Part shown: piece after piece, positions 1 through 64,000 of the stretch
How the letters are laid out: every line of letters begins with the position of its first letter
Position numbering within the stretch: the stretch's first letter is position 1
Virus record (IMG/VR): IMGVR_UViG_3300005056_000001
Span: 124,001 to 188,000 of that record
Reading direction: 5' to 3' (one strand)
Length of the DNA: 64,000 nt
Made by a program: the position numbers and the translations under genes
Notes under the pieces: generated by a model
Databases searched by the model: none
What the model was told of the DNA's origin: nothing
The model's input: the letters and a program-made list of their open reading frames with translations, nothing else

Positions 1-22
1 GAAGATCTATTGTGATGTTAGT

Positions 23-286
23 GTGGATTTTGAGCCACAATGGATACCCAACATCATTGCCCGTATACAAAAAATATATTTAGATGTTGTTGGACAAAAA
101 CACTTCATGTCTGTACTAGAACAATCCTACTCAGACAGACACAAAAGCGGAGGAGGTTCGTGCGATGATCGTTGTAACGGAAATTCCGAGACCGCCGTCA
201 ACTATTCACACCTTTTGTTTTGGGCAAAAAAGTTGAGATGGTTAGGAGAGAATTGTTTTGTTGTTTTGGAAGAGGAGAACGTTTAA
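23..286 (+). CDS. hypothetical protein (may be 5'-truncated by the window)
   Basis: ORF in a co-directional + strand gene run. Confidence 0.5.
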   Translation: MDFEPQWIPNIIARIQKIYLDVVGQKHFMSVLEQSYSDRHKSGGGSCDDRCNGNSETAVNYSHLLFWAKKLRWLGENCFVVLEEENV

Positions 287-310
287 TGTATCATAGCAAA
301 ATAAAACCCA

Positions 311-601
311 ATGGTAAAGATGTATTTTAAGGGAGGTTCAGGAATTGTGGCTCCTGTTGATTTTAATGGAACACCAATCAAGGAAGGTGACATATTAACA
401 CATTGTTGGTTCGAGAATGATTATACATCTTTCTTTGAGCGTCACACAAATATACACACACCGCAAGAAATCGAAAAAGAGGTTCATAAGCCCTCCGTGG
501 TGGTCAGGTTCGACAAAGAAAAATGCATATTCTATGGAGAAGGAATCACACAAAAACTCTATATGCACGACTTTAGGTTTAAGTGTGCAAAAATAGTATA
601 G
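311..601 (+). CDS. hypothetical protein with YopX-like motif
   Basis: DFNGTPIKEGDIL resembles the YopX DKNGxEIYEGDIL motif. Confidence 0.5.
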   Translation: MVKMYFKGGSGIVAPVDFNGTPIKEGDILTHCWFENDYTSFFERHTNIHTPQEIEKEVHKPSVVVRFDKEKCIFYGEGITQKLYMHDFRFKCAKIV

Positions 602-602
602 T

Positions 603-827
603 ATGTATGCGGAAAAATATATTCAAGTAATTTCAATGTTTACATGTACAGAAATGCCACTTTCGATTGTTGATGGTTACCTTTCAGGAACCGATGATGG
701 TGCTCAGGTCATAGTGGACGAAATTAATAAAACATTAAAGACAGAATTTTATTGGTGTACAGGTATCTCGATCCTAGAAATTGTTGAGCACTTGGTAAAG
801 GAATCAATAGACAATGAAAACATATAA
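603..827 (+). CDS. hypothetical protein
   Basis: tightly packed ORF. Confidence 0.6.
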   Translation: MYAEKYIQVISMFTCTEMPLSIVDGYLSGTDDGAQVIVDEINKTLKTEFYWCTGISILEIVEHLVKESIDNENI

Positions 828-1170
828 GATGAAAAACCTAAGCAACATTATAAAGGATTGTACGTCCATGTTACATTACACAGCAACAAAAAGGTTGGCC
901 AATGACGGATTTAATCAAGTCGGATACGACAAGCATTACACCTTCTTAAAATTGGGTAAATTGCTTGTTCACATATATGTATTTACGGATTCTATTGTGG
1001 TTAAAAAAGAATGTATGTCGGTAGAGGGCGAAAGTAAAACATTCTGCCGTGTATTCAAATTGAATGTCAACAATTTCGATGATGTGTATGACTTCGACGA
1101 TGTGTATGATTCTGTGCTCGAATATATTGAAAAACTTGTAAAAGAAAACAGCAAGGGATGTGTACAATAA
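814..1170 (+). CDS. hypothetical protein with an 18-bp tandem duplication (FDDVYD x2)
   Basis: overlapping operon-style ORF. Confidence 0.6.
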   Translation: MKTYKMKNLSNIIKDCTSMLHYTATKRLANDGFNQVGYDKHYTFLKLGKLLVHIYVFTDSIVVKKECMSVEGESKTFCRVFKLNVNNFDDVYDFDDVYDSVLEYIEKLVKENSKGCVQ

Positions 1171-2051
1171 TCATTAATCTAAAGCCTGAAATGGCAATGG
1201 AAGTATTGAAAGGCAAGGTTACCGACATATTCCGTAAAAGACATCCAAAGGAGGTGGTCACAAAAATATTGGTATATGTGCCCTACCCTGTTCGTAAACT
1301 TCTCATGATATTGGAGGTGTCTCCCCATAGAGTAGTGACGATGAAACAATACCACACCAACAAAACATTCGAAACAAATGCATTCGGTATAACCAAGGTT
1401 ACAGCCCTTAAAAATCCGATTGGACTCGATATGTTGGGGCGTCTCTTAAAGTTTTGGGGGGTTCATGGTGTCGGTTTCGTTTACCTCAAGGACAGGCCCA
1501 ATTTTGTCAAGTATTTAGACGACGAAGGAATCCTTAAACAGGCACCTGATTTCTTGGACGTGGTAAAACCAAGGATTAAGTGTAAGGCCACCACAAACAA
1601 CGGTAATAATTGTCGCAATTATGCCAAGATTAATGGTTATTGTATGACACATGCCCGAATCGTGCTTGATTACCGTGACGAGAATCGTTGTAGTGCAGGA
1701 ACATGTACCCAATACAGATTTCAGGAGCACGATGTTTGTTTGTCGCATCTTGGACAACGAACCCGACTAGAGGAAGAACGTAGGCACGAAGACAACCTAC
1801 TCAATAACGACAAATGCCTCATACAAACTTTTTTCGAGTTTTCCTATTATGAAATGTTTCATGTAGAGGAAGATTCAGAGCTTAGGGAAATTGGCATCTA
1901 TGATCAGGATATCAAATACCTAAAAAACGAGATGAGAAGTTTTACGTTTAATGAACTAGACGTACTATTTCTGACACCATTTTTGGACATGTATCCAAGG
2001 CTTGATTTGCGGGCTCGGTTAGAATGTTTTCTGAATGATCTGTTAAAATAA
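1158..2051 (+). CDS. ASCH/PUA-like domain fused to a Cys/His (DUF5763-like) zinc-finger region
   Basis: N-terminal IIINLKPE..GK...FRK...ILVYV; CKATTNNGNNCRN...GYCMTH. Confidence 0.6.
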   Translation: MCTIIINLKPEMAMEVLKGKVTDIFRKRHPKEVVTKILVYVPYPVRKLLMILEVSPHRVVTMKQYHTNKTFETNAFGITKVTALKNPIGLDMLGRLLKFWGVHGVGFVYLKDRPNFVKYLDDEGILKQAPDFLDVVKPRIKCKATTNNGNNCRNYAKINGYCMTHARIVLDYRDENRCSAGTCTQYRFQEHDVCLSHLGQRTRLEEERRHEDNLLNNDKCLIQTFFEFSYYEMFHVEEDSELREIGIYDQDIKYLKNEMRSFTFNELDVLFLTPFLDMYPRLDLRARLECFLNDLLK

Positions 2052-2119
2052 ATATCTTTATCCTTGTGAGTTAAATAATTAATGACTATTTTGCAAAAAA
2101 AACATCAGAAATAAATAAC

Positions 2120-2569
2120 ATGAGCACAATAATACTTTCCATAAAAGAAATATACACAAACGCAATAGCATCAGGCGAAAAAGACCACGAGTTTCGTAGT
2201 CGTCTTCCTAGAAAAGTGCCACATACCATGATTGTTTATGTCACACATCCTGTGGCAATGATTAAATATGTGTTGTCTGTTGATAAACCCGTGGCGCACC
2301 CCAATCAAATACCATTGGGCGGTCTTGGTAACGATATTTTCAATGACGGGCTTAAAAGGGGCAAATTTGCCTATCCAATAACCAAGGTGTTTGAATTAAA
2401 AACCCCGTTGTCTCTAAAGGATGCCCGTGAACTATGCGGATTTAATGCCCCACAGGCGTTTACATACCTAGAAAAATATCCACGGCTTGAGAAATGGCTC
2501 ATTGGTGCCGACATGAAAATATTAAACACAACAAACCCACAAAATGATAAAGACAGAGCAGAGCTATAA
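2120..2569 (+). CDS. ASCH domain protein
   Basis: IILSIK..Y..AI.SGEK..EFR...IVYVT.PV and terminal APQ.F.Y, typical of ASCH. Confidence 0.8.
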   Translation: MSTIILSIKEIYTNAIASGEKDHEFRSRLPRKVPHTMIVYVTHPVAMIKYVLSVDKPVAHPNQIPLGGLGNDIFNDGLKRGKFAYPITKVFELKTPLSLKDARELCGFNAPQAFTYLEKYPRLEKWLIGADMKILNTTNPQNDKDRAEL

Positions 2570-2957
2570 ACAAGCAAAGAAGCACATTAAGAGCTTCCAA
2601 AGAAACCTTGATGGATTAGAACCGCTTACAATGAGCGATCTTGACTATGATTTTGAACATAATTCGATAAGACACGTGGTCTTGAAAATGGAGGCAGAGG
2701 TAGAACAATTCGAGACAGCTCTATCGGGCAAGATGCCACACATTGACAATCCTACATTGGAAAATCTACACGAGGTTCTTATTTTGTGCCGTATCGCCAA
2801 GGGGGTAAATATAGAGGACTTGGCAAAAGAAGCAAACCTGTCCACAGAAATGCTCATGGAACACGAAAGAGACAATTTCGAAAACTGTCCTTGGTGGGTT
2901 GTGCAAAATATCACAGATATTCTTGGGATTAAAATTAAAATTAAATTTGATGAGTGA
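2544..2957 (+). CDS. XRE-type HTH protein, HigA-like
   Basis: MIKTEQSY N-terminus; LILCRIAKGVNIEDLAKEANLS...E HTH. Confidence 0.7.
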   Translation: MIKTEQSYKQAKKHIKSFQRNLDGLEPLTMSDLDYDFEHNSIRHVVLKMEAEVEQFETALSGKMPHIDNPTLENLHEVLILCRIAKGVNIEDLAKEANLSTEMLMEHERDNFENCPWWVVQNITDILGIKIKIKFDE

Positions 2958-3222
2958 AATAAAAACTATGAAAATATATATCCTTGAACAAACCGATTCC
3001 GATTCTGTTCCTGTTAATTACGCAACAAACGATTCAGAACTGCTCGCACTAAACAAAGCCTATATCGAAAGTTGTAATGTTTATCTTGTACAAAACCAAA
3101 AAATAAACCACCAAGAAGGTCTGATCGAATATGAATACGTAGAAGTTGCAGAATTAGAATTTGGTAATTGGTATGGCGCAACAATTAAATTTATCGAGCT
3201 CACAAGACTACCAAAAAAATAA
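2950..3222 (+). CDS. hypothetical protein, paralog of 3227..3718
   Basis: shared MKIYIL..YATND.ELL.L.KA..NQKIN..FIELT. Confidence 0.65.
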   Translation: MSEIKTMKIYILEQTDSDSVPVNYATNDSELLALNKAYIESCNVYLVQNQKINHQEGLIEYEYVEVAELEFGNWYGATIKFIELTRLPKK

Positions 3223-3226
3223 AATT

Positions 3227-3718
3227 ATGAAAATATATATTCTTGATCCAATGGTGACATGCGAAACGCCATTATCATACGCAACAAACGATTACGAACT
3301 TTTAACCCTCCACAAGGCTGTGTTTAAAAGATTGAGTGTTGGTGTTAGAAACCAAAAAATCAATCAGTCTGAGAAAACAGTGGAATTTGAAGGGACTGCC
3401 ACGGTTAATGGCGATAATTGGTTCAGAGACACCACAAGATTCATCGAACTCACAAAAACAAACCAAGAGGTTAAATGGTCAACGCTTGATAGTGTGGATG
3501 GTAACCGATCATTAAGTCAGCACGGATTTATTGGATGTGATCGTGGTTGGGATCAATACGAAGGGAATAGAACTCTTTGTAGTAGTCAGGTTGGCGCAGA
3601 CGACGGAGAAGGTGGAGGTATTTATGCAACTATGGACGGTATCAAGTCGGAATTGTTTAACGAGGACACCGCCTGTAAAAAATGTTTAAAAATTTATAAT
3701 GAAAAATACAATGAGTAA
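3227..3718 (+). CDS. hypothetical protein with a C-terminal Cys/His zinc motif
   Basis: paralog of the upstream gene; H..TLC...CKKC. Confidence 0.65.
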   Translation: MKIYILDPMVTCETPLSYATNDYELLTLHKAVFKRLSVGVRNQKINQSEKTVEFEGTATVNGDNWFRDTTRFIELTKTNQEVKWSTLDSVDGNRSLSQHGFIGCDRGWDQYEGNRTLCSSQVGADDGEGGGIYATMDGIKSELFNEDTACKKCLKIYNEKYNE

Positions 3719-3980
3719 GTCTATACGAGCAATCAAGCTAACCACACAAAACGGTGATTGGGAAGGGTTTTATGTTGACGGGATGTTAATTTCCGAGAAC
3801 ACAACATTGGGAGAGGGCGATTCTGACACTTTCCTTTGGGACATGGCCGTTAAATATTGCTTTACAAAAGAACAATATCTGTCTGAGGTTCTTAATGATT
3901 TTGACACAACAAACCTGTACGAGTGTGGAAATTTCCCTATCAACCTGTCGGAGCTCACAGGGGATTATATAAACAAGTAA
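3699..3980 (+). CDS. hypothetical protein
   Basis: GDWEGFYVDG motif common in small phage proteins. Confidence 0.6.
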   Translation: MKNTMSKSIRAIKLTTQNGDWEGFYVDGMLISENTTLGEGDSDTFLWDMAVKYCFTKEQYLSEVLNDFDTTNLYECGNFPINLSELTGDYINK

Positions 3981-3989
3981 ATACTTAAA

Positions 3990-5075
3990 ATGAAAGAGCA
4001 AATATTAACAATTAAAAGGGTATTTTTTAAGGCAAAAATCGTTGAGATTGCCTTTGAAGAAGTTAAGGAGTCTTTGTGGTGTAAGTCCAATGTCTTAAAT
4101 AAGGCCCTAGAGGATGCCAATCTATCGGACATTGTGTGTAACCATGGCTATGTTGGCCGAAAAACGAAATGGGTCTTGGGTGATGATTGGGAATTTGATT
4201 CGTTCCTTCCGACACCTGAATCATACACCAACCCGTTAAAGATAATGTTGCACGACAGCAAGTTTATGCAAAGTTTTGTTAAATGGGAGGATTCGGGCAA
4301 GAAGGAGTTCGAGAGAACTTTCCTTAAGATGGTCAAGCAAATTGCAGATTTTTACAATGCCCCACAGCCACTAATACAAGGCAAAGACGGTATTGTTATT
4401 GCAACGCTTTCGGATATGATGCTTGCCATAAACGAGTCGAATAAGGAGGTATTCCTGAAAGACCTGTGTGGGTTTTTGACTAGCGTTAGTGCCATGAAAT
4501 CAAACTTGCCCACCAATGCTGCCACACTAACAACAACACACTACGATTGGAACGAAAGTGGCGACAACAGTCTAAAAGTAAACAATTGTGGTGTTGTGGA
4601 TCTATGGAAGTACAAAAAACTTTCGACACAATCCCTGTTGTTTCTAGACCGAATCTCCTTACACCTAGAATCCGTTAAAAAAGACGGTAGGTACGAAACG
4701 TTTGGGTCTGCCTTGCGAACTATGGGGATTGTACCATACACAACAAGAGATGGTGTGGATGAGCCTGTGCACATACATAGTGATTCTGACGATACAATTG
4801 TAGAACGAATCATGGAGTATCACAAGGTGAACGAATTGGTTGTGCCTAAAGTAACCCGTGTGCTGAACATTGAACAGGCCGCAATCATTGAGTTGTTGGC
4901 ACAATATATGAACACATTCCCCTCGGAACGATTGAGTGCTGTGTTGTACCAAAAAGACATTTTGATTTGCGAGGAGGACACCATGAACCTTCGTGACATC
5001 TCAAAAGACAGCGACAACGAAATACTTTCACGTATTGTAAAAATAAAAAACTTAAATTTTGAAAGTTATGAATAA
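3990..5075 (+). CDS. hypothetical protein with two C-terminal ~60-aa repeats
   Basis: repeats ending DSD..I..RI, shared with the next gene. Confidence 0.7.
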   Translation: MKEQILTIKRVFFKAKIVEIAFEEVKESLWCKSNVLNKALEDANLSDIVCNHGYVGRKTKWVLGDDWEFDSFLPTPESYTNPLKIMLHDSKFMQSFVKWEDSGKKEFERTFLKMVKQIADFYNAPQPLIQGKDGIVIATLSDMMLAINESNKEVFLKDLCGFLTSVSAMKSNLPTNAATLTTTHYDWNESGDNSLKVNNCGVVDLWKYKKLSTQSLLFLDRISLHLESVKKDGRYETFGSALRTMGIVPYTTRDGVDEPVHIHSDSDDTIVERIMEYHKVNELVVPKVTRVLNIEQAAIIELLAQYMNTFPSERLSAVLYQKDILICEEDTMNLRDISKDSDNEILSRIVKIKNLNFESYE

Positions 5076-5517
5076 CGAAAAAAACAGCCAAATGGAAATA
5101 TTAGGACTTGTGTCCTTGTATTTGGCACGATACCCGTCAAACCGATTTGGACAGGCGTTGTATAATTTGGACATTATGCAGTTTGACGGGATTTTTGATG
5201 CCCATGGACTACAGAAATTGCGTGTTATTAAATCCGACAGCGACGAGGACGTGGTCAAACGTACGTTGGTTGCATCAGAAAAATTCGGGTTGACACCAAC
5301 ACTTGAAATTAGTCCGATACCCGTCCATCAAAAAATACTTGATAAAATTGAAAATGCGATCAAAAAATATCCCAATCTTCCATTCGTGGAAATCTTACAC
5401 ATGGTAAATATCCTTGCTGTTTGCACGATTAAAGAAGATGGCGAGGACGTTTTGTACCAACTAGACATTCATGCCAAGGAAGACAACGCAATCCTAAAAG
5501 GGGCCTACTATGTATAA
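5068..5517 (+). CDS. hypothetical protein, two ~60-aa repeats (DUF1040/YihD-like)
   Basis: YPSNRFGQAL...DSDEDVV; YPNLPF..IL...EDNAIL. Confidence 0.6.
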   Translation: MNNEKNSQMEILGLVSLYLARYPSNRFGQALYNLDIMQFDGIFDAHGLQKLRVIKSDSDEDVVKRTLVASEKFGLTPTLEISPIPVHQKILDKIENAIKKYPNLPFVEILHMVNILAVCTIKEDGEDVLYQLDIHAKEDNAILKGAYYV

Positions 5518-5664
5518 GGTAATCAAATAACAGTCAAATAAACTATGCGCTCAATATCAGTATGTTATACTGTATTGGCGCATTTTTTTGTTGGACAAAT
5601 CAAATAAGAATCAATAACAATCGGTTTTATTTTGTGGTTTGGTTATTTTGTACTATTATTGTGT

Positions 5665-6102
5665 ATGAAAAAAATAAAATGTAAAGACTTTGGGATTTAT
5701 AGAATCCAAGGTGGCAGAAAATACAACAGGTTCTTTTGGGAATTCTTTACAAGAGCAACACAACAGACAGAAAGTGATTATCGTGATTATTACGGTTGGG
5801 GGGCTATAGACTGTGCTGTTGCCGAGCTAGAGTATGACCACAATATTTATATCGACATTAACTCCATGGGATTTGGTGGTAGAATCTTTTATATACCAAA
5901 AGAAAACCAAAACGCATTGTGTATACTAAAGGATGTTGTTCTGTCGCATTCTACTAAACACAAGCAGTACAAAAAAACTTACTTACCCGTCGGTCAGGGT
6001 TGGGATTGTAGAGAAGAAAAAAGAAAACGTCAGATAGAACTGTATGCGGCTATAAAGGACAAAAGGATTGATTACTATTTTTGCAAAAACCAAAAAAAAT
6101 GA
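5665..6102 (+). CDS. hypothetical protein
   Basis: ORF; ATG at 5665. Confidence 0.6.
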   Translation: MKKIKCKDFGIYRIQGGRKYNRFFWEFFTRATQQTESDYRDYYGWGAIDCAVAELEYDHNIYIDINSMGFGGRIFYIPKENQNALCILKDVVLSHSTKHKQYKKTYLPVGQGWDCREEKRKRQIELYAAIKDKRIDYYFCKNQKK

Positions 6103-7355
6103 TAAAATTCATCGTACACACCGACACATATTCAGGGAACTTCACACGTCAACTATGTGCCTATGTAACAGGACATCTTAGAGAATGTGAAAGAGGACAC
6201 GAATATGTCAAAAGCGAAACTACAGAAATTTTTAGGGGGTATGTAGAGACTGTAACAGACGACCGTAACACACACACACCTGTTTTGATTCATATCAACC
6301 CGTCAATGACCAATGTCTCGGGAATGATTTTCGACCCCAAAGACAAAGACCAACTAAACTTGGCCATAGAGAAAGGAATTGAGGGGATTAGAGACTATGA
6401 CCTCAATCCTGCCATGGAAAGGCTCGCTTTCTATAAGGGCACCAAATACCAATACATCGACAGGATCAAAAAAGAAATCGTGGGTATTGGAAAGAAAATA
6501 GAAAAATATAAGACTGCACATGATGTTCCTTCGGGTCGTGCCTATGCATCGGTTTGTATTTTCTTTAAGGACAACATTCCTCAACACAAATTGGAGATAG
6601 CAAAAACCTTGGCGGGAGAGTTTTTCGAAAAAGATGAATTCGACGAAATAAAAATGCAAAATATCGAGATTGTTAGAGATGTAGAGGTTGGTACAGATGG
6701 AGTCGAAGAAATCTACAACAACCCGCCACATGACGTCATTGAATCCGAGCTTGTTGACAAAACGATCGAGTTTAAGGATGTTGTTTTTGAGCCACGAATT
6801 GAGGTTAGACAGTGTAATTCCAACAAGGCCGAATACAAAGTCTCAATAACACTTCATGAGTGTAACTACTTTGAAAAAATACGAGTCCTGAATGCTCCTG
6901 ACGGATGTGTTAAAGTATACGATGGGTGTGATGGCTATAGAACCACTGTGACAATCGAAGACGAAGGCAAGAATGTTATCAACCAAAAACTTGCCGAAAT
7001 TTTTGGGCAAGAATATACTCTTCCAAAGCGTGGCAAGGACAGTCTTATGTTCTCGGTCATGAAAGACAGCATGACCAAGGCAGGCTCTAAAGACGTAAGC
7101 GACGAGGCTGTTTTAGAAATCATTGACGAATTCTTTTCTCCAAAGGAATTTACACACCACATCCCTGAATCCGATCTTATGATGTGTGTTAACAGATTTT
7201 ACATGGCAGGATTCGACAATAATATTGCACACCCATCAATGGACTATTTTAGACTCAGTTATAGACTCACCGTCACGGAGTTTATTGGAAAGTTGGACGA
7301 GGTCATTTCGAATAAAAAACTATTTGATATTGTAGTGAAAAATATAAAACGTTAA
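6099..7355 (+). CDS. hypothetical protein
   Basis: long ORF with an ATGA overlap. Confidence 0.7.
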   Translation: MIKFIVHTDTYSGNFTRQLCAYVTGHLRECERGHEYVKSETTEIFRGYVETVTDDRNTHTPVLIHINPSMTNVSGMIFDPKDKDQLNLAIEKGIEGIRDYDLNPAMERLAFYKGTKYQYIDRIKKEIVGIGKKIEKYKTAHDVPSGRAYASVCIFFKDNIPQHKLEIAKTLAGEFFEKDEFDEIKMQNIEIVRDVEVGTDGVEEIYNNPPHDVIESELVDKTIEFKDVVFEPRIEVRQCNSNKAEYKVSITLHECNYFEKIRVLNAPDGCVKVYDGCDGYRTTVTIEDEGKNVINQKLAEIFGQEYTLPKRGKDSLMFSVMKDSMTKAGSKDVSDEAVLEIIDEFFSPKEFTHHIPESDLMMCVNRFYMAGFDNNIAHPSMDYFRLSYRLTVTEFIGKLDEVISNKKLFDIVVKNIKR

Positions 7356-7364
7356 GGTTATGTT

Positions 7365-7400
7365 AAAAATCGGTATCTATACTTGTGGGTACCGATTTTT
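7365..7400 (+). terminator. intrinsic terminator hairpin
   Basis: AAAAATCGGTA...TACCGATTTTT. Confidence 0.6.
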
Positions 7401-7447
7401 GATTACATTTGTAAGGTAATCATTACTAACAAACAAAAATAAGCATC

Positions 7448-7729
7448 ATGAACAATTCTAATTTAGACATATTCAACAAAAGAATACAAAACGACACGAA
7501 CTCAACAATGGATTTTAGAACGTTGATTTGTCAACTATACGATAGTGCCATAAAGCACTACCATATTAAGCTTGATACTACCTTAGCCGATAATACAGCT
7601 AGATACTGTAGGTTGGTTGGTATGAAAACAGCCGTATTAGCGTTAGGTGTAACAAAGGCTACTTATGACCAAATTGATAATATGGCAAAGACTCAAGCAT
7701 GTGTAGACATCCAAAATTGTGATTCCTAA
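7448..7729 (+). CDS. hypothetical protein
   Basis: preceded by a TACATTTG box (7404-7411). Confidence 0.6.
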   Translation: MNNSNLDIFNKRIQNDTNSTMDFRTLICQLYDSAIKHYHIKLDTTLADNTARYCRLVGMKTAVLALGVTKATYDQIDNMAKTQACVDIQNCDS

Positions 7730-7834
7730 TTGTCTGTATAACAATCAAAAATAAAAAAGTAAACCCTAAAAAATACACCACATTCCAAAAACTTTTTGTA
7801 TATTTGTATATTCTTAATTCTAAAAGTATAAAAA

Positions 7835-9106
7835 ATGGAGATTCGTCTTAAAAATATTGCATGTATCAAGGACAGCACCATAAAGATTGGCGGACTGACG
7901 GTCTTAACAGGGGAAAACAACACAGGCAAAAGTATACTAGGCAAGGTTTTATATGGTATACAAGCAGGTGTTTTTCAACAAAAACATGCCTATATATCCC
8001 ACAAGGAAACTGTGATGACAATTCTTTGTAAGGAATTGGTTGTCTTTATTAGAGATTGTAGTTCCTATGACAGGAGACGTAGTGTGCGAAAAATATTCTC
8101 TCCAAAACATTATTTTGATGAGCTGATGTCAATGATTGATGAGCAAGACGCAAAAGTTTTTGAGGGATGGAAAGATAACATCTATGATAATGCAGCCAAA
8201 TTCTTGGAAAGGAAAAATGACCTTGATATTGTTAGGGTAAAATTGGACAGCATGATCCACGCCCTAAAAATTGCCCCAAACAGAAGGGATGAACTAGTCG
8301 GATGTGTGGGTCGGAATTTATCGAATAACCTGCAAGGGAACATTAAGCACGACCGCAAAAAAGAGGCCCGTATTGTTGTAAGTGATGAACAAGGCGAAAT
8401 AATAAATATTTCGGCTTCTGAAAATAGCCATATTGTTGATTCGGTGTCGTTGCGTGAGGATTATGTGTTTAATGCGGTTAGTGTGGTTGAGTCGCCTGTT
8501 TACCTACAATTAAGCCTCTCGGATACGCTCATACCCTACCAAGAACAGCTAATGACTATGTTGGTGGATGGAAAATATTATAAATGTCCCGAGGAAAGTG
8601 TTTGTGGCGACCATGATATATGGCTAGACAAACAAATAAAAAATATAACCTCTATTATAGGCGGTACTATTTCTTCTTGCCCAAAAGGGTTTGTGTTTAT
8701 AAAAAACATGAATGTTGATGGTAAGCGTGGATTTAAGGACATCCCGTCAACTGCCTGTTCTCTTGGTGTCCTGACATTTGGCATGATACAATTGTTATTA
8801 AAGGGACATGGTATTGTAAAAAATGGAGTCGTGTTTATTGACACTCCTGAAGCCCATTTACACCCCAAGCAACAAGTAGAATATGCCAAGGTAATAGCCG
8901 AATTAATTAAATATGGGGTTAATGTGATATTAACCACCAATAGTCCCTACATGCTCAAGGCATTGGTTGAGTACACAAAAGAATGCCCGTCCAATTATTA
9001 TTTTGCGACTCGTGGAGAGGGCGGTTGCAATATGGAAAATATCACATATAATCTAAACAAGGCATTTGTTTCGTTTGCGGAACCATTGCAGGATCTTGTT
9101 TGGTAA
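7835..9106 (+). CDS. AAA_15/AAA_21-type ABC ATPase with degenerate catalytic motifs
   Basis: Walker A LTGENNTGKS; Walker B FIDTPEAHLHP; H-loop TTNSP; TATATTTG box at 7799-7806. Confidence 0.85.
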   Translation: MEIRLKNIACIKDSTIKIGGLTVLTGENNTGKSILGKVLYGIQAGVFQQKHAYISHKETVMTILCKELVVFIRDCSSYDRRRSVRKIFSPKHYFDELMSMIDEQDAKVFEGWKDNIYDNAAKFLERKNDLDIVRVKLDSMIHALKIAPNRRDELVGCVGRNLSNNLQGNIKHDRKKEARIVVSDEQGEIINISASENSHIVDSVSLREDYVFNAVSVVESPVYLQLSLSDTLIPYQEQLMTMLVDGKYYKCPEESVCGDHDIWLDKQIKNITSIIGGTISSCPKGFVFIKNMNVDGKRGFKDIPSTACSLGVLTFGMIQLLLKGHGIVKNGVVFIDTPEAHLHPKQQVEYAKVIAELIKYGVNVILTTNSPYMLKALVEYTKECPSNYYFATRGEGGCNMENITYNLNKAFVSFAEPLQDLVW

Positions 9107-9142
9107 AAAATATTGTATAACGTTTTTTCAAAAAACAAAAAA

Positions 9143-9481
9143 ATGAAAGTAAGAATACTATTCACGGTAAAAACCTATTCAACGTCAGAACAGGTAGTAA
9201 AAGATATCGACGTAAGCAATGCACAATTTAAATTATTGAGCAATACGGGCCGAAACACAGACAAGAAAGTAAAACGGTACTGTGAAACCACCTTCCCAAT
9301 GGCAGACGAGGTATGGATAACATCCATTAAGCGCATAGGACAGTCAGGAGGCTCCAAGAACAACCAAGAAGATAGCACAAGTAATTGGAGTATGTGGGGT
9401 GTAGTAAAGGGGGTGTTAAAGCTGCCATTTTATGTATTAAGAACACTTTGGAGACTGTTCCTTTGGATCTTGCCTGCATAA
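9143..9481 (+). CDS. hypothetical protein, hydrophobic C-terminus
   Basis: ORF with A-rich leader. Confidence 0.6.
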   Translation: MKVRILFTVKTYSTSEQVVKDIDVSNAQFKLLSNTGRNTDKKVKRYCETTFPMADEVWITSIKRIGQSGGSKNNQEDSTSNWSMWGVVKGVLKLPFYVLRTLWRLFLWILPA

Positions 9482-9498
9482 AAAAGAAAATTATATTA

Positions 9499-9553
9499 TA
9501 CAGGGTCATCATACAGGGTCATTGTCCAACATGAACAATGACCCTGTATGATG
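9499..9553. terminator. hairpin between convergent genes, with a TACAGGGTCAT direct repeat
   Basis: CATCATACAGGGTCATTG...CAATGACCCTGTATGATG. Confidence 0.55.
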
Positions 9554-9568
9554 TATTCTTTTCGTAAA

Positions 9569-11131
9569 TTAAACCTTGACATTTATAATTTTGCCTGCTA
9601 CAACCAAGCGATTGTCGCCATCAATTATTTTATAAATCACGGCACCTTCTCCGTGGGCATACTCGTCGATGTCATACCTAAACACAGAACCCTCAATGTT
9701 CCTGTATTGTTTGGTTCCTATTTCCATAATCGTGAAAGAAGGAACGGTATTTTGGATTGGGTTGTCAATAGTGGCGGTACTGCTGTCCCTTGGGTTCTTT
9801 TCTTCGTACTTGCGATTAAACTCGACCGAGTTTGTTAGGTCTTTGTTGTACACACCCACGATATCAACAACTTGCTTGACAGGGTATAACGTAATCTCGG
9901 CGGTACTAAAGCTCTGAATATAGACAGCCTTGTCAACCTGTACAATTGTTGGTGCATCAAACACGGCCTGCATCTCGGTGATGTTCTGTGTGATATTATT
10001 TATTAGGTTGTACTCCTCTAAATCAACATCAAATGTGACCCCAAACAAAGACGTTACGTCCGATATAAGTATAAACGAGGTCTTGATTATCGAGGCACCG
10101 TCCAATGTTGTTAAACGGCCTGTTATCGAAACCTCGATATGGTCTGTGGCACTGTTTAGGTTTGTTGGGTGATGGGTTATTGTGTTAAATGGTGCCAAGG
10201 AGTTTTCCACGAAAAGACTTGTGGTACCAACAGCACTATTTCCTATGTCATACTGAACCAACGACACCTCATAAATAAGCGAATTGAAGCTTATACCCTG
10301 TACCTGCAAATAGTCCTCCAAAACAAACCTTGTGTGTATCATCCTAAAGGTTACCTCACCATTGGTTTGTGACACCTCGATGTCGATGTCGTTGTTCTCG
10401 AATGACACCGCAATACTGTTCTCGTTGATTATTTCAGGAATAATCTTTGTGAATGTCAAGGCACTTTCCACAAACGGAACAATGCCTGTTGCAGGAAGCA
10501 CACTATATTCGACAAAAAGGGCCTCGGGTGTGTCTGTTCCAAACAACAATGTGTTTATCTCAACAGCATCAGGAGCAGTCATGGACTGTAAACGGGCAAT
10601 AGACAACAGTCTAAATTCTATTTCAGAATTATAGATAGTGCCATTAAGCACGATTTCTCGATCGCTTGCCACAATCTTAGGCAGCGTATAGTCATCATAA
10701 ATATTAACAAGGTCTACGATACCATTGGAACCCCTGTACTGAATCGAAAGGTATTGGAGCGCATTTGTGGCAGGGTTGTAATTGAAACCGCTCGCAAACA
10801 TTAGTTTGCACACAATAAAATCTAGGTTGCTACTCAGGGGTGACACCACAAAATTACTCAGCTCGGCATCATTATGAAAATTTGGGGCAAAATGTGTGTC
10901 AGGATAATAATTGGGAGTCGGGCTAAGGATTACCTTGTCGGTTCCGTTAAGTGTATTGGGGATATATCCGATGCTATTGGTGCGCTCCTCTATTTCACCG
11001 TCCTCGAATAGTAATTGCTGACGTGTATTGCCGTATTGATTCAGGTATAGATTTGTCGTGTTAAGATCCACACTATTGATGTCGTCACTTAAAATCAATA
11101 ATACATTGGGTGCTAAAACTATTTGTTGCAT
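9569..11131 (-). CDS. putative virion structural protein
   Basis: 520 aa, acidic and beta-rich composition; GTACATA 16 nt upstream. Confidence 0.55.
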   Translation of the reverse strand: MQQIVLAPNVLLILSDDINSVDLNTTNLYLNQYGNTRQQLLFEDGEIEERTNSIGYIPNTLNGTDKVILSPTPNYYPDTHFAPNFHNDAELSNFVVSPLSSNLDFIVCKLMFASGFNYNPATNALQYLSIQYRGSNGIVDLVNIYDDYTLPKIVASDREIVLNGTIYNSEIEFRLLSIARLQSMTAPDAVEINTLLFGTDTPEALFVEYSVLPATGIVPFVESALTFTKIIPEIINENSIAVSFENNDIDIEVSQTNGEVTFRMIHTRFVLEDYLQVQGISFNSLIYEVSLVQYDIGNSAVGTTSLFVENSLAPFNTITHHPTNLNSATDHIEVSITGRLTTLDGASIIKTSFILISDVTSLFGVTFDVDLEEYNLINNITQNITEMQAVFDAPTIVQVDKAVYIQSFSTAEITLYPVKQVVDIVGVYNKDLTNSVEFNRKYEEKNPRDSSTATIDNPIQNTVPSFTIMEIGTKQYRNIEGSVFRYDIDEYAHGEGAVIYKIIDGDNRLVVAGKIINVKV

Positions 11132-11198
11132 AATATATGGTTTAGTGTATGTACTTTTTTGTACATATATTTACAATAACTTCTATTAAAAAAATATT

Positions 11199-11516
11199 AT
11201 GACACGTGTACAAAGACCCTCAATAAAAAATAAACCAATAAGCGAATCAACAGACTTTCCAAGCTTCTATGGCATTGATGACATGGTTACCTTTATACCC
11301 ATGTTCCGCCATCAAGAAAAATATGGCATTGTTTTAAATTATGGCATTGGTAGAATTGTTGCCGTAAGATTTACCAAGGCAAAAGTATTCTACGATATCA
11401 TAGGCGACTATCATGGAATATTATTCGACAATGTGGACTCCAATAATCTCGAGTACCCTACCGAATATCTGAATATTCCCGACCAACAACCATTTCCCGA
11501 ATGCGAAAGAGTGTAA
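11199..11516 (+). CDS. hypothetical protein
   Basis: GRIVAVRFTKAKVFYD; GTACATA at 11161. Confidence 0.6.
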   Translation: MTRVQRPSIKNKPISESTDFPSFYGIDDMVTFIPMFRHQEKYGIVLNYGIGRIVAVRFTKAKVFYDIIGDYHGILFDNVDSNNLEYPTEYLNIPDQQPFPECERV

Positions 11517-11678
11517 TAATTTTCAAATATTTTCTTGGTACTGTAACGAAAATTGTGTAGTATTGTGTTGTTACTAGCACACAATTTAAATTTGTGGCTA
11601 ATTATTTAGTCAAATAAAGCCCATTTTTGTAACAAATTGTTACTATTTTTGTTACGGACTGAGCCACAAAGTATTACT

Positions 11679-12386
11679 ATGGAAAATAAAGAAAACATAT
11701 TCGCCCTGTTAAGAACTTGTGATGTTGCCAATATTAACCTAGCAATGGTATTGGACAAAGGGAATGGCGGAAATGTCTTTCGATACCTTGAGGATGATTT
11801 TAAGGAAATGTTAGACACAATCAAAAGAGAGAAGTCATTGGATACTGAATCTGTGTGGAGGTTTCTATTTAAATCGGTCGGATTGGTAGAGGATTATGGC
11901 AGTATAACATACATACCAAAAAATATTGGGCTGTTACAGAACCTTGAAATTGTTGCCATTAAACAGTGTAACATCGAAACTATTCCTGAATCGTTTTTTG
12001 AACTCAAAAATCTTACAGAAATAACTATTAGTTATTGCAATCTGAGAAGTATATCTGAAGGGTTTTCGTGCCTCACAAAATTAGATTATCTTAATTTAAG
12101 TGATAACAACATCGAACGCATACATCCGAAATTTAACGGCCTTAAAAAATTGGAATTTCTTAATTTGTCTAACAATAACATTAATCATATTCCTGATTGT
12201 ATCTATGAAATGTCTACGTTATGTACATTATTTTTGGGTAATAATAACATTACGACAATATCTAATAAAATAGAAAATTTGTCTTCGTTAATGTGCATAT
12301 CCTTGAGAGAAAACAACATAACAACACTTCCTACATCAACAAATGCTTTGGATGTGCTTAAACAATTTTTCACCATAACAGACTAA
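11679..12386 (+). CDS. leucine-rich repeat protein
   Basis: ~23-aa LxxLxLxxNxI repeats; N-cap LL....NINLA. Confidence 0.9.
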   Translation: MENKENIFALLRTCDVANINLAMVLDKGNGGNVFRYLEDDFKEMLDTIKREKSLDTESVWRFLFKSVGLVEDYGSITYIPKNIGLLQNLEIVAIKQCNIETIPESFFELKNLTEITISYCNLRSISEGFSCLTKLDYLNLSDNNIERIHPKFNGLKKLEFLNLSNNNINHIPDCIYEMSTLCTLFLGNNNITTISNKIENLSSLMCISLRENNITTLPTSTNALDVLKQFFTITD

Positions 12387-12389
12387 AAC

Positions 12390-12800
12390 ATGAAAAATAG
12401 AAACCAACCAAAAGACTTATACACAACACGAAGAAGGTTTGAAACTATAATGTACGACAAATTTGTCGAGGCCAACATGTATGACGACGACAAGGTAGAA
12501 GCAATCGAAGCCCATGCCATTGCCAAAAAGATTGAAAATGTTTACGAAGACATGGATGCCTATATAGAACAAGAAGATTACGAACTAACATTTTCCGAAG
12601 CAGTAGAAGTGTTATTCGAAAATGGGTGTGTGGTAATAAGAGGCGAAGACTTTAAAGAAGGCGTTTATATTTTCAGCCGTGACAGTGTGTTATACACAAA
12701 AGGTAAGGATTCTGCTCCGATATTGTTTGTGTTGTCTAGAAGAGACTTTGAACAAAAATGGAAATGTCTAAGCACGACCGAGGCATGGAAATTAAAATAG
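12390..12800 (+). CDS. hypothetical protein
   Basis: ORF adjacent to the LRR gene. Confidence 0.6.
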   Translation: MKNRNQPKDLYTTRRRFETIMYDKFVEANMYDDDKVEAIEAHAIAKKIENVYEDMDAYIEQEDYELTFSEAVEVLFENGCVVIRGEDFKEGVYIFSRDSVLYTKGKDSAPILFVLSRRDFEQKWKCLSTTEAWKLK

Positions 12801-12801
12801 T

Positions 12802-13317
12802 CTACAGACCTTCTTTATGTTTTTCCTTGGCCAATTGCTCGACCTCGGAGTCCTCATATCTTTTGTGTGACACAATGGTAATCTGTTCGACATCAAAAAC
12901 GGCATATTCATAGCCGATCTCGGGCTCTTCTTGATTAAGGGCAATAACCGCATCATAGTCACCCTTTCTTGCACGGGCTAGTACTTCCTTTGACATGTCG
13001 TCTGTCGTCCTGATAAACATAGGATTTTCGATGTCTAGGCGGCATGTGATTACACATGGCGTGAATGGTTCATAGTCCGTTGGTAGTCCGTCGGCAACTA
13101 ATTTATACATAAAGGCATTTACCTTGTCTATGAGTCTTGAGTATACCTGTGCGGTGTTTTTTGACGAAGAGAAATGTAGTGCAACCTCATCGGCTTTCTT
13201 GTCTGTTCGTTCTCCCTTAAATTCTGTGGAAAATTGGTCAAACACCTTTGGTGTTCCGTGATATACCTCCACGTTTTTGTACGGGACTTTTGGGATTGTT
13301 TCTACGATTCTTCTCAT
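12802..13317 (-). CDS. ART-PolyVal-like ADP-ribosyltransferase
   Basis: VYHGT...FDQF...HFSS....A..YS; LDIENP; YDAVI...E..YEYAVFD.EQI. Confidence 0.75.
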   Translation of the reverse strand: MRRIVETIPKVPYKNVEVYHGTPKVFDQFSTEFKGERTDKKADEVALHFSSSKNTAQVYSRLIDKVNAFMYKLVADGLPTDYEPFTPCVITCRLDIENPMFIRTTDDMSKEVLARARKGDYDAVIALNQEEPEIGYEYAVFDVEQITIVSHKRYEDSEVEQLAKEKHKEGL

Positions 13318-13318
13318 G

Positions 13319-13627
13319 TTATGCCTGTACTATTCTGATTGAAGAAAAATGTTTTGAGGTTGCCGTAAGCCGAACCAACTTTCTTTGGGTGGCAGTATAC
13401 TCGGCGATCTCAAAATCATAAAACTTTATACTGTCCTCGCCATCTGCAAACAGAATACTGTCCTCGCCAATCGAAATTTTAACATCATACATCTTTATAC
13501 AGGCACAGGCATTTCCTTCGATGGAGGCCTCTATTTTTAGGTTCTTTCCGACCAATTGTTCCATGTCTGCCACGGATTGGAGCGAGTCGTCTGTCAACCC
13601 CTCAACACTTTCGATTATGCGTCTCAT
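13319..13627 (-). CDS. putative internal head protein (MRRIIE N-terminus)
   Basis: start reassigned to 13627; GTACATA upstream. Confidence 0.55.
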   Translation of the reverse strand: MRRIIESVEGLTDDSLQSVADMEQLVGKNLKIEASIEGNACACIKMYDVKISIGEDSILFADGEDSIKFYDFEIAEYTATQRKLVRLTATSKHFSSIRIVQA

Positions 13628-13943
13628 TTTTAATGATTTTATTGTTAATATTGTATGTACCAATGTTCGGGAGGAGGTGTTCTTACTCTACAACCAATCT
13701 TGTATCTGTCGTTTAATGGCAGACAACGCCCAAGCATCACCACTCGAAATTTCAACATGGTGCTGTTTGATGTAGTCTTGAACCATTTTAGAACGCTCTT
13801 TAGTCCCTTTTTTAGACTTAATCACTGTATCGGTTTTTGTATTAACACCCTTCGATTTTTTCATATTTAATTATCTTTAATCTTTGCTAAAAAATGCCAC
13901 GTTTAGCTCCTTGGTACTTATGATTATATACAACATGGTCGTT

Positions 13944-13997
13944 TTTTAGCATACCCAACTATCGGGTTTTGACATTTATAGTTGGGTATGCTAAAAC
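13944..13997. terminator. long inverted repeat / terminator
   Basis: TTTTAGCATACCCAACTAT...ATAGTTGGGTATGCTAAAA. Confidence 0.6.
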
Positions 13998-14010
13998 ATA
14001 ATGTTTGTTA

Positions 14011-14364
14011 CTACTCTCTGAATAAGAATTTATATAGACGGTCTTTGAAAACAACATCCGTAAAAAGAGCTCGTGGTGAATCTTTACCTGTTATACTAAG
14101 AGCATTATAATCTATGTTAACAAGACCATTCAAGGATAACTTGATATCACCCCCACGTGTCTCAATCCATAACTTACCATTTTCTAATACTGCATAGACA
14201 GAAGCATCGGTTGTATATGAAAACACCTCGTCACTCTTTGATGGATTTGGTGAATTGTAAATAAAAATTCTCATTTCTCTTTTTGTGCCATTAATCTCTC
14301 TCAATAGCTCATTGAAATCCGTACTCCTTGTTGATTCGTTTAATGATTTATATACTCTTCTCAT
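14011..14364 (-). CDS. putative internal head protein (MRRVYKSLNE N-terminus)
   Basis: N-terminal motif shared with neighbours; GTGCATA upstream. Confidence 0.55.
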   Translation of the reverse strand: MRRVYKSLNESTRSTDFNELLREINGTKREMRIFIYNSPNPSKSDEVFSYTTDASVYAVLENGKLWIETRGGDIKLSLNGLVNIDYNALSITGKDSPRALFTDVVFKDRLYKFLFRE

Positions 14365-14453
14365 AATTATATTTTGTTGTTAACGTTATATGCACCATAA
14401 TTTAAACTATCGCACATGTACTATTGGTTGATTTATTCAAGGATAAAATCGTA

Positions 14454-14636
14454 TTACTCCTCAGATTTCTTTTTCTTCTTTTTCCTTTTAAGATATGCCT
14501 TGTGTGACACATCCCCAATATGGGCTGCAAAATCTCCGCTCCCCTTATCACTGTCGGATGTTGTTTTTGTGTTGCCTGTTGCAGTCGGGTTGGGTGATGT
14601 TATTTCACCAATCCCGACCAAACCTTCAGGAGCCAC
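14454..14636 (-). CDS. probable frameshifted C-terminal module of 14660..16669
   Basis: open in the -1 frame from the A9 run at 14669-14677. Confidence 0.45.
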   Translation of the reverse strand: MAPEGLVGIGEITSPNPTATGNTKTTSDSDKGSGDFAAHIGDVSHKAYLKRKKKKKKSEE

Positions 14637-14659
14637 GCTATCATAGCCACCATCTTCTT

Positions 14660-16669
14660 TTACTTTACTTTTTTTTTACTCTCGGGTTCCTCGTCTGTGT
14701 ATTCGTCCTCTACCTCATTCCAAAAGTCGTCAATCAAGTCCTTGGGAATTTTACCCACCGACCCATACTCTTTGTACTTTGGAGTCTTCAATTTTTTGTC
14801 AAGAAATGCCTGATATTCTTTTTGGGTACCTTCGTTTAATAGATTATTACTGTTAACGTATTTATTAATATCCTTAAGGGTTTCTATATTATTAACCTCA
14901 AAGGCATATCCCTCCCAAGATACCGCCCAAAATTGTTTTGTGTCTTTATCGTAATATAGGTATTTTAACAAGTACGCCTTTGCAATCCAAGGACTCATCT
15001 TGATTTTCTGCATCCCTTTTAAAATACGCTTGGCTTCTTTGTTTGGCGCAGCTTCCTTGACACTCTTCTTATTCATAGACTTCTTGGCAATCGCAATAAT
15101 AGCGGCATCATCAATATCAGGATTATCTTTTTTAATCCCTGCAATCATATCGTCTACTTTTTCTTGTTTGTAATTGTCGCCATGTATTTTTTTGTACATT
15201 TTAGTAATTGCTTGTTTTGCGTCGATGTCTTTGGCTTCGTTTTTACCTTTCTTCTCGGGTTCCTCGTCGGTGTATTCGTCCTCTACCTCATTCCAAAAGT
15301 CGTCAATCAAGTCCTTGGGAATTTTACCCACCGAGCCATACCCTTTGTACTTTGGAGTCTTCAATTTCTTGTCAAGAAATGCCTGATATTCTTTTTTTGT
15401 GCCTTCTGCAAACACCTCGTATCCGTCAATAATATCCAACATACTGTTTAGGTTTTCAATCAGTGCCTTTGGTAAAAGAGCAACCGAATTATACCCCATC
15501 AAACGGGCCTGTCGTTCTGCAATTTCGCCATATTCGGCAATTGCCTCATCAACTGTTTGGTTGGATGTGTTTTTGAGGCGGTTCATAATATTACGAATAT
15601 TCTTGAACGGAAGAGGAATTCGTATCACATCCACCATTTGTTCGGGATCAACAACATTTCCATAAATCCAAGAATGGTGTCCGTCCATTAGGCGGTCTTC
15701 GTGGTCAATAAAATATACACGGTCAAACGGGTCATATGTCTCGTCATGAACCATACCCTTAACCTTTTCAACATTAAATTCTTGTTGTGACGCCTTTAGA
15801 TTCTTGATCTTCATTCGACTTTTCTTGGCATCCCACTTAAACATCATGTGCTTAACCGTGGCAGGAATATCGTTTATCTGTGGAAGATAGTCTCGATTGT
15901 ATCCTAGGTTGTTGTTTTTTGCCTTGGTTACAAAGTTTTCGATTGATGTGGTGTGCATCCCTTTTGTGATGTCCAAAACACTGTCATCAAATACTTCCCA
16001 AATATTTTTCTTATTAGATTTCATTATTGTTGTTCTTTTATTTTCGTTTTTTGGCTTTAATAATCTTGAGAATATACCTAAAACACCGCTAGGTTTAATA
16101 TTTTTGTTGTTATTATACTTTCCTTTCCATAAACCAAGCCCACTGCTTCCATCAAAAACCATTACTGTATCATAGTCGGATCGTGTTACTACTAAATCCC
16201 CCATCTCAAACGAGACATGGGCATACACAATAGGGGCATAGTTATTATCGAAATAACTTTTAATTTCTCTAGCTATACTATCATACTTCTTGGGTAGTAG
16301 AACGCCATCCATTCCGTAATCGCTGTCGCTTAGGTCGATACCATACGATTCGTATATACGCATAACGTGATAATTTGCGGATGGCAGTCCTTTTATATGA
16401 AATATATCCACAATCTCTTGGTCGGTATCAATTATTGCTTTGGTGATACCTTCTGCGTCTTTTCTTACAATAAATCCCCCACCCTCACTAACATACCGCA
16501 GGATGAAGATATTATTAGCCTTTTTGGTAAACATTTCCTTCATAATCTTTCGCCAAACAACCTTTCCGAATTTAGGCAAATATTTATGATTTTTAGGAAA
16601 AATTTTATTGAGCTTTTTTTCAAGGTTAGGGTATCTACTAACACCCATCCTTTCGGTTATGTTTTTCAT
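14660..16669 (-). CDS. modular virion-core-like protein with a ParB/Srx-like domain and a duplicated ~51-aa module
   Basis: LKASQ.E...IDHEDRLMDGHHSW; EGTxKEYQAFLDKKLK...FWNEVEDEY twice. Confidence 0.7.
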   Translation of the reverse strand: MKNITERMGVSRYPNLEKKLNKIFPKNHKYLPKFGKVVWRKIMKEMFTKKANNIFILRYVSEGGGFIVRKDAEGITKAIIDTDQEIVDIFHIKGLPSANYHVMRIYESYGIDLSDSDYGMDGVLLPKKYDSIAREIKSYFDNNYAPIVYAHVSFEMGDLVVTRSDYDTVMVFDGSSGLGLWKGKYNNNKNIKPSGVLGIFSRLLKPKNENKRTTIMKSNKKNIWEVFDDSVLDITKGMHTTSIENFVTKAKNNNLGYNRDYLPQINDIPATVKHMMFKWDAKKSRMKIKNLKASQQEFNVEKVKGMVHDETYDPFDRVYFIDHEDRLMDGHHSWIYGNVVDPEQMVDVIRIPLPFKNIRNIMNRLKNTSNQTVDEAIAEYGEIAERQARLMGYNSVALLPKALIENLNSMLDIIDGYEVFAEGTKKEYQAFLDKKLKTPKYKGYGSVGKIPKDLIDDFWNEVEDEYTDEEPEKKGKNEAKDIDAKQAITKMYKKIHGDNYKQEKVDDMIAGIKKDNPDIDDAAIIAIAKKSMNKKSVKEAAPNKEAKRILKGMQKIKMSPWIAKAYLLKYLYYDKDTKQFWAVSWEGYAFEVNNIETLKDINKYVNSNNLLNEGTQKEYQAFLDKKLKTPKYKEYGSVGKIPKDLIDDFWNEVEDEYTDEEPESKKKVK
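14680..14833. repeat. ~154-bp direct repeat, copy 1
   Basis: near-identical to 15253-15406. Confidence 0.9.
15253..15406. repeat. ~154-bp direct repeat, copy 2
   Basis: near-identical to 14680-14833. Confidence 0.9.
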
Positions 16670-16791
16670 TATTGTTGTTTTAAGTATATTTTAATCTGAC
16701 TTGTAGTATGTACAAACCACAAGACCACGAACAACAAACGGTTTTTTGCGTTTATTAGATTAATACATCACCATTATTATATATAGAACAA

Positions 16792-17532
16792 ATGTTAGAC
16801 CATTATACACTTAAGAATATCCTTGTCTTTGACATCGAAACAGCATCAGGAGAAAAATCCTACAACGACCTAAGCGAGTCCATGAAAATGGCTTGGAAGC
16901 ATAAACATTCGCTCATAAAGGAAGAGATTAGTCTTGAGGCCTCCTACGAGAAGTTTGCGGCACTGTACCCCGAATTTGGACGGGTGGTGTGTATTTCGTG
17001 TGGTGTGACACTGAGCATGAAGGATGACGATGGAAAGCCTCGGAACAAGGTTATTACAGTTAAGTCGTTCTATGGGGATGACGAGGTAAAAATCCTGACA
17101 GATTTCGCAAAGACCATTACGGAATTTGACACCAAAAACCGTTCGACTTACCTATGTGGGCACAATATCAACAAGTTCGATATCCCGTTCCTTGCAAAGC
17201 GTATGGTTATTAATAGGCTTCCTATTCACAAAAAACTGTCCTTTGTTGGATTGCCACCATGGAAAATTGATTGGTGTATCGACACGATGGATGCATGGAA
17301 AATGGGCAATTTCCAAGGAGCAGAGTCTATTAAGGTATTGGCACCCGTTTTTGGAATCGAAACCCCAAAGGATGACATCGACGGGAGTATGGTATCAAAC
17401 GTTTTTTGGAATGAGAAGGGCGGAGATGTTCGCATTAAGGTATATTGTGTCAAGGACGTGATTGCAACCACCAAAATTTTGTTGGCAATGCGTAACGAGT
17501 CTATTGAATTGGAACATAATATCGTTAATTAG
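16792..17532 (+). CDS. DEDD 3'-5' exonuclease (PolB-exo-related)
   Basis: LVFDIET, GHNINKFDIPFL, YCVKDV. Confidence 0.88.
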   Translation: MLDHYTLKNILVFDIETASGEKSYNDLSESMKMAWKHKHSLIKEEISLEASYEKFAALYPEFGRVVCISCGVTLSMKDDDGKPRNKVITVKSFYGDDEVKILTDFAKTITEFDTKNRSTYLCGHNINKFDIPFLAKRMVINRLPIHKKLSFVGLPPWKIDWCIDTMDAWKMGNFQGAESIKVLAPVFGIETPKDDIDGSMVSNVFWNEKGGDVRIKVYCVKDVIATTKILLAMRNESIELEHNIVN

Positions 17533-17636
17533 GGCAATATGGTGTCTTAACAAAACATTAACATTTTTGGCTTAGGTGTTTTGATGTGGATGTTGTATAT
17601 TTGAATATAATTATTATTCACATAAAACTATTTATT

Positions 17637-17951
17637 ATGAATTTATTCAAACCAACACCCATTGGCACACAGATTACCCGCCACAAAAAAAATATCAAAC
17701 AACGCCAACTAGTACTTGACAACCTAGACGATAAACGGAAGCTTGTTGTAGACGAGTTTGATTTGTACAAAAACTCGAACAACACGTGCGTCAACACATT
17801 TAAAAAATTAGAGGCAAAGATGGAGAAAATCGACAAAAAAATCGGCAACACCGAGGAAAGGGTTGATGGTTTACATTATGAGTTGGCAACATTGCTTCAG
17901 ATGAAAAAAAAAGGGGTGGCGGCTGTCAGAAAAACCGACTACAAAAAATAA
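17637..17951 (+). CDS. coiled-coil hypothetical protein
   Basis: TATATTTG box at 17596-17603; terminator hairpin ~17960-17998. Confidence 0.6.
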   Translation: MNLFKPTPIGTQITRHKKNIKQRQLVLDNLDDKRKLVVDEFDLYKNSNNTCVNTFKKLEAKMEKIDKKIGNTEERVDGLHYELATLLQMKKKGVAAVRKTDYKK

Positions 17952-18061
17952 AAATACCACAAAAAAATACTGCCCCAAATCAGGGCGGTATTTTTTTGTT
18001 GGTATTAAGTCCATTATTGTCCTTTGTACATAGACTATTAACCAACAAAACACAAAAAACA

Positions 18062-18448
18062 ACGAGACGTGTTCAGAGAATAAATGAAGAAGCCTATGAG
18101 GTGGACAACAAATATAAATTACACACATCACTACAGGAGTTTATGGACGAGTGGTCTATAGATTATACATGGAAAGGTGCCCTTGAAATGATGCTTGGGA
18201 ATGGTCTTAGCCTGATTGAGATTAATGGCTATGGATTCGACCAAAAATTAATTGCTGACTATGAGGTTATGTATGTTAGACAGCGTTTTGATTTTCATAA
18301 AAGCAATGAACGGGGCGGGTCTGTATTCCAAACCTACAACAAGGAAGCCATTACAAGTGTCGCTTTTGACCACAAAGGCAGAGACCTTGTTTTCGTTATT
18401 GAGCTTAAAAATAAACTCACGATTACGGCATATGTAAACAAAGACTAG
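18062..18448 (+). CDS. putative internal head protein with an ACG start, (M)RRVQRINEE
   Basis: GTACATA at 18026, A-rich leader, ACG where related N-termini have ATG. Confidence 0.5.
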   Translation, partial: TRRVQRINEEAYEVDNKYKLHTSLQEFMDEWSIDYTWKGALEMMLGNGLSLIEINGYGFDQKLIADYEVMYVRQRFDFHKSNERGGSVFQTYNKEAITSVAFDHKGRDLVFVIELKNKLTITAYVNKD

Positions 18449-19194
18449 TCTAAACTAGTCTTTGTACTTTTTGTTTGTGGAATGTCGGACTTTATTTGGG
18501 TATAGGCTGCCGTGAATGCGGCAGTTAGACTTGGTATAAATGCCAATATTGTTGGTGCCAATGCTGCCGTGTACGGGCTAGGGCTTGCACTTGCTGCCAA
18601 CTTTGTTGCAAAACTAGTCAATTCGTTAACCACGGTTTGTATCAGATCAGCAATTGCATCATGCACATCGGCATTTTTTGTTCCTAGTGTTGCGGGTTCG
18701 GCAGACTTGTTTTCGGTTCCCAAGGAAACCATGTCCTTTAGGATGTGGACAACACGACCATCGGCTTCTAGTCGTATCGTGTTGTCCACTCCAATCATAA
18801 ATTTTGCCGTCTTAGAGCCTTTCTCTAGCTCAACCACAAATCCGTCAGACTCAAGATAGCGAACCGTAATAAAGCCGTCAGAACCGAAATCCTCTAGGTT
18901 TTTATACAAAAGAACTGCGGCAGATTCGTAATCTCCGTCAGGAATGGCGGCCTCGTTTATGTAGTGCCCCCCTGCATACCACACAGGATGATAAATACTG
19001 TTCTTGATAAACGTGCACACAACCTCGGAACCCACAGAAGGCAGGTCATGACGGTTGCGTGTCACATAACTAGGCAATGCCCAAGGGATTAAATCCTCGT
19101 CCAATTCATCATACCATCCACGAACCCGAACCTTTATGCGTCCAATCTTTTTTGGGTCTGTGATATCAATAACCTCGCCTAGAAACTCTTCCAT
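18445..19194 (-). CDS. gp5-like baseplate hub/spike protein (N-terminal OB fold)
   Basis: GEVIDITDPKKIGRIKVRV..LIPWA..LPSVGSEV..F. Confidence 0.85.
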   Translation of the reverse strand: MEEFLGEVIDITDPKKIGRIKVRVRGWYDELDEDLIPWALPSYVTRNRHDLPSVGSEVVCTFIKNSIYHPVWYAGGHYINEAAIPDGDYESAAVLLYKNLEDFGSDGFITVRYLESDGFVVELEKGSKTAKFMIGVDNTIRLEADGRVVHILKDMVSLGTENKSAEPATLGTKNADVHDAIADLIQTVVNELTSFATKLAASASPSPYTAALAPTILAFIPSLTAAFTAAYTQIKSDIPQTKSTKTSLD

Positions 19195-19217
19195 GAAATT
19201 TTACGATATGTACAAGA

Positions 19218-19916
19218 TTAAAAATCCTTTATTCGCTTTATGTATTTGTCACACACCGAGGTTTTTGATAAAGACTCCATAATGTCTTTGGTATTCTTGA
19301 ATGTATTTCCGTGTATTACTATAGTCCTTAGTCCCGAAACACGACCAATTGATTTCGGTAAAACATACAGTTCATTGTTTTGGAGCAAAAGTTCCTTTAG
19401 ATTGGTCAGGTTCCCGACCTCCTTTGGAAGTTCCCTGATACGGTTGTTGTCAACAAACAGATCCTCCAAGTTTTTAAGGTTGCAGATCTCGTTTGGTATT
19501 TCCTTCAGTAGGTTGTTTGAAAGAACCAATCTTTCTAGCGACTTTAAATTACCAATTTCCTTGGGCAGACTAGTGAGTCCGTTGTTTGCCAAATTAAGCC
19601 ATGTTAGATTGGGTAATCCACATAGATCAATTGGTATCTGTCCAAGGTGGTTTATTCTCAAATTAACATGCCTTAAATTTTTCAAATAACCTAGGCCACC
19701 CTTCAGGGTATCCAAAGAACAGCAAGACAAGTCCAAAACCGTTTCTTGTATCAACAGCTCAAAATCAATATTTATTAAGTTCATGAGCCATTCCAACTCA
19801 CCTCTGAGTGTATCAATAACCTTGGTACCCTTTGATTTGTCCAACTCTTCTGCCGACACAAAATCTCCAAGCAACAACATGTCGTATACTATTTTTTGGT
19901 CTTCTGTGAAATTCAT
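19218..19916 (-). CDS. leucine-rich repeat protein
   Basis: LPKEIGNLKSLERLVLSNNLL-type repeats. Confidence 0.92.
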   Translation of the reverse strand: MNFTEDQKIVYDMLLLGDFVSAEELDKSKGTKVIDTLRGELEWLMNLINIDFELLIQETVLDLSCCSLDTLKGGLGYLKNLRHVNLRINHLGQIPIDLCGLPNLTWLNLANNGLTSLPKEIGNLKSLERLVLSNNLLKEIPNEICNLKNLEDLFVDNNRIRELPKEVGNLTNLKELLLQNNELYVLPKSIGRVSGLRTIVIHGNTFKNTKDIMESLSKTSVCDKYIKRIKDF

Positions 19917-19917
19917 A

Positions 19918-20094
19918 TTAATAGGGTTTTCTTATCGGCCCCAAGAAAATGCTAGGAATATCCTTGGCTGTCATTTCTTTCTTGCTGCCATCTTTAAATG
20001 TGACCATGTGTGTGCCTGTGTTTGACTCTTTGATTTCGTACAGTTTTGCCGACTTCTGTGCGTACTCCTTGAGGTTACTGTCTTTTTTGCTCAT
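19918..20094 (-). CDS. hypothetical protein (58 aa, not in the ORF track)
   Basis: MSKKDSNLKEY...PIRKPY*; fills the gap exactly. Confidence 0.6.
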   Translation of the reverse strand: MSKKDSNLKEYAQKSAKLYEIKESNTGTHMVTFKDGSKKEMTAKDIPSIFLGPIRKPY

Positions 20095-20095
20095 T

Positions 20096-20395
20096 TTATT
20101 GGTTTTTATTTTTGGTTATTAATTTCAATACTGTTTTTGCTTCGACTAGACCATGTGTTTCATTGATAGTGGTTATCATAGCGTCAACCCCCATGGTTTG
20201 ATGGTAATACGGACGTTCTCCGTTGTCTAGTTTGTCCACCAACTCATTAATCTTCTTGGTTAGTGTCTTCTTGTATGCCTTTACTTTAATCTTAACAATA
20301 TCCTTGGCCGTAAGGTTGTAATATGTGATATTTTCTTCAGTGCTGCTGTAAATGCAGTATAGCCCGTTCGGTTGTTTTATAATTTGTTCTGCCAT
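20096..20395 (-). CDS. hypothetical protein
   Basis: IIKQPNGLYCIYSS, a common phage N-terminus. Confidence 0.65.
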   Translation of the reverse strand: MAEQIIKQPNGLYCIYSSTEENITYYNLTAKDIVKIKVKAYKKTLTKKINELVDKLDNGERPYYHQTMGVDAMITTINETHGLVEAKTVLKLITKNKNQ

Positions 20396-20405
20396 GTCCC
20401 TTGCT

Positions 20406-21686
20406 TTAGTCTCCCATTAAAAAATCAATTGCATCATTATCGTCGTCTATGATCTCATACACACCATCCTCGGTTTTGACCTCTTCTATCTCCTTGACAT
20501 GTACAAGATATTTTCTGTAATACTCAATCTTGTCTGAATACTTAAAGTCGGTCTGTGGGTCGTTAAACTTCAGATCCGAAAGCATGCTCAACAGACTGCT
20601 CGGGAGCTCTTGTTTGTTTATGAGCACCATTCTTCGGTTGCTATAAAATCCTTTTCGGATATCGGCCCTGAATTTTTTTGTGTCGAAACCTTTGTTCTCC
20701 ATACGTTTTGACTTGTCTGATTCGACAACAAATTCTACAACCCTGTCAATAAACTTTTCGTCATACAAAAGTTTCATTGATGGTCGAAGCTTTTTACCCT
20801 CTGTATCGACCTTCCCCTCGTGCTCCTCATTGATTGTTGCCACAAACTTTTTAATCTGTGTAGGAGTCGTTTTGCGCCTCATTACCTTGTTGGTCTTGGT
20901 TGTGGTTCGCCAAAGGTTTATTGCATGTATATTGTCGCCATCATCCCCACGAATGATTTTTTCGAGCATATATGCAAAGGGGCAGATATAAACGATGTTT
21001 AATATACTTTTGTATATCCCGTATATTTTTGTTTCGGGATGAATAAACTTGGAAGATTTAGACAGGACGTATCTAAGGTTATGATAGTGCTGTCCCATAA
21101 ATTTTGGGTTCTTGGATTTTGAGGTGTCACGCTCCAAGTCCTCCACGAATTCTCTCATGGATTCCGAAAGAAACAAGGTGTGTGTCTGTGGATTAAGTCT
21201 GTAACAGATATCATTAAGACTTTGATTTGCGTCGCCATCTGCCGAGAATATAAAACAGTCGTATCCCATGCCGTTGATGACACTGCCCACATAGGCCATA
21301 ATATCATCTGCCTCGGCCTTGTGTACACCAAGGACATAGACCCCGAACTGTTCCTGAATGATGTTTAGGAATTTGTTGTAGGCCAAATCAATTGTGTCCC
21401 AATCCATATCATCGTCCTTCTTTTTGCGGGTGCCCTTGTAGCCCTTGTCGTTGGTGCTTTCAAGAACCATTTGTGGGAACTCTTCATAGTAGTCGCAGGT
21501 ATGTCTCCATGACGGCTTAGAATCCTTGGTAAACAGAATACCCCATGGACGGTAATCCACAATGGCATTCTTGAGCGAGCCAAGAAATTTATTCACAAGC
21601 ATATTACATTGGTCGGGACTTGTTATTTTGGTACCACTATGCAATGCCCTGTGCATGAAGTAGGTACCATCCATTATCATTAACAT
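20406..21686 (-). CDS. rnh: T4-like RNase H / 5'-3' flap exonuclease
   Basis: IMDGTY, DSKPSWR, YKGTR, EADD, SADGD, GDDGDNI; start reassigned to 21686. Confidence 0.85.
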   Translation of the reverse strand: MLMIMDGTYFMHRALHSGTKITSPDQCNMLVNKFLGSLKNAIVDYRPWGILFTKDSKPSWRHTCDYYEEFPQMVLESTNDKGYKGTRKKKDDDMDWDTIDLAYNKFLNIIQEQFGVYVLGVHKAEADDIMAYVGSVINGMGYDCFIFSADGDANQSLNDICYRLNPQTHTLFLSESMREFVEDLERDTSKSKNPKFMGQHYHNLRYVLSKSSKFIHPETKIYGIYKSILNIVYICPFAYMLEKIIRGDDGDNIHAINLWRTTTKTNKVMRRKTTPTQIKKFVATINEEHEGKVDTEGKKLRPSMKLLYDEKFIDRVVEFVVESDKSKRMENKGFDTKKFRADIRKGFYSNRRMVLINKQELPSSLLSMLSDLKFNDPQTDFKYSDKIEYYRKYLVHVKEIEEVKTEDGVYEIIDDDNDAIDFLMGD

Positions 21687-21687
21687 A

Positions 21688-22689
21688 TTATTTGGTTTTA
21701 GGGGTTTTAATAATGGTAGAAAACAGGCGTTCAACCTTTTTTTGTAAGTCATCCACACAGTCGTTGACCCAAAAAATAATATCACACTCCTTGAAAATGT
21801 CAATGGTAAAGGAGGTTTCTGATTCTAAGGGTTTGTTTGGGTCAAAAATTCCAATCACCAAATCAAACATTCCTTTTTGGTTACAAGACCGTAATTCTTC
21901 AATAGAACGCATTCCTGCATACATATCATTATTCAACAGAATATACTCGGCAAGTCTAGATTTATTGGGTGTGTTGTATTCGCATATCATGTCAAACCAC
22001 TCGTCTCTCTTACTCCTTCTGTCAAGAAAACATTCCTCTAGTGTTTTGTATCCATACTTGTCCTTGAGTGCCTTAAAAATAAACAATTCATTGGCTGCTG
22101 TTGACGAGTCGCAATGGGTAAGGCCCACAACCTTGTTTATGATTTCTGCCAAGGTGCTTTTCCCGTGCTCTTTGTGTCCTAGTATAAGAAATTTAGTTTT
22201 TGTTTTTGCCCCAAATTCCTCGATTGTATCAACTCTTAGATGCGTCTTATAGTCTTGATTGTGTGATGCAGAATATAGGTAGGTTAATATACCCGCCTCA
22301 TTTAGCTCTTTGACGTGGTGAGCCCCATCGTCCAAGAAAATGTCAACATTGTGCTTCTTTAATGTTTCGACCTTGTTCGCCACCGTATAAACAGGGGCAT
22401 CAGGGAACCCATTTCGTGAAAGCCATAACTCACTTATACGGGAAGGAATCTTACGTGCCGTACAATACCCATCCACCTTAAAATTAATTTTATCGGGCGA
22501 GTTCAGAACAGGCATTAGTAGCCAAAAATCTTTGTCGTTTTCTACCTTATGTAGATTGTCCACAAATCTTTTGTCGTTATATTCGGAAGGTCTTGATTTG
22601 TCTTCGAAATCGAACCAATTATTAAAATGTGTGACAAAATCTGCCAATACACCATCAATGTCCAAGAATACTTTTTTGGTTTGTATCAT
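21688..22689 (-). CDS. HAD 5'(3')-nucleotidase fused to a P-loop dNMP-kinase-like domain
   Basis: DIDGVLADF...FLDD; then GHKEHGKST...GMRS..E. Confidence 0.78.
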   Translation of the reverse strand: MIQTKKVFLDIDGVLADFVTHFNNWFDFEDKSRPSEYNDKRFVDNLHKVENDKDFWLLMPVLNSPDKINFKVDGYCTARKIPSRISELWLSRNGFPDAPVYTVANKVETLKKHNVDIFLDDGAHHVKELNEAGILTYLYSASHNQDYKTHLRVDTIEEFGAKTKTKFLILGHKEHGKSTLAEIINKVVGLTHCDSSTAANELFIFKALKDKYGYKTLEECFLDRRSKRDEWFDMICEYNTPNKSRLAEYILLNNDMYAGMRSIEELRSCNQKGMFDLVIGIFDPNKPLESETSFTIDIFKECDIIFWVNDCVDDLQKKVERLFSTIIKTPKTK

Positions 22690-22738
22690 CTTTATTTTTT
22701 ACGCAACAATGTTGCTGTTAATAGTATTGTACTAACGC

Positions 22739-22993
22739 CTATTGTTTATATTTATCGTTTAAATAATTTTTAAACATACGTTTATTTATCCATGAAGCCA
22801 TCTTGTACGTGATAAATAAAAATAGCACATGTAATACAGGAGCAAGGAAACTCACACATCCAAACAAAAATAATAGAAGTGTAAATAAAAAACTACCTTC
22901 TACTATCAGTTCGATGTTTATGAGAGTCAAAAAAACGTTTGGGTAACGTTTCTGTCTCCATATTTTATACTCTCTGAGTTGTTGTTTAGTCAT
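22739..22993 (-). CDS. small membrane protein
   Basis: two hydrophobic segments. Confidence 0.55.
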   Translation of the reverse strand: MTKQQLREYKIWRQKRYPNVFLTLINIELIVEGSFLFTLLLFLFGCVSFLAPVLHVLFLFITYKMASWINKRMFKNYLNDKYKQ

Positions 22994-24017
22994 AATACGT
23001 CCTGTCTTTTTCGGCCATTGATGCAATCACCTTTGTCCTGAAAACATTGCGTTGTGGGTATGCCTTCAATATTTTGTTCATCTCAAACAGGATTCCCATG
23101 ATAACAACCTTTCTTGAGGCTGTCTCATAGATGTGCGAAAGTGATCCGATCGCATCCATTGTGTCCATGCACATAATGCGGGCACCCTCGACCATACCAA
23201 GCTTTCTTGCACCCGTAATAAATTCGTCGAAACATCGAGAGGCACGCTCTACGCCATATTCCTCCAACTCCTCGAATATGGCCTTGCCGCTCTTGGAGCA
23301 AAACACGGCACGCAGCAGTGGCGACATATTGTCCCCGAACTTCACGTCAGACATTGTGATGCGTGCCTCTTTTGTGTCATTGAGTGTTTGTAGGTGTTGA
23401 ATACCGTTCCGTAAACATTCCTTGTATGTTTTAAACAGGTATTCAACAACACCGTCCTCGACAGGCTTGACCGAAATGTTTTTATAGTAGGCACAAATAG
23501 CAGACTTCATTTCGTGTAGCTCCTTTTTGGTGAGGTCAAAGGTCACGACATTTGCCATAACCCGATTGAATAATGCACCCTCAAGAGAAAGTGTGTTCGA
23601 GGTCAATATAAAGTTGGTATTCACACTTTTCTCCATTGAACTTGCCAATTGTTCCTGTCCGTTTTTGTGTAAACGGTTTATCTCATCAATAAAGATAATA
23701 CTCTTACCGATACGGGCACGTCCTAGAAATTCGTCTACAACTTTGCGGATGTGTTCGGGTTTTGTTTTTGAGGCATCCAAGTACAGTTTCGACCCCTTGT
23801 GGTGGTAATATAACGAGAATATTGATTTACCCTTTGTGGTTTTACCGTTTCCGAACGAACCAAAAAATAAATAGTTTCGGTCTATTCCGTTTTCGGTTTC
23901 ATGGATCTGTCCAAGTATTCTTGGATGTAGGATGATTTCATTCTTCTTGACGGGACGTTTGTCTATTTCCCATGATCCTGTGTTTTTCATATTAATGTTT
24001 TCGTTTATGAATACCAC
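22986..24017 (-). CDS. clamp-loader AAA+ subunit (gp44/RFC-like)
   Basis: W..KRP, GSFGNGKTT, FIDEINRL, FILTSN. Confidence 0.8.
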   Translation of the reverse strand: MVFINENINMKNTGSWEIDKRPVKKNEIILHPRILGQIHETENGIDRNYLFFGSFGNGKTTKGKSIFSLYYHHKGSKLYLDASKTKPEHIRKVVDEFLGRARIGKSIIFIDEINRLHKNGQEQLASSMEKSVNTNFILTSNTLSLEGALFNRVMANVVTFDLTKKELHEMKSAICAYYKNISVKPVEDGVVEYLFKTYKECLRNGIQHLQTLNDTKEARITMSDVKFGDNMSPLLRAVFCSKSGKAIFEELEEYGVERASRCFDEFITGARKLGMVEGARIMCMDTMDAIGSLSHIYETASRKVVIMGILFEMNKILKAYPQRNVFRTKVIASMAEKDRTYYD

Positions 24018-24079
24018 GAAAGTAAGTAGAATATGTCACAAAACAAAAAATCCCACACATTATGTGCAGGATTTTTTGT

Positions 24080-24517
24080 TTATTTTATATAACCAAGCCC
24101 AACCAACATTTTTCTGACCACAAACCAATCAATAAAGGGTCTTTCGCTCCTTGTTAAGTCCCATGTTAATGGTGCCCCAAGTGTAATATCGTCAATAATT
24201 AGCCTACAGTCGGCCTTTGGAGAGTCTGTCCATTCGTGTTGGTCGGGTGTATTTTGGATCCCGTACAGCGGAATATTGTTATCTCGGAACCAACCAACAG
24301 CCATTTCAAGCGAACTGATACCGTTATCTTTTTGGTTGCCACGCATGGTGAATAACACCAACAAATGTCCGTTGTCCACCAATTCTCTTAGGACAGGAGC
24401 CGCACCAATATCATTACCAATATAAGGATACTCATGGGACAGTGGATGTGTTGCGCATGTTCCGTCAAAATCAATTGCTATTTTGGTGGGTTTCATGGGT
24501 TTAATGCTTCGTTTCAT
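24080..24517 (-). CDS. HAD-family phosphatase (BT0820-like)
   Basis: IAIDFDGT, LFTMR, SPK...IIDD. Confidence 0.8.
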   Translation of the reverse strand: MKRSIKPMKPTKIAIDFDGTCATHPLSHEYPYIGNDIGAAPVLRELVDNGHLLVLFTMRGNQKDNGISSLEMAVGWFRDNNIPLYGIQNTPDQHEWTDSPKADCRLIIDDITLGAPLTWDLTRSERPFIDWFVVRKMLVGLGYIK

Positions 24518-24975
24518 TGTTTTTTGTTTCTAACCAAACCCAAGTCATACCGAATACTTTTCCATATGTCGGCACCCGAACCATAATCGTTGAATACATA
24601 TTCCTTGGCGGGTCTTGTTCCTAAATCCCATACACCATTGTTTTCGTAGCTATCAAATTTAATTTTGGTGTACTTCCGAATGTGCCACATAAAGTTGGAT
24701 ACCAATCCAATGGTATTAAAAGAATTGTTATGAATTTCTATACCATTCTTTTCTACAATTATACTCAGTCTACCGCTATCAAGCAATGTTTTATCAACAT
24801 ATTGACAATAGAAGTTTGTGGACATATTCCATGCAAACATCATATTTCCATGCTTTTCTAGTATAGCCAAAATGTCGGTACGGTGCTCCTCGTTATCGGT
24901 AAATTCCTCTGTATATCGTGGTTTAATATTTCTAAAAAATAGTAACTCCGCTTTTTTGTCTATATTTTCCATCAA
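24514..24975 (-). CDS. hypothetical protein
   Basis: overlapping ORF. Confidence 0.6.
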   Translation of the reverse strand: MMENIDKKAELLFFRNIKPRYTEEFTDNEEHRTDILAILEKHGNMMFAWNMSTNFYCQYVDKTLLDSGRLSIIVEKNGIEIHNNSFNTIGLVSNFMWHIRKYTKIKFDSYENNGVWDLGTRPAKEYVFNDYGSGADIWKSIRYDLGLVRNKKQ

Positions 24976-25026
24976 TGTTCCTGTTTATTAGTAATGATGT
25001 AGATAACGAAAAATATGCGGTTGTGT

Positions 25027-25728
25027 TTAACCCCGTCCTGTTATATTTGACGGGAGGTGGTTCCATGACACGTCCATTAACTTGGTTTGTACCAAGGTAA
25101 TAATTTCCATATAAAGATTGAGTCCGTTGTCGAAGGTGAAAATATTCTCCGAATCATCGGATCCAATATCTTCCCACCAAAGCGTTACTTTCTTGGATGT
25201 TATTTTAAGCTTCCCTACGATATTGGCAAGATCCCAATACTTGTCGTAATTGTCGTCGCCTGCACCCTTTGGTTTTGGTTTAAAAACACGATTTTGGGCC
25301 ACAAAAATATCGGATTCGATTGCCACCGTTTGCTGTTCCATGTTATATAGTGCCACCTTGGCCAATATTTTATTGGCAAGATTCCTTAGACGGGCATACT
25401 TTAGGGTATCAAAAACCATTTGTGAGTAATTGATATTGTTGTGATATAGTGGTCTTCTGATCTTCCATTGTATGATGTAAAACTTTCGGAATGTTGCAAG
25501 ATTGTAATGCGACACATCTATCAAGTCACAGACTTCCTTGTTGAATGTAAAAAGTTTTAACATACCGTCGTCAATATGAAATTGTCCGTATTCTTTGTTG
25601 TACACAGAAACGCTTTCGCTGAGTGGTTTATAATTATTGACAGCCTCCGTCAATAAATCCTCGTTTACACGTATTGCCTCCACCAACTCTTTTGATGGCA
25701 GTTGTTCGTTTTTGATATATTTGCCCAT
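25027..25728 (-). CDS. hypothetical, possibly late/head protein
   Basis: GTACATA upstream (25759-25765); LVE/VNE/LTE/LSE motifs near the N-terminus. Confidence 0.6.
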   Translation of the reverse strand: MGKYIKNEQLPSKELVEAIRVNEDLLTEAVNNYKPLSESVSVYNKEYGQFHIDDGMLKLFTFNKEVCDLIDVSHYNLATFRKFYIIQWKIRRPLYHNNINYSQMVFDTLKYARLRNLANKILAKVALYNMEQQTVAIESDIFVAQNRVFKPKPKGAGDDNYDKYWDLANIVGKLKITSKKVTLWWEDIGSDDSENIFTFDNGLNLYMEIITLVQTKLMDVSWNHLPSNITGRG

Positions 25729-26285
25729 TGTGATATTTATAATAATGAATACTTTGTGTATGTACCTTTGAAAAAAATCAATGTGTAGATAGCCGTTTTT
25801 TAGGGTTTTTTAGGCTTTACATATTATAAAAAATTATATCCTTACTGTTACTAGGGGTTTTGTGCAAAAAGCCTAGTAACAGCTATGCCACTCTAGCCCT
25901 GTATATGTCGTGGTTACAGCCCTGCTTTTTTTGTGGTTTTTTGTCAGCTATTCAATGTAAGAAGTGACAAAAACGCACAATACTTGCCGAAAATCAAGAA
26001 AATAAATGCTTTTTGGTCAAAACACCCTCGCTTTTTTTCGATTTGCTTTTTGGTTAAACTTTTTGGTTGACCGCAAACCCTTTACCTGTCGAGTGTTTAG
26101 ACTGACCAATCGGTCATTCAAAAAGTGCGTACCTATTATAACAAAAAACTATTATAGACGTCCAATTTTCCGTTTTTTGTGATAGTTCACGGTTTTTTTG
26201 GAAGAAAAGGTAATTATACGAATCAGTGTCAACAAATCGCTTTTGATTGCGTTAATGTTGTATTGATAACTTATTAAAATACAAT

Positions 26286-26777
26286 ATGGAAAACAACAAG
26301 GACACAGAGTCAATACAATACAATCAGGCAAATAAAAGACAGGTAAAGATATTATTGGAAGAGGGTGTCGAGTCTCCTTTCTATGCCACAAGCGGTTCGG
26401 CAGGAATGGACGTTCGTGCATACATCAACGGATCTGTAACCTTACAGCCATTTGAGCCCGTCCTTATCCCTTTGGGGTTTTGCATGGAAGTGCCATTGGG
26501 ACTTGAGGCACAATTAAGACCAAGAAGCGGTCTTGGAAAATTGGGGATCTCGATACCGAATGCGCCTGCCACTATTGACAGCGACTATAGAGGCCCTGTT
26601 AGTGTGCTACTGATTAACCTAACCACTAAACCATACACAATCCAACCAAACGACCGTGTGGCACAAATGGTTATTGCTCCCTACGAATATATCCAATGGG
26701 AAGAGGTAGAAGATTATTCAGATTTATCAACAACAACGAGAGGTAGCGGAGGCTATGGCTCAACAGGAAAAAAATAA
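26286..26777 (+). CDS. dut: trimeric dUTPase
   Basis: SAGMDV, RPRSG, TIDSDYRG, RVAQMV, RGSGGYGSTG. Confidence 0.97.
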   Translation: MENNKDTESIQYNQANKRQVKILLEEGVESPFYATSGSAGMDVRAYINGSVTLQPFEPVLIPLGFCMEVPLGLEAQLRPRSGLGKLGISIPNAPATIDSDYRGPVSVLLINLTTKPYTIQPNDRVAQMVIAPYEYIQWEEVEDYSDLSTTTRGSGGYGSTGKK

Positions 26778-27916
26778 TGGCCGAACGCAAAGAATATAGT
26801 TTAAAGCTGACATACAAAGTCAACGGTAGGTACCCCACAATGGGCGAATTTGTGGCACTGATGCAGGACGATGATTGTCACTATACGGTTTGTCCAAGAG
26901 ATATGCTTTCTGACGAAGACATGGAGGGTGTGTTCTTGGGGCACGTAAAGGAAAATCCGTTTTATTCGGAAGACAACAAGAAAGAGCCTATCGTAACCGT
27001 TGGGGTCTGTCAGAGCAGTGTCAATTTAAATGATATCGACATAGATGATATTAGTACATTCAGTACAGTAGACCTGCCTGCCGACAAGTTGGTTGTGTTG
27101 GATGTTATGGTCGGCAACGACACCACAAATCTTGAGTTTTCATCGACACAATTTGAGGGTCTAGGTTTTTATGCATGGATTTGTGAGAACGACACCGAGT
27201 CGGGAAAGTATATTAATTTCTTGGCATTCAAGGAAATCACAGAACGTTACTACGAACTATGCAAACAACCCCTCCCAAGGATTTTCCTAACAGACATAAA
27301 CCTGACAGACAATCCTACCCCCAACGTCAAAACCACAACCGCACGTGATGATTATATTCGGGAATATTTACACAAAACACTTCCCAACGAGAAATTGACC
27401 GAGTATAGTATACAGAAATCGTTTGTCGAGAATATTGAGTCACTATGTGTGGTACATCCATACCTAATGAACAACGGGATTGCCATGAGGATAGTGGTCA
27501 AGTCCGACTTGCTATTTAGATACATCCCGAATGACGAGAATATTTACGTGCATAATTTCGCACGTGAATTTATGGTTGCCTCTGCATACCTAGGAACAGA
27601 CATTACGGTGGTGTGTAACAATGTTCCGTTGTGTAGGGATATGCTCAATGCTGCCGACATTCCATACCACAACGTGACAACCCCAACATTGACCATAAGC
27701 GAGTACAATTACACCTGTATAAACGAGCATTGTTTTGAGGGTTTTGTGTCTGTATTTAGCACACTATTCAAGACGATATTATTGGATTTCCAAAACCTTG
27801 TCGGCTTTACCTATGACGAACAAAAGCGAACATTGGACAATCTATATAGTAGCTCATTCCAATATTCGTCACAGATGCTTAATGATATTATTAACCATAT
27901 AAAAACAACCAAATGA
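26777..27916 (+). CDS. hypothetical protein
   Basis: long ORF coupled to dut. Confidence 0.7.
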   Translation: MAERKEYSLKLTYKVNGRYPTMGEFVALMQDDDCHYTVCPRDMLSDEDMEGVFLGHVKENPFYSEDNKKEPIVTVGVCQSSVNLNDIDIDDISTFSTVDLPADKLVVLDVMVGNDTTNLEFSSTQFEGLGFYAWICENDTESGKYINFLAFKEITERYYELCKQPLPRIFLTDINLTDNPTPNVKTTTARDDYIREYLHKTLPNEKLTEYSIQKSFVENIESLCVVHPYLMNNGIAMRIVVKSDLLFRYIPNDENIYVHNFAREFMVASAYLGTDITVVCNNVPLCRDMLNAADIPYHNVTTPTLTISEYNYTCINEHCFEGFVSVFSTLFKTILLDFQNLVGFTYDEQKRTLDNLYSSSFQYSSQMLNDIINHIKTTK

Positions 27917-28242
27917 TTGACTACAGATTAAAGATATTAAATGTTGCACTAGAAGATTCACAAAAGGCGAATTACATAAAACAGATCGGACTCGATATTG
28001 ATGACGTGGTAAATAACACAACACATCAACAAATGTATAGGTCTGTCAAGGAAATGACCACAACAGTATATTTCGGGGACAGTATTGAGAGTCGGGTCGT
28101 ATTGATGCGGGGAAGCGAATATGACTTGTTGGTACAAACCATCAACGAGATCAAAGAAAGTCAACAACCAATGACAGAAGAACAGGATTCGGTACTCGAG
28201 ATTTTATTGACTAGTGAAGATATTGTGCCTCCAATAAAATAA
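27913..28242 (+). CDS. hypothetical protein
   Basis: ATGA overlap. Confidence 0.6.
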   Translation: MIDYRLKILNVALEDSQKANYIKQIGLDIDDVVNNTTHQQMYRSVKEMTTTVYFGDSIESRVVLMRGSEYDLLVQTINEIKESQQPMTEEQDSVLEILLTSEDIVPPIK

Positions 28243-28354
28243 TATCAAAAAATACTAAAATATTTGGGGCTTGCTTTGGTCATATGATTTTTTTATCGTA
28301 CTTTCGTTTTATATTATTGAATCAATAAACGATATAGTACGATAAATAAATCAT

Positions 28355-30358
28355 ATGGCATTAAGTAAGAGAAATGAAATCGCCTTCAAAAAGGTGATGC
28401 AAGAACAGGTGCTTAAGTTTGTAGTCAACAAGGAGACAGGGGACAAGTTGGACAGAAAGCGATTGGCAGACACCGTAAATGTGGCATTGGCAATTTTCAA
28501 TGCAATGGAGGACGGACACAAAGAAATCCAAATTCAGGCCCCAACAGGCTCGGGGAAATCTTTGTTGGCCTTTATACAAGGACTCCATGCAGAGAACATA
28601 TACACCGAAAACAAGAAAGATTCGGTTAAAAACTTTATTCCTTATACAGACGATGATGGCGAAAGGGTAAACACTCCACCAAGCATACCCAAGGCCTGTT
28701 ATATCGTGACGCCAAGGAAAAGCCTTCAGGAACAATACGACAGGGACATAAAGAAATTTGGTCTCAATGCGCCTGTATTGAAGGGTCAGAATTCATATCC
28801 CTGTATTATTGACAGGAGCCGCACGTTCGCAAAACGGCCTTGCTCAAAACATTCCATACGCAAATTGAAGACTGAGATGGCGTGTGCAAAAGACTGTCCT
28901 TACCTGATTGCTAGGGATGGTGCCATCAATTCAAATATCTGTGTAATGAACAATCACTACCTAATGACGGTGTTGTTAAATGAGCACGAGGGGTTTAAGG
29001 CAAGAGATATTCTAATTATTGACGAGTCGCACAAGTTTACCGAAGACTTGAGACAAATGTATTCTGTGAGTGTGTTATATAATATCAGGAAAAAAGATCT
29101 GATTGATGCACTCAAGCAGTTACAAAATTTTGCCCCTGAAATCCCTCTTGTATATGAGCGAATTTTTGATGACATCTATGAGGTATCCGAAATACTAGAC
29201 ACCATCGACCACGAATCAAAAGGTGACGATTGGATCGACAATGTTCCTAGCATAGTAAAACATCTTGGAAGTGTTAGCGTCGGAATGAAAAGTATTGTAG
29301 AGGACATCAAAGAAAGCCTTGACAAAAAAGACATGGACGGTGAATTGGTCTTCAATACGATACACACCGACGAAATGAAAGATGTGTTGGCAGAGTATGC
29401 CAATGACTCCGATGTTATTGGGCGTATATACGAATCAGTCAAGGACGACACATCAAACCTAATCATAGATATAATTGAAGACACCCAAGATCCCACAAAA
29501 AACGGGCTTAAGTTTTCTGTAATGCATATTGACAAAATGTACAAAAAACTTTTTGCCGATTTCAAACACATAATATTCATGTCGGCAACTCCTCCAAAAA
29601 CGTTTTTTGACGAATTGGGAGTAGAGGATGGCAAGCGTTTGCTCATTAAATCGAAATTTTCGACAAAAACCGCACCTGTTATTATACCAAGAGATATGGT
29701 ACTGTCAATGTCCTACAAAAACAGAGACGACAACTTTGAGGAAATGTTTCAGAACGTCGAAAAGATTTGCGACTTTCACCTGACAAAACCACAACTGCCC
29801 AACAACGGATTTATCCACACAGGAAGTTATTTGTTCCAATCCAAGATGCAGGAGTATTTCTATAACCACCCAATGAACGAAAATTTTATTTGGTGTGATG
29901 TGGCATCCGATATCGAGGCAGGCATGACACACCTAGAAGAGAATCCAAACGAGGGTATTATTTTGGTGTCTCCTTCTATACTTGAGGGTGTGGACGGCAA
30001 AGAAGCCACCGCACGGTTTCAAATTGCCCTAAAGTGTCCATATCCATCAATGGCAGACAGATACATCCAACGCCTATTAAAGGAAAACGAAACTCTATAC
30101 AGAGAAATGGTCAGACGTGGAATCGAACAACTAATAGGCCGTGTACAGCGAACACCAAAGGATGTCGGGATCACCTATCTATTGGACGAGTCGTTTTCGT
30201 TCTTCTTGAAAAAGAATCCTGTGAACCCACATGTCCGTGCCAAGATTAAACGTGTGGTATTCTCTGATATCATGAAGGTGCTCAAGGACGTAAAGCTTTG
30301 GCGTGACAGACCCCTAACCAAGATTATTGCAGGAGATTATAAGGGGCTGTATATGTAG
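28355..30358 (+). CDS. DinG/Rad3-family SF2 helicase
   Basis: APTGSGKS, Cys cluster, DESH, MSAT, EGVD, QLIGRVQR. Confidence 0.92.
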   Translation: MALSKRNEIAFKKVMQEQVLKFVVNKETGDKLDRKRLADTVNVALAIFNAMEDGHKEIQIQAPTGSGKSLLAFIQGLHAENIYTENKKDSVKNFIPYTDDDGERVNTPPSIPKACYIVTPRKSLQEQYDRDIKKFGLNAPVLKGQNSYPCIIDRSRTFAKRPCSKHSIRKLKTEMACAKDCPYLIARDGAINSNICVMNNHYLMTVLLNEHEGFKARDILIIDESHKFTEDLRQMYSVSVLYNIRKKDLIDALKQLQNFAPEIPLVYERIFDDIYEVSEILDTIDHESKGDDWIDNVPSIVKHLGSVSVGMKSIVEDIKESLDKKDMDGELVFNTIHTDEMKDVLAEYANDSDVIGRIYESVKDDTSNLIIDIIEDTQDPTKNGLKFSVMHIDKMYKKLFADFKHIIFMSATPPKTFFDELGVEDGKRLLIKSKFSTKTAPVIIPRDMVLSMSYKNRDDNFEEMFQNVEKICDFHLTKPQLPNNGFIHTGSYLFQSKMQEYFYNHPMNENFIWCDVASDIEAGMTHLEENPNEGIILVSPSILEGVDGKEATARFQIALKCPYPSMADRYIQRLLKENETLYREMVRRGIEQLIGRVQRTPKDVGITYLLDESFSFFLKKNPVNPHVRAKIKRVVFSDIMKVLKDVKLWRDRPLTKIIAGDYKGLYM

Positions 30359-30403
30359 TGTGCTTTTGGATGTAATACTAATAATTGATTAAACAAGATA
30401 ACA

Positions 30404-31192
30404 ATGAAAACGACATTCACAAAGGAGTACCTAAGAACCGTCACGAATTCTTTTGAACAGAATACAGTAGACGGAATATCGTTTGGTGAAAATGAAGAAG
30501 TGACACTACAAGTACTTTTTGATTACATGAACATCGAAGATTTTATTCGGTTATTATGCCGAAAATCGGATCTCACAACAACACAACTACAAACATTTGC
30601 CGTAAAGAACGCAAGCCATGTACTTCCTTTGTACGAGAAACAATACCCAAACGATAAGACTATGCGTGAGTGTATAGAATGCACCAAGCTATATTTGAAC
30701 AAAGAGGCTACAATACAAGAATTGAAAGGAAAACGTGACAATTGCAGGAGCACATGGGCGGTTACTAATAATGTTTCAAATATTGCCTATAACGCCACGA
30801 GAACAGCTTCAACTGCTGCCAATACTGACACATCTGCTGCTGCCCATTATGCGGCCACAATCATTGACAGCACTATTGCACATTGTGCCGTTCTAGTAGC
30901 GTCTATTGTTTTTGGTACCGCCAATGTTGCCTTAAATAAGGCTATAGGTATCAAACACCTTGATAGTATTGTTTTTGGCGTCGCTTTCGATGCCGTGTTT
31001 GCCACATCTTCTAATGACATTCCTGATTTTGATACTGTTGATTATAGATATCATACTTGCTATCACTCTGTTGACAATGTCGAGGCCTACGATTTAGCCA
31101 CGGCTACACTCAGTGCTGCTACTAATGTTACGGCATTCGACTACAGAGAAATGGTCAGGAAATTCGTGTTTGAGACATTACAATACAGTTAA
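30404..31192 (+). CDS. Imm5-like domain protein with an Ala-rich tail
   Basis: FA...A.HVLPLYEKQYPND...RECIE. Confidence 0.6.
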   Translation: MKTTFTKEYLRTVTNSFEQNTVDGISFGENEEVTLQVLFDYMNIEDFIRLLCRKSDLTTTQLQTFAVKNASHVLPLYEKQYPNDKTMRECIECTKLYLNKEATIQELKGKRDNCRSTWAVTNNVSNIAYNATRTASTAANTDTSAAAHYAATIIDSTIAHCAVLVASIVFGTANVALNKAIGIKHLDSIVFGVAFDAVFATSSNDIPDFDTVDYRYHTCYHSVDNVEAYDLATATLSAATNVTAFDYREMVRKFVFETLQYS

Positions 31193-31203
31193 AACGTTAC
31201 GAC

Positions 31204-31238
31204 CAAATATTGACAAACCAAATATTGACAAACCAAAT
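31204..31238. repeat. 15-bp tandem repeat CCAAATATTGACAAA
   Basis: two full copies plus a partial copy. Confidence 0.8.
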
Positions 31239-31255
31239 TCTAACAAAACACAACA

Positions 31256-32146
31256 ATGAAAACGACATTCACAAAGGAGTATATGCTCAATAAAAATGGT
31301 CGGGACACCCCCGACTATATAGACAAAATCCCGTTTGACGAAAACGAGGAGATTACGTTACAGGGTCTTTTTGACTGTATGGATATTGGACATTTTAATG
31401 AGGTTTTGTGTGAGAATGCAGAACTTACAGACATCCAACTACAATCATTTGCCCTTGCAAACGCAAAACATGTCTTGTCTATTTATGAAAAAAAGAATCC
31501 TGAATGTGACATTGTGCGTGAGTGTATTAACCATGCAGATCGTTATTTGGCAGGGATGTCTACCATACAGGAAGTACAAAGATTCAGACACAAGGCATTG
31601 TCGGTATCAAAGGGTGGGAAAGTTGGATTCGCAAATGTATATAGTGCTGCACGCTCTGCTAGTACTGCTGCTTATTGTGCATACACAAGCCTAGATAAGG
31701 ACACAATTGCTGCAACTGCGGCTTTCCATGCAGACCAAGCAGTTAACTATGCCGTATTATACAATTGTGTCACCACGTCCTCCTACAAAGAAATGATCCG
31801 AGTTTTTGTATTCGAGACTATATTCCCAAAACAACCCGAAAAAACAACAAAACAGGTAAACGACAGCATAGAAGAAGATCTAAAAATCCAACACGAAGGA
31901 GATGTTTTTGCCTATGTTTATATGCAAAAAGCATCCGATATTTTCTTTTTTACACGAGAGTGTTATGTTATCAAAAAAGGTATTGTCTTTCTTATAGAAA
32001 AATCGGGACATGTACCAACAGCCAATACCGTGTTTGACACAGTAAACGACTGTACCAATATTGGGAAATATGACCCTGAAGCAGACTATCACAGGACAAG
32101 CACCGACTATGACTATGGAGAGGTTGTAAAAATGTCGGGGTTGTAA
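31256..32146 (+). CDS. Imm5-like domain protein, paralog of 30404
   Basis: identical MKTTFTKEY start and shared core. Confidence 0.6.
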   Translation: MKTTFTKEYMLNKNGRDTPDYIDKIPFDENEEITLQGLFDCMDIGHFNEVLCENAELTDIQLQSFALANAKHVLSIYEKKNPECDIVRECINHADRYLAGMSTIQEVQRFRHKALSVSKGGKVGFANVYSAARSASTAAYCAYTSLDKDTIAATAAFHADQAVNYAVLYNCVTTSSYKEMIRVFVFETIFPKQPEKTTKQVNDSIEEDLKIQHEGDVFAYVYMQKASDIFFFTRECYVIKKGIVFLIEKSGHVPTANTVFDTVNDCTNIGKYDPEADYHRTSTDYDYGEVVKMSGL

Positions 32147-32180
32147 TGAATAAAAACATATATTAAATAAAACAATAAAA

Positions 32181-32849
32181 ATGAAAGACAACAAGGAAAA
32201 TATCAACGAGGTGAACGACATAAGGTCATGGGCATCATACTCAAAGAATCAAAGAACCAAAAGAATGGAACCATTCTTGGATAGTTTTTTGCCGCTACTA
32301 AAGACAAAAACAGAGGTTCATGAGTCGAAAAACGGTAGTTACGGCGTGCGTTACGAGCAGGGTTTTTTAGATTTTTATCCTAAATCCGACAAGTTATTGG
32401 TTAGAAGTAAAAACAAATGGCTTACTGATGGTGTGTTTTTCCTGTGTGGGATTTTTTCGTTGGAATTTGAACCAAAAACCGAAAACGCCGATGTGAAATT
32501 TAAACCAAAAAAACAAAACGCCGATGTAAATTGGGAAGGTGAATACAAGATGGTCGAAGACTTCCTGACTCAATTATTGGGCCCGCAATACAACGTTGAT
32601 ATGTTGCAGGGCAATGCCACAAACGTGATAGATGCCATCAAAAAATTGGCATGTATTAATTCTGTCAAAACAACATGGAGATTTGTGGCATGGGAAAACC
32701 AAGTCGATCACGATAAGGATGTTCCATTTTTTCTTAAAGATTTTACCAATTTTAACGAGATGAAATTATTTAGTGCAGAGCATCACAACTCCGAATCGTA
32801 TCCCAATTACATTTCTGATTATATTAAAATCATGCCAAATGGCGAGTAA
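32181..32849 (+). CDS. hypothetical protein
   Basis: ORF with an internal 33-bp tandem duplication. Confidence 0.65.
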   Translation: MKDNKENINEVNDIRSWASYSKNQRTKRMEPFLDSFLPLLKTKTEVHESKNGSYGVRYEQGFLDFYPKSDKLLVRSKNKWLTDGVFFLCGIFSLEFEPKTENADVKFKPKKQNADVNWEGEYKMVEDFLTQLLGPQYNVDMLQGNATNVIDAIKKLACINSVKTTWRFVAWENQVDHDKDVPFFLKDFTNFNEMKLFSAEHHNSESYPNYISDYIKIMPNGE

Positions 32850-32873
32850 TTTTAAACACTTAAAAAAGAGAAG

Positions 32874-33074
32874 ATGATACAAAAAGAAGATTGGATGTTC
32901 AAGGGTGCCATTATTTTGGCACTAGGCGAAAAAGGGGTTATCACCAAAATGCCCGAAACTACCATTAAGGGGATTGATTATGTGTATTCTATGTTTGTTA
33001 AGCTTGAAGGCGAAAAACAGGCAGGTAAATATCATCCTGACGACATTAAAGAGCTTGTGGTTCCTGTGGTTTAA
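32874..33074 (+). CDS. small hypothetical protein
   Basis: ORF followed by a terminator. Confidence 0.55.
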   Translation: MIQKEDWMFKGAIILALGEKGVITKMPETTIKGIDYVYSMFVKLEGEKQAGKYHPDDIKELVVPVV

Positions 33075-33096
33075 CAACAACAAAGACAATCGAAGT

Positions 33097-33141
33097 CAAT
33101 AAAAAAGACTCTACATAATTAATGTAGAGTCTTTTTTATTG
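33097..33141. terminator. bidirectional terminator
   Basis: CAATAAAAAAGACTCTACAT...ATGTAGAGTCTTTTTTATTG. Confidence 0.75.
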
Positions 33142-33165
33142 CTTGGGTATCCTGTCAATTAAAAT

Positions 33166-33528
33166 CTAACGCAATGTCTTTTTTATTACCTTATGTGTTA
33201 GTGCGGTCTCCAACTCGTAATCATAATCGGGATCTAAAACGGCTTCCAATAGATTTGCCTTGTGAACCTCTTCTAGTGTGATGTCGAAATGATTGAGTAT
33301 ATCCACAAACATCAAGGCTATATTTTCTTTATGGTCTTCTACCGAAATGTAGCTTGCTTGATTAATGGCGATTAGCTGAATTATGGCATGTCCCAAGGAT
33401 ATACCACAAGATCTATTGATAGGCGGAAGTCTAAACGAAATGCGCTCTTTGCTGTTACTATTGGTGCTTGTGTTTAGGTTCACGGCTTGACTTTCATGAT
33501 TGCCAATTTCTGTTATTTTCATTTTCAT
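33166..33528 (-). CDS. hypothetical protein
   Basis: ORF. Confidence 0.55.
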   Translation of the reverse strand: MKMKITEIGNHESQAVNLNTSTNSNSKERISFRLPPINRSCGISLGHAIIQLIAINQASYISVEDHKENIALMFVDILNHFDITLEEVHKANLLEAVLDPDYDYELETALTHKVIKKTLR

Positions 33529-33649
33529 TATTTAGTGTAATACAATACATTTTATTATAAGGCTGTAATATACGAAAATAATATCATTATTCCGCAATGG
33601 TCACATTTAGTTTGGTGACGAAAAGAAACTTTGAAATAAAACAAAGTAT

Positions 33650-33712
33650 TTTTACGTAAAACTTGCGTAATCCAAAACCTTGTTGTAGATTCGTTGTATA
33701 CCAAGAAGGTAG
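33650..33712 (+). promoter_or_regulatory. repeated early promoter with 5' stem-loop
   Basis: TTTTACGTAAAA-C-TTGCGT-N17-TAGATTCG, then TACC AAGAA GGTA. Confidence 0.8.
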
Positions 33713-33740
33713 CAACAGAAAAACATAAAAAACGAATATC

Positions 33741-34103
33741 ATGAATACTTCTAACAATACCAACAATACCACTACGATTACAATCAAACACAGATACACA
33801 GGAAAAACAATCCATAAGAGTATATCTGTGGGTAACACACTACGCAAAACTGCTTTGGAAGCGGTGAGATTGAGTGTGGATTTAAGTTATGCTGACCTGC
33901 ATAATATAGACCTAAGCGATTCTGACCTAACACATGCAAGTCTTATGTGTGCCAATTTAAATGGTGCCAACCTAAGAGGTGTGAATTTTTATGGTGCGGA
34001 CTTAGAAGAGGTAGACATGAGAGGTGCAGATATGGCGGGTGCATCTTTAACTGATGCATATACCGTGGGAATGTTTCCTCTTGTACCCGCCTTGAACTAT
34101 TAA
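33741..34103 (+). CDS. pentapeptide repeat protein
   Basis: ADLHN/SDLTH/ANLNG/ANLRG/ADLEE/ADMAG. Confidence 0.92.
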   Translation: MNTSNNTNNTTTITIKHRYTGKTIHKSISVGNTLRKTALEAVRLSVDLSYADLHNIDLSDSDLTHASLMCANLNGANLRGVNFYGADLEEVDMRGADMAGASLTDAYTVGMFPLVPALNY

Positions 34104-34138
34104 GTCCATAGCTCATTGACGACTTATTTTTTCATAGC

Positions 34139-34180
34139 AACAAGCCACAGCTCCTATAATAGGCGGTTGTGGCTTGTTTT
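34139..34180 (+). terminator. terminator hairpin (stem shared with 49881-49922)
   Basis: AACAAGCCACA...TGTGGCTTGTT. Confidence 0.7.
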
Positions 34181-34343
34181 TGGTTAGTGACGCAAAATAA
34201 AGGTAATTTAAATCGTGTATCTCAAACACTTGTTGTATATTACATCACTTCAAAATTATAAGGACAGAAAATAGAATTGGTAAAATAGAAGTCCTATAAT
34301 TTAGTCATAAAACCATTACAGAAACGGACTTAAAAGTATAAAA

Positions 34344-34982
34344 ATGAGTTGGCAGACAAAAAAGCTTTTGTATGAATTAAAAAACATAGAAATAGCAAAA
34401 TATAACGTAAATTTTAAATTTTTTTATGTACCTTGGAAGTCACAGGTCTTTGTTTATTGTGAGTTTAACAATGTTTTTTCTAGATATACAATGCATGGTG
34501 TTTGGGATAAAAAAGAATCTTTAGTGCTTATGATAGGACATTGGGATATCGAAGAAAAGAAACCATGTAGCTACTTTGAGCAAATATCAGCAGCACTGAA
34601 GGCCTCTATTAAAAGTAAAATAAAGACCATATCGAATGGTGATGTATTCTATGGAGATTCATTTTATTACTCCAATAGTATACTAAACGTATCAAAATTC
34701 GAATTCGGTAAAGTAAAACCATTAACATGGGACACAAGACACTCTTTATTTTACGACTACAAAAAAAAGAAATTCACACTAAATACAAATACAACAGTTC
34801 CTCAATTTCCGACAGGAAGACACGTGTCACGTATTTGTTCCGAAACATTCAAGAACTTGGATTCTTTCTTTGGTGATACCGAATGTTGGGGGGTTTTTGG
34901 TGGTAAGCGATCTAAAGATAACATCGACTACTTTGAAGGATTCTTAAAGGATTTGCAAACAAATAAAAATATTTTTACGTAA
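34344..34982 (+). CDS. hypothetical protein
   Basis: ORF whose stop overlaps the next promoter repeat. Confidence 0.6.
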   Translation: MSWQTKKLLYELKNIEIAKYNVNFKFFYVPWKSQVFVYCEFNNVFSRYTMHGVWDKKESLVLMIGHWDIEEKKPCSYFEQISAALKASIKSKIKTISNGDVFYGDSFYYSNSILNVSKFEFGKVKPLTWDTRHSLFYDYKKKKFTLNTNTTVPQFPTGRHVSRICSETFKNLDSFFGDTECWGVFGGKRSKDNIDYFEGFLKDLQTNKNIFT

Positions 34983-35016
34983 AACTTGCGTAATCAAAAA
35001 ACTTGTTGTAGATTTG
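34973..35016 (+). promoter_or_regulatory. repeated early promoter
   Basis: TTTTACGTAAAA-C-TTGCGT-N17-TAGATTTG. Confidence 0.8.
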
Positions 35017-35049
35017 TATCAACAATTAATCAGGTACTAAAAACACACA

Positions 35050-35286
35050 ATGAAAAATCCGACTTCTTACGTTTTAACTAAAAAAGTAACCGCATACAGC
35101 ACTAACGAGTTGTTAAATTTTGGCGGAAAATGGAGGCTGTATACAGACAATCAAATGTACGGTAAAGAGCCTATAATAAAAGAAAAGAGAATAGAAACCC
35201 TACTAAAGGGAGGCTGTATCAAAAAAGTCTTACTAGACAGGAATTTGGCAATAAATACGGTTACGTACAAGTATGTATTTGTGTAA
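35050..35286 (+). CDS. hypothetical early protein
   Basis: directly behind the promoter repeat. Confidence 0.6.
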   Translation: MKNPTSYVLTKKVTAYSTNELLNFGGKWRLYTDNQMYGKEPIIKEKRIETLLKGGCIKKVLLDRNLAINTVTYKYVFV

Positions 35287-35346
35287 CAAAAGTAACAACA
35301 AGAAGAATTTATTTAAAATTAGAAAACATATAAAACAGCTTTAATT

Positions 35347-35901
35347 ATGGCAACCTTTAAAAGAAATTTCAAGACACAGGCACACCTAGCAACATCAAAG
35401 AGTAATGCGCAAGCACCCATGAACTATATCATCTTCGAGGACGGTAACATAGTGGCCATTAATAGACATATTATACTTGTACAACCATTGACAGGGCATG
35501 GATTCTCTGAAGAAGAGATCGACTGTCTAGAGGGTAAGGCTTTACACCGTGATGCCTTCCAAGAGATTCTGCGCTATGACAGCATAAAAGTAGGTACAAC
35601 AGGTATTACATGCCTAAAGGGCAAGGTCAAAGTAGTATTCCCTTTGGAGACGTTGAAAGAACAGGGTGTTGACCGATTCCCTGAATACAAGTGTTTAATC
35701 CCTGACAATAATAATCCACAAGAGTTAGACACTATCAACCTTGACCTAAGCATTTTGTCAATGGTTACAAAACTAACCCTAAACATCAAGGGTCGGGTAT
35801 CGTTCACTTTCTATGGTCGTCTTAGGGGTTGTGTATTATGTGGTTTGGATGTTGATGAAACTATCTTGGTAATACCTTGTGAGGATGCACAACCAACATA
35901 A
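35347..35901 (+). CDS. beta-sliding-clamp-like fragment protein
   Basis: IVAINRHII...RFPEYKCLIP...LVIP pattern. Confidence 0.45.
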   Translation: MATFKRNFKTQAHLATSKSNAQAPMNYIIFEDGNIVAINRHIILVQPLTGHGFSEEEIDCLEGKALHRDAFQEILRYDSIKVGTTGITCLKGKVKVVFPLETLKEQGVDRFPEYKCLIPDNNNPQELDTINLDLSILSMVTKLTLNIKGRVSFTFYGRLRGCVLCGLDVDETILVIPCEDAQPT

Positions 35902-35930
35902 ACCTTCTGCCAATAAGCGTAGGAAAAATA

Positions 35931-35967
35931 AAAAGAAGCCTGCCCACAAAGGGTGGGCTTCTTTTTT
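35931..35967 (+). terminator. intrinsic terminator
   Basis: AAAGAAGCCTGCCC...GGGTGGGCTTCTTTTTT. Confidence 0.7.
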
Positions 35968-35993
35968 AAACAACAAAACAAAATAAACACTAC

Positions 35994-36566
35994 ATGAAAT
36001 GTTACCAAATAAAAGTAATGTTATTAGAAAAAGGCGATTATGTACGGGTATATCGTGGTTTGGCAAGGGTTCGCAAAGACGAAGTGTTTACCAACAAAGA
36101 AAGAATGGTAGAGGTCGAGATGTTGGACGATAATAGCCTTATAGTCGAAGGGGATATTATTAATGTTGACCGTGATATTGTGTTATACAACACGGACTAT
36201 AAATACTCCATGGAGGTTATGAAATATGTTGCGGCAGAGTACAACATAAAACTTGTACAGGTTGTAAAGGGTGACAAGTATTGTGTGGCAGATGGCGAGG
36301 AATCCTATATCAATCGGAGTTTTATTATCGGTAACGACGAGATTCAATTGGGGATTTATGAGAGTGACGAGCTAAGGTGTGCTTCTTTCTTTCATGAGTT
36401 GGGACATACTATGGTTACTGACGATTTCGCACAGGTTGTTGAAGGAATGTGGCATATAGAAGTAATGGCATGGCGAATTGGCTTTAATACAGCAAAGGGT
36501 TATGATATTTTGTTCAGCGATAGCACAACTAAATGGGCAGAGGAACAAATAGCAACCTATAAGTAG
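35994..36566 (+). CDS. HExxH metallopeptidase-like protein
   Basis: FFHELGH...E..AW. Confidence 0.6.
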   Translation: MKCYQIKVMLLEKGDYVRVYRGLARVRKDEVFTNKERMVEVEMLDDNSLIVEGDIINVDRDIVLYNTDYKYSMEVMKYVAAEYNIKLVQVVKGDKYCVADGEESYINRSFIIGNDEIQLGIYESDELRCASFFHELGHTMVTDDFAQVVEGMWHIEVMAWRIGFNTAKGYDILFSDSTTKWAEEQIATYK

Positions 36567-36615
36567 CAGGCATTGCAGGCGAAAACATCATATAATACCA
36601 TAAAAGCATCAAGAA

Positions 36616-37137
36616 ATGGAACACCAACAAGAATTAATCTCCCTTATAAAATCAAACGCCAATCTAATACATGTTCTTAAGTGTGTCCGTGGGGTCGATT
36701 CTAATTTTTGGTTGGGAGGCGGCACAATCAGAAGCCTTGTGTGGGACAAAATACACAACATAGAGCCCAAAAAGAGTCAGGATTATGATATTATACATTT
36801 CAGTGTCGAAAATGTGACATTGGAACATGACCTCATGCTTCAGCAAAAACTTATGGTTGTTGACCCAACAATACTTTGGGAGGTCTCAAACCTGTTAAGG
36901 CATTCATTTAAACGTAAAAACCTGTATCACGGATGTTCTGATTGGACTGACAAGGCTTCCTGTGTTATGGTTCGATTATTGGCAGACAATTCGATTGATG
37001 TTATTGCGCCACACGGGCTGTCATATGTGTTTAATTGTGTGTTGTCGCCCAACACAACCACAGAGGAATATCTAAAATTCTTACGTAAAAAGAAGTGGCT
37101 CCAACGCTATTCTAAGTTAACATTAAAAATTGATTAA
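36616..37137 (+). CDS. nucleotidyltransferase family protein (DUF925-like)
   Basis: WLGGGTIRSLVWD...DYDIIHF...WEV.N...APHGL...KKW. Confidence 0.8.
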   Translation: MEHQQELISLIKSNANLIHVLKCVRGVDSNFWLGGGTIRSLVWDKIHNIEPKKSQDYDIIHFSVENVTLEHDLMLQQKLMVVDPTILWEVSNLLRHSFKRKNLYHGCSDWTDKASCVMVRLLADNSIDVIAPHGLSYVFNCVLSPNTTTEEYLKFLRKKKWLQRYSKLTLKID

Positions 37138-37141
37138 AAAG

Positions 37142-37666
37142 ATGGAAAATAAAATACCACAAGAAGTACAGGGGATAATGGACATGATCGAGGCACGGGT
37201 TATGGAATATAAAAAGCCGACTCCATACACAATAATATTCCTACGCCACAACCTTGGGCGTGGGTGTAAACTTGGCGAAGGTGTTCAGGATTATAGAATC
37301 GTGTATGAGATATGTTTTGAGGGTGATAGAGCAAGCAGGGCAATGATTTGTAAATACACCTCGAACGATTATAAGATGTTAATTTTTCATAACATTATGG
37401 GATTTATCCCACTAAGCGAAGAAAGTCTCAACAGCATCATAAACCCGACACAAAAAACAAGGTCTTTCTGTCTTGGGAGCAAGGTTAAATTCCAATACGA
37501 CAATGAATGGTCAGAGTTATTAAATGAAGATATTCGTTCAATCGACTATTGCCTGTTGGGATTCGACTCGACCCGTTTTATCCTAATCAAATGGGAAGAC
37601 AGAGGAGGAATAGACATAATTATAAAAGAAAGAAATATTTATTCGACCCTAGAGTTGGTGGATTAG
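37142..37666 (+). CDS. hypothetical protein
   Basis: ORF. Confidence 0.6.
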   Translation: MENKIPQEVQGIMDMIEARVMEYKKPTPYTIIFLRHNLGRGCKLGEGVQDYRIVYEICFEGDRASRAMICKYTSNDYKMLIFHNIMGFIPLSEESLNSIINPTQKTRSFCLGSKVKFQYDNEWSELLNEDIRSIDYCLLGFDSTRFILIKWEDRGGIDIIIKERNIYSTLELVD

Positions 37667-37703
37667 TTTTTTGTGGTTATATTGCGACATAAAAATAATA
37701 CAA

Positions 37704-38078
37704 ATGATAAAGGAACTTGAACAATTAGAGCTAGTCACATCCGATGGATACCTAGAACAGCTCGTGTATGAATCAATAAAAAGCTTTGAGGCATATTGGA
37801 CAAATCGTGTGGACATGGCTTATGGTGTCACAAACATTGAGTTTGATGTTGGTATAGAAGTGTTAGTTAAAAGCGCAATCGGCACATCTATCAAATTTAA
37901 TTTAGTCAGTGCGAATTTTTGTCCAAGGAATGGTATCGGTTGGATACATAAAGGCTCGTTTGGTGTATGTGAATTATTTGTACAACTATCAGGAATTTAT
38001 CAAAAGGGTGCAACACCACAAAGCATGGCTGTCCTTCTTCGAACATTACACGAAAATCTAACAAAAATAATAAAATAA
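37704..38078 (+). CDS. hypothetical protein
   Basis: ORF. Confidence 0.6.
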   Translation: MIKELEQLELVTSDGYLEQLVYESIKSFEAYWTNRVDMAYGVTNIEFDVGIEVLVKSAIGTSIKFNLVSANFCPRNGIGWIHKGSFGVCELFVQLSGIYQKGATPQSMAVLLRTLHENLTKIIK

Positions 38079-38539
38079 TGGGAGTATCAACAACAGCAAT
38101 AATCCACAAGGGTATAAGTATTGAAAAAATTAAAGACTGTATCGAAAAAACATACGGTGAGGTGACAATATACAAAACGGGTATGGATAATTTTGTAACA
38201 TTTTTATTCAAAGTATACAATCGCACACGAAAACTGTCAATCTTTGGCGGAACTTATGCACAAGACGACCACGGTATTGATGGCATAGTTTTATCAATGA
38301 GTGGTAATAGTGCGTATATTTTTGCTGTCCTAAACAACATCCTAAAGGAGTTCGGGGGGTATATGGAGCACAACGATGTATTCATGCCCATAAATATCGA
38401 ACAGTTCAACAAGGGAGCCAATTTAACACCCAAAGAATTATTGGTAAATGACATAATCAGCACCGTTGGTTACGAACACCTAACAGAAATACTTGGATTA
38501 TTTGAGAAACATTCACTATTAACACAAGATAAAACATGA
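38078..38539 (+). CDS. hypothetical protein
   Basis: coupled ORF. Confidence 0.65.
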   Translation: MGVSTTAIIHKGISIEKIKDCIEKTYGEVTIYKTGMDNFVTFLFKVYNRTRKLSIFGGTYAQDDHGIDGIVLSMSGNSAYIFAVLNNILKEFGGYMEHNDVFMPINIEQFNKGANLTPKELLVNDIISTVGYEHLTEILGLFEKHSLLTQDKT

Positions 38540-38934
38540 ATAGCCACATGAAAAAGTATTCAATGCTAGACTATGAGAGTTGTAAAGGCAGACTGCCAAA
38601 ATGGATTATTATTAATTCTGTTACAAGAGGGCCTGTCCTTATTATTGGTGTGGTAGAATGGCATCGAGACCTTCTGAACGACACCGCCAACTATACTAAA
38701 GAAGACCAAGTATTGGGAGGAGGCGAATTTCGCAAAAGTAGACGCAACAAGGAACTATTTTTGTTTGGAGAATCAGGGGATTATGGAAAATGTGACGTGG
38801 AGGATGTTATGGGTGCATTCGAGAACTATGACAATATTCCTGCCGATCTAAAGGATTATTCGGTACGTTTCTCGACATTGATTAGTGCCTACACGGCCAC
38901 CAAAGAAGAAAATTCGATAAATATCAAAAAATAA
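38536..38934 (+). CDS. hypothetical protein, paralog of 38940
   Basis: PKWII...G.V..HR.L...GGG...G.S...G.C. Confidence 0.65.
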   Translation: MNSHMKKYSMLDYESCKGRLPKWIIINSVTRGPVLIIGVVEWHRDLLNDTANYTKEDQVLGGGEFRKSRRNKELFLFGESGDYGKCDVEDVMGAFENYDNIPADLKDYSVRFSTLISAYTATKEENSINIKK

Positions 38935-38939
38935 ACATC

Positions 38940-39302
38940 ATGACATTCCCAAAATGGATAATTATAGAGGACGAAAACGCCGAGTACCAATTCATTTGGG
39001 GCAAGGTAAACAAACACCGTCAGCTTATTGACTTTAACCTAGACTACGACAAAGAAACTGTCACGGTTATTGGTGGTGGATGGTGGAATATTGTGAAAGA
39101 CGGCTTCTTTGTTTATGGCAACTCGGTACAGTTCGGGGGTTGCGAGGAGAGTGTTGTCGAAAGTGCCATTCTGAACTACATAGAAAACAAGGACGATATA
39201 CAAGTCTATGAACCCATAGACAAATATAATATTTTCCAATCCTTCATGACACATTATCATGATGCCGTGTCTATGGATACATTCACCGAAATAAAGAAAT
39301 GA
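38940..39302 (+). CDS. hypothetical protein, paralog of 38536
   Basis: same motif pattern. Confidence 0.65.
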   Translation: MTFPKWIIIEDENAEYQFIWGKVNKHRQLIDFNLDYDKETVTVIGGGWWNIVKDGFFVYGNSVQFGGCEESVVESAILNYIENKDDIQVYEPIDKYNIFQSFMTHYHDAVSMDTFTEIKK

Positions 39303-39334
39303 GATACCAAGAAAGGTGTCTATAAACAAAAAAC

Positions 39335-40285
39335 ATGATAGATATATATACAGCAGCCGAACGATCAGTCTTAAACAAAATGATCGAGGATTTTAACATC
39401 CAAAATTCGTACAAGAAAGACCGACACCCAAGCGAAAAGGAGTTACTAAGATGGGTTCTCCACAAAAAAATCGGACTAGACACAAACCCACGAAAACATC
39501 CTGTATATCACAAGGATTTAATGTTTTGGTATGAAACATCCTCGGCAATCACCGATTTTCCGAAAGCAGGCGACACAATTAGACTGCGCAATATCGGTTC
39601 CGACACCTTCTTTAGAGATGTTGTCGTAATGGAAAATAATGGATTGTGTGTGTGCCTAACGTATCAGGATAACGAATACACCCTCCGCCTAGACAAGTTC
39701 GGTTCTTGGGGATGGGCACTTTCTAACATAATTGGAAAGGAAAACGAGGATTGGACAGAGGAAGAGCAAAAGCTTTGGAGAGTCGGTGGTCTTATTTACC
39801 ACGAACAACGATACGAGACTGCCTGTCTTGAAAAAGCAAAGACAATTCTTGATAAATCCAACAGGGGGGCAACGAAAGAGCATGAGCTATTGGTGTCAAA
39901 GCTAATGGAGTATGTTAGGTCGGCAAATGAAGAGGTTGTTGCCCATGAAATGAAAGAACGGTGTGTCGTGCCTTGCACAATAGGCGATGCTGTCATTAAT
40001 AGTTATCAAATAGTGCCATCTAATACATCGCCTGACAAAGGTGTGTCGATAGACTGTATTGCGATCTCGGGTTCCTTTATGGGGGAGTCGTTCATGTTTC
40101 ATGTTTTGCCAAATAACATGAATTTGACAGACCCGTCCTCCGACCTTTGGAGTTTTCCTAATAACGAAGACGACGGCTCTGTGATTGGCGAAATCAAGAA
40201 AAACTACACAGATTTTGTATTTTTCATTACCAAGACAATTAATATTTATAAACATAATAACATAAAATTTAATGAAGAATATTAA
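39335..40285 (+). CDS. hypothetical protein
   Basis: C-terminal domain resembles 40272 and 42063. Confidence 0.7.
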   Translation: MIDIYTAAERSVLNKMIEDFNIQNSYKKDRHPSEKELLRWVLHKKIGLDTNPRKHPVYHKDLMFWYETSSAITDFPKAGDTIRLRNIGSDTFFRDVVVMENNGLCVCLTYQDNEYTLRLDKFGSWGWALSNIIGKENEDWTEEEQKLWRVGGLIYHEQRYETACLEKAKTILDKSNRGATKEHELLVSKLMEYVRSANEEVVAHEMKERCVVPCTIGDAVINSYQIVPSNTSPDKGVSIDCIAISGSFMGESFMFHVLPNNMNLTDPSSDLWSFPNNEDDGSVIGEIKKNYTDFVFFITKTINIYKHNNIKFNEEY

Positions 40286-40691
40286 ACACAATAGCGAGGT
40301 AAGGAAGTATCTTGACATTATTGAGGGTCTTGTTTCTGATCTGTCAAAAAACAAATTGAGCAGCCTGCTTGCTGTTCGTAAGATGGGAGATTTGCAGATT
40401 AATGACTGTGAGTTGTGTTATAATAAGGTGTACAACAAAGATATAGGCGAGCTTCAAAAAACGCTTCATACCATACATGTTTTTGCTACCTACAAAGACA
40501 AAAAAATCGAATTTGATATTTATCCGTGGCGTGTGACATTAATGGAATTGAATTTGAATGAGGACAATATCACAATGACAGACGAGCATTTCGACGATAC
40601 ATTACTTTTGGAAATTCAGTCCAACTACAATCATTTTTGTAGGTTTGTGTTGGATTGTATTGAGCTCCACAACGAGATCACTCAGAAGTAA
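40272..40691 (+). CDS. hypothetical protein
   Basis: EI..NY..F..F motif. Confidence 0.65.
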   Translation: MKNIKHNSEVRKYLDIIEGLVSDLSKNKLSSLLAVRKMGDLQINDCELCYNKVYNKDIGELQKTLHTIHVFATYKDKKIEFDIYPWRVTLMELNLNEDNITMTDEHFDDTLLLEIQSNYNHFCRFVLDCIELHNEITQK

Positions 40692-40743
40692 TATTAAGGC
40701 GTTACCAATAAGATATTAAGACACATCCTATATAAAACAAAGA

Positions 40744-41979
40744 ATGATCAAAAAAATAAAAACGGTAGAGTTGTTTGCAGGGGTTGGGGGTTTTAGATTG
40801 GGCTTGGAGAAGTACAATAAGTACGAAATCGTTTGGAGCAACCAATGGGAACCATCCACGAAAAAACAACATGCATCATTGGTGTATGAGGCAAGATTTG
40901 GAACCAAGAACCATTCAAATGAGGACATTGGTTGTGTCCAAACAGAAGAGATACCCGACCATGACCTCCTTGTTGGGGGTTTCCCTTGTCAGGACTATTC
41001 GGTTGCCACAACCCTAAACAATGCCAAGGGTTTGGTGGGGAAAAAGGGGGTTTTGTGGTGGTCTATCCATAGAATACTAAAGGAAAAGGCCCACAAACCA
41101 AAATACTTGTTGTTTGAGAATGTAGACCGACTCTTGAAGTCTCCGTCTAGCCAAAGAGGACGAGACTTTGGGGTTATGCTAAAGAGCCTGTCTGAACTAG
41201 GCTATGCCATTGAATGGCGTGTGGTGAATGCTGCCGAATATGGCATGCCACAAAGAAGACGTCGGGTGTTTTTTATAGGCTATCACAAATCAACAAGCAT
41301 TTATAAAAAACTCGAAAGTGCCAATAAGTCGGAATGGATTACAAAGGACGGCACAATCACAGGCGCATTTCCTGTCAATAGCCAAGAAGAGCCTTGTAAC
41401 AATTTTAAGTTGGATGGTAGCCTTGTCGAGATTACCGAGGACTTCAACAAAGGCGGAAAGATGTCTCCGTTTTTAAACTCGGGTGTGATGATAGACGGAA
41501 ACGTTTACACAACAAAGACTATACCTTTATATGATGGTCGGAAGACAGTCCTTAAAGACATCCTACAAAGCGAGGGTATCGAAGACGAATTCTATATCGA
41601 CGGTAATGACCACGACAGATGGAAATACCTGAAGGGCTCCAAAAAAGAACAACGAACAACCAAGGATGGTTTTACCTATAACTATACCGAAGGATCCATG
41701 ATTTTCCCTGATGCCTTAGACAATGCGTCTAGGACAATTATCACAGGAGAAGGAGGAAAGTCACCCTCACGATTTAAGCACGTCATAGAATCAAAAGAGG
41801 GCCTAAGACGATTGATACCTGTTGAACTAGAGCGATTGAATATGTTTCCTGACGACCACACCAAATTGGATGGTATTTCCAACACAAAACGTGCATTTTT
41901 TATGGGGAATGCCTTGGTTGTGGGAGTGATCGAGAAGTTGGGTGAGGTATTGTTTGAGCGTGTTGGTGGAGATTTGTAA
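40744..41979 (+). CDS. dcm: C5 cytosine DNA methyltransferase, M.Sau3AI-like (probable GATC specificity)
   Basis: ELFAGVGG, VWSNQWEPS, GGFPCQDYSVA, ENVDRLLKSP, QRRRR, MGNALVV. Confidence 0.92.
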   Translation: MIKKIKTVELFAGVGGFRLGLEKYNKYEIVWSNQWEPSTKKQHASLVYEARFGTKNHSNEDIGCVQTEEIPDHDLLVGGFPCQDYSVATTLNNAKGLVGKKGVLWWSIHRILKEKAHKPKYLLFENVDRLLKSPSSQRGRDFGVMLKSLSELGYAIEWRVVNAAEYGMPQRRRRVFFIGYHKSTSIYKKLESANKSEWITKDGTITGAFPVNSQEEPCNNFKLDGSLVEITEDFNKGGKMSPFLNSGVMIDGNVYTTKTIPLYDGRKTVLKDILQSEGIEDEFYIDGNDHDRWKYLKGSKKEQRTTKDGFTYNYTEGSMIFPDALDNASRTIITGEGGKSPSRFKHVIESKEGLRRLIPVELERLNMFPDDHTKLDGISNTKRAFFMGNALVVGVIEKLGEVLFERVGGDL

Positions 41980-42062
41980 GGAGTCTAATTACTCAAGAAA
42001 TTTATAGGAGATTTTTTAACAACAAAGCTTTTCGGTGCAAGAAAGGCAATAACACTAATATA

Positions 42063-42662
42063 ATGAACACAAAAATATTACCAAGAACAATTGGCAAGGT
42101 AGAGTATATACAACATTTAGGTATCGAATCCGAGATACCTTCTTTGAACACCGATACAACATGGATGAAACGGCTAATCCTCTTTGTAAAAATAGAAGGT
42201 AAAGAATATCAGATTGAGGTTAATCCTGTTGCAATGATGGGGAAAACGTATGACCTGTCAAGAAGTTATGTGACGGAAAATGATGTGTTGGTAGACTTTA
42301 AAAAACAGATTGAAATTCTTTCCGAAATAGCAAAACATTACGAATTTTTTGTACGTATGGTTTTTGATCTTGTGCTTGAAAGACAAGACGATGTGTCTAA
42401 AGACCCGATTTTTCATGCAGACATCAAAAACGTTACTGTCACGGAAGACAAAGTCCTAGGACATGTCAGTATCGACATAAACGGTGTGTTGGTGCACGAG
42501 GGTACTTATGACACATTCGACTCTGATATTATTGGAACGGAATGGGGGAGCTTCAAAACCCACAAAATACTGACAAATAATATATGTGAAAGTCTTACGG
42601 CTGACGGAGGCTTTGTTGTGCTTACAAAAACACCACCGATAAAAACCAAAATTAAAAATTAA
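42063..42662 (+). CDS. hypothetical protein
   Basis: EIAKHYEFFVRMV similar to 40272. Confidence 0.65.
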   Translation: MNTKILPRTIGKVEYIQHLGIESEIPSLNTDTTWMKRLILFVKIEGKEYQIEVNPVAMMGKTYDLSRSYVTENDVLVDFKKQIEILSEIAKHYEFFVRMVFDLVLERQDDVSKDPIFHADIKNVTVTEDKVLGHVSIDINGVLVHEGTYDTFDSDIIGTEWGSFKTHKILTNNICESLTADGGFVVLTKTPPIKTKIKN

Positions 42663-42666
42663 AATT

Positions 42667-42891
42667 ATGGAATTTACAGGAAATTATAATTTGTGTGGTG
42701 ATTGTAATCATATTTACGACTTCAACGATGTGTGTCCCGAATGCTCGAGTAATGATATTCAAGACATTAACAGTAATGAAGTTAAGGAGTTCATAGGAAA
42801 AGGGAATGTCAAGGAGGATATAAGACTAAAAACTATGTTAATACGCCATGATGATTACGTATTAAAGCCATTGACCGTTTTGGGTAAATAG
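42667..42891 (+). CDS. zinc-ribbon protein
   Basis: CGDC...CPEC. Confidence 0.65.
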   Translation: MEFTGNYNLCGDCNHIYDFNDVCPECSSNDIQDINSNEVKEFIGKGNVKEDIRLKTMLIRHDDYVLKPLTVLGK

Positions 42892-42956
42892 TAGATTAAC
42901 GAATGTCACCTCCTGTGCACATAAAAAAAATTATTACAAACTAAGTTAACACAACA

Positions 42957-43613
42957 ATGAAAAAATCAAAATTCTATAATACAGATTACTGTACTCCACA
43001 ATTGGATGCCAATGCAATACTAATAGATACCAATATAGACGATCGAAAACTTTTGCTTCGTGTTTGTACAGAACTGAAAAATTGTATTAGCAAGACTGTT
43101 CGCCAAGAAGAGGACAAAAGGCTAGAGGACGTTATTCTAGTCTGTGAAACCATGATAGTGAACACATATGTAGACGAATCTAAAGATATAACAGAGTATG
43201 ATGTGTCCACATTCAAGAGAGGTTTAGTGGGGGCCATAAACGACAGTATTTGGATAATCAAAGACATCTGCAAAAACATCAAATGGGACAACTGCAACAG
43301 ACACGAAAATTCCTACGAGAAGTTTTGTGCAATACTGTCCTTGCTAAATGGTGACATTGATTCTGACCTGAGCACGCTTAATATCCTTATGGAGGACGAT
43401 AGTTCGTGTGAGATGTGCTGTGTAAGTTTGGAGGGTGAGACCATCATGGAGGGTAATTATTGGGACTTTCATAATGGCTGTCATGGACTAAATAAATATC
43501 TTAGGTTTGACACTAGACGTGAACTCGTTGGTTGTCTGAAAAGTTATTATCAGGGCATGGGATTCAAGGTTAATAGCAGCAATACTACATATGATTACGA
43601 GAGTAAGTATTAG
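42957..43613 (+). CDS. hypothetical protein
   Basis: ORF. Confidence 0.65.
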   Translation: MKKSKFYNTDYCTPQLDANAILIDTNIDDRKLLLRVCTELKNCISKTVRQEEDKRLEDVILVCETMIVNTYVDESKDITEYDVSTFKRGLVGAINDSIWIIKDICKNIKWDNCNRHENSYEKFCAILSLLNGDIDSDLSTLNILMEDDSSCEMCCVSLEGETIMEGNYWDFHNGCHGLNKYLRFDTRRELVGCLKSYYQGMGFKVNSSNTTYDYESKY

Positions 43614-43635
43614 TACAAAACCAACATAAAACATA

Positions 43636-44157
43636 ATGAAAGAACTGATTAAAGAGGTCGAGGTCGCCATGGAGTCCCTTAAAGACTACAATAAATTCAA
43701 ACACCTTTACTCCGACGACGGTGCCGAGCGAGAACTTGCCGAGTTGCGCAGGACGTTGGGCACTATCTCGAATAGACTAAAGCTGTCAAGTGTACGCAAG
43801 GTAGAACACCCAAGCAACAAGGCATATGAAACAGCAGGATCCCGCCAAGGGAAAATGGTCAGGATCAGGCCATGTGCCAAGGAGTGCGAAGATAAAACTT
43901 ATCTCGGTATTTTGATTGGAGAAATCGCCTCTTCTTCCAAGATGAGAATTTTGGACAAGGATACCATACAGGTCGATTTTTGTAGACACAACCCTGCAAT
44001 TTTTGTTCCTAAACTAGGAAAGGTAATATTCGGATACGAAAGTTGGTGGGGCGTTATCAAAACAGAGGACGACCTAAAAAGCATAACAAACAAAAACATT
44101 CAGGACGTTTGGTACGTTAAGATGTTAAACGAACTTAACAAACAATCCGATGAATGA
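43636..44157 (+). CDS. conserved phage hypothetical protein
   Basis: IRPC...KTYLGILIG...NPAIFVP...ESWWG. Confidence 0.7.
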   Translation: MKELIKEVEVAMESLKDYNKFKHLYSDDGAERELAELRRTLGTISNRLKLSSVRKVEHPSNKAYETAGSRQGKMVRIRPCAKECEDKTYLGILIGEIASSSKMRILDKDTIQVDFCRHNPAIFVPKLGKVIFGYESWWGVIKTEDDLKSITNKNIQDVWYVKMLNELNKQSDE

Positions 44158-44368
44158 ACAAACCATGCTCCTTGAGTACAATGATGCCTTAATAAGGGCC
44201 AAAAAGAGGTTCCAAGAAGAATTTGTATTGGACACAAGCCTGTCTCCCGAAAAACAAACCGAAATGTTGTTGACACAGGAGGTCGAATTAATGGCCGAGG
44301 AAACAATACCAATTTTCAAAAAATGGCTAGACGAAATGAAGGAAGAAATACTTTCAGAAATCTCATAA
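44150..44368 (+). CDS. hypothetical protein
   Basis: ORF. Confidence 0.55.
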   Translation: MNEQTMLLEYNDALIRAKKRFQEEFVLDTSLSPEKQTEMLLTQEVELMAEETIPIFKKWLDEMKEEILSEIS

Positions 44369-44377
44369 ATACAAATA

Positions 44378-44671
44378 ATGTCCACAAACCATAAAGCAAG
44401 CCCCGAAGATATATTTTCCGAGACCCGTCAACGTTTATTAGACGGAGAATTAGGATACGACGACGCTCAGAATTGGCTCAGAGAGAAGCACAGAAAACAT
44501 GTATGTATTTTGTGGAGTGTGAAGATAAAATCTTTCTACGGGGAATTTTGTGACATGGGCTTGGGTACGGTCACAAGCTATAAAATCAACAGCAAAATCG
44601 TGTTCAGTGATGATTACGATTTGTTGCTGTTTGATTGTATTGATTATGTGCTTTCTTTGACAAAAAAATGA
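44378..44671 (+). CDS. hypothetical protein
   Basis: WLREKH motif seen in Bacteroidota phage proteins. Confidence 0.6.
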   Translation: MSTNHKASPEDIFSETRQRLLDGELGYDDAQNWLREKHRKHVCILWSVKIKSFYGEFCDMGLGTVTSYKINSKIVFSDDYDLLLFDCIDYVLSLTKK

Positions 44672-44681
44672 TTAAATAGCA

Positions 44682-44954
44682 ATGAACAAGCAATTTAGAA
44701 CAATCGAAAAATGCGATAAAGGAATTGAATGGATTTTATTATGCGAATATAGTGAACATCACATGAAAGTTATTGAACAACATTTGTTGCATAATGAAAA
44801 GGGATGGGATATGTTTAACAATTCTGCATATTTTGGGAGTCCTTTGGAAGCATTATATATGATTCAAAATGAAAACAGTATATCAAAATATTTGACTGAT
44901 GAAAGAACACAGGAAATTCTCGCATTGATTGAAAACGATGATAGTGAAGATTGA
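44682..44954 (+). CDS. hypothetical protein
   Basis: ORF. Confidence 0.55.
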   Translation: MNKQFRTIEKCDKGIEWILLCEYSEHHMKVIEQHLLHNEKGWDMFNNSAYFGSPLEALYMIQNENSISKYLTDERTQEILALIENDDSED

Positions 44955-44991
44955 AATTTAAGAAATGAAATAAACCACTTTAAATAAATTA

Positions 44992-45219
44992 ATGAAAAAG
45001 TTATTATTATTATGCTGTCTATGTGTATCCTGCAACGATTTTAATCCACATTATGGATGTTTTGTTGTAAAGGAAATGGAGGCTCATACTAGATCAAGAA
45101 TGCGTTATCAATTAACACCGATTCAAGGACGTGGGAACATGTACCTATACGCAAGCCCTAACCAATACCTCATTGGTGACACGGTTTGTTTGGAAGGATT
45201 ATCGGTACAAAAAAAATAA
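44992..45219 (+). CDS. putative small lipoprotein
   Basis: MKKLLLLCCLCVSC lipobox-like signal. Confidence 0.55.
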   Translation: MKKLLLLCCLCVSCNDFNPHYGCFVVKEMEAHTRSRMRYQLTPIQGRGNMYLYASPNQYLIGDTVCLEGLSVQKK

Positions 45220-45388
45220 TCATGACAAACATAAAACTCCTAGTCAAGAAGTCCCAACAAGAAAATGTCGAGAATCGCAAAAACATGTACGACAATATAG
45301 GAAAGCCCACAGGTGAAATCATCCCAAGCAGCAACACCCATTACCTAAACATGCTGAGTGGGCTCTTTGAAATCTTAAACAAAAACAA

Positions 45389-45721
45389 ATGAATCAAAAA
45401 GTAAAAGAAATTCCTAGCCAATCCATAGAACTTGCCACGTCTTTGGGTTTTATCTATGACAATGAACCAACGAACTATTCGGCGATATTCAATTGGATAA
45501 GGGATGTTTATGGCCTATCCTGCACGGTTTCGATGAACCATGACTATAGCGGTTATTTCTTCATGATAAACGTGTTGTCCAAAAAAATTAAATGGTATGT
45601 CCTAGAAGATGACCTGAAGACCATAAAGTTGGAGAAAAGCTATTACATTATACAGGATATGGGGCTTGAGTCTATCTTAAGGCATATTAAGGAGACATAC
45701 CCGCTTGGTTATAGCATATAA
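45389..45721 (+). CDS. hypothetical protein
   Basis: LGF...P....F.WIR motif. Confidence 0.6.
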   Translation: MNQKVKEIPSQSIELATSLGFIYDNEPTNYSAIFNWIRDVYGLSCTVSMNHDYSGYFFMINVLSKKIKWYVLEDDLKTIKLEKSYYIIQDMGLESILRHIKETYPLGYSI

Positions 45722-45728
45722 CAGTCTT

Positions 45729-46403
45729 ATGGAAAAACAACAAAATCGCATACTCGGGAAAAACTATCGTAGCATCCGACACATTTTTGGATCCAAAAAT
45801 CCTGATAGTGACAAGTATCTTGACCCGATAAAACAAGCTTTTCTTACCAAGAAACATCGTGGTAATGACCTAATAATCAACCTAGAAAAATATGATGGCA
45901 CCAATACAGGAGTCGTAAAGGTGGATGATATAATCTATCCGATTACAAGACAAGGATATAAGGCCACGTCTTCTCCTTTCCGAATGCACCACGACTTTGC
46001 CGATTGGGTAAAATTCGAGGACGGTATTTTTGATTTTCTAAAAAATGGAGAACGTCTTGTTTTTGAATGGTTGGGGTCTCATGGACTTTCTTATAGCGGA
46101 GGAAATATTGTCTTGTTGGACATGTTTGACTCAAACAACAAACGAGTACCGTTTTTTGACCTCATAAACCTACATTGCAAGGTTCCGTTGGCTAGGGTAC
46201 TCCACATGGGGCGACAGATTTCTATAGACGATTCTATGGCACTATTAATGGACTCCCATACCCATGACATTAAATGCAATGATACGCCCGAGGGTATGGT
46301 TTACAGAAGAGAAGTCGAGGGTAAATTTGACTATATGGGTAAATTCGTCAGACACGACTTTGAGGCAGGCAAAAATTTTAATATAATCGAACAAACAATA
46401 TAA
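45729..46403 (+). CDS. RNA ligase (Rnl2-like nucleotidyltransferase domain)
   Basis: EKYDGTN (motif I), FEW, EGMVYR, KFVR. Confidence 0.75.
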   Translation: MEKQQNRILGKNYRSIRHIFGSKNPDSDKYLDPIKQAFLTKKHRGNDLIINLEKYDGTNTGVVKVDDIIYPITRQGYKATSSPFRMHHDFADWVKFEDGIFDFLKNGERLVFEWLGSHGLSYSGGNIVLLDMFDSNNKRVPFFDLINLHCKVPLARVLHMGRQISIDDSMALLMDSHTHDIKCNDTPEGMVYRREVEGKFDYMGKFVRHDFEAGKNFNIIEQTI

Positions 46404-46408
46404 CGAAC

Positions 46409-46828
46409 ATGAAATTTAAAATTGAAACATGCACAGAGATGTCCGACAATAACAACATGTCCCAAGAAGATATAGACGCAAAACAGCAGAAACTTGCCGA
46501 GGAAGGCATGAATGATTACATGGACTATATGCACGAAGCATCCCAAGCCCGCATTTTTCATAACAACGAAATCCTAAACACCATTTTTAAGGAAAAGGGC
46601 GAGGCGTTTCACCAAGACCTCTTGGCATACTGTGTGGGCTTGGAAAATATCGGAAAAGTTAGCATAAAATCAGAGCCAATTGGTACCATACAAAAAGAGG
46701 ATTGTGGCCAAATAGAACATGTATGGATTACGCAAACAACAGGATTTTTCGGGGATGATTTCCATGGTACTGCCTGTATTAAATTGTCCGAAAAACGTTA
46801 TCTTCATGTGCCATATTCAATGACGTAA
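46409..46828 (+). CDS. hypothetical protein
   Basis: ORF. Confidence 0.6.
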   Translation: MKFKIETCTEMSDNNNMSQEDIDAKQQKLAEEGMNDYMDYMHEASQARIFHNNEILNTIFKEKGEAFHQDLLAYCVGLENIGKVSIKSEPIGTIQKEDCGQIEHVWITQTTGFFGDDFHGTACIKLSEKRYLHVPYSMT

Positions 46829-46839
46829 TCAATAATATC

Positions 46840-47034
46840 ATGGAAAATATATACGAATACAAGAATAAAAAATATCGCATTTTTTCTGAAAGTAAAATGA
46901 AGCTTGATGGTGTTTGGGAAGATTGTATAATTTATCAAACTCTGTATCATAACCCTGACGGATGGATATGGGTCAGAACAAAAGAGGAATTTTTTAAATT
47001 GTTTACTGTTGTTTCAACAACCCCCAAAGTATAA
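46840..47034 (+). CDS. DUF1653-like small protein
   Basis: YK.KKY...IIYQ.LY....WVR..EEF. Confidence 0.6.
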   Translation: MENIYEYKNKKYRIFSESKMKLDGVWEDCIIYQTLYHNPDGWIWVRTKEEFFKLFTVVSTTPKV

Positions 47035-47435
47035 TGAAAAAATACGAGGACAAAGAAAGTATAAAGAAGAATGCAAAGGATCGATGGAAAAACATTCTTG
47101 AGGAGCATGACAATCCCAAGCCTATAGACCCGACCACCAAGGAAAATACCAAGGCTCTTGATGTGTTGATAGTAAAGTACAAAGACCTTAAAGAGTTGGC
47201 GGCAAAAAACTTGGAATTATTCAGGTCAACAAAAGAAGAGGACGAATACTTTGCCGTGTGGAATGTATACAGTTTGATTCTCTTTGACTTGGAGGACATG
47301 CGGATGTCTAGTTGGAACATGCGACTTGTGCCCTGCAAGACGTCGAGAGTGTATGCAAAAACAGTACCACAAGACCAAGTACCCGTAAGCAACGATATTG
47401 CCAAGAATGATCCACCCGAACAAGCATCCGAATGA
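47034..47435 (+). CDS. hypothetical protein
   Basis: ORF. Confidence 0.55.
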   Translation: MKKYEDKESIKKNAKDRWKNILEEHDNPKPIDPTTKENTKALDVLIVKYKDLKELAAKNLELFRSTKEEDEYFAVWNVYSLILFDLEDMRMSSWNMRLVPCKTSRVYAKTVPQDQVPVSNDIAKNDPPEQASE

Positions 47436-47767
47436 AATATAAAACCTACCTAAAAAACAGGACGCTTTTTGAGAAACGCTACCTTGAAGATGAACACAAA
47501 CGGTTTTTATGTAAGGGTTTGCTTGTGGAACTGCTAAATAGTATCCATAACAAGGCCCTGTTTTTCATGGTGTATTCCTATGACAGGAAAATGCAGGGTT
47601 CTATGGTACTAAGGTGTTTGGACACAAAAAGATTTGTGACAATTACGGGTCAGAACATGTCGGCACTGACAAGCCTTGATCTAACAAGGTCTTGTTTTGA
47701 TACGTATGGAGAAGTCGAGTATGACAGAATTATAAAATTTTGTAAGCAAAAAAGTAATAAAAAATGA
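47432..47767 (+). CDS. hypothetical protein
   Basis: ORF. Confidence 0.55.
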   Translation: MKYKTYLKNRTLFEKRYLEDEHKRFLCKGLLVELLNSIHNKALFFMVYSYDRKMQGSMVLRCLDTKRFVTITGQNMSALTSLDLTRSCFDTYGEVEYDRIIKFCKQKSNKK

Positions 47768-47967
47768 GTTATAATCCACCCGAGTGTTCTGATGATTTTG
47801 AACAGATTCAGAATATGTCGGACATGAGTCGATTAATGCAGGATACCACAAAGGCCTTTACCGAATTATTGAGTCTGTCACTGTCAGCAGCACTGTCAAG
47901 TATCGAGACTCTTTCAATGCCACACACGAATGAAAACACCGACAACAACACACCCGAGGAGGATTAA
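47764..47967 (+). CDS. hypothetical protein
   Basis: ORF. Confidence 0.5.
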   Translation: MSYNPPECSDDFEQIQNMSDMSRLMQDTTKAFTELLSLSLSAALSSIETLSMPHTNENTDNNTPEED

Positions 47968-48001
47968 CATCCTCCTACCAAACAATAAAAAGACACTATG
48001 T

Positions 48002-48361
48002 CTAGGTCAACAAGGTTTTTATGTCTTGTTTTAGCCTAGTCATAGTGTCAGATTGTTGAAGCTCGCTGTCAGATGTTTCCTTTTCCAATATTCGGAGAGT
48101 ACCAAGCAGACATTCCATTTGTGCAATGTCTAATTCTAAAAGATAATTTCCTGATGTATTAAAAAAGTAATCCTTCATTGCCGCAATTCCGTGCTTTCCA
48201 CAGTCGTCGAAGTTGCCCAAGCATATATTATAGACATACGTTGTGGATATCGGGAATATGTTTAGCGGGTCATCCTTTTTTAGTCTTGAATACACGGCAG
48301 GCGAGATGTGCAGGTCTTCTATTGCCTTTACGGTTCTTTGTTTTAGCTCTTCGTTGTTCAT
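48002..48361 (-). CDS. hypothetical protein
   Basis: last gene of the minus-strand early operon. Confidence 0.6.
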   Translation of the reverse strand: MNNEELKQRTVKAIEDLHISPAVYSRLKKDDPLNIFPISTTYVYNICLGNFDDCGKHGIAAMKDYFFNTSGNYLLELDIAQMECLLGTLRILEKETSDSELQQSDTMTRLKQDIKTLLT

Positions 48362-48861
48362 TTTCCTTTTCTTTTGATCTTAAAAATATAATTACAGCCA
48401 TAGGTCAGCATAGTCACATTGAATTTTAGAATATAGATGGATGCCGTCCCTAGTTTCTGCAAAACAAAACCACCACCAATATAAATTCCACTGTGGATAA
48501 GCTCTACGCAATGTCCAAGATTTTTCCCGAAAAGAATGCTATCGCCCTTCTTAAGTGTGTTTCTGTCTACCTTTGAGACGTCTGTTTTTTCGAACAAGTA
48601 TTCCTTTTTTATTGGGTCTAGGCTTTTGTGTTCTGTTACTTCTGTTGTGAAGTTGTGACAGTTTTTGTACCTGAACCGTTTTTCGTTGCAGAAGCGTCCA
48701 AGGTTAGCCTGTTGTTGTCGGGGTAGTCCTACCGCCTTGTTGTCAATTTTTATATCCACCTTCCCGACATTCTGATCAGGAATTTCAATTTCTCTTGCCT
48801 TGTACATATAGCCATTAAAGGACTCTTTTGTTTTGGTGTTTTTTGCCTTTAGGAATTTCAT
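48358..48861 (-). CDS. NlpC/P60 (papain-fold)-like Cys-His protein
   Basis: NCHNF...KKGD.ILF...HSGIYIG. Confidence 0.55.
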   Translation of the reverse strand: MKFLKAKNTKTKESFNGYMYKAREIEIPDQNVGKVDIKIDNKAVGLPRQQQANLGRFCNEKRFRYKNCHNFTTEVTEHKSLDPIKKEYLFEKTDVSKVDRNTLKKGDSILFGKNLGHCVELIHSGIYIGGGFVLQKLGTASIYILKFNVTMLTYGCNYIFKIKRKGK

Positions 48862-49211
48862 TTAAATCTTTTTGTACGAACCTCATTTCTAAGGTTCTGT
48901 AGGTCAATCTGTAGGTCAGGCTCAAACACAAAGCCTGTTTCTGTTCTGACAGCCCAACGGATTATTGGGAATGTGCCAAACAAACCGTGCCATATGGCCA
49001 AGAATGGTGCAACTGCCGTGCTCATGCTAGGAAGTATGATTGTGGCTGTCTGTCCTGCCTTTAAGTCCTCGAACTCGTCGAGTTCTAGCAGTATTGTTTC
49101 TAGTTGGTTTATTAATGTTTCGGGGGAGGTTTGATCCAACATACCTACCTTTGGTTGGTGGGTTGTTCCGTTGACTATGGCAGGATGCCCCGAGAAGTTT
49201 AGTATTTGCAT
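48858..49211 (-). CDS. csx15: Csx15-family protein (CRISPR type III ancillary homolog), stand-alone
   Basis: ILNFSGHP...IILP....A...LA..HG..G.FP.IR...DLQ.LR...R.KR. Confidence 0.8.
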   Translation of the reverse strand: MQILNFSGHPAIVNGTTHQPKVGMLDQTSPETLINQLETILLELDEFEDLKAGQTATIILPSMSTAVAPFLAIWHGLFGTFPIIRWAVRTETGFVFEPDLQIDLQNLRNEVRTKRFK

Positions 49212-49265
49212 TTTTTGATTTTTAAGGTGGATGTAAGTGGTTTTGTTGCTTGGGTGGTCGTGCTA

Positions 49266-49448
49266 TTATAGGTAATCAGCATCAAGACCACTATTCATTA
49301 ACCCTTCAAAGGCGTGCATTACACACACACCGTCATCCTCCCATATTAGAAGTATTCTCTTTACTGCCCCTTCTAGGCTTGGTGGAAATGTAATAATGTA
49401 TTCAGCACCATCCTCGTCTCTTAAATTTATATTAGTTTTACCGTTCAT
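49266..49448 (-). CDS. small hypothetical early protein
   Basis: directly downstream of an RNA motif copy. Confidence 0.65.
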   Translation of the reverse strand: MNGKTNINLRDEDGAEYIITFPPSLEGAVKRILLIWEDDGVCVMHAFEGLMNSGLDADYL

Positions 49449-49530
49449 AATATTTCGACACTTTCAGCCGCTTGTTACCTTATCCTATTTTGGCAATCGT
49501 ATGCAGCATTACTATAGGGCTGCTATTTTT
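49449..49530 (-). ncRNA. candidate structured cis-regulatory RNA, copy D
   Basis: 4-copy repeat with structure-preserving substitutions. Confidence 0.7.
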
Positions 49531-49546
49531 AATTAAGTTTTTTATA

Positions 49547-49750
49547 TTAAAAACCGTACTCTCTTGCAATGCTCATTGCTAGTACGTAACACTTTTCTTC
49601 ATTCGAATCCCCGTTGGAGAATTTATTAAAACTATAATCCTCTAACGACCTTAGCACCTTTCCACATAACCGTTTCCATGCTAGGTTGCTTTTGGTAGAT
49701 TACATCGCTTCTATCTCGTGTAATTCCTTTAAAGCTTTTGCGTAATCCAT
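49547..49750 (-). pseudogene. 67-codon gene interrupted by TAA at codon 17
   Basis: MDYAKALKELHEIEAM*STKSNLAWKRL...AREYGF*. Confidence 0.55.
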
Positions 49751-49793
49751 GATGTTTTTAGTGTTAAAAGTGTACTACCTTATTGGTATGCAA

Positions 49794-49835
49794 CGAATCT
49801 ACAACAAGTTTTTAATTACGCAAGTTTTACGTAAA
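49794..49835 (-). promoter_or_regulatory. repeated early promoter, copy D (16-nt spacer)
   Basis: TTTACGTAAAAC-TTGCGT-N16-TAGATTCG. Confidence 0.78.
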
Positions 49836-49880
49836 ATATTTTACTTTATTTCAAAACTTTCTTTTTGTAAATTGCAACAA

Positions 49881-49922
49881 AACAAGCCACAAACCCCGAC
49901 ATATAAGTGGTTGTGGCTTGTT
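49881..49922 (-). terminator. terminator hairpin (stem shared with 34139-34178)
   Basis: AACAAGCCACA...TGTGGCTTGTT. Confidence 0.7.
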
Positions 49923-49975
49923 TTAAATTATTTTAAGGATTGTAAGTCCACTATTCATTAACCATTCGACACTTT

Positions 49976-50329
49976 CTACCTACGTTTAATATAATAATAT
50001 TTTATATCAACCAAGGAACTAACCGACAAAAACCTAGGAGTAAGAACAATAACATTTTCACTAGTCCCCATCCTTTTGTAATTCGGATTAAAATCGTCAT
50101 ACATATTCAATGTATAGGTCAGTGTGTCTACAAACTTATCCGAGACAATAACAAGTGTTAATAATGAGTCATTGACGCATATTGTGCCTGACTCATTGAT
50201 GTATTCACCTAAAACAACTTCATTGCTTAAAGAAACCTTTGTGACAGTTTTTACTTGGCTGTAACATAATGTCTGTCCGTAACAGTATGACGTAAGCAAT
50301 AACAATAAAGGAAATAATAATTTTTTCAT
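49976..50329 (-). CDS. putative secreted protein
   Basis: signal peptide MKKLLFPLLLLLTSYCYG-Q (Bacteroidota-style Gln at +1). Confidence 0.6.
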   Translation of the reverse strand: MKKLLFPLLLLLTSYCYGQTLCYSQVKTVTKVSLSNEVVLGEYINESGTICVNDSLLTLVIVSDKFVDTLTYTLNMYDDFNPNYKRMGTSENVIVLTPRFLSVSSLVDIKYYYIKRR

Positions 50330-50481
50330 TTTGTGTGATTTTGTGATTCTGTTGTGTATTAAAATATTTTTGTTAAAGGCATATATGTACCTAACTTTGT
50401 AGGTACTTTCTAAGGTAGCGTTTTAGGCCCTTTTCTCCTTCTGTAAGGCTTTCTTGGTCATATTAAAAGGTGTATGCTTCT

Positions 50482-50904
50482 TTATGCCATTGCTGACATA
50501 TATTCTCCTTTTGGTATACTATCAATTCTGTTAATTGATTTGATGAGGAATTTTCTCCTTTCCCAATTAGGCAAATCTACCTTCCAATCTTCATAGTTGG
50601 AAGAGTCTAAACATTTCCTGCTTGGTTTGTCCCTAGTAACAGCGGAGATAACTCCGCCTAGCATGGTTGTTTTAACATAAGCAATCGCCTCCTCTTTCGA
50701 GGGTACACTTAACCCACATATTGGGCGGTTCAGGTATACATCGCCATTCGTTTCATCTTTATCCGTGAGACTTACCTCACAGATAAATTTGCTAATTATC
50801 CCGACACATGTTGTGTAAGCTGCCCCATCTTCACGGTATGCTACACAGGCAACAGATGGAAAAATAACACCGCCAATACTCTGTACATTTATTATGATTT
50901 GCAT
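50482..50904 (-). CDS. hypothetical early protein
   Basis: directly downstream of an RNA motif copy. Confidence 0.65.
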   Translation of the reverse strand: MQIIINVQSIGGVIFPSVACVAYREDGAAYTTCVGIISKFICEVSLTDKDETNGDVYLNRPICGLSVPSKEEAIAYVKTTMLGGVISAVTRDKPSRKCLDSSNYEDWKVDLPNWERRKFLIKSINRIDSIPKGEYMSAMA

Positions 50905-50986
50905 AATATTTCAGCACTTTCAGCCGCATGCCACCTTATCCTATTTGAGTGATCGTATGCAGCTAAATTATAGGGCTGCTATGTTT
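50905..50986 (-). ncRNA. candidate structured cis-regulatory RNA, copy C
   Basis: as copy D. Confidence 0.7.
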
Positions 50987-51000
50987 TTAATTGTAATTTT

Positions 51001-51240
51001 CTATATCTTACTTGCAAGGTTTTTAACGCCTATTTTTTCACCGTAACTGTTTACTGCTGCGTCAACATCATTCAGCTCTGTATACGAAATCAACTCGTAT
51101 AATTCAAACCCTTGTTGGGGAGTTAGAGTATAAAATTCTACTTGGTTCCCGATATTGAATTCAATCCCTGCTTCAATACAACGGTTTGAGTTATTACATA
51201 ATGCATTGTATGTGTCGAGTACTGTATTAGAAGTTTTCAT
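51001..51240 (-). CDS. hypothetical early protein
   Basis: start reassigned to 51240, behind the promoter. Confidence 0.65.
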   Translation of the reverse strand: MKTSNTVLDTYNALCNNSNRCIEAGIEFNIGNQVEFYTLTPQQGFELYELISYTELNDVDAAVNSYGEKIGVKNLASKI

Positions 51241-51282
51241 AATATTAGTCTTTTTTAAGTGTACTACCTTATTGGTATGCAA

Positions 51283-51325
51283 CAAATCTACAACAAGTTT
51301 TTTAATTACGCAAGTTTTACGTAAA
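51283..51325 (-). promoter_or_regulatory. repeated early promoter, copy C
   Basis: TTTACGTAAAAC-TTGCGT-N17-TAGATTTG. Confidence 0.8.
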
Positions 51326-51363
51326 GTTAATTCAAAGTATTTCAAACTTTATTCCGAAACAAA

Positions 51364-51417
51364 AAACAAAAACCGTCATAACCCTGTATTTATCAGTGAT
51401 ATGACGGTTTTTGTTTT
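51364..51417. terminator. terminator hairpin
   Basis: AAACAAAAACCGTCATA...TATGACGGTTTTTGTTT. Confidence 0.7.
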
Positions 51418-51429
51418 AGATTAAAATTA

Positions 51430-51837
51430 CTACTTCTTTGGTAAGTCAATATTTTTACCAAAGAAAACGACATCAATAAGGTCGTCAACTCTAGATGTTA
51501 CAGCCTTTGACGAGGTCAGGTCGTTCCATTTGGTTTCTTTGACAGTTTCGGACGTCGCATTTGTCCAATAGCTGTTGCAATTTCCGTACATCATGGCCGA
51601 ATGATAGGCTTGATCGTCTGCCATTTCTTCGGCAGTTGAAAAGCTTTTTCCGCTGTTAGATTTGAATGGTTTATCCATGCTATTTGTTTTAAGTGTTAGA
51701 GAACCCTCATTAATGTAATCTATATGCTTTGTAGGTGGCTCGTCGTAAATACCAACCATTTCCCCGTGTGGAAACTCTTTGATTTCTGCAACTTCGTAAA
51801 GTGTGCCTCCGAATATTACTTGGTCGCCCTTTTTCAT
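51430..51837 (-). CDS. hypothetical protein
   Basis: ORF in the cassette array. Confidence 0.65.
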   Translation of the reverse strand: MKKGDQVIFGGTLYEVAEIKEFPHGEMVGIYDEPPTKHIDYINEGSLTLKTNSMDKPFKSNSGKSFSTAEEMADDQAYHSAMMYGNCNSYWTNATSETVKETKWNDLTSSKAVTSRVDDLIDVVFFGKNIDLPKK

Positions 51838-51902
51838 ATCTATATTAGTTTAAAATGTTAAGGTTTGTAAGCAGGTTTGTACTTGCTTAGGTTACTATAC
51901 AG

Positions 51903-52187
51903 TTAAATACTAGTGATTTCAACAGAACCCAACTTTCCTCTAAAATTATACATGAATTTCACCCATTCCCCTTTTACGGGTTCGTAGCATTGGAAGTAAT
52001 CTTTCATTGTTACGCATCCCACTTCCTCAAGCCCCCATACCTCAAGGACTTTTATAATTTCGGGTAGCCAACCCGTAGATAGAGCAACTACATCTGACTC
52101 ATGATATGCTGTGTCATACAACTCCGCATTTAGTTTTTCTATTTTCGCTACAGCTAGTGTAGCATTTTTAAGATTTATAGTTTTCAT
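51903..52187 (-). CDS. hypothetical early protein
   Basis: directly downstream of an RNA motif copy. Confidence 0.65.
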   Translation of the reverse strand: MKTINLKNATLAVAKIEKLNAELYDTAYHESDVVALSTGWLPEIIKVLEVWGLEEVGCVTMKDYFQCYEPVKGEWVKFMYNFRGKLGSVEITSI

Positions 52188-52269
52188 AATAATTCGGCAC
52201 TTTCGGCCGCTTGTCGCCTTATCCCATTTAGGTGATCGTATGCAGCATTACTATAGGGCTGCTATGTTT
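52188..52269 (-). ncRNA. candidate structured cis-regulatory RNA, copy B
   Basis: as copy D. Confidence 0.7.
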
Positions 52270-52307
52270 TAATTAAAATTTTCTATAATTACCCTTTCGG
52301 TATGCAA

Positions 52308-52349
52308 CGAATCTACAACAAGTTTTTAAATTACGCAAGTTTTACGTAA
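52308..52349 (-). promoter_or_regulatory. repeated early promoter, copy B
   Basis: TTACGTAAAAC-TTGCGT-N17-TAGATTCG. Confidence 0.8.
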
Positions 52350-52503
52350 TATTAATTTGAAATATTTTAAAACTTTCTTTTTGTTTTAAATTACATTAAG
52401 AATTGTAAGCAGTTTTTGCACTTGCTTAGGTATTATTTCTATCTCTACACAAAACCGTATCCACCAATAAATAGGATTGAAACACTTCGTCTTTCCCCCC
52501 TTG

Positions 52504-53169
52504 TTACATGATATCTTTATCTAATTCGGCAATTTCTTGCAGGAGTTTGGCTTTCCTTGCCTTAGCCCTAGCTATCTTAGGGCTGCCGAATCTTACCCAA
52601 AATTCGGGGAAAAATTCCCCTGTGCTATCCGTCTCTATTAGGTCGTCCACAGAAAACATTCTTAATAGAGTATGATTAGGTAACGTGCGTCTCAGCTCAT
52701 CTAAGATGCAAAAATATAGGAATCCTTTAAATCCTATACTTTCTAGTGCTTGAATCAAGCCCTTTAGCTGATTCAACCTATCTTGTTCGGGTAATCGCCT
52801 ATAGATTCTTAACGTCTCAAGGAGGTGATTCTGTATTAATTCCCCGTTATATGTTATTGGGGCATCCCCTACGTGGTTCTTTACTACATCTAGGTATACC
52901 TGAAATATACTTACTGAAGGAGTAAGCACCTCGCTATGGTGCTCTTCTGTATTCCATTCAGAAAGCTCGAAGCCATCCCATCGGCTTTTTTCTTCGTTAT
53001 AAAAGTATTCATATACTCGCCCATCAAGTATTAAGTACTTGTTGGACTTCAATTCAGACTCTTCCTCCTTTGTCAAATCAACAAGGAATCCCTGCCAATT
53101 ATCAAACTGACACTCTTTAGACTTAATTAAGTCTAATGTCCCCGTACTTAAAACTTCAAATCTACTCAT
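52504..53169 (-). CDS. hypothetical early protein
   Basis: directly downstream of an RNA motif copy. Confidence 0.7.
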   Translation of the reverse strand: MSRFEVLSTGTLDLIKSKECQFDNWQGFLVDLTKEEESELKSNKYLILDGRVYEYFYNEEKSRWDGFELSEWNTEEHHSEVLTPSVSIFQVYLDVVKNHVGDAPITYNGELIQNHLLETLRIYRRLPEQDRLNQLKGLIQALESIGFKGFLYFCILDELRRTLPNHTLLRMFSVDDLIETDSTGEFFPEFWVRFGSPKIARAKARKAKLLQEIAELDKDIM

Positions 53170-53251
53170 AATATTTCGGCACTCTCAACCGCTTGTCACC
53201 TTATCCTATTTGAGTGATCGTGTGCAGCATTACTATAGGGCTGCTATGTTT
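53170..53251 (-). ncRNA. candidate structured cis-regulatory RNA, copy A
   Basis: as copy D. Confidence 0.7.
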
Positions 53252-53289
53252 TAATTAAAATTTTCTGTCATTAACCTTTCGGTATGCAA

Positions 53290-53332
53290 CAAATCTACAA
53301 CAAGGTTTTTAATTACGCAAGTTTTACGTAAA
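53290..53332 (-). promoter_or_regulatory. repeated early promoter, copy A
   Basis: TTTACGTAAAAC-TTGCGT-N17-TAGATTTG. Confidence 0.8.
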
Positions 53333-53529
53333 ATTAATTCAAAGTATTTTAAAAAATCCACAAAAAACAAAAACTACAATTTATTACACCACTTCCTTTG
53401 TATATCAAAAACTAATTCCTATATTGCAGAATAATGGTGTAAGTATCATGTTTATTCACATTAACCAACGACAAACAGATACCTCACAAGTCTTTTGGCG
53501 TTCCTAAAGTAGGACATAAAAAACAACCT

Positions 53530-54735
53530 TTGAAGAAAAACAAGACATATAAATACAGGTTATCCCCTAATGTTACACAAAGCATTATGCTGAATAAAAC
53601 ATTCGGTTGTGTGCGTGCATATTGGAATAATCTTGTTGCGACATTTAATTCGTATGATAAAGTAACTAATCCCAAGCCTTTATTTAATACAGGAAAGGAG
53701 TTTAGTGACGTTTTTGTTTACGCAAAGGAAGTATCTGCTGCATCACTACAGCAAAAGTTTCGTGATTTTTCTCAATTCAAAAATCAGTTCTTCAATAAAA
53801 AAAGGAAAAAGAAAATAGGAAGGCCAAGCTTTAAGAAAAAAGGTTTTGGAGATTCCTTTAGATTGCCCAACCAAAAAATCCGTATCAAGGATAACAAAAT
53901 TAGACTTGAAAAGATTGGTTGGGTTAAATTTGACAACCACAGACAATTGCCTGTGGATTCACGTGTCCTGTCAATAACAGTAAAGAAAGACAGTGTAGGA
54001 GATTATTTTGCTTCTGTCTGTTTTGAGTATGTATGGAAGCCCAAGATAAATAGAATGAACATTATAGAGTCAAAAAAGGAAGTATCTACTATAAAACCAA
54101 ATGTGGGCATCGACCTAGGACTTACCTATTTAGCCATCCTTTCGGATGGTACAGTATTCTTGAATCCTAAATATCTTAGAGAAAGCCAATCTAAGCTTAA
54201 AAAGTCACAAAGAATCCTTTCCCGAAAAATAAAAGGTAGTGTACGATGGAACAGGCAACGGATAAAGGTTGCCAAATTACACCGTAAGATTGTTCGTCAA
54301 CGTGATTGGTCACATCATAACATAACCACGTGGATAGCCGACAATTACAACAACGTAGGGATTGAAACGTTAAGTATACAAAACATGATGAAGAACAGGA
54401 AACTTTCTAAATCTTTTGCTGATACCTCACTAAGTAAATTTGTCAATATGCTTATTTATAAGGTAGATGATAGAGGCAACGAGGTAGTCAGACTAGGAAC
54501 GTTTGTTCCTTCGACAAAAGAATGTTCTTCCTGTTCACACCAACAGACCGTTGCGCTATCTGAAAGAACCTTTAAATGCGAATGCTGTGGATTTGCCATG
54601 GATAGGGACTTGAATGCAGCAATAAATATTAAGAAAAAGACCGTAGGAGTTAATGCGGTCATCGCCAATGGCGACAAACGAACACTGAGCAACAAGAAGT
54701 CTCTACACCCGAATGTGGGTGTAAAGCAGTTGTGA
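53530..54735 (+). CDS. tnpB: TnpB RNA-guided endonuclease (IS200/IS605, IS1341-type, no tnpA)
   Basis: YKYRLSPN..FGCVR..WN; GIDLG; IETL; CSSC/CECC; DRDLNAAINI. Confidence 0.95.
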   Translation: MKKNKTYKYRLSPNVTQSIMLNKTFGCVRAYWNNLVATFNSYDKVTNPKPLFNTGKEFSDVFVYAKEVSAASLQQKFRDFSQFKNQFFNKKRKKKIGRPSFKKKGFGDSFRLPNQKIRIKDNKIRLEKIGWVKFDNHRQLPVDSRVLSITVKKDSVGDYFASVCFEYVWKPKINRMNIIESKKEVSTIKPNVGIDLGLTYLAILSDGTVFLNPKYLRESQSKLKKSQRILSRKIKGSVRWNRQRIKVAKLHRKIVRQRDWSHHNITTWIADNYNNVGIETLSIQNMMKNRKLSKSFADTSLSKFVNMLIYKVDDRGNEVVRLGTFVPSTKECSSCSHQQTVALSERTFKCECCGFAMDRDLNAAINIKKKTVGVNAVIANGDKRTLSNKKSLHPNVGVKQL

Positions 54736-54815
54736 TGACGTGTTTATAAAGTAATTCGGTGGCGTTATACGTCGCTGTTTTTAGTAACTATTAACTGTAA
54801 AAGGCGGAGACTACA
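54640..54815 (+). ncRNA. probable TnpB omega/reRNA region (boundaries uncertain)
   Basis: hairpins TACACCC..GGGTGTA and GGTGGCGT..ACGTCGCT at the tnpB 3' end. Confidence 0.45.
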
Positions 54816-54838
54816 CAATTAACCATATCAAACAACAA

Positions 54839-55072
54839 ATGGGAACTGTTTTTATTAATGACATTATCAATGACATGGATAAATGGACAGAGACTATCGA
54901 AGCATTTGATGATGTTGAATATGTCCAATTTGATGTGATCGAGTTGGATGTCACACAAGAAACATTCAATTTCTTTTATAATTTGTGTGGGGATTTCAAC
55001 AACGACCACACAACGTTCTACCTCGAGGGCACAACAATGTGCAATCCTACAGAACAGGCAAAACAATCTTAA
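54839..55072 (+). CDS. small acidic hypothetical protein
   Basis: resembles the repeat unit of the next gene. Confidence 0.55.
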   Translation: MGTVFINDIINDMDKWTETIEAFDDVEYVQFDVIELDVTQETFNFFYNLCGDFNNDHTTFYLEGTTMCNPTEQAKQS

Positions 55073-55090
55073 TTTTTAATAAAAGACACA

Positions 55091-55663
55091 ATGAAAGTAC
55101 TAAAAGTAAGCGGCTGTGATTATGCGGCCATGTCATTCGAAGAAAAATTCAAGGGCAAATCTGTGGACGGACTAATTGATGATATTGCCAATGTTCGAAA
55201 AGAGCTTGGAGACGATGACAATCTAGAAGACCCCGACGATCTTGAGTTGGTTGTCGAAGAAATTCCGTTAACAGAGCGTGGCTTTGAATGGATGAAAAAC
55301 CATTTAATTGACTTGGACGAGGATCAAACCAAGCATCACTTTATTTATGGCGAGGGTGAAATTATTGGCGAGGGATTCAAGGTGGAGAAATACCGTGTTC
55401 TGTGTGTGACAGGAGAAGAATATGCGGCTGCCGAGTTTAGCGAACTATTCGAAGATGTGCCTGTGGTCGAAATAATGAACAAGCTAGAAGACTATCAAAA
55501 ATCATTTACCATAGAGGGCAATGATGGGGCCGATGTAAGTATAATGGAAGAGCTATACACAACAAAGGAATTCGACAACTTCTTCGACAACAATGTGGAT
55601 GTGGAAACCCGAAAGGATACATTTTATTGGATAGAGACCTCTAAATTATTTCGGTCTTACTAA
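55091..55663 (+). CDS. acidic protein with an internal duplication
   Basis: KVLKVSGCDYAAMSFEE / RVLCVTGEEYAAAEFSE. Confidence 0.7.
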   Translation: MKVLKVSGCDYAAMSFEEKFKGKSVDGLIDDIANVRKELGDDDNLEDPDDLELVVEEIPLTERGFEWMKNHLIDLDEDQTKHHFIYGEGEIIGEGFKVEKYRVLCVTGEEYAAAEFSELFEDVPVVEIMNKLEDYQKSFTIEGNDGADVSIMEELYTTKEFDNFFDNNVDVETRKDTFYWIETSKLFRSY

Positions 55664-55736
55664 AATAAGGCAAAAAGGAAATATCATTATTTTGATATTT
55701 CCTTTTGTTTTTGTGTAATTTTCACTATATTGCAGA

Positions 55737-56702
55737 ATGAACATAAAAATATACAAAAACGGAACAATGCCCGAAATGCTAGAGGGTGTGTACCCATTCG
55801 AATGTTACACAATACAGCCATTGCCACACGAGCGATTCGAGACAAAATCTCAACAACTATGGATGGATGGTGCAAGAGATCTTTGGATAAAGGACTATCT
55901 TTATACCAAGGAAACACATGCATGGATACATTTTGAATCAATTTCCTCGATGATATGTCACGACCCCAACAACTTTTTGTCGCTTATTGGCAGCAAGATA
56001 ACGGAGGCAGGTCTTGGAATTGAATATATACGATCTATGATAGCGTATCATGATAACTATTTAGACGATCTTCCTGTTATGAAAAAAGAAATCGCACTAC
56101 CAAACGTAGAAGTTGCAGTCTCAAGCGCAAAAAACAAAATATTGCAGGGTGTTAAACCCTTTATGACATTCCGAATAGAGGATATAATTGGTTACGATCT
56201 ATATATATCGGATGGCGATCTGTGGGTAAAGGACGACCACCATCAAGAAATGCACAATACCCGTTGGGTAGAATTCTTGGATCTGTACGACATCTACACG
56301 ATCTCCAAAGACAATGTTGAATTTATTGCCAATACACGTAAAATGCTTACAGAAAACTTTTTGGTTGGTGATAAGTATAATTCCATGATGCTTGCCTATT
56401 ATGACTACCACAAGGTTCGTGTGGCTTATATTGGACAACGTCTCAAACCCGAATTCATAAAAGAACTCGAACGTTTAGACATGACCATTCCCGACGAGCT
56501 TTTGGAAGAGTTTATTGATAAATATAAACCCGAGGTATGTGACACACTTGAACGTGGAGACCTATTACAGTTTATTGGAAAAAAGGTCACAGGAATGGAT
56601 TGGCCATGTAATGGCGACGACCAAAGTAGCAAAATCGAGTTTTTTAGAATTCTTCATAAAAACAGTAAGTCATTTGGTATTGAAATAATAAACACAAAAT
56701 AA
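55737..56702 (+). CDS. hypothetical protein
   Basis: long ORF. Confidence 0.7.
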   Translation: MNIKIYKNGTMPEMLEGVYPFECYTIQPLPHERFETKSQQLWMDGARDLWIKDYLYTKETHAWIHFESISSMICHDPNNFLSLIGSKITEAGLGIEYIRSMIAYHDNYLDDLPVMKKEIALPNVEVAVSSAKNKILQGVKPFMTFRIEDIIGYDLYISDGDLWVKDDHHQEMHNTRWVEFLDLYDIYTISKDNVEFIANTRKMLTENFLVGDKYNSMMLAYYDYHKVRVAYIGQRLKPEFIKELERLDMTIPDELLEEFIDKYKPEVCDTLERGDLLQFIGKKVTGMDWPCNGDDQSSKIEFFRILHKNSKSFGIEIINTK

Positions 56703-56704
56703 TC

Positions 56705-57313
56705 ATGAAAATAACAATTTTAACAGAGTCGTTTCATAGACCCCAAAAGAAAAAGGATATCGTTATGTCACATGACGGAACAATGTACATTTCGGAAACA
56801 AACATGGGTTCACGTATTGCGCCCGACAAAAGAATTGTGTTGGTCTATTTTTGCATACCTCTGTACCAAGAAGACGGTCTAATAAAGGCAGAGGTTGGTG
56901 ATTGGATAATTGTGTCTAGATTTGGGGAAACAAGAGCTCCACGAAAAGTTACACAAGATTATATCGAATACAACCCACTGCCTATGCGTGGAACGTACAA
57001 AATAATCGCAACCAATAATGTCGAGATTATGTCCGACATTAACCCCACAGAAAAAGGTGTGTGTGTTCCTATACATGTTCTTAAGGGATTCGTGAAATGG
57101 AACAACAACAATCTGAATGCTCCTAGTATCCACGACAACCTAGACTTGACTTCAACAGACTTCGGCTTGTTGGGCAGAGACGACATTCAGGATGCGGCTG
57201 CCAACACAACATTAATGGACATGGCAGAATCAAATCCGTCAGATATTACAATATTTGAGAAAGGTTTTGAAGAAGGCGCAAAATATGTCCTAAACCACAC
57301 AAAATTTTTATAA
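56705..57313 (+). CDS. hypothetical protein
   Basis: IK...GDW...KIIAT motif seen in Bacteroidota phages. Confidence 0.65.
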   Translation: MKITILTESFHRPQKKKDIVMSHDGTMYISETNMGSRIAPDKRIVLVYFCIPLYQEDGLIKAEVGDWIIVSRFGETRAPRKVTQDYIEYNPLPMRGTYKIIATNNVEIMSDINPTEKGVCVPIHVLKGFVKWNNNNLNAPSIHDNLDLTSTDFGLLGRDDIQDAAANTTLMDMAESNPSDITIFEKGFEEGAKYVLNHTKFL

Positions 57314-57762
57314 TGAACAAGAAAGCATGGTACCCCGAATGGTATTGGACAGGCAAGCGTGTCGATGATGCCAAGTTAATAAACAATCCACATATTAAAC
57401 AGGAGGGTGAACGAGAGGATCGAATTGTTGAAACACGTGAATTATTGAACGAGATGTCGGGATGGGACTCGTTTACATGGAAAGAAGCCTGTAATATACA
57501 AAACTACCTATTGGCCCGAAACAATTGGTGTGGTGTCAAGGCAGGGATACGTGAACACACTGTTGGCTTCGACAACGCCAAGAAGCCACAAGACATTGAT
57601 GTGTCGAGTATATTTCCTGTGTCGGTCATGTTGTATCCAACAAAGGACGAGTTGTTGGAATGGTACTATAGGTTTCAATTGGAGCATCCTTTTAGCGACC
57701 TAAACGGCCGTGTTGGAGGAATAATAGTTTCGGTTCTTTATGACAGGCTAAATCAAAAATAA
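57313..57762 (+). CDS. minimal Fic/Doc-like protein
   Basis: HPFSDLNGRVGG. Confidence 0.75.
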   Translation: MNKKAWYPEWYWTGKRVDDAKLINNPHIKQEGEREDRIVETRELLNEMSGWDSFTWKEACNIQNYLLARNNWCGVKAGIREHTVGFDNAKKPQDIDVSSIFPVSVMLYPTKDELLEWYYRFQLEHPFSDLNGRVGGIIVSVLYDRLNQK

Positions 57763-58187
57763 TGGAACAAACACTAGAAGAAATCGCAAGATCCGCAGTT
57801 GTCGAGGTAAAGGAGTACTTTCCTGTTACATTCACACGACTCAAAAGTTACGATTCACACATAAGACACATCACAAGCCTAGAAAGTGAAACGCTCGATG
57901 CTGACAGATTGAAATGTCTTAGATTAATCAGCAACATCTTGACCACACAACCATATCTTAGTTTCTTTATACAAGACCCTGAGTCTGAAATACCTGTTTT
58001 GTTTTCGGGTTGGGAGGTGGCTTTTGTGAATAAAGAAACTACCTACATAGCCAATGGCAATAATATACTGTCATTTGTTAATCTGAACACACTTTGTGTC
58101 TGTATGTCTATTGACGCATTTAGTAAAACCCATGTACATTCGCTTTTTGATATAACCCGAAAGTTTGAGCTTGAGATTTTGGGTTAA
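57762..58187 (+). CDS. hypothetical protein
   Basis: coupled ORF. Confidence 0.6.
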   Translation: MEQTLEEIARSAVVEVKEYFPVTFTRLKSYDSHIRHITSLESETLDADRLKCLRLISNILTTQPYLSFFIQDPESEIPVLFSGWEVAFVNKETTYIANGNNILSFVNLNTLCVCMSIDAFSKTHVHSLFDITRKFELEILG

Positions 58188-58230
58188 AAGGCGTTATTGT
58201 GGTAGAATTTTATAAAAAATAAACAACAAC

Positions 58231-58644
58231 ATGAAATTAAAGATTAAGATTCCGATCAAATTTGGCAACATCGCAATAACCAAAAACAGTATAAGCGGTG
58301 ACACCAATGACAGTTCTAATTGGGACTCGTTTTCGTTTCCTTTGCCTGAAGGGGATTGGTACATTGAAAGTAGTGATATGGGACACATTGTGTTGGTTAA
58401 CAAGACTCCTGTGTATGAATATATTGACATCAGAGTCAGAGCCGCACTAGACAGTGACGGTTCTGTGTTTAGACCCGAGAACCCAAGATTCATAGGAGAG
58501 CTTTGGTGGAAGGGTGGTTTGGTTCATACAACAGTCGATTCAGACACGAAAGACGAGGCCTACAAAAAAGTCTTGACACACATTAACTACGAGAATGAAC
58601 ATCTAGAATCAGGGATGTATTTACAGGATCCGAGCAACCAATAG
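58231..58644 (+). CDS. hypothetical protein
   Basis: ORF. Confidence 0.6.
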   Translation: MKLKIKIPIKFGNIAITKNSISGDTNDSSNWDSFSFPLPEGDWYIESSDMGHIVLVNKTPVYEYIDIRVRAALDSDGSVFRPENPRFIGELWWKGGLVHTTVDSDTKDEAYKKVLTHINYENEHLESGMYLQDPSNQ

Positions 58645-58718
58645 GAAGAGTCGGATTGTCCAAAAACATTTTTTGATTTTTCACTGAGTTTTGTTAATAC
58701 GTTTAAGCCAAAAAATAT

Positions 58719-58997
58719 ATGAATGCAAATTTTCACATAGAAGAGTATTGTAGTTCGACACCAACCTACGCTGTTCTAACAAACGAAGACTTGAAAAATT
58801 ATTACACCACAGACTTTTATAGCCCCGAGTCCGAAAAAGGTTATAACGATGAGGACTACTATAATACCAACAAGATCATAGACATTTATAGTCCTGAATC
58901 CGAGGTCGAAAAGGGTTATAACGAGTAGGATTCCCACAATGGCGACAAAATCATAGAAAGCTTTGCGGACTATGGAAGAAGAATGAATACAAATTAA
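58719..58997 (+). pseudogene. chimeric duplicate of fragments of 59006 and 59391, with an internal TAG
   Basis: MNxNFHIEEY start plus two YSPES..EKGYN copies. Confidence 0.65.
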
Positions 58998-59005
58998 CTA
59001 CGAGC

Positions 59006-59380
59006 ATGAATACAAATTTTCACATAGAAGAATATAACAATCCGAACCCAACCTACATTGTTCTAACCATGAGCTATGTAAGTTTTAGCGACTACTTGCC
59101 CGAGATTGCCAAGGTTTTAAATCTTAAAACCTTCAAGGGCACCGTTTTGTTTGATTTACTTTTGAATAATGGCAGACATCATAGATTTTATGATGTCGAG
59201 TTTTCCGATAAGACGTTTCAACTGTCCACATTTAAAAATATTAAACCAAATCAAGACCTCCTGAAATTCTGTGCAAACTTTTATATCAAAAATTTATCGT
59301 TGATTGATGATAGCCTTTTCCCTGAATCCGAAAACACCCTGATAAAAAATCATATTAAAGAGTATTCACAAACAATATAA
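59006..59380 (+). CDS. rnlB: RnlB/LsoB-family antitoxin, orphan
   Basis: IVLTMSY.S...L.EI...L....FKGTVLFDLLLNNG...RF. Confidence 0.78.
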   Translation: MNTNFHIEEYNNPNPTYIVLTMSYVSFSDYLPEIAKVLNLKTFKGTVLFDLLLNNGRHHRFYDVEFSDKTFQLSTFKNIKPNQDLLKFCANFYIKNLSLIDDSLFPESENTLIKNHIKEYSQTI

Positions 59381-59390
59381 ACAATAAATA

Positions 59391-59786
59391 ATGAGTAAAA
59401 AACGTGTAATGTACGGCGGTGTAGCCGATTGGACTGTAGCAAACAAGGAGATGTATGAACACTTGAGCAAAACAGTCGTTTCTATAAATTTCTTTGAGAT
59501 CGGAGCAGGGTCAGAGCTAGATTGGATTGTTGCCGCAGACATGAAATCTGCTAGAGAATGGCTAAAAAGAGAAAGTGGGAACACCAAAAGTAGGACAAAG
59601 CAGTTGTCCAATGATGTTTTGGACGACTATTACATCACAGACATTTATAGTCCCGAATCCGAGGCAGAAAAAGGTTATAACGAGGAAGACTACTTCCGTG
59701 GCTACAAAATCATAGAAAGCTTTGCGGACTATGGAAGACGTCTTAAGAATAGTTGTCCACATTTGATTGCGTCAACAAAAGAGTAA
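59391..59786 (+). CDS. hypothetical protein
   Basis: ORF. Confidence 0.65.
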   Translation: MSKKRVMYGGVADWTVANKEMYEHLSKTVVSINFFEIGAGSELDWIVAADMKSAREWLKRESGNTKSRTKQLSNDVLDDYYITDIYSPESEAEKGYNEEDYFRGYKIIESFADYGRRLKNSCPHLIASTKE

Positions 59787-59917
59787 TTAGCGATCTGCTT
59801 GTTTCATGAAATATGTGTATACACTTATTTTGTTACACAAGCATTCAACGTTTTTGAGTGTGTAAAGTTCCTGATTTTGCCAATGTTTTATATATGTGTC
59901 TTTATATAGACCAACAA

Positions 59918-59952
59918 AAATGCCCAATAATTATAATAATTATTGGGCATTT
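59918..59952. terminator. hairpin between convergent genes
   Basis: AAATGCCCAATAATTAT..ATAATTATTGGGCATTT. Confidence 0.7.
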
Positions 59953-59954
59953 GC

Positions 59955-60944
59955 TTATACATCCTTTAGTTGCTCCTTAATACTATCGGCCAGAAATTTG
60001 GCTAAATTGACAGGAACAGCATTCCCAATCATTTTATATCCTGTGGCAACTTTTTTGTAATGAAAAATAAAATCATCAGGAAATGTTTGTATCCGTGCAC
60101 ATTCTCTTACGCTTAGGCGTCTGTATAAATGTTCTTGTGTGGGTTCGAATATGCGCTTGTCACGCTCAATAGATACCATTTTTGGAGCCTGTGGATGTAT
60201 GGGGGCATGTCTTCCTCCTGCCTGAATAGTAAAGGACTGTTCGTTCCAACTTCTGACCCTGTTTCTTGACATATACATTGACGAAAAACCTCCGATCATA
60301 TATTCATGGTTGGGTACTTTGCACTGTCCGTTGCTATAATTCTTTTCTAGCGCAGCAAGGCTATTGTGTTGTAAGTCCGATATTGTCTCCTGTAGTGTTA
60401 TTTTCGGGAATGTAATGTCAGGAAATTTGAAATCGAAACCCAAATCTTTTCGGATGCCAATAAATATCACACGTTTTCTGTCTTGGGGAACATTGTAGTC
60501 GGATGCATTAAGGAGTTTGAATGATAGGTTATAACCAACACCCGCATTTTTTAACATTTCCTTTATGTTATCCAAGGCAGATTCGTGTTTTTTGAGCAAC
60601 ATACCACTCACATTTTCTGCCAAGAAGAATTTGGGTTGTTTGTCATTAAGGATTCTAATAAAGTCAAAGAACAACTGTCCTCTTTTGTCGTCCATACCCT
60701 TAAGACTACCTGCTTCGCTCCAACTTTGGCAGGGCGGGCCACCGATGATACCATCACAATCAGGAACCGCATCCGAGGTTATTTTTGTGATACTTCGTTT
60801 GTCCAATATGGTTTCGGGATGATTCTTTTCATAGGTTTCCCAAATATCCTTGTCATATTCGTTGGCCCAAATAACATCAAAGCCTGCCTTTTGGAATCCT
60901 AAATCCAATCCGCCTGCACCCGCAAAAAAAGAAACTACTTTCAT
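59955..60944 (-). CDS. C5 cytosine DNA methyltransferase, M.HaeIII-like (probable GGCC specificity)
   Basis: FAGAGG, GGPPCQSWSEAG, ENV, QDRKR, TRD MSRNRVR.W.E..FTIQA.GR...HPQAP. Confidence 0.93.
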   Translation of the reverse strand: MKVVSFFAGAGGLDLGFQKAGFDVIWANEYDKDIWETYEKNHPETILDKRSITKITSDAVPDCDGIIGGPPCQSWSEAGSLKGMDDKRGQLFFDFIRILNDKQPKFFLAENVSGMLLKKHESALDNIKEMLKNAGVGYNLSFKLLNASDYNVPQDRKRVIFIGIRKDLGFDFKFPDITFPKITLQETISDLQHNSLAALEKNYSNGQCKVPNHEYMIGGFSSMYMSRNRVRSWNEQSFTIQAGGRHAPIHPQAPKMVSIERDKRIFEPTQEHLYRRLSVRECARIQTFPDDFIFHYKKVATGYKMIGNAVPVNLAKFLADSIKEQLKDV

Positions 60945-61037
60945 TTGTATATATTTCGTTTTGTAATAAACATTGTTAAATTACAAAAATAAACAATTTT
61001 GTTTATATAATGAAATTATTGTGTGTATTTTTTAGTC

Positions 61038-61532
61038 CTAATCAATACCCTTAAACGGCTTGAAGTGTTCTGTTATAATAAGAAACTTTGACCTGCTGTT
61101 GTTTGCATAGCTTATCATGGCCGTCCATTTCATTTTGTTTGTCTCAAAGTCACGGCTTCCTTTTATTGTCTGTGACAGTGGCTTTACCTCAACAAGCCAT
61201 CTTTCGTCGTTATCTGTGTTGACCACAAAATCAATATAATAATTTCCTTGTTTGTAGCCCTTTATTTCATTGCCTCTTTTATATCCAACCGCAAATGGTT
61301 CCGAATCCCACGACACGACCTTGGCACACCTTTCGCACCATATCATAAATTTACGCTCAAGGGATGATCTGTATATCGGGCGATATTGACCAATGTATTT
61401 GTTCTTCAGGGGGAGTTGAAAGTATCCATTGTCGTACACAAGTTTTTTGTTTGGCTTGTTATTCCTCATACGGGCACCACTTTCTTGGGTGATTTCCCCG
61501 ATTATTATTTTTTGGGCGTTCTTGTTTTTCAT
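61038..61532 (-). CDS. T4 gp4-like head completion nuclease (TnsA-like PD-(D/E)XK)
   Basis: KYIG....IYRSSLERKFM.WC...W.SE...YYIDF...LVEVKP. Confidence 0.85.
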   Translation of the reverse strand: MKNKNAQKIIIGEITQESGARMRNNKPNKKLVYDNGYFQLPLKNKYIGQYRPIYRSSLERKFMIWCERCAKVVSWDSEPFAVGYKRGNEIKGYKQGNYYIDFVVNTDNDERWLVEVKPLSQTIKGSRDFETNKMKWTAMISYANNSRSKFLIITEHFKPFKGID

Positions 61533-61648
61533 GTGTTATATATTTAATTATGTACATAACCCTAAACAAAGTTTGGATATAATAAATATTGTCCTATCTT
61601 TGCAATTGAACACAAGGCCTTTATGGCTATTTTTTCACAAAATTTAGT

Positions 61649-62521
61649 ATGATGAGACATTTTAATAATGTATTCTTTTATCTATTTTTAATAGTTCCTT
61701 GTTTGGCAATGAACAGAACCGAAACAACACGTTCACAGGAAGTAAACCATACTACCTACCTACCACAAGCGACAGTAAGCCCAAAAAAGATTTGGGTAAT
61801 CAACAAATCCTCTGCGAAATATGAACACGTATACTCTCCTGATAGTGTGCACATCCGAACAGACGTTAATGTCGAATTTATTGACAGCACAAACAAAATA
61901 CGAATAATTACCAATGACCTAGACACCACATTTCTTGATATGTCCACAAGGTATGCAACAAGCAGAACCGTGACATATCCCGACGATAATGCCGCAAAAT
62001 TTTCCATGATTTGTGCCGAATTGGGGGGTTCTATATTAATCGACTACGACAAGGCACACACAGAGGCACTAATCATTTCGGCAAGTATGGAAAATAGGCT
62101 ATATGTGGATAGCGTGCACACCAACAAAGGAAAGACAGAGGTGTTTTGCAAGTCCTACATGAAGAGTCGTTATGGGGATGGTTCGTTCCAATCATTATAC
62201 ACCCCAAAACAATACTGTGCAATGGTCTGCAAGTCCTACAAGCAATTTGGGTATGGGCATAGCGTCAGAACCCGACAGACATACAAAAAATTGATCGGGC
62301 TTTGTGCTGTTTGGAATTCGATGCAAAATCCTGTACAGAAATTGACAGACATGGGCATGGTCGAGGCAAACATGATACTGAGCTATTGTCATGGTGGATA
62401 TATTTCACTTCATAGAGGACGTACATTGGATTTTTCTATGTTAAACACCGACAATATGAAAATGATAATCACGTCTTCCTATTATGGAATGTGTCTAAAT
62501 ACAGTCTTGGCACATGCATAG
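61649..62521 (+). CDS. putative exported protein
   Basis: N-terminal signal-like segment; TATCTTTG box at 61595. Confidence 0.6.
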   Translation: MMRHFNNVFFYLFLIVPCLAMNRTETTRSQEVNHTTYLPQATVSPKKIWVINKSSAKYEHVYSPDSVHIRTDVNVEFIDSTNKIRIITNDLDTTFLDMSTRYATSRTVTYPDDNAAKFSMICAELGGSILIDYDKAHTEALIISASMENRLYVDSVHTNKGKTEVFCKSYMKSRYGDGSFQSLYTPKQYCAMVCKSYKQFGYGHSVRTRQTYKKLIGLCAVWNSMQNPVQKLTDMGMVEANMILSYCHGGYISLHRGRTLDFSMLNTDNMKMIITSSYYGMCLNTVLAHA

Positions 62522-62621
62522 GCAGAAATATAATTTTAAAAACCCCAAACAATTTTTTGTTTGGGGTTTTTTTTGTATGTTTGTATACCCTAGATGATTT
62601 GGGGAACTTAAATCAATAAAA

Positions 62622-62900
62622 ATGAAAAAGGATTTTTATCTTATTAGAGAAGAATCACGACCATTCCAAGAATGTGGATATGACCTTATGGATGTCGTCT
62701 CGGCAACAAGCTACGAAGAGGTTGTGAAGAATTATATTGAGGAAGAATTTATATTTGGAGGCAAAATCGAGGTTTTAGAAAACACCAAGGAGGATTTTAA
62801 ATTTAACGTCTTACGGGATCGGTATATCTTTGACACCTTCTGTCTTGTAACACAAGACGAATATACCGAGTGTTATCAAAGACTAATCGAAGAATCATAG
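62622..62900 (+). CDS. hypothetical protein
   Basis: TATGTTTG box at 62576. Confidence 0.6.
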   Translation: MKKDFYLIREESRPFQECGYDLMDVVSATSYEEVVKNYIEEEFIFGGKIEVLENTKEDFKFNVLRDRYIFDTFCLVTQDEYTECYQRLIEES

Positions 62901-62902
62901 CC

Positions 62903-63847
62903 ATGGAACAAGAAAAGTTATTAAGACTTATCGAAACAGGACTTGATGTTAATATAGAATTGGCATTACAACTGTCCAAGGCGAACGGTATACCCATCGA
63001 CATGTCCGAATATAGGGAGGCACTGACTTGGTACCACGAACACGACATACATATAGGACACGACTTTCTTGATGTAGGCAACCTCTCTGTCAAAGACCTT
63101 TTAAGAAAAGTGCTATTGGTTAGAAGTATTAATATTCCATTAACCAACACAGACTCGTTGCCCAAGTGTATCCGAAGGTTCAAAAACCTTGTCACGTTGT
63201 CGGCATTCGGCAATGGCCTTGCGGAGTTACCCCAAGAAATTGGAGAGCTCGCAAACTTACAGGTATTATCCCTTGCCGACAACAAGCTGACATCATTGCC
63301 CGACACTATCGGAAGGTTAAGTGCTCTTAAATACCTAGACATAGACAACAATAATATTTCGGTACTACCTAGCACTATGAGAAATCTTGATGGTCTACTA
63401 GGAATCCGACTACTCGACAACGATTTTGAGCGGTTTCCTGACGTTCTCTGTGGGCTCAGAAACCTCCGTGAACTAAAAATGGGTCGCAATAAGATTGGGT
63501 CGATTCCAACAAAAATTGGGTTACTGACAAACCTCACAAGCCTTGACGTGTCTAATAATTGTATAAAAGAATTACCAAAGGAATTGTTTAACCTTGACAA
63601 ACTCAAGGTTTTGTCAGTATTTAACAATGAAATAAAAGAGCTCCCAAAAGAAATAGGAAGCCTTGAGTGTCTAGAAAAATTGTACCTGAGCAACAATCCA
63701 ATCGAATGTGTGCCAACAACGATAACCAATCTGACCAATCTTGACGAGTTTATTCTTCTTGGGTCAAACATGAACAAAGTAAGGCAGGCGCAAACAAGCG
63801 AATTACTATTGACGTTACCACATAAACCCGAATTCATAGTCTCCTAG
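62903..63847 (+). CDS. leucine-rich repeat protein
   Basis: about nine 23-aa repeats such as LPQEIGELANLQVLSLADNKL; N-cap LI....NIELALQL. Confidence 0.93.
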   Translation: MEQEKLLRLIETGLDVNIELALQLSKANGIPIDMSEYREALTWYHEHDIHIGHDFLDVGNLSVKDLLRKVLLVRSINIPLTNTDSLPKCIRRFKNLVTLSAFGNGLAELPQEIGELANLQVLSLADNKLTSLPDTIGRLSALKYLDIDNNNISVLPSTMRNLDGLLGIRLLDNDFERFPDVLCGLRNLRELKMGRNKIGSIPTKIGLLTNLTSLDVSNNCIKELPKELFNLDKLKVLSVFNNEIKELPKEIGSLECLEKLYLSNNPIECVPTTITNLTNLDEFILLGSNMNKVRQAQTSELLLTLPHKPEFIVS

Positions 63848-63854
63848 AAATATC

Positions 63855-64000
63855 ATGACAACAGAAACTAAAATACACATTACGATTACCGATCTATTTA
63901 CTTCTGCAATAGAAAGTAATATCATATCGGGCTATAAATTAATGGCAGCAAATGACACCGAAATCGACCTGTCTGATTATAGGGAAATTTATAATTGGCT
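63855..64000 (+). CDS. partial CDS, probable further LRR paralog (N-cap only)
   Basis: LF.S..ESNI..G..L..AN...IDLSDYRE..W matches the N-cap of 62903. Confidence 0.6.
   Translation, partial: MTTETKIHITITDLFTSAIESNIISGYKLMAANDTEIDLSDYREIYNW

What the first reader, a model, noticed from the sequence alone, without database searches (positions are those of the whole stretch)
33650..53332. Six-copy early promoter with a palindromic upstream site and 5' stem-loop defines shuffleable cassettes
Seen: TTTACGTAAA (palindrome)-AC-TTGCGT-N17-TAGATT(T/C)G at 33650 and 34973 (+) and at 49794, 51283, 52308 and 53290 (-); the spacer is N16 in the 49794 copy. Five copies are followed by an ACC-loop-GGT hairpin at the predicted 5' end. 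Each heads one or a few unrelated small genes. Established: TAnnTTTG is the Bacteroidota -7 element, and T4-type phages shuffle accessory genes through repeated early-promoter stem-loop elements. Inference: a recombination-driven array of host-takeover genes with a shared operator.
Basis: partly seen in the sequence, partly recalled or inferred. Interest (0 to 1): 0.68.

Follow-up and report, generated by a model that had tools for sequence, protein, structure and literature searches.

The report
Repeated promoter cassettes in jumbo phage
A marine jumbo phage of Bacteroidota carries eight near-identical copies of a host-type promoter in front of short groups of unrelated small genes, and the copies show traces of recombination, much like the gene-shuffling promoter cassettes known from T4-like phages.

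Summary
A 42-43 bp block (TTTACGTAAAACTTGCGTAAT, 6-7 variable bases, CTTGTTGTAGATTYG) occurs 6 times in the window and 8 times in the 368-kb genome, against 0 expected. Every copy is intergenic and points the same way as the genes behind it.

The genome is a distant T4-like jumbo phage. Its nearest cultured kin infect Tenacibaculum, and its genes lack Shine-Dalgarno sites. The block fits the Bacteroidota sigma-A promoter (TTG at -33, TAGATTYG at -7). It heads short units of unrelated ORFans, most ending at intrinsic terminators, in a region where kin share no genes.

Supported: the shuffleable-cassette (PeSL-like) reading.
- Flank blocks of four neighbouring copies occur in all four combinations, so an exchange took place between -6 and +7.
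- In two contigs from another phage type, a homologous promoter is the left edge of a gene replacement.

Not shown:
- "Early" timing: no RNA data exist.
- The palindrome as operator: it is one of two TTRCGTAA boxes 11 bp apart and is not kept in the homologous promoters.
- The 5' hairpin: 4 bp, 5 of 8 copies, no covariation.

By-product: a 90-nt conserved leader abuts the ATG of unrelated genes, here and in other marine contigs.

The parts
33651..33693 (+). Promoter copy P1: TTTACGTAAA, second box TTGCGTAA with the -33 TTG, spacer, -7 box TAGATTCG. Predicted start near 33698.
34974..35016 (+). Promoter copy P2 (-7 box TAGATTTG). The stop codon of the upstream 212-aa ORF (34980-34982) lies inside its palindrome. 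No 5' hairpin.
49794..49835 (-). Promoter copy P3 (spacer one base shorter; TAGATTCG). Predicted start near 49789.
51283..51325 (-). Promoter copy P4 (TAGATTTG). Predicted start near 51278.
52308..52350 (-). Promoter copy P5 (ATTACGTAAA; TAGATTCG). Predicted start near 52303.
53290..53332 (-). Promoter copy P6 (TAGATTTG). Predicted start near 53285. Divergent from a TnpB gene.
34199..34245 (+). Possible degenerate ninth copy (CACTTGTTGTATATTAC; boxes decayed) between the P1 terminator and the 212-aa ORF.
33699..33711 (+). Short 5' hairpin UACC-loop5-GGUA after P1. The same hairpin lies at 49776-49788, 51265-51277, 52290-52302 and 53272-53284 on the minus strand.
   Evidence: -2.2 to -3.8 kcal/mol; 5 of 8 copies; stem letters never vary
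33620..33650 (+). AT-rich upstream element (AAGAAAsTTTkrAAATA type, -79 to -47), present in 7 of 8 copies and in the homologous promoters of L028 and L029.
34139..34183 (+). Intrinsic terminator ending the P1 unit. Its stem belongs to the same family as the one at 49879-49925.
35930..35967 (+). Intrinsic terminator after the two genes of the P2 unit.
51360..51417 (-). Terminator of the P5 unit, directly upstream of P4 (terminator-promoter composite).
49879..49925 (-). Terminator of the P4 unit, directly upstream of P3 (terminator-promoter composite).
53167..53262 (-). Conserved leader of about 90 nt ending at the ATG of the 221-aa gene. Other copies: 52185-52280, 50902-50997 and 49446-49540 (all minus strand).
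33741..34103 (+). P1 unit: pentapeptide-repeat protein, 120 aa.
   Evidence: PF00805, E 6e-21
34344..34982 (+). 212-aa ORFan behind the degenerate copy. It runs into P2.
35050..35901 (+). P2 unit: 78-aa and 184-aa ORFs. The latter has a paralogue at G000 111837.
52504..53169 (-). P6 unit: 221-aa ORFan. A 70% identical orthologue with the same leader lies on Tara contigs L025 and L026.
51430..52187 (-). P5 unit: 94-aa and 135-aa ORFans, separated by a repeated intercistronic hairpin.
49976..51240 (-). P4 unit: 79-aa ORF, leader, 140-aa ORF, and a 117-aa ORF with a signal-peptide-like N-terminus.
48002..49750 (-). P3 unit: small ORF broken by an in-frame TAA (49700-49702), leader, then ORFs of 60, 117, 167 and 119 aa. 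The last has a homologue in the promoter-headed unit of G001 and L028.

Best explanation
These are eight copies of one strong promoter read by the host RNA polymerase with its main sigma factor. It is of the Bacteroidota type: TTG at -35..-33 and TAGATTYG at -12..-5.

The phage is a distant T4-like jumbo phage, probably of marine Flavobacteriaceae. Each copy starts a short transcription unit of one to five unrelated small accessory genes. Most units end at an intrinsic terminator, which in three cases sits just upstream of the next copy (terminator, AT-rich element, promoter).

Because the copies share more than 40 bp of identity, they serve as sites of homologous exchange. Upstream and downstream modules (AT-rich element, 5' hairpin, 90-nt leader, genes) have been re-assorted at them, and homologous promoter-plus-ORFan units occur in an unrelated siphovirus-like phage. 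In function and evolution this is the Bacteroidota counterpart of the PeSL cassettes of T4-like phages.

Shown: the repeat, its placement, its fit to the consensus, the mosaic flanks, and the gene replacement next to the homologous promoter.
Inferred: promoter activity, the start site, early timing, and any role of the TTRCGTAA boxes and the 5' hairpin.
For: - Repeat: 6 copies in the window and 8 in the genome against 0 expected.
- Placement: all copies are intergenic, co-oriented with the genes behind them and 35-130 nt from a start codon. Terminators bound the units.
- Host type: only 31 of 572 ORFs have a Shine-Dalgarno-like 4-mer, and leaders are A-rich. The large terminase is 46% identical to that of Tenacibaculum phage pT24. 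A relative carries a Por_Secre_tail gene. The -7 box is the accepted Flavobacterium/Bacteroides element (PMC7641319).
- No phage RNA polymerase found with PF00562, PF00623 or PF00940.
- A separate motif, TTGTACATA without a -33 box, precedes the Gp23-like capsid gene, the terminase and tail genes. The host-type promoters are therefore not the late class.
- T4-like genome: Portal_T4 at 175 bits, Gp23 at 25.8 bits.
- Hypervariable setting: synteny with L009 and L010 stops at the helicase, and none of the cassette genes is shared.
- Mosaic flanks: 6 informative sites up to position -6 group P6 with P4 and P5 with P3. Ten sites from +6 onward group P6 with P5 and P4 with P3. No site supports the third grouping.
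- Other phages: a homologous promoter in L028 and L029/G001 is 88% identical between those two, while the first gene(s) behind it are replaced. Two genes of that unit have homologues in two different arrays of this genome, 160 kb apart.
Against: - No transcript data exist. Only DNA contigs of three runs hold parts of the region, and they show no joints.
- Three of eight copies have C in place of the conserved T of TAnnTTTG.
- Identity extends well beyond what sigma needs (-46 to -27 is invariant). Related Tenacibaculum phage pT24 has about 30 ordinary promoters with no such extended identity. A second factor or recent spread must therefore be invoked.
- Mosaic flanks of four copies could also arise by separate insertion of modules rather than reciprocal exchange.
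- No RecA/UvsX-like gene was found with PF00154 (a weak test).
- No close relative of this genome exists in the collections, so cassette turnover in this lineage itself is not shown.
Confidence: 0.65

Rival explanations
1. These are activator-dependent (middle or delayed-early) promoters. The two TTRCGTAA boxes at -46..-39 and -35..-28, 11 bp apart on one face of the helix, are bound by a phage-encoded factor that recruits host polymerase. This would resemble the MotA box at -30 of T4 middle promoters or the pho boxes of PhoB.
For: The stretch from -46 to -27 is invariant in all 8 copies, while the spacer next to it varies. Ordinary promoters of this genome and of pT24 show no such boxes. TTACGTAA occurs 9 times in the genome, 8 of them here. 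The phage is T4-like.
Against: The second box contains a normal -33 TTG at the normal distance, so sigma could bind unaided. No MotA C-terminal domain was found (PF09158; a weak test). The homologous promoters of L028 and L029 keep GTAAAACTTGC but lose both CGTAA cores. No DNA-binding protein was recognised in or beside the arrays.
Confidence: 0.2
2. This is the first reader's version: the palindrome TTTACGTAAA is an operator for a dimeric repressor that shuts all units off together.
For: The 8-bp dyad TTACGTAA is invariant in 8 of 8 copies and is nearly confined to them.
Against: The outer dyad positions are not kept: -47 is T in only 5 of 8 copies. The centre lies at about -42.5, upstream of the -33 box, which is a place more usual for activators. 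The left half is not conserved in homologous promoters, whereas the right half plus -33 is. The palindrome can be read equally well as one of two direct TTRCGTAA repeats.
Confidence: 0.15
3. The extended identity has no regulatory meaning. The copies are young or kept alike by gene conversion, and only the -33 and -7 boxes matter.
For: Recombination among copies is indicated. Positions invariant here differ in L028 and L029, so they are not required by the host polymerase as such.
Against: Variation inside the block is confined to the spacer patch and one -7 position, which is the pattern expected under selection on contacted bases. Identity stops sharply at -46 in all copies, even where coding sequence abuts (G000 11089).
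Confidence: 0.3
4. It is not a host-polymerase promoter. It could be a site for a phage-encoded polymerase or sigma factor, or a non-transcriptional repeat such as a transposon end, iteron or packaging site.
For: Near-identical multi-copy promoters are typical of phage-encoded polymerases. A sub-threshold sigma region-2 match exists at G000 260862-260993 (19.6 bits). A TnpB gene lies next to P6.
Against: No polymerase family was detected. The weak sigma-like ORF better suits the late motif. The copies are dispersed, always gene-oriented, lack terminal inverted repeats or target duplications, and are not clustered like iterons. A homologous element heads a small-gene cluster in an unrelated 45-kb phage.
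Confidence: 0.05

Closest known systems
PeSL (promoter-early stem-loop) cassettes of T4-like phages (Arbiol et al. 2010, PMC2839356; Comeau et al. 2014, PMC4122927)
   Same: A repeated host-consensus promoter with an AT-rich upstream region, often just after a terminator hairpin. It flanks ORFans in hypervariable regions of a T4-like genome. There is evidence of exchange at the repeats, and of gene replacement bounded by the element.
   Different: The promoter is of the Bacteroidota -33/-7 type, not sigma-70 -35/-10. Identity is far more extended (about 45 bp, with two TTRCGTAA boxes). Only 3 of 8 copies have the upstream terminator. Some copies carry a 5' hairpin and a 90-nt leader. The homologous element is also found in a non-T4 phage. 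Mini-circles were not tested.
Bacteroidota sigma-A promoters (-33 TTTG, -7 TAnnTTTG)
   Same: TTG lies 20 nt upstream of TAGATTTG. The genome has no Shine-Dalgarno sites, as in Bacteroidota.
   Different: Three copies read TAGATTCG. The -33 box reads CTTG. The surrounding bases are invariant too, which ordinary promoters of pT24 and of this genome are not.
T4 middle promoters (MotA box at -30 plus -10 element)
   Same: A conserved box around -30 to -35 in a T4-like phage, with a good downstream element.
   Different: A normal -33 TTG is present. No MotA-like domain was found. There are two boxes rather than one.
Terminator-promoter composites in Tenacibaculum phage pT24 and in relative L009
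   Same: A hairpin plus T-run immediately followed by TAtaTTTG, in front of small genes.
   Different: In those elements the hairpin overlaps the -33 box, and the copies share only the consensus boxes. Here the promoter block itself is near-identical and lies about 30 nt after the hairpin.

Membership tests
PeSL cassettes of T4-like phages | Sequence matching the host's main-sigma promoter consensus | tested here: met
   TTG at -35..-33 and TAGATTYG at -12..-5 in 8 of 8 copies; exact TAnnTTTG in 5 of 8. Activity was not tested.
PeSL cassettes of T4-like phages | [quoted passage not shown] | tested here: met
   The AAGAAAGTTTTGAAATA-type element is present in 7 of 8 copies and in L028 and L029.
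PeSL cassettes of T4-like phages | Adjacent stem-loop able to terminate upstream transcription | tested here: inconclusive
   A strong hairpin plus T-run lies within 60 nt upstream of P3, P4 and G000 11477. P5 has a weaker hairpin without a T-run. P1, P2, P6 and G000 11089 have none.
PeSL cassettes of T4-like phages | Preferential location in hyperplastic regions, next to ORFans | tested here: met
   Synteny with L009 and L010 ends at the helicase, and no cassette gene is shared. The genes have no family matches apart from one pentapeptide protein.
PeSL cassettes of T4-like phages | Differences between close relatives have their breakpoints at the elements | tested here: inconclusive
   No close relative of this genome was found. 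For the homologous promoter in L028 versus L029 the feature is met: 88% identity through the promoter up to the ATG, then replaced genes. Within this genome the mosaic flanks place an exchange between -6 and +7.
PeSL cassettes of T4-like phages | Excised mini-circles formed between neighbouring elements | not testable with these tools
   Only low-coverage DNA contigs were available, and they showed no joints.
PeSL cassettes of T4-like phages | Host genome is a T4-like myovirus | tested here: met
   Portal_T4 at 175 bits and Gp23 at 25.8 bits, over its cut-off. The large terminase hits T4-type terminases.
Bacteroidota sigma-A promoter | Transcription start a few bases after the -7 box | not testable with these tools
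   No RNA run holds the phage.
Bacteroidota sigma-A promoter | Host belongs to Bacteroidota | tested here: met
   The evidence is indirect: Shine-Dalgarno-like sites before 5% of ORFs, nearest cultured kin are Tenacibaculum phages, and a Por_Secre_tail gene in relative L009.
T4 middle promoter (MotA-dependent) | MotA-like activator encoded by the phage | tested here: not met
   PF09158 gave no match. This is a weak test, because nothing rang in the controls either.
Operator for a dimeric repressor | Dyad symmetry conserved as a unit, also in homologous promoters | tested here: not met
   The core 8-mer is invariant here, but the outer dyad positions vary. The left half and the second box are changed in L028 and L029.

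The most novel reading that the evidence does not exclude
The promoter and the 90-nt leader are parts of a portable expression kit. The kit carries ORFans between unrelated phages of marine Flavobacteriaceae, from a T4-like jumbo myovirus to a 45-kb siphovirus-like phage. The leader would be a new structured 5'-UTR RNA that controls translation or stability of whatever gene is placed behind it, in a phylum that lacks Shine-Dalgarno sites.
Probability: 0.25. Interest if true: 0.72.

Novelty: new variant of a known kind. Interest (0 to 1): 0.55.

Why it matters
PeSL-type regulatory cassettes have been described only in T4-like phages of Proteobacteria and their sigma-70 promoters. Here the same logic appears with the very different Bacteroidota promoter. 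The sequence itself shows signs of exchange at the copies, and the same promoter-plus-ORFan unit turns up in a phage of another morphotype. That would make repeated strong promoters a general route by which phages gain, lose and trade accessory genes.

The element also offers a ready, compact, probably strong promoter for marine Flavobacteriia, where genetic tools are few. The leader found alongside it is a candidate new cis-acting RNA.

Tried and rejected
- Exact scans for the 20-mer and 31-mer promoter patterns in viral contigs and metagenome contigs found nothing. Only a pattern reduced to the bases later seen to be shared found G001.
- A single-protein locus scan with the helicase found nothing.
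- blastn of the region and of promoter plus leader against GenBank phages gave only chance AT-rich matches.
- Sequencing runs: no RNA holder. Four DNA runs were laid and three held sparse short contigs, with no joints. One loose end was simply the G000 11089 copy.
- Rfam gave nothing at gathering or at E-value thresholds.
- Atlas look-ups of the 221-aa and 212-aa proteins gave no usable hit.
- Host inference through TnpB relatives in genome contigs was uninformative.
- Pfam searches of the genome found no RNA polymerase, MotA, RecA or Por_Secre_tail, and only sub-threshold sigma bits. One sigma-like hit proved to be an endonuclease.
- Stop-codon recoding was considered and rejected: table 11 already gives 90% coding.
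- The simple sigma-70 scan is blind to these promoters.
- TAnnTTTG alone is not strand-biased in intergenic DNA (46 sense against 45 antisense), so it was used only together with the -33 box.


Full report
**1. The observation**

The expected number is 0.05, and none of 100 shuffles reached six. A longer pattern from the -33 box to the -7 box finds five copies with no mismatch. It misses the 49835 copy only because that spacer is one base shorter.

The aligned copies are identical from TTACGTAAAAC through TAGATTYGT, apart from a 6-7 nt spacer patch and one T/C position. Identity falls to 50-70% on both sides.

The window is bases 124001-188000 of a 368,109-bp virus record. That record holds two more copies, at G000 11477 and 11089. 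A decayed ninth copy may lie at window 34199-34245.

**2. What genome this is**

- GC content is 38%, and table 11 gives about 90% coding, so there is no sign of recoding.
- The terminal repeat is only 99 bp, so map position says nothing about the order of DNA entry.
- The genome has a T4-type portal (175 bits). It also has a Gp23-like capsid gene (25.8 bits).
- Its large terminase is closest to Tenacibaculum phage pT24 at 46% identity. The next closest are PTm1 and PTm5.
- Only 31 of 572 ORFs have a Shine-Dalgarno-like 4-mer, and leaders are A-rich and G-poor.
- Contigs of the phage occur in seawater and subsurface metagenomes.

It is therefore a distant T4-like jumbo phage, most likely of marine Flavobacteriaceae. 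No RNA polymerase family was detected, so host polymerase must be used at least at the start of infection.

**3. Anatomy of the element**

I take TAGATTYG as the Bacteroidota -7 box, spanning -12 to -5 (the consensus TAnnTTTG is cited from PMC7641319).

- CTTG then lies at -36..-33, which is the -33 box.
- The predicted start is the A of GCATACC.
- The palindrome TTACGTAA spans -46..-39.
- A near-repeat, TTGCGTAA, spans -35..-28. The region can therefore be read as two TTRCGTAA boxes 11 bp apart, the second holding the -33 TTG.
- TTACGTAA occurs nine times in the genome, eight of them in the promoter copies.
- Further upstream, seven of eight copies have an AT-rich element of the type AAGAAAGTTTTGAAATA at a fixed distance.
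- Three copies (P3, P4 and G000 11477) follow a strong hairpin with a T-run.
- Downstream, five copies have a UACC-loop-GGUA hairpin starting at about +2. It is weak (-2.2 to -3.8 kcal/mol), its stem letters never vary, and one copy has a mismatch.

**4. Transcription units**

| Promoter | Genes behind it | End of unit |
|---|---|---|
| P1 | Pentapeptide-repeat protein | Terminator 34139-34183 |
| Degenerate copy | 212-aa ORF; its stop codon lies inside the P2 palindrome | Runs into P2 |
| P2 | 78-aa and 184-aa ORFs | Terminator 35930-35967 |
| P6 | Leader, 221-aa ORF | No clear terminator (weak hairpin without a T-run before P5) |
| P5 | Leader, 94-aa and 135-aa ORFs | Terminator 51360-51417 |
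| P4 | 79-aa ORF, leader, 140-aa and 117-aa ORFs | Terminator 49879-49925 |
| P3 | Small ORF with an in-frame TAA, leader, four ORFs | Convergent hairpin near 47960 |

The proteins are unrelated to each other. Except for the pentapeptide protein, they have no Pfam or PHROG family and no Atlas neighbours.

**5. Other promoter-like classes give context**

- Canonical TTG-N18-21-TAnnTTTG sites in intergenic DNA, with a gene within 250 nt, number only 21 in 368 kb.
- A second repeated class couples two GTTAA repeats, a hairpin whose loop carries the TTG, and TATATTTGTAAGGCAATCA. It has about 11 copies.
- A third motif, TTGTACATA, has no -33 box and lies 20-90 nt before about 27 genes. These include the capsid gene, the terminase and a tail gene. 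It looks like the late class.

The element under study is thus a host-type class, not the late class. This makes early expression plausible but does not show it.

**6. Relatives and variability**

- The helicase next to the array has only two close homologues among 5.8 billion proteins.
- Their contigs (L009 at 47% identity, L010 at 57%) are collinear with window 14660-30358. After the helicase they share no gene with this phage.
- L009 also fills that place with small ORFans behind repeated terminator-promoter composites of the ordinary TTTG-N19-TATATTTG kind.
- Phage pT24 likewise has about 30 ordinary promoters in its first 100 kb, many fused to hairpins, but no near-identical family.

**7. 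Evidence for exchange at the copies**

Among the four neighbouring minus-strand copies, six informative sites up to -6 group P6 with P4 and P5 with P3. Ten sites from +6 on, together with the presence of the leader, group P6 with P5 and P4 with P3. One further site far upstream (alignment column 24) also shows this second grouping, against its neighbours. No site supports the third grouping.

All four combinations of upstream and downstream block exist. No tree without exchange explains this, so the junction lies in the shared bases between -6 and +7.

G000 11477 likewise shares its upstream type with P1 and its downstream type with P2.

**8. The same promoter in other phages**

A pattern reduced to the shared bases found IMG/VR contig UViG_3300022072_000022 (G001, 44.7 kb). 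A leader pattern found a Tara contig, L028. Both carry a terminator, the AAAGAAAGTTT element, GTAAAACTTGC and GTTGTATATTTGTGTCAAC.

G001 has a terminase, a tape measure protein and a primase, and shares only four small proteins with this genome. It is therefore another kind of phage.

In G001 and L028 the unit behind the promoter holds homologues of window 48002-48361 and of G000 10430-10687 side by side. In this genome those two genes sit in two different arrays 160 kb apart.

Between L028 and L029 the promoter region is 88% identical up to the ATG. The first gene(s) are then replaced, and synteny resumes afterwards.

The same comparison weakens the operator idea. GTAAAACTTGC and the -7 region are invariant across phages, but TTAC of the palindrome and GTAA of the second box are not.

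**9. The leader**

A block of about 90 nt ends exactly at the ATG of four unrelated genes in the minus-strand array.

- It folds into three short hairpins.
- 99% of cells are paired across eight sequences, with one compensatory pair (UA to CG, 5:3) and several wobble changes.
- 40 of 500 shuffles do as well, so the structural support is only suggestive.
- No Rfam family matches.
- It also precedes a 70% identical orthologue of the 221-aa gene on Tara contigs L025 and L026. The gene after that orthologue differs and is absent from this genome.
- It precedes two further unrelated genes on L027 and L028.

Its function is unknown. My guess is a translation or stability module for a phylum without Shine-Dalgarno sites.

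**10. Verdict**

The repeat is real and far beyond chance.

- It is most likely a strong host-type promoter family heading accessory-gene units. I put this at about 0.85 for 'promoter' and about 0.55 for 'early'.
- The copies have recombined, so the PeSL analogy holds in its main points.
- The palindrome as a shared operator is possible but is the weakest part, at about 0.15-0.3 for any specific factor site.
- 'Host takeover' is untested.

I rate it a new variant of a known kind, of moderate interest. It is raised somewhat by the sharing across phage types and by the leader.

Noticed in passing
window 53167-53262, 52185-52280, 50902-50997, 49446-49540 (all -); also L025 6-100 (+), L028 4650-4745 (-), L027 1013-1064 (-): A conserved leader of about 90 nt with three short hairpins ends exactly at the ATG of unrelated genes, both in this phage and in other marine contigs. 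It has no Rfam match, and covariation support is only suggestive.
   Followed up: partly
window about 7345-7425 (+); about 10 more in G000 (e.g. 2670, 31228, 247302, 309730, 310614, 354003): A second repeated promoter-like class: two GTTAA repeats, a hairpin whose loop carries the TTG, then TATATTTGTAAGGCAATCA.
   Followed up: partly
window 11159 (+), 16715 (-), 19215 (-); about 27 genome-wide: The motif TTGTACATA, without a -33 box, lies 20-90 nt before genes including the Gp23-like capsid gene, the terminase and a tail gene. It is probably the late promoter class of this T4-like phage.
   Followed up: partly
window 53530-54735 (+): A TnpB (IS605 OrfB / Cas12f-like) gene lies divergent from promoter copy P6. 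Relatives found in bacterial genomes were distant and gave no host clue.
   Followed up: partly
window 49700-49702 (-), inside the ORF 49545-49750: The first small ORF behind P3 is interrupted by an in-frame TAA and continues in the same frame. It is likely a decaying accessory gene; the genome shows no sign of recoding.
   Followed up: no
window 52401-52428 (-) and 51862-51889 (-): A two-copy intercistronic hairpin (CCTAAGCAAGT..CTGCTTACAA) without a T-run follows two cassette genes.
   Followed up: no
window 34139-34183 (+) and 49879-49925 (-): Two terminators in different arrays share the same stem sequence (AACAAGCCACA / TGTGGCTTGTTTT). The terminators are therefore re-used modules too.
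   Followed up: no
window 36616-37137, 38536-38934, 38940-39302 (+): The long plus-strand gene row behind P2 holds an NTP_transf_6 nucleotidyltransferase and two adjacent Janus/Ocnus (phosphohistidine-phosphatase-like) genes.
   Followed up: no
G001 (IMG/VR UViG_3300022072_000022) 32926-33000 (+) = L029 6215-6334: A 44.7-kb siphovirus-like phage shares with this jumbo phage a homologous promoter and four small proteins but nothing else. This suggests cassette exchange across phage types.
   Followed up: partly
L009 21521-21651: Seven tandem 15-nt repeats (AATAACACTATAAAA type) lie just upstream of, and run into the start of, a gene in the relative's ORFan array.
   Followed up: no
L034/L035 (Tenacibaculum phage pT24) about 19.1, 60.4 and 79.6 kb: Three dispersed repeats of about 200 nt in intergenic DNA of pT24, seen in a 12-mer count.
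   Followed up: no

Follow-up and report, generated by a model that had tools for sequence, protein, structure and literature searches.

Viruses counter cyclic-oligoadenylate (cOA) signalling mainly by means of ring nucleases, and AcrIII-1 and AcrIII-2 are the only viral ones that have been characterised. The closest described relatives of the protein presented here belong to a cellular family, Csx15. Chi and coworkers reported that Csx15 dimers stack head to tail around cA4, and they characterised two members of the family, both specific for this ligand: PfCsx15, a sponge that sequesters cA4 and is inactive as a nuclease, and CliCsx15, a slow cA4 nuclease that neutralised cA4-dependent type III immunity in E. 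coli (10.64898/2026.01.21.700848). Mutagenesis in the same work implicated H11 and R123 of PfCsx15, and H13 and H90 of CliCsx15. The authors considered that Csx15, acting as a slow enzyme and a sponge, was poorly suited to cope with the large amounts of cOA produced by type III systems, and they pointed out that phages commonly deploy sponges against CBASS and Thoeris (10.64898/2026.01.21.700848).

A wider view of the family came from Klimavicius and coworkers, who described a filament-dependent reaction in which Csx15 cuts cA3 to cA6 as well as CBASS trinucleotides, the substrates of CsCsx15 and HaCsx15 including 3'3'3'-cAAG and 2'3'3'-cAAA (10.64898/2026.10.26.761840). These authors located a composite site between dimers, made of a catalytic His in the head (H8) and of Arg118, Arg122 and Arg125 in the tail. 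They also noted a slow turnover, regarded PfCsx15 as an outlier of the family, and found, for Csx15 in cells, a strong link to Cas10 and a weak one to CBASS. In addition, the fold of AcrIII-2 (vSAVED) was described as resembling a duplicated Csx15, with a composite site that is likewise formed head to tail (10.64898/2026.10.26.761840).

The notion regarding the presence of Csx15 in viruses is recent. Hoikkala and coworkers screened 28,114 phage genomes for six families of ring nucleases, Csx15 among them, and Chi and coworkers, citing that work, state that Csx15 was seen in no phage genome (10.64898/2026.01.21.700848); the family was thus reported as absent from phages in 2024 and again in early 2026. 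Viral copies were first listed in the preprint of Klimavicius and coworkers (28 October 2026), which reports a single viral homologue from NCBI, together with more than 20 from env_nr and IMG/VR. These copies were rare and mostly found in prophage regions, and the name AcrIII-3 was proposed for them (10.64898/2026.10.26.761840).

The window analysed in this work is a 64-kb stretch of DNA corresponding to positions 124001-188000 of the 368,109-bp contig Ga0071102_1000001 (JGI 3300005056), which is recorded in IMG/VR as UViG_3300005056_000001; a near-identical contig of 24 kb is present in a second sample. On the minus strand, a candidate csx15 gene is the second of a cluster of four genes encoding, in this order, proteins of 60 aa, 117 aa (Csx15), 167 aa and 119 aa. 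A block of plus-strand genes that ends at 47967 converges with this cluster. The features of the region, following the direction of the cluster, are these:

49785..49834, minus strand: promoter-like module of 50 nt, some 345 nt ahead of the ATG that opens the cluster
49449..49531, minus strand: core of a conserved leader, about 83 nt, ending at the ATG of the 60-aa ORF
49266..49448, minus strand: 60-aa ORF, first in the cluster, with its ATG abutting the conserved leader
48858..49211, minus strand: candidate csx15 gene, an intact ORF with an ATG start encoding a single-domain protein of 117 aa
48358..48861, minus strand: 167-aa ORF, whose ATG overlaps the csx15 stop codon (ATGA)
48002..48361, minus strand: 119-aa ORF, last in the cluster; its start codon and the stop codon of the 167-aa ORF overlap

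An earlier, sequence-only reading of this DNA had recognised a Csx15 signature in the 117-aa protein, and all four of the motifs that it quoted are found at 48858..49211: LNFSGHP (residues 4-10), LP (60-61), LAIWHGLFGTFPIIR (71-85) and LQNLRNEVRTKR (104-115). The assignment was confirmed by the NCBIfam equivalog model NF040560 (CAS_Csx15), which the protein matches with 40.7 bits where the curated threshold is 35 (E=2.5e-10), and by a second and independent HMM, that of PADLOC for Csx15 (E=2.6e-7). When 1.84 billion cluster representatives were searched exhaustively, 48 relatives were obtained at E<=1e-3, and an alignment of 30 of these, all of which match NF040560, was the basis of the family profile, of the conservation counts and of the AF2 model described below. 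When compared with the PDB, this profile gave alignments spanning the entire PfCsx15 (9TET, E=1.1e-12) and CliCsx15 (9TEU, E=2.7e-10) proteins and covering residues 3-116 of the phage protein, and it also matched the Csx15 domain within CbCash, a cA4 sensor (9YLU, E=5.8e-5). By single-sequence comparison the similarity to solved Csx15 proteins is weak (E=0.0066 for 9TET, and 0.64). The Pfam scan of the protein returned no family, even at E<=1, and no model in PHROGs matched it. As judged from these profile comparisons, the Csx15 match is far above chance level, and the 117-aa protein is almost certainly a Csx15. It falls in the same single-domain size class as its cellular counterparts (117 aa versus 146 and 139 residues for the solved chains), and falls short of characterised cellular Csx15 by about 10 to 20 residues.

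The comparison can be extended to the functional residues, as the cellular proteins PfCsx15, CliCsx15, HaCsx15 and CsCsx15, which belong to the same family by HMM and full-length alignment, have in common an S-G-H motif in the head, a central H-G-x-x-G-x-F-P motif and an R-x3-R-x2-R motif in the tail. In the profile alignments, H9 of the phage protein corresponds to H11 of PfCsx15 and H13 of CliCsx15, and H75 corresponds to H82 and H90, respectively. The tail arginines R108, R112 and R115 align, with identical R-x3-R-x2-R spacing, with R116, R120 and R123 of PfCsx15, their counterparts in HaCsx15 being R118, R122 and R125. F94 aligns with Y113 of CliCsx15, in a stretch where the alignment is less certain. 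Across the 30 sequences of the family, S7, G8 and H9 are invariant, and so are G79 and P82 of the central motif, while H75, G76 and the three arginines are conserved in at least 90% of the sequences. Within the phage clade defined below, H9, H75, R108, R112 and R115 are all invariant. Mutagenesis of cellular Csx15 showed that binding, the formation of filaments or catalysis depends on the residues aligned with these five positions (10.64898/2026.01.21.700848; 10.64898/2026.10.26.761840). Judging from the alignments, therefore, the phage protein retains every residue implicated by the mutagenesis of cellular Csx15, namely His9, His75 and Arg108/112/115.

In a monomer AF2 model, built from the alignment of 30 sequences (pLDDT 95.5, pTM 0.85), beta and alpha elements alternate, two beta-hairpins are present and the arginines lie on a C-terminal helix; the fold may be Rossmann-like, with beta-hairpins as in cellular Csx15. 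A Foldseek comparison of the model with the PDB gave nothing significant (best E=0.05), and the library returned no Csx15 entry, neither 9TET nor 9TEU; the search against BFVD was also without a significant match. The top PDB matches, all weak (E from 0.05 to 1, TM<=0.5), were the ring nuclease Crn1 Sis0811, the SAVED domains of Cap5 and Cap4, and the CARF domain of Cam1. All of these top matches are cyclic-nucleotide binders.

In contrast to the cellular proteins, the copy described here is phage-encoded and remote from any cas gene. The window carries genes of phage type for a helicase, a 5'-3' exonuclease and a clamp loader, together with genes for a polynucleotide-kinase-like protein, an RNA ligase, two DNA methyltransferases and a defence-like OLD/ABC-type ATPase (PD-T4-4_A-like). 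The best matches of the helicase are in jumbo phages of Tenacibaculum and Chryseobacterium, at 25-29% identity, and the majority of the remaining ORFs are small and without a family match. Within the 64 kb there are no capsid, terminase or tail genes, no tRNA genes and no match to an Rfam family. The sequence-only reading had also stated that the window contains neither cas genes nor a CRISPR array, and this was borne out: no array was detected in the window, and the Pfam-annotated genes between positions 115 and 196 kb of the contig (81 of its 368 kb) include no cas or CD-NTase gene. The sole match with a Cas name corresponds to an IS605 OrfB/TnpB transposon gene (53530..54735). A Shine-Dalgarno-like 4-mer precedes 6 of the 87 genes of the window, and the 20 nt located 5' of the starts are 52% A and 9% G. 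A scarcity of Shine-Dalgarno sites combined with an A-rich region before the start is the pattern of Bacteroidota, and on this basis a host from this phylum is a reasonable guess, and no more than that. All in all, the contig probably derives from a jumbo phage of a Bacteroidota host.

The closest relatives of the protein, five sequences with 60-68% identity (P0002-P0006), form with it a clade with 99/95 support, and every member whose context is visible lies on a phage-like contig. These contigs range from 10.9 to 39 kb; two of them (L003 and L004) carry ERF, Sipho_Gp157 and terminase genes, and two others from marine metagenomes (L007 and L008) carry genes for a DnaG primase and a glucosaminidase. 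A second lineage, with 40-43% identity (the P0012 cluster), is represented on a contig carrying Mu-like baseplate genes. When 15 ORFs from the surroundings of csx15 in the window were compared by tblastn with all other Csx15 loci, csx15 was the only one that matched, with none of the other 14 ORFs doing so. A conserved cassette of genes travelling with csx15 was consequently rejected, as its neighbours have no counterpart at the other loci, and the absence of any shared neighbour indicates that csx15 moves alone between phage backbones. Lone movement of this kind is typical of accessory and anti-defence genes. The dN/dS value between two phage copies is 0.27, and csx15 is under purifying selection in the phage clade. 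Among 50,697 GenBank phage records no match was found by megablast with 20 kb or by tblastn with the protein, the latter result being in agreement with the published absence of Csx15 from curated phage genomes. A scan of IMG/VR with a narrow alignment recovered the source contig and one partial match only.

The cellular relatives, with 37-46% identity, come from MAGs of Pseudomonadales, Gammaproteobacteria, Magasanikbacteria and Parcubacteria. In one of them (L020, 46% identity) csx15 has a Cmr1-Cas10/Cmr2-Cmr3-Cmr4-Cmr6 operon on one side and, on the other, an RT-Cas1 fusion with the start of an array; in another (L010) it lies 166 bp from an array of 18 repeats and adjoins RT-Cas6, Cas1 and Cas2. 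The nearest cellular relatives of the phage protein thus sit in type III-B or RT-Cas1 loci. Other csx15 genes among the cellular relatives are orphans, as are about 25% of cellular csx15 genes according to Hoikkala and coworkers.

Within the four-gene cluster, the overlap of stop and start codons suggests that the genes sharing such an overlap are translationally coupled and co-expressed. The promoter-like module upstream of it consists of the inverted repeat TTACG-N9-CGTAA, followed by CTTG, 20 nt and TAGATTCG, which reads TAGATT(C/T)G across the copies. The window has six copies of this module. Those at 49.8, 51.3, 52.3 and 53.3 kb lie on the minus strand, and those at 33.7 and 35.0 kb on the plus strand; the last part of the module resembles the -33/-7 promoter consensus of Bacteroidota. 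From this host-type consensus we infer that the csx15 cluster is expressed early. The leader core is present four times in the window, and each copy runs up to the ATG of a gene on the minus strand; in IMG/VR, its core 17-mer is confined to the source contig. The sequence-only reading had placed csx15 in an early-promoter operon downstream of an RNA motif, and this description holds in part: both the promoter-like module and the leader that precede the gene cluster are repeated elements, while the RNA fold of the leader is not supported. We did not take the leader for a structured RNA, since in three of the four copies the folding energy was no better than that of shuffled sequences. G-U changes account for most of the pairs kept in its three short hairpins, a single compensatory pair occurring among the four copies, and no Rfam family matches the leader.

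The other genes of the cluster are poor in relatives. For the 167-aa ORF, the Pfam model NLPC_P60 scores 18.9 bits, under its cut-off of 23, which amounts to a weak NlpC/P60-like (papain-fold) signal; its neighbours in the atlas are NlpC/P60 and DUF7689 proteins, and no homologue except itself was found among 5.8 billion proteins. The 119-aa ORF has no family match in Pfam, NCBIfam, PHROGs or PADLOC, and its leads from the atlas are all weak, whereas the 60-aa ORF has no significant family match in these four collections. The proposal that the neighbours of csx15 might be anti-defence candidates by association finds no support here, because they are orphans and are absent from the other phages that carry Csx15.

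These observations can be integrated into a model in which a phage lineage would have captured a small Rossmann-like, CARF/SAVED-related Csx15 from type III CRISPR loci. If it behaves like the cellular proteins characterised so far, phage Csx15 would form dimers, and the binding of cA4 would cause these dimers to stack head to tail into filaments, so that the ligand would be held between His9, in the head of one dimer, and Arg108/112/115, in the tail of the next one. The cleavage of cA4 might then take place at this composite site, with His9 acting as the acid for the leaving group and Arg115 and Arg108 being supplied by the neighbouring dimer; as an alternative end step, cA4 could simply be sequestered between dimers. 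In either case, the second messenger made by Cas10 would be drained, and effectors activated by cA4 (Csx1/Csm6, Can2 and others) would stay off. The range of the protein may also take in cA3 to cA6, together with the trinucleotides of CBASS. That phage Csx15 serves as an anti-signalling counter-defence appears likely, and, by analogy with the published proteins, it probably represents a type III anti-CRISPR of the AcrIII-3 kind, captured from type III loci and able to remove cOA by cleavage or sponging. The slow turnover of Csx15, described by Chi and coworkers as well as by Klimavicius and coworkers, weighs against this role, as type III systems produce cOA in large amounts. The core of the sequence-only reading, namely a stand-alone, captured phage Csx15 that would be a candidate cA4 sponge or ring nuclease, has therefore been strengthened by the HMM matches, the full-length homology and the conserved residues, and further by the viral context and by the type III-B loci to which the nearest cellular relatives belong.

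The main point of debate within this model is the end step. Since the nuclease-inactive PfCsx15 keeps the same residues, the sequence cannot separate a nuclease from a sponge, and it is conceivable, although we consider it the less probable case, that phage Csx15 is a non-catalytic cA4 sponge like PfCsx15, which would buffer low levels of signal by sequestration in filaments. PfCsx15 is the best PDB match of the family profile and, with the same His and Arg residues, it only sequesters cA4; besides, sponges are a strategy commonly used by phages against CBASS and Thoeris. However, the catalytic His and Arg (equivalent to H8 and R125 of HaCsx15) are strictly conserved in the phage clade, PfCsx15 is the member that Klimavicius and coworkers call a family outlier, and sponging alone would be costly when type III systems make so much cOA. 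On balance, we lean towards phage Csx15 being a nuclease rather than a sponge.

A second question concerns the target. Published Csx15 enzymes also cut CBASS signals, and the label "type III" may for this reason be too narrow. The possibility that the protein is in fact directed at CBASS, or at some other defence based on cyclic oligonucleotides, and not at type III CRISPR would agree with the cleavage of 3'3'3'-cAAG and 2'3'3'-cAAA by CsCsx15 and HaCsx15 in addition to cA3 to cA6, and Klimavicius and coworkers suggest that viral homologues could be broad-spectrum. We regard it as rather unlikely, given the strong link of cellular Csx15 to Cas10 and its weak link to CBASS, the type III-B loci in which the nearest cellular relatives are located, and the specificity of CliCsx15 and PfCsx15 for cA4. 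Less probable still is that the protein regulates a signalling system encoded elsewhere in the same phage, for instance a CRISPR or CBASS system directed against competitors, and so plays the same housekeeping role as in cells. Some huge phages do carry CRISPR-Cas systems, the stretch inspected amounts to 81 of 368 kb, and the window already has a defence-like ATPase; nevertheless, those 81 kb around csx15 hold no cas gene, array or CD-NTase Pfam match, and the annotated stretches of the phage contigs of its clade relatives (10.9 to 39 kb) are devoid of any such system. Finally, it is very improbable that the ORF arose by chance, that it is a hitchhiker in decay or that its contig is cellular and was miscalled as viral. 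The window does lack genes for capsid, terminase and tail, and for most of its ORFs no family matched; yet the ORF is intact, its functional residues are strictly conserved with a dN/dS of 0.27 in the clade, the contig has an IMG/VR UViG record, the helicase, clamp loader and exonuclease are of phage type with best matches that include jumbo Tenacibaculum and Chryseobacterium phages, and terminase genes adjoin the clade relatives just as baseplate genes adjoin the related lineage.

As a type III anti-CRISPR that removes cOA, phage Csx15 would play the role known for AcrIII-1 and AcrIII-2, that is, the viral destruction of cA4 that silences type III effectors. It is not homologous to AcrIII-1 (DUF1874), as deduced from the Pfam scan, which returned no family, and the duplicated SAVED architecture of AcrIII-2 is absent, the 117-aa protein aligning once, end to end, with single-domain Csx15. 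Unlike both of these proteins, Csx15 needs the assembly of filaments for catalysis and its turnover is slow. A homologous Csx15 domain is found in Cash (9YLU), a Schlafen-Csx15 fusion in which it works as a cA4-binding sensor coupled to a Schlafen tRNA nuclease effector domain; phage Csx15 has no effector domain, so binding could only remove the signal. The closest parallel is the proposed vCsx15/AcrIII-3, likewise a Csx15 homologue on viral genomes that is known from metagenomes only and has been proposed as a viral ring nuclease, IMG/VR having been searched in that case too. The published copies are mostly in prophages, whereas the present one is in a 368-kb jumbo-phage-like contig and its clade occurs on several backbones. 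The csx15 gene of the window is thus a further member of the just-proposed AcrIII-3 kind, and its record may be among the more than 20 sequences of the preprint.

Given that AcrIII-3 had already been proposed for viral Csx15 in October 2026, the novelty of the finding is modest. What is new is a viral Csx15 that is intact, retains all its functional residues and comes from a huge phage; a defined clade of phage copies on which purifying selection acts, whose gene moves singly between phage backbones; and the anchoring of its nearest cellular relatives in type III-B loci. With only 117 aa, the protein is a good candidate for a first biochemical test of AcrIII-3, and it could address whether an enzyme that depends on filaments and turns over slowly works as an anti-CRISPR. 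A bolder and quite tentative interpretation is that Csx15 of the phage clade could be an effective, possibly broad-spectrum cyclic-oligonucleotide nuclease of lytic phages, including the 368-kb jumbo phage, run from co-regulated host-type promoters beside counter-defences acting at the RNA level (an RnlB-type antitoxin, and a repair pair of RNA ligase and kinase-like protein). If this were true, the published view of Csx15 as too slow for viruses and confined to prophages would be overturned, and one small protein would block both type III CRISPR and CBASS.

Two relatives of the window's Csx15 are of note. The closer one, 46% identical, belongs to a compact type III-B locus in a Pseudomonadales MAG (L020, 1294-13651). 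This locus holds Cmr6, Cmr4, Cmr3, Cas10/Cmr2, Cmr1, csx15 and RT-Cas1, together with the beginning of an array, and two unassigned ORFs of 281 and 381 aa adjoin csx15 and could be effectors. The second homologue (10001-10345, 35% identical) is carried by a 213-kb JGI contig (L012), very large and with orphan genes throughout, and genes for a patatin, an SNF2 helicase, NADAR and a dCTP deaminase lie near it; this contig may be a further huge phage or a defence island.

In the window itself, two repeated elements recur, a promoter-like module (six copies) and an 83-nt leader core (four copies):

Copies of the repeated elements in the window
49785-49834, minus, promoter-like module
51274-51324, minus, promoter-like module
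52299-52349, minus, promoter-like module
53281-53331, minus, promoter-like module
33652-33702, plus, promoter-like module
34975-34995, plus, promoter-like module
49449-49531, minus, leader core
50905-50987, minus, leader core
52188-52270, minus, leader core
53170-53252, minus, leader core

The module consists of a TTACG-N9-CGTAA inverted repeat followed by CTTG, 20 nt and TAGATT(C/T)G, and small orphan genes are clustered downstream of all four copies examined, those on the minus strand. The six copies look like a single co-regulated promoter class with an operator. The leader core ends exactly at a start codon in four of four copies. It could form three short hairpins, its folding energy was not better than that of shuffles in three of the four copies, and it had no match in Rfam; IMG/VR matches to a 17-nt core, present in three copies, were confined to this contig. 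These copies may represent a local duplication or a protein-binding leader.

Several other genes deserve mention:

Further genes of the window
7835-9106, plus, ABC/OLD-type ATPase, 423 aa (AAA_15/AAA_21)
21688-22689, minus, polynucleotide-kinase-like protein (PHROG matches)
40744-41979, plus, cytosine-C5-type DNA methyltransferase (PF00145, phrog_116)
45705-46403, plus, RNA ligase (PF09414)
53530-54735, plus, IS605 OrfB/TnpB, immediately adjoining the promoter/leader cluster
59006-59380, plus, RnlB-type antitoxin, 124 aa (Pfam RnlB_antitoxin, E=8.5e-20)
59955-60944, minus, cytosine-C5-type DNA methyltransferase (PF00145, phrog_116)
61038-61532, minus, TnsA-like endonuclease, farther along than IS605 OrfB/TnpB

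The IS605 OrfB/TnpB and TnsA-like genes are mobile elements within the phage genome. Several leucine-rich-repeat proteins, an unusual cargo for a phage, are encoded on either side of the window (L016, 1-2163, and L017, 12207-13127, about 115-117 kb and 188-189 kb of the contig).

A Shine-Dalgarno-like 4-mer precedes only 6 of the 87 window genes, the 20 nt upstream are A-rich (52% A, 9% G), and the helicase best matches Tenacibaculum and Chryseobacterium jumbo phages, all of which points to a putative Bacteroidota host.

The ATPase, whose best PADLOC matches are PD-T4-4_A, AriA, PtuA and GajA, is a phage-carried defence-like gene. The 124-aa protein (71 bits against a Pfam cut-off of 27) is predicted to be a phage-borne antitoxin of the type acting on RnlA/LsoA RNase toxins, and would plausibly constitute a second counter-defence gene. 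The RNA ligase and the kinase-like protein resemble the T4-type tRNA repair pair, which counters anticodon nucleases, and the two methyltransferases likely serve in anti-restriction.

What the first reader, a model, noticed from the sequence alone, without database searches (positions are those of the whole stretch)
49449..53251. Unrecognised 82-nt pseudoknotted RNA element abutting the start codon of four unrelated early genes
Seen (minus strand, near-consensus): GCAGC CCUAU AGUAAU GCUGC AYACGA UCACY NAA AURGG AUAA GGUGA CAAG CGGY Y GARA G U GYYG AAWUAUU AUG. P1 is GCAGC/GCUGC and is invariant while its loop 3' half varies. P2 is 5 bp with a compensatory C-G>U-A change in copy D, several G-U wobbles and one A-C mismatch in copy B. 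Loop 1 CCUAU pairs with loop 2 AUAGG/AUGGG. P3 keeps pairing through G-U changes and keeps a GNRA loop (GAAA/GAGA). The wobbles work only on the mRNA strand, and P3 always ends 7 nt before AUG. The element is a 5' leader in two cassettes and intercistronic in two. It fits no riboswitch or ribozyme I recognise. Inference: a portable translational enhancer or ribosome-recruiting element (the likely host lacks SD use), a regulator-binding or ligand-sensing leader, or a new self-cleaving RNA controlling an anti-defence cassette array that includes Csx15.
Basis: partly seen in the sequence, partly recalled or inferred. Interest (0 to 1): 0.92.

Follow-up and report, generated by a model that had tools for sequence, protein, structure and literature searches.

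The report
Conserved RNA leader in phage cassettes
An 82-base non-coding stretch that can fold into three small hairpins ends exactly at the start codon of five unrelated accessory genes in three marine Flavobacteria-type phages; it is kept by selection, matches no catalogued RNA family, and most likely controls translation while also marking the edge of swappable gene cassettes.

Summary
The four copies are real: minus strand, 49449-49530, 50905-50986, 52188-52269 and 53170-53251. Each runs up to the ATG, with hairpin P3 ending 7 nt before it. The window comes from a 368-kb uncultured phage with Bacteroidota-type promoters and no Shine-Dalgarno use. Two more copies occur in Tara Oceans phage contigs. 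One precedes an orthologue of gene A. The other precedes an unrelated gene that replaces it precisely between the element and the next gene. No Rfam family matches. No copy turned up in GenBank phages, the rest of IMG/VR, or the exact-pattern scan of 185,579 bacterial genomes.

Between orthologous cassettes the element is 84% identical, against 54% at four-fold-degenerate sites, so it is under selection. All three sense frames carry stops. Stem columns change only by transitions (9 of 9), while unpaired columns show 6 transitions and 9 transversions. Pairing holds in 111/114 cells on the sense strand and 100/114 on the antisense strand. Formal covariation is not significant: one compensatory pair in six sequences. 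The proposed pseudoknot is no better than chance.

Best reading: a portable structured leader that gates translation of an accessory-gene set, probably through a shared trans-acting factor, and serves as a cassette boundary. The mechanism is inferred, not shown.

The parts
53170..53251 (-). Element copy A (leader, about 35 nt after the predicted transcription start). P1 is 53244-53240/53228-53224, P2 is 53217-53213/53200-53196, P3 is 53191-53188/53180-53177. A 7-nt tail follows, then the ATG at 53169-53167.
   Evidence: (CM 109.8 bits)
52188..52269 (-). Element copy B (leader directly after promoter module B). It has the A-C mismatch in P2 and AUGGG in loop 2.
50905..50986 (-). Element copy C (between the 79-aa ORF and the 140-aa gene). 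The 3' half of loop 1 differs (AAUUUA).
49449..49530 (-). Element copy D (after an interrupted short ORF, before the 60-aa gene and the Csx15 operon). P2 carries the compensatory U-A pair.
52504..53169 (-). Gene A, 221 aa, no family. Its only homologue (70% identity, Tara) also carries the element.
51903..52187 (-). Gene B, 94 aa, ORFan.
50482..50904 (-). Gene C, 140 aa, ORFan.
49266..49448 (-). Gene D, 60 aa, first gene of the unit that continues into Csx15 (48858-49211), an NlpC/P60-like ORF (48358-48861) and the 119-aa 'CGKHG' protein (48002-48361).
53272..53379 (-). Promoter module A: TTACGTAAAACTTGCGTAA palindrome over a -33 TTG, and a -7 box TAGATTTG at 53297-53290.
   Evidence: -7 consensus TAnnTTTG from PMC7641319
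52290..52397 (-). Promoter module B.
51265..51372 (-). Promoter module C. It drives the 79-aa ORF 51001-51240, then element C.
49776..49883 (-). Promoter module D. It drives the interrupted short ORF 49547-49750, then element D.
52396..52409 (-). 3' boundary module CTTACAAnYCTTAA after gene A. Further copies lie at 51858-51871 after gene B and 49933-49946 after the 117-aa gene.
   Evidence: 3 matches, 0.34 expected; read
51361..51414 (-). Terminator-like hairpin plus T-run closing cassette B. A second one at about 49876-49920 closes cassette C.
   Evidence: read directly; the Rfam 'mir-994' sub-threshold hit is this hairpin

Best explanation
The element is a portable, structured 5' leader RNA. 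It has three short hairpins (P1, P2, and P3 with a GNRA-type loop) followed by a 7-nt A/U tail and the AUG. It acts in cis on translation initiation of a small set of accessory, probably early, phage genes in a Shine-Dalgarno-blind Flavobacteriia host.

P3 occupies -22..-8, inside the zone that host and phage mRNAs normally keep A-rich and unstructured. I therefore infer that it works as a translational operator or gate: one shared trans-acting factor (a phage or host RNA-binding protein) recognises the same leader on several unrelated messages and times or limits their translation. Aca proteins do this on the structured 5' UTRs of anti-CRISPR operons.

Because the block is identical in front of different genes and stops exactly at the ATG, it also serves as the homology border at which genes are exchanged between phages.

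Shown: it exists in six versions; it acts on the sense strand; it is non-coding; it is under purifying selection; its spacing to the AUG is fixed; a gene swap ends at its border. Inferred: RNA folding in vivo, the direction of the effect, and the existence of a trans factor.
For: Six distinct copies precede five unrelated genes in three phage lineages. All are co-oriented with the gene, and P3 always ends 7 nt before the ATG.

For the orthologous pair A/E, the element is 84% identical, against 52% at third codon positions and 54% at four-fold sites. My arithmetic gives a binomial p<1e-6.

Every copy has stops in all three sense frames, and an in-frame stop lies 6-60 nt before each ATG.

Stem columns show 9 variable columns, all transitions. 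Unpaired columns show 6 transitions and 9 transversions (one-sided Fisher about 0.004 by my arithmetic). 97.4% of cells are paired, with one compensatory pair. Sense-strand pairing is 111/114 cells against 100/114 antisense.

The phage's other genes have A-rich, G-poor upstream regions and no SD, and other copies of the same promoter use short plain leaders. The element is therefore an optional extra module.

The 20-kb Tara locus shares almost nothing with the window except this element and one small protein.

The gene swap is bounded by the element.

Precedent: Aca1/Aca2 bind structured 5' UTR motifs of anti-defence operons, and Aca2 represses translation in this way (PMC13551039).
Against: There are only six sequences, so covariation is not significant (72/500 shuffles). 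P1 never varies, so it says nothing for or against pairing.

The number of invariant columns (56/82) is about what uniformly spread substitutions would give (my estimate), so 'conserved loops' cannot be separated from low overall divergence.

Folding energies are ordinary.

No trans factor was identified. The one protein family that accompanies the element in all three lineages also occurs in relatives without it and has no recognisable fold.

The transition bias in stems could partly reflect their higher G+C content.
Confidence: 0.4

Rival explanations
1. A ribosome-recruiting leader. The folded domain docks on the 30S subunit or protein S1 and replaces the usual A-rich tract, giving strong context-independent initiation to newly acquired genes. 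It would be a structured, SD-less initiation region like that of E. coli rpsA.
For: The spacing to the AUG is fixed at 7 nt in all six copies. A is kept at -3 and -6 in the tail. It is used both as a leader and between cistrons. The host type ignores SD sequences (PMC7797042, PMC6847099). From memory, the three hairpins with a GGA in a loop resemble the rpsA leader.
Against: Other genes of the same phage initiate without it. The in-silico accessibility of the start region is not better than with a shuffled element, and is often worse. Structure within -20..+20 goes with lower translation in F. johnsoniae (PMC6847099, section 17).
Confidence: 0.2
2. Only a DNA-level homology block. It would be a repeat kept because it mediates recombination and cassette shuffling (a PeSL-like role), with no function as RNA.
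For: The element is the exact left border of a gene replacement between L003 and L018. The array also has repeated promoter modules and repeated 3' modules. Its distribution among related phages is sporadic.
Against: Recombination needs no fixed 7-nt distance to the ATG. It also does not explain the transition-only, wobble-compatible changes in stems on one strand. The four copies within the genome are as diverged from each other (83-89%) as from the Tara copies (80-87%), so they are not being homogenised. Promoter modules already provide homology.
Confidence: 0.1
3. An RNA processing or stabilising site. It would be either a new self-cleaving ribozyme or a nuclease target that separates the downstream cistron and leaves it with a protective structured 5' end.
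For: Three of six copies are intercistronic. The domain is compact, and its sequence stays 80-92% identical across phages that share little else.
Against: No hammerhead, twister, twister-sister, pistol, hatchet or HDV-like model matches even at E<=10. Nothing in the sequence points to a cleavage site. Fixed spacing to the AUG is not required for this role.
Confidence: 0.1
4. A riboswitch that senses a small molecule, for example a host immune nucleotide signal, and opens or closes the start region.
For: The size and the multi-helix layout fit an aptamer. It sits at the translation start. Csx15 and other defence-related genes are nearby.
Against: The controlled genes share no function or family. 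There is no conserved alternative pairing that would act as an expression platform. There is no Rfam match. The tertiary contact (pseudoknot) is unsupported.
Confidence: 0.07
5. A transcription-level leader signal (put/nut-like) that modifies RNA polymerase so that it reads through the terminators between cassettes.
For: It lies just downstream of early-type promoters in copies A and B. Terminator-like hairpins separate the cassettes.
Against: The exact abutment to the ATG in all six copies is not expected for an antitermination signal. Copies C, D and F lie after a translated ORF. Each cassette has its own promoter.
Confidence: 0.04

Closest known systems
[quoted passage not shown]
   Same: A conserved small hairpin motif lies in the leader of phage counter-defence-type operons, in front of variable ORFan genes. 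The same motif can govern several neighbouring operons. A small conserved helical protein sits at the downstream end of the operon; here that is the 'CGKHG' family, in all three lineages.
   Different: There is no sequence relationship. No HTH domain or Aca family is detectable in the accompanying protein. That protein also occurs without the element. Binding is untested. The host is SD-blind, so the mechanism cannot be RBS occlusion in the usual sense.
PeSL mobile regulatory cassettes of T4-type phages (PMC2839356, PMC4122927)
   Same: Repeated regulatory modules flank non-essential ORFans in a hyperplastic region, and recombination between them swaps genes. Here there are repeated promoter modules, terminators and 3' modules, and a documented swap.
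   Different: PeSLs are a promoter plus a terminator stem-loop. The 82-nt element is neither. It lies downstream of the promoter or between cistrons, and it ends at the start codon.
SD-less structured initiation region of E. coli rpsA, and T4 translational operators (gene 32 leader pseudoknot, RegA sites) - recalled from memory
   Same: Structured leader elements lie immediately 5' of an AUG and set or repress initiation without a canonical SD. In phage T4 they co-regulate several early messages.
   Different: There is no homology. Those systems have identified protein partners (S1, gp32, RegA), and none is known here. The resemblance is architectural only and was not tested.
Small self-cleaving ribozymes and pseudoknotted riboswitch aptamers in Rfam (pistol, hatchet, twister-sister, preQ1, guanidine-III and others)
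   Same: Similar size, several short helices, and a possible loop-loop contact.
   Different: No covariance model matches. The helix order differs from pistol: here P3 lies outside P2. The loop-loop contact is at chance level.

Membership tests
Any Rfam 15 family (4227 models) | Score at or above the family's gathering threshold. | tested here: not met
   One search gave 0 hits in the whole window. One search, at E<=10 on 49300-53400, gave only a U1A_PIE chance hit on the opposite strand of P1 (23.7 bits against 50) and unrelated hairpins.
Known self-cleaving ribozyme classes | Match to a class consensus (hammerhead, twister, twister-sister, pistol, hatchet, HDV-like). | tested here: not met
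   One search gave no match at E<=10.
Known self-cleaving ribozyme classes | Site-specific self-cleavage. | not testable with these tools
   Needs an in-vitro transcription and cleavage assay.
Riboswitch | Aptamer helices supported by covariation. | tested here: inconclusive
   One search found one compensatory pair, and 72/500 shuffles reach the score. Only six sequences are available.
Riboswitch | Controlled genes share a pathway linked to one ligand. | tested here: not met
   The five downstream gene families are unrelated and unannotated.
Riboswitch | Mutually exclusive conserved alternative structure (expression platform). | tested here: not met
   No conserved alternative pairing appears in the folds.
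Pseudoknot / kissing-loop RNA | Loop-loop pairing beyond chance and kept by compensatory change. | tested here: not met
   loop shuffles reach the observed run in 9-53% of trials; no double change, and the fifth pair is lost in copies E and F.
PeSL-type mobile regulatory cassette | Host-type early promoter plus terminator stem-loop, repeated between ORFans. | tested here: met
   This is met for the array as a whole. The promoter module has a -7 TAGATTYG box and occurs at least 8 times in the genome, and terminator hairpins were read. Promoter activity itself is not tested. The 82-nt element is not one of these two parts.
PeSL-type mobile regulatory cassette | Gene replacement between relatives bounded by the repeat. 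| tested here: met
   homology between L003 and L018 runs through the element to ATGAG, stops, and resumes at the next gene. The genes in between encode 225 and 185 aa and are unrelated.
Aca-type leader operator | Specific binding by a co-encoded regulator. | not testable with these tools
   The candidate partner is suggested only by its position. It has no HTH or Aca signature.
IS200/IS605 end or omega-RNA of the neighbouring TnpB | Association with the TnpB gene, on its strand and at its 3' end. | tested here: not met
   TnpB lies at 53530-54735 on the plus strand. The elements are upstream of it on the other strand. The Tara copies have no TnpB nearby.
Integron attC site | A 3'-of-cassette imperfect palindrome, promoterless cassettes, and an integrase nearby. 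| tested here: not met
   The element lies 5' of genes, its sequence is conserved, the cassettes carry their own promoters, and no integrase is present in the neighbourhood.
Protein-coding sequence (either strand) | Open frame with a conservative substitution pattern. | tested here: not met
   Stops occur in all three sense frames. The antisense open frame lacks a start in copy A, and most of its differences change the amino acid (read).

The most novel reading that the evidence does not exclude
The element is a structure-specific ribosome-docking leader. It would be a bacterial, IRES-like module that lets a phage load SD-blind Bacteroidia ribosomes onto any gene placed 7 nt downstream, independently of the A-rich tract that host messages need.
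Probability: 0.15. Interest if true: 0.85.

Novelty: new variant of a known kind. Interest (0 to 1): 0.5.

Why it matters
How Bacteroidia ribosomes choose start codons without Shine-Dalgarno pairing is an active question. Here phages of such hosts keep, under selection, a folded G+C-rich module where messages are normally unstructured and A-rich, and they place it in front of interchangeable genes. If it gates or drives initiation, it is a compact natural handle on translation in Bacteroidota, useful for mechanistic study and as a genetic part. It would also extend the known idea of RNA-level control of phage counter-defence operons to a new host phylum and a new motif. In addition, it refines the picture of how phage accessory genes are shuffled: the exchange border here is the translation leader itself. 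Its reach is narrow, with three lineages in all the data searched, and that limits its general importance.

Tried and rejected
1. Rfam at gathering thresholds and at E<=10 gave nothing real.

2. Exact-pattern scans:
- Four IMG/VR patterns found only the source contig plus 27 chance loci, all of which failed the covariance model.
- One metagenome scan gave one true new locus out of nine.
- One scan of the GTDB genomes gave none.
- GenBank phages by blastn gave none.

3. Homologues of the downstream proteins were sought. Only gene A has one.

4. Related phages were reached through the shared small protein (L033-L036). They lack the element. A weak hit in L034 (E 0.93) is not the element.

5. Two covariance models with filters off found no degenerate copies in the window, in L015 or in the relatives.

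6. I tested an 'insulator keeps the start site open' idea with partition-function accessibility against shuffled and deleted elements. There was no consistent gain, and pairing at -22..-8 is only moderately above background.

7. I considered P2 as an SD/anti-SD mimic. GGUGA is present in only 1 of 6 copies (GGUGG, GGCGA and GGUAA in the others), so I rejected it.

8. I considered a 16S h45-like 10-mer. About three such matches are expected by chance (my estimate), so I rejected it.

9. I considered a uORF (AUG in loop 1). It is absent in copy C, so I rejected it.

10. I considered links to TnpB and to integrons and rejected both (see the membership rows).

11. The structure of the accompanying small protein was modelled at pLDDT 82.8. 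It has no PDB or viral fold match and no Pfam family.

12. The sub-threshold CRISPR-DR7-like hit was checked. Its 3' decamer is not enriched in the window.

Full report
**What is there**

On the minus strand, an 82-nt block occurs four times: 53170-53251 (A), 52188-52269 (B), 50905-50986 (C) and 49449-49530 (D). The copies are 83-89% identical to one another. A 21-nt core pattern finds exactly these four sites, against 0.01 expected. Each copy runs up to an ATG. The genes that follow encode 221, 94, 140 and 60 aa. They show no similarity to one another and match no Pfam, NCBIfam or PHROG family.

- P1 is GCAGC/GCUGC with an 11-nt loop.
- P2 is 5 bp with a 12-nt loop.
- P3 is 4 bp, plus a Y-G pair closing a GAAA/GAGA loop.
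- A 7-nt A/U tail follows.

**Context**

The window is part of a 368,109-bp IMG/VR contig. Its genes lack Shine-Dalgarno motifs (4 of 72). Their upstream regions are A-rich and G-poor, with A at -3 in 69%. This is the pattern described for Flavobacterium johnsoniae (PMC6847099).

Each cassette begins with a roughly 100-nt repeated promoter module. It contains a palindrome, TTACGTAAAACTTGCGTAA, and TAGATTYG, which fits the Bacteroidetes -7 box TAnnTTTG (PMC7641319). That module occurs at least eight times in the genome. The other four copies drive genes through short plain leaders without the element. Copies A and B sit directly behind the promoter. Copies C and D sit behind a short ORF. Cassettes end in terminator-like hairpins and in a third repeat, CTTACAAnYCTTAA.

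Csx15 is real (48858-49211) and lies in the unit headed by copy D. A TnpB gene (53530-54735, plus strand) abuts the array but is unrelated to the element.

**Relatives**

The public data searched hold only two further versions, both from Tara Oceans assemblies.
- Copy E (L003:17-97) precedes a 70%-identical orthologue of gene A.
- Copy F (L010, identical in L018-L024) precedes an unrelated 185-aa gene, again with P3 ending 7 nt before the ATG.

The F phage has a methylase closest to those of Polaribacter and Cellulophaga phages, which fits Flavobacteriia hosts. Its 20-kb locus shares with the 64-kb window only the element and one small protein.

L003 and L018 are homologous through the element up to ATGAG, and again from the start of the next gene (a 53-aa zinc-ribbon protein). 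The gene in between has been replaced.

Nothing was found in the following:
- GenBank phages
- the rest of IMG/VR
- the exact-pattern scan of 185,579 bacterial and archaeal genomes
- four related phage contigs reached through the shared small protein

Covariance models with filters off find no degenerate copies.

**Is it functional, and at which level?**

1. Selection. Between the orthologous cassettes A and E, third codon positions are 52% identical and four-fold sites 54%. The element is 84% identical, like second codon positions at 83.7%.
2. Not coding. Every copy has stops in all three sense frames, and an in-frame stop lies 6-60 nt before the ATG. The antisense open frame has no start in copy A, and its differences are mostly non-synonymous.
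3. Strand and structure.
   - All nine variable stem columns are transitions. Unpaired columns show six transitions and nine transversions (Fisher about 0.004, my arithmetic).
   - 97.4% of stem cells pair, with one C-G to U-A double change shared by D, E and F.
   - The same columns pair in 111/114 cells on the sense strand and 100/114 on the antisense strand.
4. The four copies in one genome are as far from each other as from the Tara copies. They are therefore not recent duplicates and are not being homogenised.

There are limits to this evidence. With six sequences, formal covariation is not significant (72/500 shuffles). P1 never varies. Single-sequence energies are ordinary. The number of invariant columns is what evenly spread substitutions would give (my estimate).

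The pseudoknot is not supported. Complementarity of 4-5 nt between the loops is reached by 9-53% of loop shuffles. It has no compensatory change and loses a pair in E and F.

**Mechanism**

The conservation stops exactly at the ATG, the spacing is fixed, and the element is always co-oriented with the gene, whether it is a leader or intercistronic. All of this points to translation initiation.

P3 puts a G+C hairpin at -22..-8. This phage's other genes have about 60% A and at most 10% G at those positions, and F. johnsoniae mRNAs show lowered structure from -20 to +20 (PMC6847099, section 17). In-silico accessibility of the start region is not improved by the element.

I therefore favour a gate or operator over an enhancer: the same leader on several unrelated messages lets one factor time or limit their translation. 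The best documented parallel is Aca1/Aca2 binding to structured 5' UTR motifs of anti-CRISPR operons, which can extend to neighbouring counter-defence operons (PMC13551039).

A small helical protein family with a CGKHG motif lies downstream, in the same transcription unit, in all three element-bearing lineages. This is the position typical of such regulators. However, it also occurs without the element, and it has no recognisable fold or domain. It is a candidate only.

Independently of the RNA function, the element acts as a recombination border, much as PeSL cassettes do in T4-type phages (PMC2839356).

**Rivals**

The rivals, in order of my confidence, are:
- ribosome recruitment
- recombination only
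- processing or ribozyme
- riboswitch
- antitermination

None is excluded. Each has a stated refuting experiment in its own entry.

**Verdict**

This is a real, selected, previously uncatalogued leader element with a very narrow distribution. The hairpins are modestly supported and the pseudoknot is not. The function is inferred. It is a worthwhile but small candidate RNA motif, of more interest for Bacteroidota translation and phage cassette biology than as a new ribozyme or riboswitch.

Noticed in passing
window 33653-33702 (+), 34976-35015 (+); L015:11069-11086 and 11457-11474 (-): The same promoter module occurs at least four more times in the 368-kb genome, each time with a short plain leader and no 82-nt element. 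It has the TTACGTAAAACTTGCGTAA palindrome over the -33 region and a TAGATTYG -7 box. The palindrome looks like an operator for a phage repressor.
   Followed up: partly
window 49933-49946, 51858-51871, 52396-52409 (-): A third repeat, CTTACAAnYCTTAA, follows genes in the array and is preceded by an AAGCA..TGCTT hairpin (3 matches against 0.34 expected). It may be a 3' cassette border or an RNA 3'-end signal.
   Followed up: partly
window 53530-54735 (+): A TnpB (IS200/IS605 RNA-guided endonuclease family, NF040570, E 1.6e-75) is inserted right next to the cassette array and reads away from it. No TnpA was seen nearby, and its omega-RNA was not looked for.
   Followed up: no
window 52446-52483 (+): A sub-threshold Rfam CRISPR-DR7 hit (23.2 bits against 37, E 0.31) ends in GGAUUGAAAC. 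It lies antisense to the array, between gene A and promoter B. It could be a solitary CRISPR-repeat-like unit near Csx15, or chance. Its 3' decamer is not enriched in the window.
   Followed up: partly
window 49547-49750 (-): The short ORF between promoter D and element D is a single 68-codon frame interrupted by an in-frame TAA at 49702-49700. It is probably a decayed gene.
   Followed up: no
window 48002-48361 (-); L010:628-846; L003:968-1081; P0006-P0009: A small helical protein family with an invariant CGK.G motif (CGKHG in most members) is the only protein shared between the window and the Tara phage locus. It lies downstream of an element copy in all three lineages. The AlphaFold model has pLDDT 82.8, but there is no PDB, viral-fold or Pfam match. 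Only eight library proteins reach E<=0.001 among 1.8 billion representatives, and five of those (the query included) look like true members.
   Followed up: yes
window 58719-59786 (+), 59955-60944 (-), 61038-61532 (-), 45705-46403 (+): The neighbourhood holds several accessory genes, by the precomputed Pfam calls. There is one RnlB-antitoxin-like gene (59006-59380) among neighbouring small ORFs that share internal DNA repeats (D4, D5, D7). There are also a DNA methylase, a TnsA-like endonuclease and an RNA ligase. This fits a counter-defence or accessory island.
   Followed up: no
L003:810-968 and L018:10567-10728: A 52-53-aa lysine-rich zinc-ribbon ORF (CxxC...C...C) directly follows the swapped gene in both Tara phages. 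It was not called as a gene in the source records.
   Followed up: no
window 48358-48861 (-): A 167-aa ORF after Csx15 has a weak, sub-threshold NlpC/P60 match (E 0.0016, 18.9 bits against 23).
   Followed up: no

What the first reader, a model, noticed from the sequence alone, without database searches (positions are those of the whole stretch)
59006..59380. Orphan RnlB-like antitoxin
Seen: the G.VLFDLL..NG...RF core and ~124-aa length typical of RnlB/LsoB, with no rnlA nearby. Established: RnlA/LsoA are anti-phage HEPN RNases released when their antitoxin decays, and T4 counters them with the unrelated Dmd. Inference: this phage instead carries a captured cognate-type antitoxin.
Basis: partly seen in the sequence, partly recalled or inferred. 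Interest (0 to 1): 0.7.

Follow-up and report, generated by a model that had tools for sequence, protein, structure and literature searches.

The report
Orphan RnlB antitoxin in jumbo phage
A 368-kb marine phage carries an intact copy of the bacterial RnlB antitoxin but not the RnlA toxin it normally restrains, so the phage most likely uses it to switch off a host suicide RNase that would otherwise abort infection.

Summary
Window 59006-59380 (+) encodes a 124-aa protein that matches Pfam RnlB_antitoxin (E 8.5e-20, 71 bits against a cut-off of 27). It keeps every invariant family residue. Its model (pLDDT 94.8) matches only E. coli RnlB in the PDB (6y2p_C, TM 0.77-0.80).

The window lies in a complete 368,109-bp virus record with terminal repeats, a jumbo myovirus related to Bacteroidota phages. 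Three Pfam RnlA models, a custom RnlA HMM over all six-frame ORFs, and profile comparison of nine neighbouring ORFs found no RnlA anywhere in that genome.

The nearest homolog (46-48% identity) sits directly behind a full RnlA, as do five of the next six. The phage gene therefore groups with working cognate antitoxins. A distantly related phage-like contig, a 164-kb viral contig and Marinitoga camini virus 1 also carry RnlB without RnlA.

Best reading (about 0.6): a captured cognate antitoxin used as counter-defence against host RnlA-type HEPN RNases. This is a homologous route, distinct from T4 Dmd. Binding is untested; the complex prediction gave no verdict.

Directly upstream lies a chimeric relic of a tandem duplication of this gene and its downstream neighbour.

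I found no paper describing phage RnlB homologs.

The parts
59006..59380 (+). rnlB-like gene, 124 aa (P0001): an intact orphan antitoxin of the RnlB family
   Evidence: ORF. Pfam PF15933 E 8.5e-20. phrog_22343, E 2e-11, function unknown. AF2 pLDDT 94.8. The only significant PDB fold match is 6y2p_C, E. coli RnlB, TM 0.77/0.80. Family-invariant residues are present.
58719..59005 (+). Chimeric relic of a duplicated copy. It joins the first 21 codons of an rnlB-like gene in frame to the 3' part of a copy of the downstream ORF131. It carries a 75-nt internal duplication and an in-frame TAG at 58926.
   Evidence: 58719-58780 matches 59006-59067 (51 of 62 nt). 58875-58979 matches 59634-59738 (91 of 105 nt). 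58825-58882 matches 58900-58957. TAG is an ordinary stop in this genome: it ends 86 of 327 long ORFs.
59391..59786 (+). ORF131, the downstream neighbour that was duplicated together with rnlB-like. Function unknown.
   Evidence: phrog_5459 E 1.2e-4, function unknown. Atlas neighbours are viral hypothetical proteins. No resemblance to RnlA. No homolog lies next to the other orphan rnlB genes.
55737..59786 (+). Tightly packed cluster of same-strand small genes of unknown function (321, 202, 149, 141, 137 aa, the relic, rnlB-like, 131 aa). rnlB-like is the second-to-last gene.
   Evidence: ORF list. No Pfam or PADLOC family except a weak Fic-motif match in ORF149.
55673..55706 (.). 14-bp stem hairpin with T tracts on both sides. 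Likely a bidirectional terminator marking the upstream edge of the cluster.
   Evidence: Terminator scan.
59918..59952 (.). Perfect 17-nt-arm palindrome between the cluster and the convergent C5 methyltransferase gene. The terminator scan called it on the minus strand only, behind the methyltransferase gene; as a perfect palindrome it could also stop the plus-strand cluster (inference).
   Evidence: the repeat finder I2; terminator scan, minus strand.

Best explanation
The gene encodes a folded, single-domain RnlB-family antitoxin that a jumbo myovirus acquired from a bacterial rnlA-rnlB module and kept without the toxin. Proposed mechanism: in RnlAB-bearing hosts, infection shuts off host gene expression, the labile host RnlB is degraded, and the HEPN RNase RnlA is freed to destroy phage mRNA. 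The phage supplies its own RnlB-like protein, which would bind the canonical HEPN dimer of RnlA beside the active-site cleft, as E. coli RnlB does in 6Y2P. That would block RNA entry and exit and keep the toxin silent so infection proceeds. Shown here: family and fold membership, absence of any RnlA in the complete phage genome, kinship with genuinely paired antitoxins, and recurrence of the orphan state in other phages. Inferred: binding, the identity of the target RnlA, early expression, and benefit to the phage.
For: (1) Membership: PF15933 at 71 bits; the profile of 51 homologs hits E. coli RnlB 6y2p_C at E 5.6e-14; the AF2 model has pLDDT 94.8 and a unique fold match to 6y2p_C at TM 0.77-0.80 and rmsd 2.3 A over 118 columns; invariant D50 and R60 and near-invariant G45, L52 and G56 are retained. 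(2) Orphan status: PF15935, PF19034 and PF18869 find nothing in the 368-kb record at E<=1; a custom RnlA HMM over all six-frame ORFs of 50 aa or more finds nothing; hhalign of nine neighbour ORFs against the RnlA profile gives at most 1.7% probability, against 99.7% for the positive control. (3) Cognate origin: P0002 (46-48% identity) lies 17 nt after a 350-aa protein with all four RnlA Pfam domains. P0004, P0005, P0006, P0007 and P0008 also lie behind an RnlA. P0001, P0002 and P0003 form a clade with SH-aLRT 97-98. (4) Retention in phages: P0003 (35% identity) sits among small genes without RnlA on contig L005, which shares two further genes with this phage at 42-53% aa identity. A 164-kb IMG/VR contig and Marinitoga camini virus 1 carry RnlB with no RnlA in the whole record. 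PHROGs already holds the family as phrog_22343, function unknown. (5) Setting: a virus record with terminal repeats, tail sheath and tail genes and no tyrosine integrase. The gene lies in an accessory region with two C5 DNA methyltransferases. (6) A relic of a tandem duplication of the gene lies directly upstream; gene amplification is a documented route by which T4 overcomes a TA defence (abstract of PMC9391042). (7) RnlAB biology and RnlB's binding mode are taken from PMC8266594 and PMC11869752.
Against: There is no experimental or computational evidence of binding; the one complex prediction gave no verdict. The host and its RnlA are unknown. No close RnlB relative was found in representative prokaryote genomes. 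Antitoxins of this family are, from my own knowledge of Otsuka and Yonesaki 2012, specific to their own toxin, so a captured copy would protect only against closely related RnlA variants. Expression timing is unknown and no RNA data exist. Orphan RnlB genes also occur outside obvious phage contexts: 13 of 29 metagenome loci have no RnlA in the DNA held. Orphan status alone therefore does not prove counter-defence.
Confidence: 0.6

Rival explanations
1. Neutral leftover: the phage lineage once carried a complete rnlA-rnlB module, as some proviruses do for superinfection exclusion. It lost the toxin, and the antitoxin survives without a current function.
For: Viral contigs with a full RnlAB (L008; L009 is a provirus) and one with only an RnlA C-terminal fragment plus RnlB (L007) show this decay path exists. 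Local rearrangement is evident just upstream.
Against: The ORF is intact, keeps all invariant residues and folds confidently. No RnlA remnant is detectable upstream; the relic there consists of rnlB and ORF131 pieces only. The orphan state is shared with a contig related at only 35-53% aa identity, which implies long retention. Even under this origin, the retained protein would still act on incoming RnlA.
Confidence: 0.15
2. It is the antitoxin or immunity partner of a different, unrecognised toxin encoded by the phage itself, for example ORF131, ORF137 or the Fic-motif protein ORF149. The pair would form a phage-borne TA or exclusion module.
For: rnlB-like and ORF131 were duplicated as a unit. 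ORF149, 1.2 kb upstream, carries an HPFSDLNGR Fic-like motif (Pfam Fic E 0.21; PADLOC PDC-S04 E 7e-5). In metagenome locus L026, a 369-aa ORF with no RnlA similarity overlaps the start of a near-identical-clade RnlB.
Against: No neighbour matches any toxin family above threshold. In RnlAB modules the toxin lies directly upstream, and here that position holds only the relic. No ORF131 or ORF137 homolog accompanies the other orphan RnlBs. ORF149 is separated from the gene by two genes and the relic.
Confidence: 0.12
3. The RnlB fold has been re-used for something unrelated to toxin neutralisation, such as binding another host RNA-metabolism protein.
For: Sequence identity to E. coli RnlB is low: only a 42-residue core aligns pairwise at 40%. 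RnlA activity is linked to RNase HI in E. coli, so the family touches other partners.
Against: The protein lies inside a clade with a genuinely paired antitoxin at 46-48% identity. The family-wide invariant residues are unchanged.
Confidence: 0.08

Closest known systems
E. coli K-12 RnlB (antitoxin of the rnlA-rnlB module; PDB 6Y2P chain C) and the Pfam family PF15933
   Same: Same family and fold, and the same size (124 against 123 aa). Same conserved G-x-V/I-x-F-D-L-L-x-x-N-G-x(3-4)-R core.
   Different: No rnlA partner anywhere in the genome, and the carrier is a jumbo, apparently virulent phage rather than a chromosome, plasmid or prophage. Pairwise identity to E. coli RnlB is only about 23% over the alignment.
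Phage T4 Dmd
   Same: The proposed role is the same: a phage-made protein that directly silences the RnlA/LsoA HEPN RNase after host RnlB decays.
   Different: Dmd has no similarity to RnlB, binds a different site (the groove between TBP2 and HEPN) and is thought to have evolved independently. The protein here is a homolog of the cognate antitoxin, so it was captured rather than invented. From my own knowledge of the family, it probably has a narrower toxin range.
Orphan antitoxin counter-defences: T4-like AdfN (a DarG1-like NADAR) and the chimallivirus DarG2-like antitoxin
   Same: The logic is the same: a phage carries a stand-alone homolog of a TA antitoxin and uses it against the host toxin (PMC11825919; abstract of PMC13309987).
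   Different: Those are type IV enzymatic antitoxins that reverse DNA ADP-ribosylation. RnlB is a type II antitoxin that works by stoichiometric binding, so specificity and dosage should matter more.
Prophage or provirus-borne complete RnlAB modules (for example IMG/VR loci L008 and L009; E. coli CP4-57)
   Same: The same antitoxin family on viral DNA.
   Different: Those keep the toxin and presumably defend the lysogen. This phage has the antitoxin only.

Membership tests
RnlB antitoxin family (PF15933) | Sequence match to the family model above the curated threshold | tested here: met
   E 8.5e-20, 71.3 bits against a cut-off of 27, profile positions 2-93 of 94. The same result came from the six-frame genome search.
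RnlB antitoxin family (PF15933) | Conserved core residues (G-x-V-x-F-D-L-L...N-G...R) | tested here: met
   D50 and R60 are invariant, and G45, L52 and G56 are conserved at 90% or more in 51 homologs. All are present in the window protein.
RnlB antitoxin family (PF15933) | Single-domain alpha/beta fold of E. coli RnlB (mixed beta-sheet packed against helices) | tested here: met
   AF2 pLDDT 94.8. Foldseek against the PDB gives one significant hit, 6y2p_C: probability 1.00, TM 0.77/0.80, rmsd 2.3 A over 118 columns. The fold description is from PMC8266594.
RnlB antitoxin family (PF15933) | Encoded directly downstream of an rnlA toxin gene in one operon | tested here: not met
   No RnlA domain anywhere in the 368-kb genome. 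This lowers 'part of an RnlAB TA module', not 'RnlB-family protein'.
RnlB antitoxin family (PF15933) | Binds and neutralises an RnlA/LsoA HEPN RNase | tested here: inconclusive
   Complex prediction with the RnlA of L003 returned no verdict. It needs a bench test.
RnlB antitoxin family (PF15933) | Proteolytic lability (Lon/ClpXP) in the cell | not testable with these tools
   Described for E. coli RnlB. It cannot be read from sequence.
Phage-encoded anti-TA counter-defence (Dmd, AdfN type) | Carried by a phage that lacks the corresponding toxin | tested here: met
   Virus record with direct terminal repeats and completeness 100. Tail sheath and tail genes. No tyrosine integrase. No RnlA.
Phage-encoded anti-TA counter-defence (Dmd, AdfN type) | Expressed early in infection and required for growth on hosts with the defence | not testable with these tools
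   No RNA runs hold the sequence, and the phage is uncultured.

The most novel reading that the evidence does not exclude
Large phages of several lineages have repeatedly captured cognate RnlB antitoxins and keep them, without the toxin, as a dedicated counter-defence against RnlA-type HEPN RNase abortive-infection systems. The carriers include this Bacteroidota-type jumbo myovirus, a 164-kb viral contig, a 176-kb metagenome contig and a Thermotogota virus. This would be a homologous-antitoxin route parallel to, and independent of, T4 Dmd. The duplication relic next to the gene would then be the scar of a dosage 'accordion' under that selection.
Probability: 0.45. Interest if true: 0.7.

Novelty: new variant of a known kind. 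Interest (0 to 1): 0.58.

Why it matters
RnlAB is a textbook toxin-antitoxin phage defence, and T4 Dmd is one of the few phage-encoded direct inhibitors of a bacterial toxin described. It is unrelated to the cognate antitoxin. A phage that instead carries a true RnlB homolog would show that type II protein antitoxins can be captured and used directly as anti-defence genes. Until now this has been shown for enzymatic DarG-like antitoxins (PMC11825919). It would give function to an unannotated phage protein family (phrog_22343). It would also offer a simple rule for mining anti-defence genes: look for antitoxin families present in phages without their toxins. Finally, it points to RnlAB-type defences being active in marine Bacteroidota. 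The prediction can be tested directly by co-expression.

Tried and rejected
- **Complex prediction.** The window protein with the 350-aa RnlA of L003 gave no verdict: score 0.00, and the partner's fold was uncertain without an alignment. This is no evidence either way.
- **Word-index protein search.** It found only the protein itself. The exhaustive phmmer search was needed.
- **IMG/VR scan with the single protein.** Nothing found. The 51-sequence alignment was too diverse to seed a scan.
- **Taxon-based genome searches.** Not available for a virus record.
- **Metagenome scan with the tight clade alignment.** Nothing found.
- **Sigma-70 and Bacteroidota promoter scans.** Neither exceeded chance: 20 sites found against 22.9 expected, and 95 TAnnTTTG matches against 83 +/- 8 expected. 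No promoter is assigned.
- **tRNA scan of the window.** No tRNA genes.
- **Terminase_6C.** Not found. Phage identity rests on tail genes and the record's terminal repeats.
- **In-frame TAG in the upstream relic.** I considered that it signals an alternative code and rejected this. TAG ends 86 of 327 long ORFs in this genome.
- **ORF131's C-terminal RRLKNSCPH as a HEPN Rx4-6H motif.** Considered and rejected. The protein does not resemble the RnlA HEPN profile, and the duplicated copy lacks the histidine.

Full report
**1. Is it there?**

Window 59006..59380 (+) is an ATG-to-TAA ORF of 124 codons.

Pfam's RnlB_antitoxin model (PF15933) matches at E 8.5e-20 and 71.3 bits, against a curated cut-off of 27, over profile positions 2-93 of 94. 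NCBIfam and PADLOC have no match. PHROGs places it in phrog_22343, a phage family of unknown function.

An exhaustive phmmer search of 1.84 billion representative proteins gave 210 relatives at E<=1e-3, nearly all 115-130 aa. In an alignment of 51 of them, D50 and R60 are invariant and G45, L52 and G56 are at 90% or more. The window protein has all five.

A profile of that alignment finds E. coli RnlB (6y2p_C) at E 5.6e-14. An AlphaFold2 model built on the alignment has mean pLDDT 94.8. Foldseek against the PDB returns a single significant match, 6y2p_C, with probability 1.00, TM 0.77/0.80 and rmsd 2.3 A over 118 columns. Direct BLASTP to K-12 RnlB (123 aa) aligns only the core, so this is a divergent but unambiguous family member.

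**2. What carries it?**

The window is bases 124001-188000 of a 368,109-bp virus record with direct terminal repeats and completeness 100. GC content is 38%, and all three stop codons are in use.

The genome encodes a 983-aa tail sheath (phrog_34521, E 2e-151), a tail protein, ribonucleotide reductase and an NAD-dependent ligase. It has no tyrosine integrase.

The nearest known tail sheath is that of Tenacibaculum phage pT24, at 34% identity over the full length. Of the 25 matching records with a named host, 23 infect Bacteroidota: Prevotella, Tenacibaculum, Chryseobacterium and Flavobacterium.

Only 2.9% of 343 gene starts have a Shine-Dalgarno core at -20..-5, and the leaders are about 60% A from -14 to -3. 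From established knowledge, that is the Bacteroidota pattern. Identical short contigs occur in seawater and subsurface metagenome runs, including pieces across 58956-59143 and 59066-59216.

**3. Is it really an orphan?**

Three Pfam RnlA models (RnlA_toxin, RnlA-toxin_DBD, HEPN_RnaseLS) find nothing in the whole genome at E<=1. The same search tool does detect RnlA in three other viral records.

I built an RnlA HMM from seven, then 24, RnlA proteins and ran it over every stop-to-stop frame of 50 aa or more in the genome. It gave no hit, while finding 17 RnlAs in other loci.

hhalign of the nine neighbouring ORFs against the RnlA profile gives at most 1.7% probability. A 131-aa RnlA fragment used as positive control scores 99.7%.

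**4. Where does it come from?**

- The closest relative, P0002 (46-48% identity), lies 17 nt downstream of a 350-aa protein carrying all four RnlA Pfam domains, on two contigs.
- P0004, P0005 and P0007 lie behind full RnlAs.
- P0006 and P0008 lie behind contig-truncated HEPN_RnaseLS C-termini.
- In trees, the window protein, P0002 and P0003 form a clade with SH-aLRT 97-98.

The phage gene thus nests among working cognate antitoxins. This is what 'captured' predicts.

**5. Is the orphan state peculiar to this phage?**

No.

- P0003 (35% identity) sits at the end of a run of six small genes without RnlA on contig L005. Two other L005 genes match this phage's genome at 277.8-278.2 kb with 42-53% aa identity. 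L005 is therefore from a distant relative that also keeps the gene alone.
- A 164-kb IMG/VR contig (L006) has an RnlB (PF15933, E 2.6e-20) beside a CCA-adding enzyme gene and no RnlA in the whole record.
- Marinitoga camini virus 1 likewise has an RnlB at 83 bits annotated 'hypothetical protein', with no RnlA in its 53-kb genome.
- Of 29 metagenome RnlB loci, 16 have an RnlA directly upstream (17 HMM hits, one of them the viral locus L007) and 13 have none in the DNA held. Seven of those 13 have at least 1.2 kb upstream. They include a 176-kb contig (L027) with a weak S-adenosylmethionine-lyase-like neighbour.
- On the labelled tree, at least eight paired/orphan switches are needed.
- Other viral contigs carry complete RnlAB (L008; L009 is a provirus) or a decayed RnlA plus RnlB (L007).

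**6. Local anatomy**

The gene is second-to-last in a tight same-strand cluster of small unknown genes (55737-59786). The cluster is bounded upstream by a hairpin at 55673-55706 and downstream by a perfect 17-nt-arm palindrome at 59918-59952 (the terminator scan called this one on the minus strand only), beyond which lies a convergent C5 DNA methyltransferase gene.

Directly upstream (58719-59005) is a chimeric relic with three parts:

- 62 nt copy the 5' end of the rnlB-like gene (51 of 62 identical).
- These are joined in frame to a copy of the 3' third of the downstream ORF131 (91 of 105 identical).
- The relic carries a 75-nt internal duplication and an in-frame TAG.

This is the scar of a tandem duplication of the rnlB-ORF131 unit followed by an internal deletion. 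TAG is a normal stop in this genome, so no recoding is implied. No other paralogs exist in the genome.

**7. Mechanism**

In E. coli, RnlB is rapidly degraded by Lon/ClpXP. T4 shut-off stops its replenishment, and free RnlA cleaves phage mRNA. T4 survives through Dmd.

RnlB binds the active canonical HEPN dimer of RnlA as two monomers that bridge the dimer and block entry to and exit from the RNA groove.

The simplest reading of an intact RnlB homolog in a toxin-less, apparently virulent phage is that the phage makes replacement antitoxin during infection. The literature notes that Dmd is unrelated to RnlB and probably arose independently. Capture of the cognate antitoxin would therefore be a different evolutionary route. 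It parallels the orphan DarG-like antitoxins of T4-like and nucleus-forming phages.

Because type II antitoxins act stoichiometrically, dosage matters. The duplication relic is compatible with past amplification under selection, as seen experimentally for T4 tifA (abstract of PMC9391042). That link is speculative.

**8. What is not shown**

Binding is untested; the single complex prediction returned no verdict. The host, the target RnlA and the timing of expression are unknown.

Rivals:

- A neutral leftover of a decayed phage-borne RnlAB.
- Partnership with an unrecognised phage toxin. Candidates are ORF131, which co-duplicated with the gene, and ORF149, which has a Fic-like HPFSDLNGR motif.
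- A re-purposed fold.

None of these has positive support beyond what is listed. I put the counter-defence reading at about 0.6.

**9. Novelty**

Full-text searches found no paper using 'RnlB-like' or 'RnlB homolog(s)', and none describing phage-encoded RnlB. Databases hold such phage proteins only as 'hypothetical' or as an unnamed PHROG.

The protein is a new member of a known family. Its use by phages as an orphan is a new variant of a known strategy.

Noticed in passing
window 57313-57762 (+): ORF149 carries HPFSDLNGRVGG, close to the Fic/Doc active-site motif. The matches are weak: Pfam Fic E 0.21, PADLOC PDC-S04 E 7e-5 and SoFic E 0.009. It may be a small Fic/Doc-like protein in the same gene cluster.
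   Followed up: partly
window 53530-54735 (+): A TnpB/IS605 OrfB-type gene (OrfB_IS605, Cas12f1-like TNB and HTH domains) lies inside the jumbo phage genome.
   Followed up: no
window 40744-41979 (+) and 59955-60944 (-): Two C5 cytosine DNA methyltransferases lie within 20 kb (E 3e-65 and 5e-101). Elsewhere in the genome a 988-aa helicase has a methyltransferase/DarB-like N-terminal part. This suggests heavy investment in anti-restriction.
   Followed up: no
window 7835-9106 (+): A 423-aa protein has AAA_15/AAA_21 (AbiEii/OLD-like ABC ATPase) C-terminal matches. It is a defence-type ATPase encoded by the phage.
   Followed up: no
L006 4800-7387 (IMGVR_UViG_2698536665_000003): In a 164-kb viral contig the orphan RnlB gene is followed, one small gene later, by a CCA-adding enzyme with PolyA_pol, RNA-binding and HD domains. 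This may be a small RNA-damage counter-defence neighbourhood.
   Followed up: partly
L026 79-1615; also L017, L019, L021, L023 against L020 and L031: A clade of nearly identical metagenomic RnlBs (branch lengths 0.06 or less) is found either behind a 500-aa RnlA or with no RnlA. In L026 the RnlB lies behind an overlapping 369-aa ORF with no known family. This could be recent toxin loss or toxin swapping.
   Followed up: partly
L002 2436-2837 (Marinitoga camini virus 1, UF08_53): A ParE-like toxin domain protein (E 9e-11) lies three genes upstream of that virus's orphan RnlB. Both are annotated as hypothetical proteins in the record.
   Followed up: no
whole genome G000: Gene starts almost entirely lack Shine-Dalgarno cores: 2.9%, against 10.5% at an in-gene control position. 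They have A-rich leaders with 71% A at position -3.
   Followed up: yes
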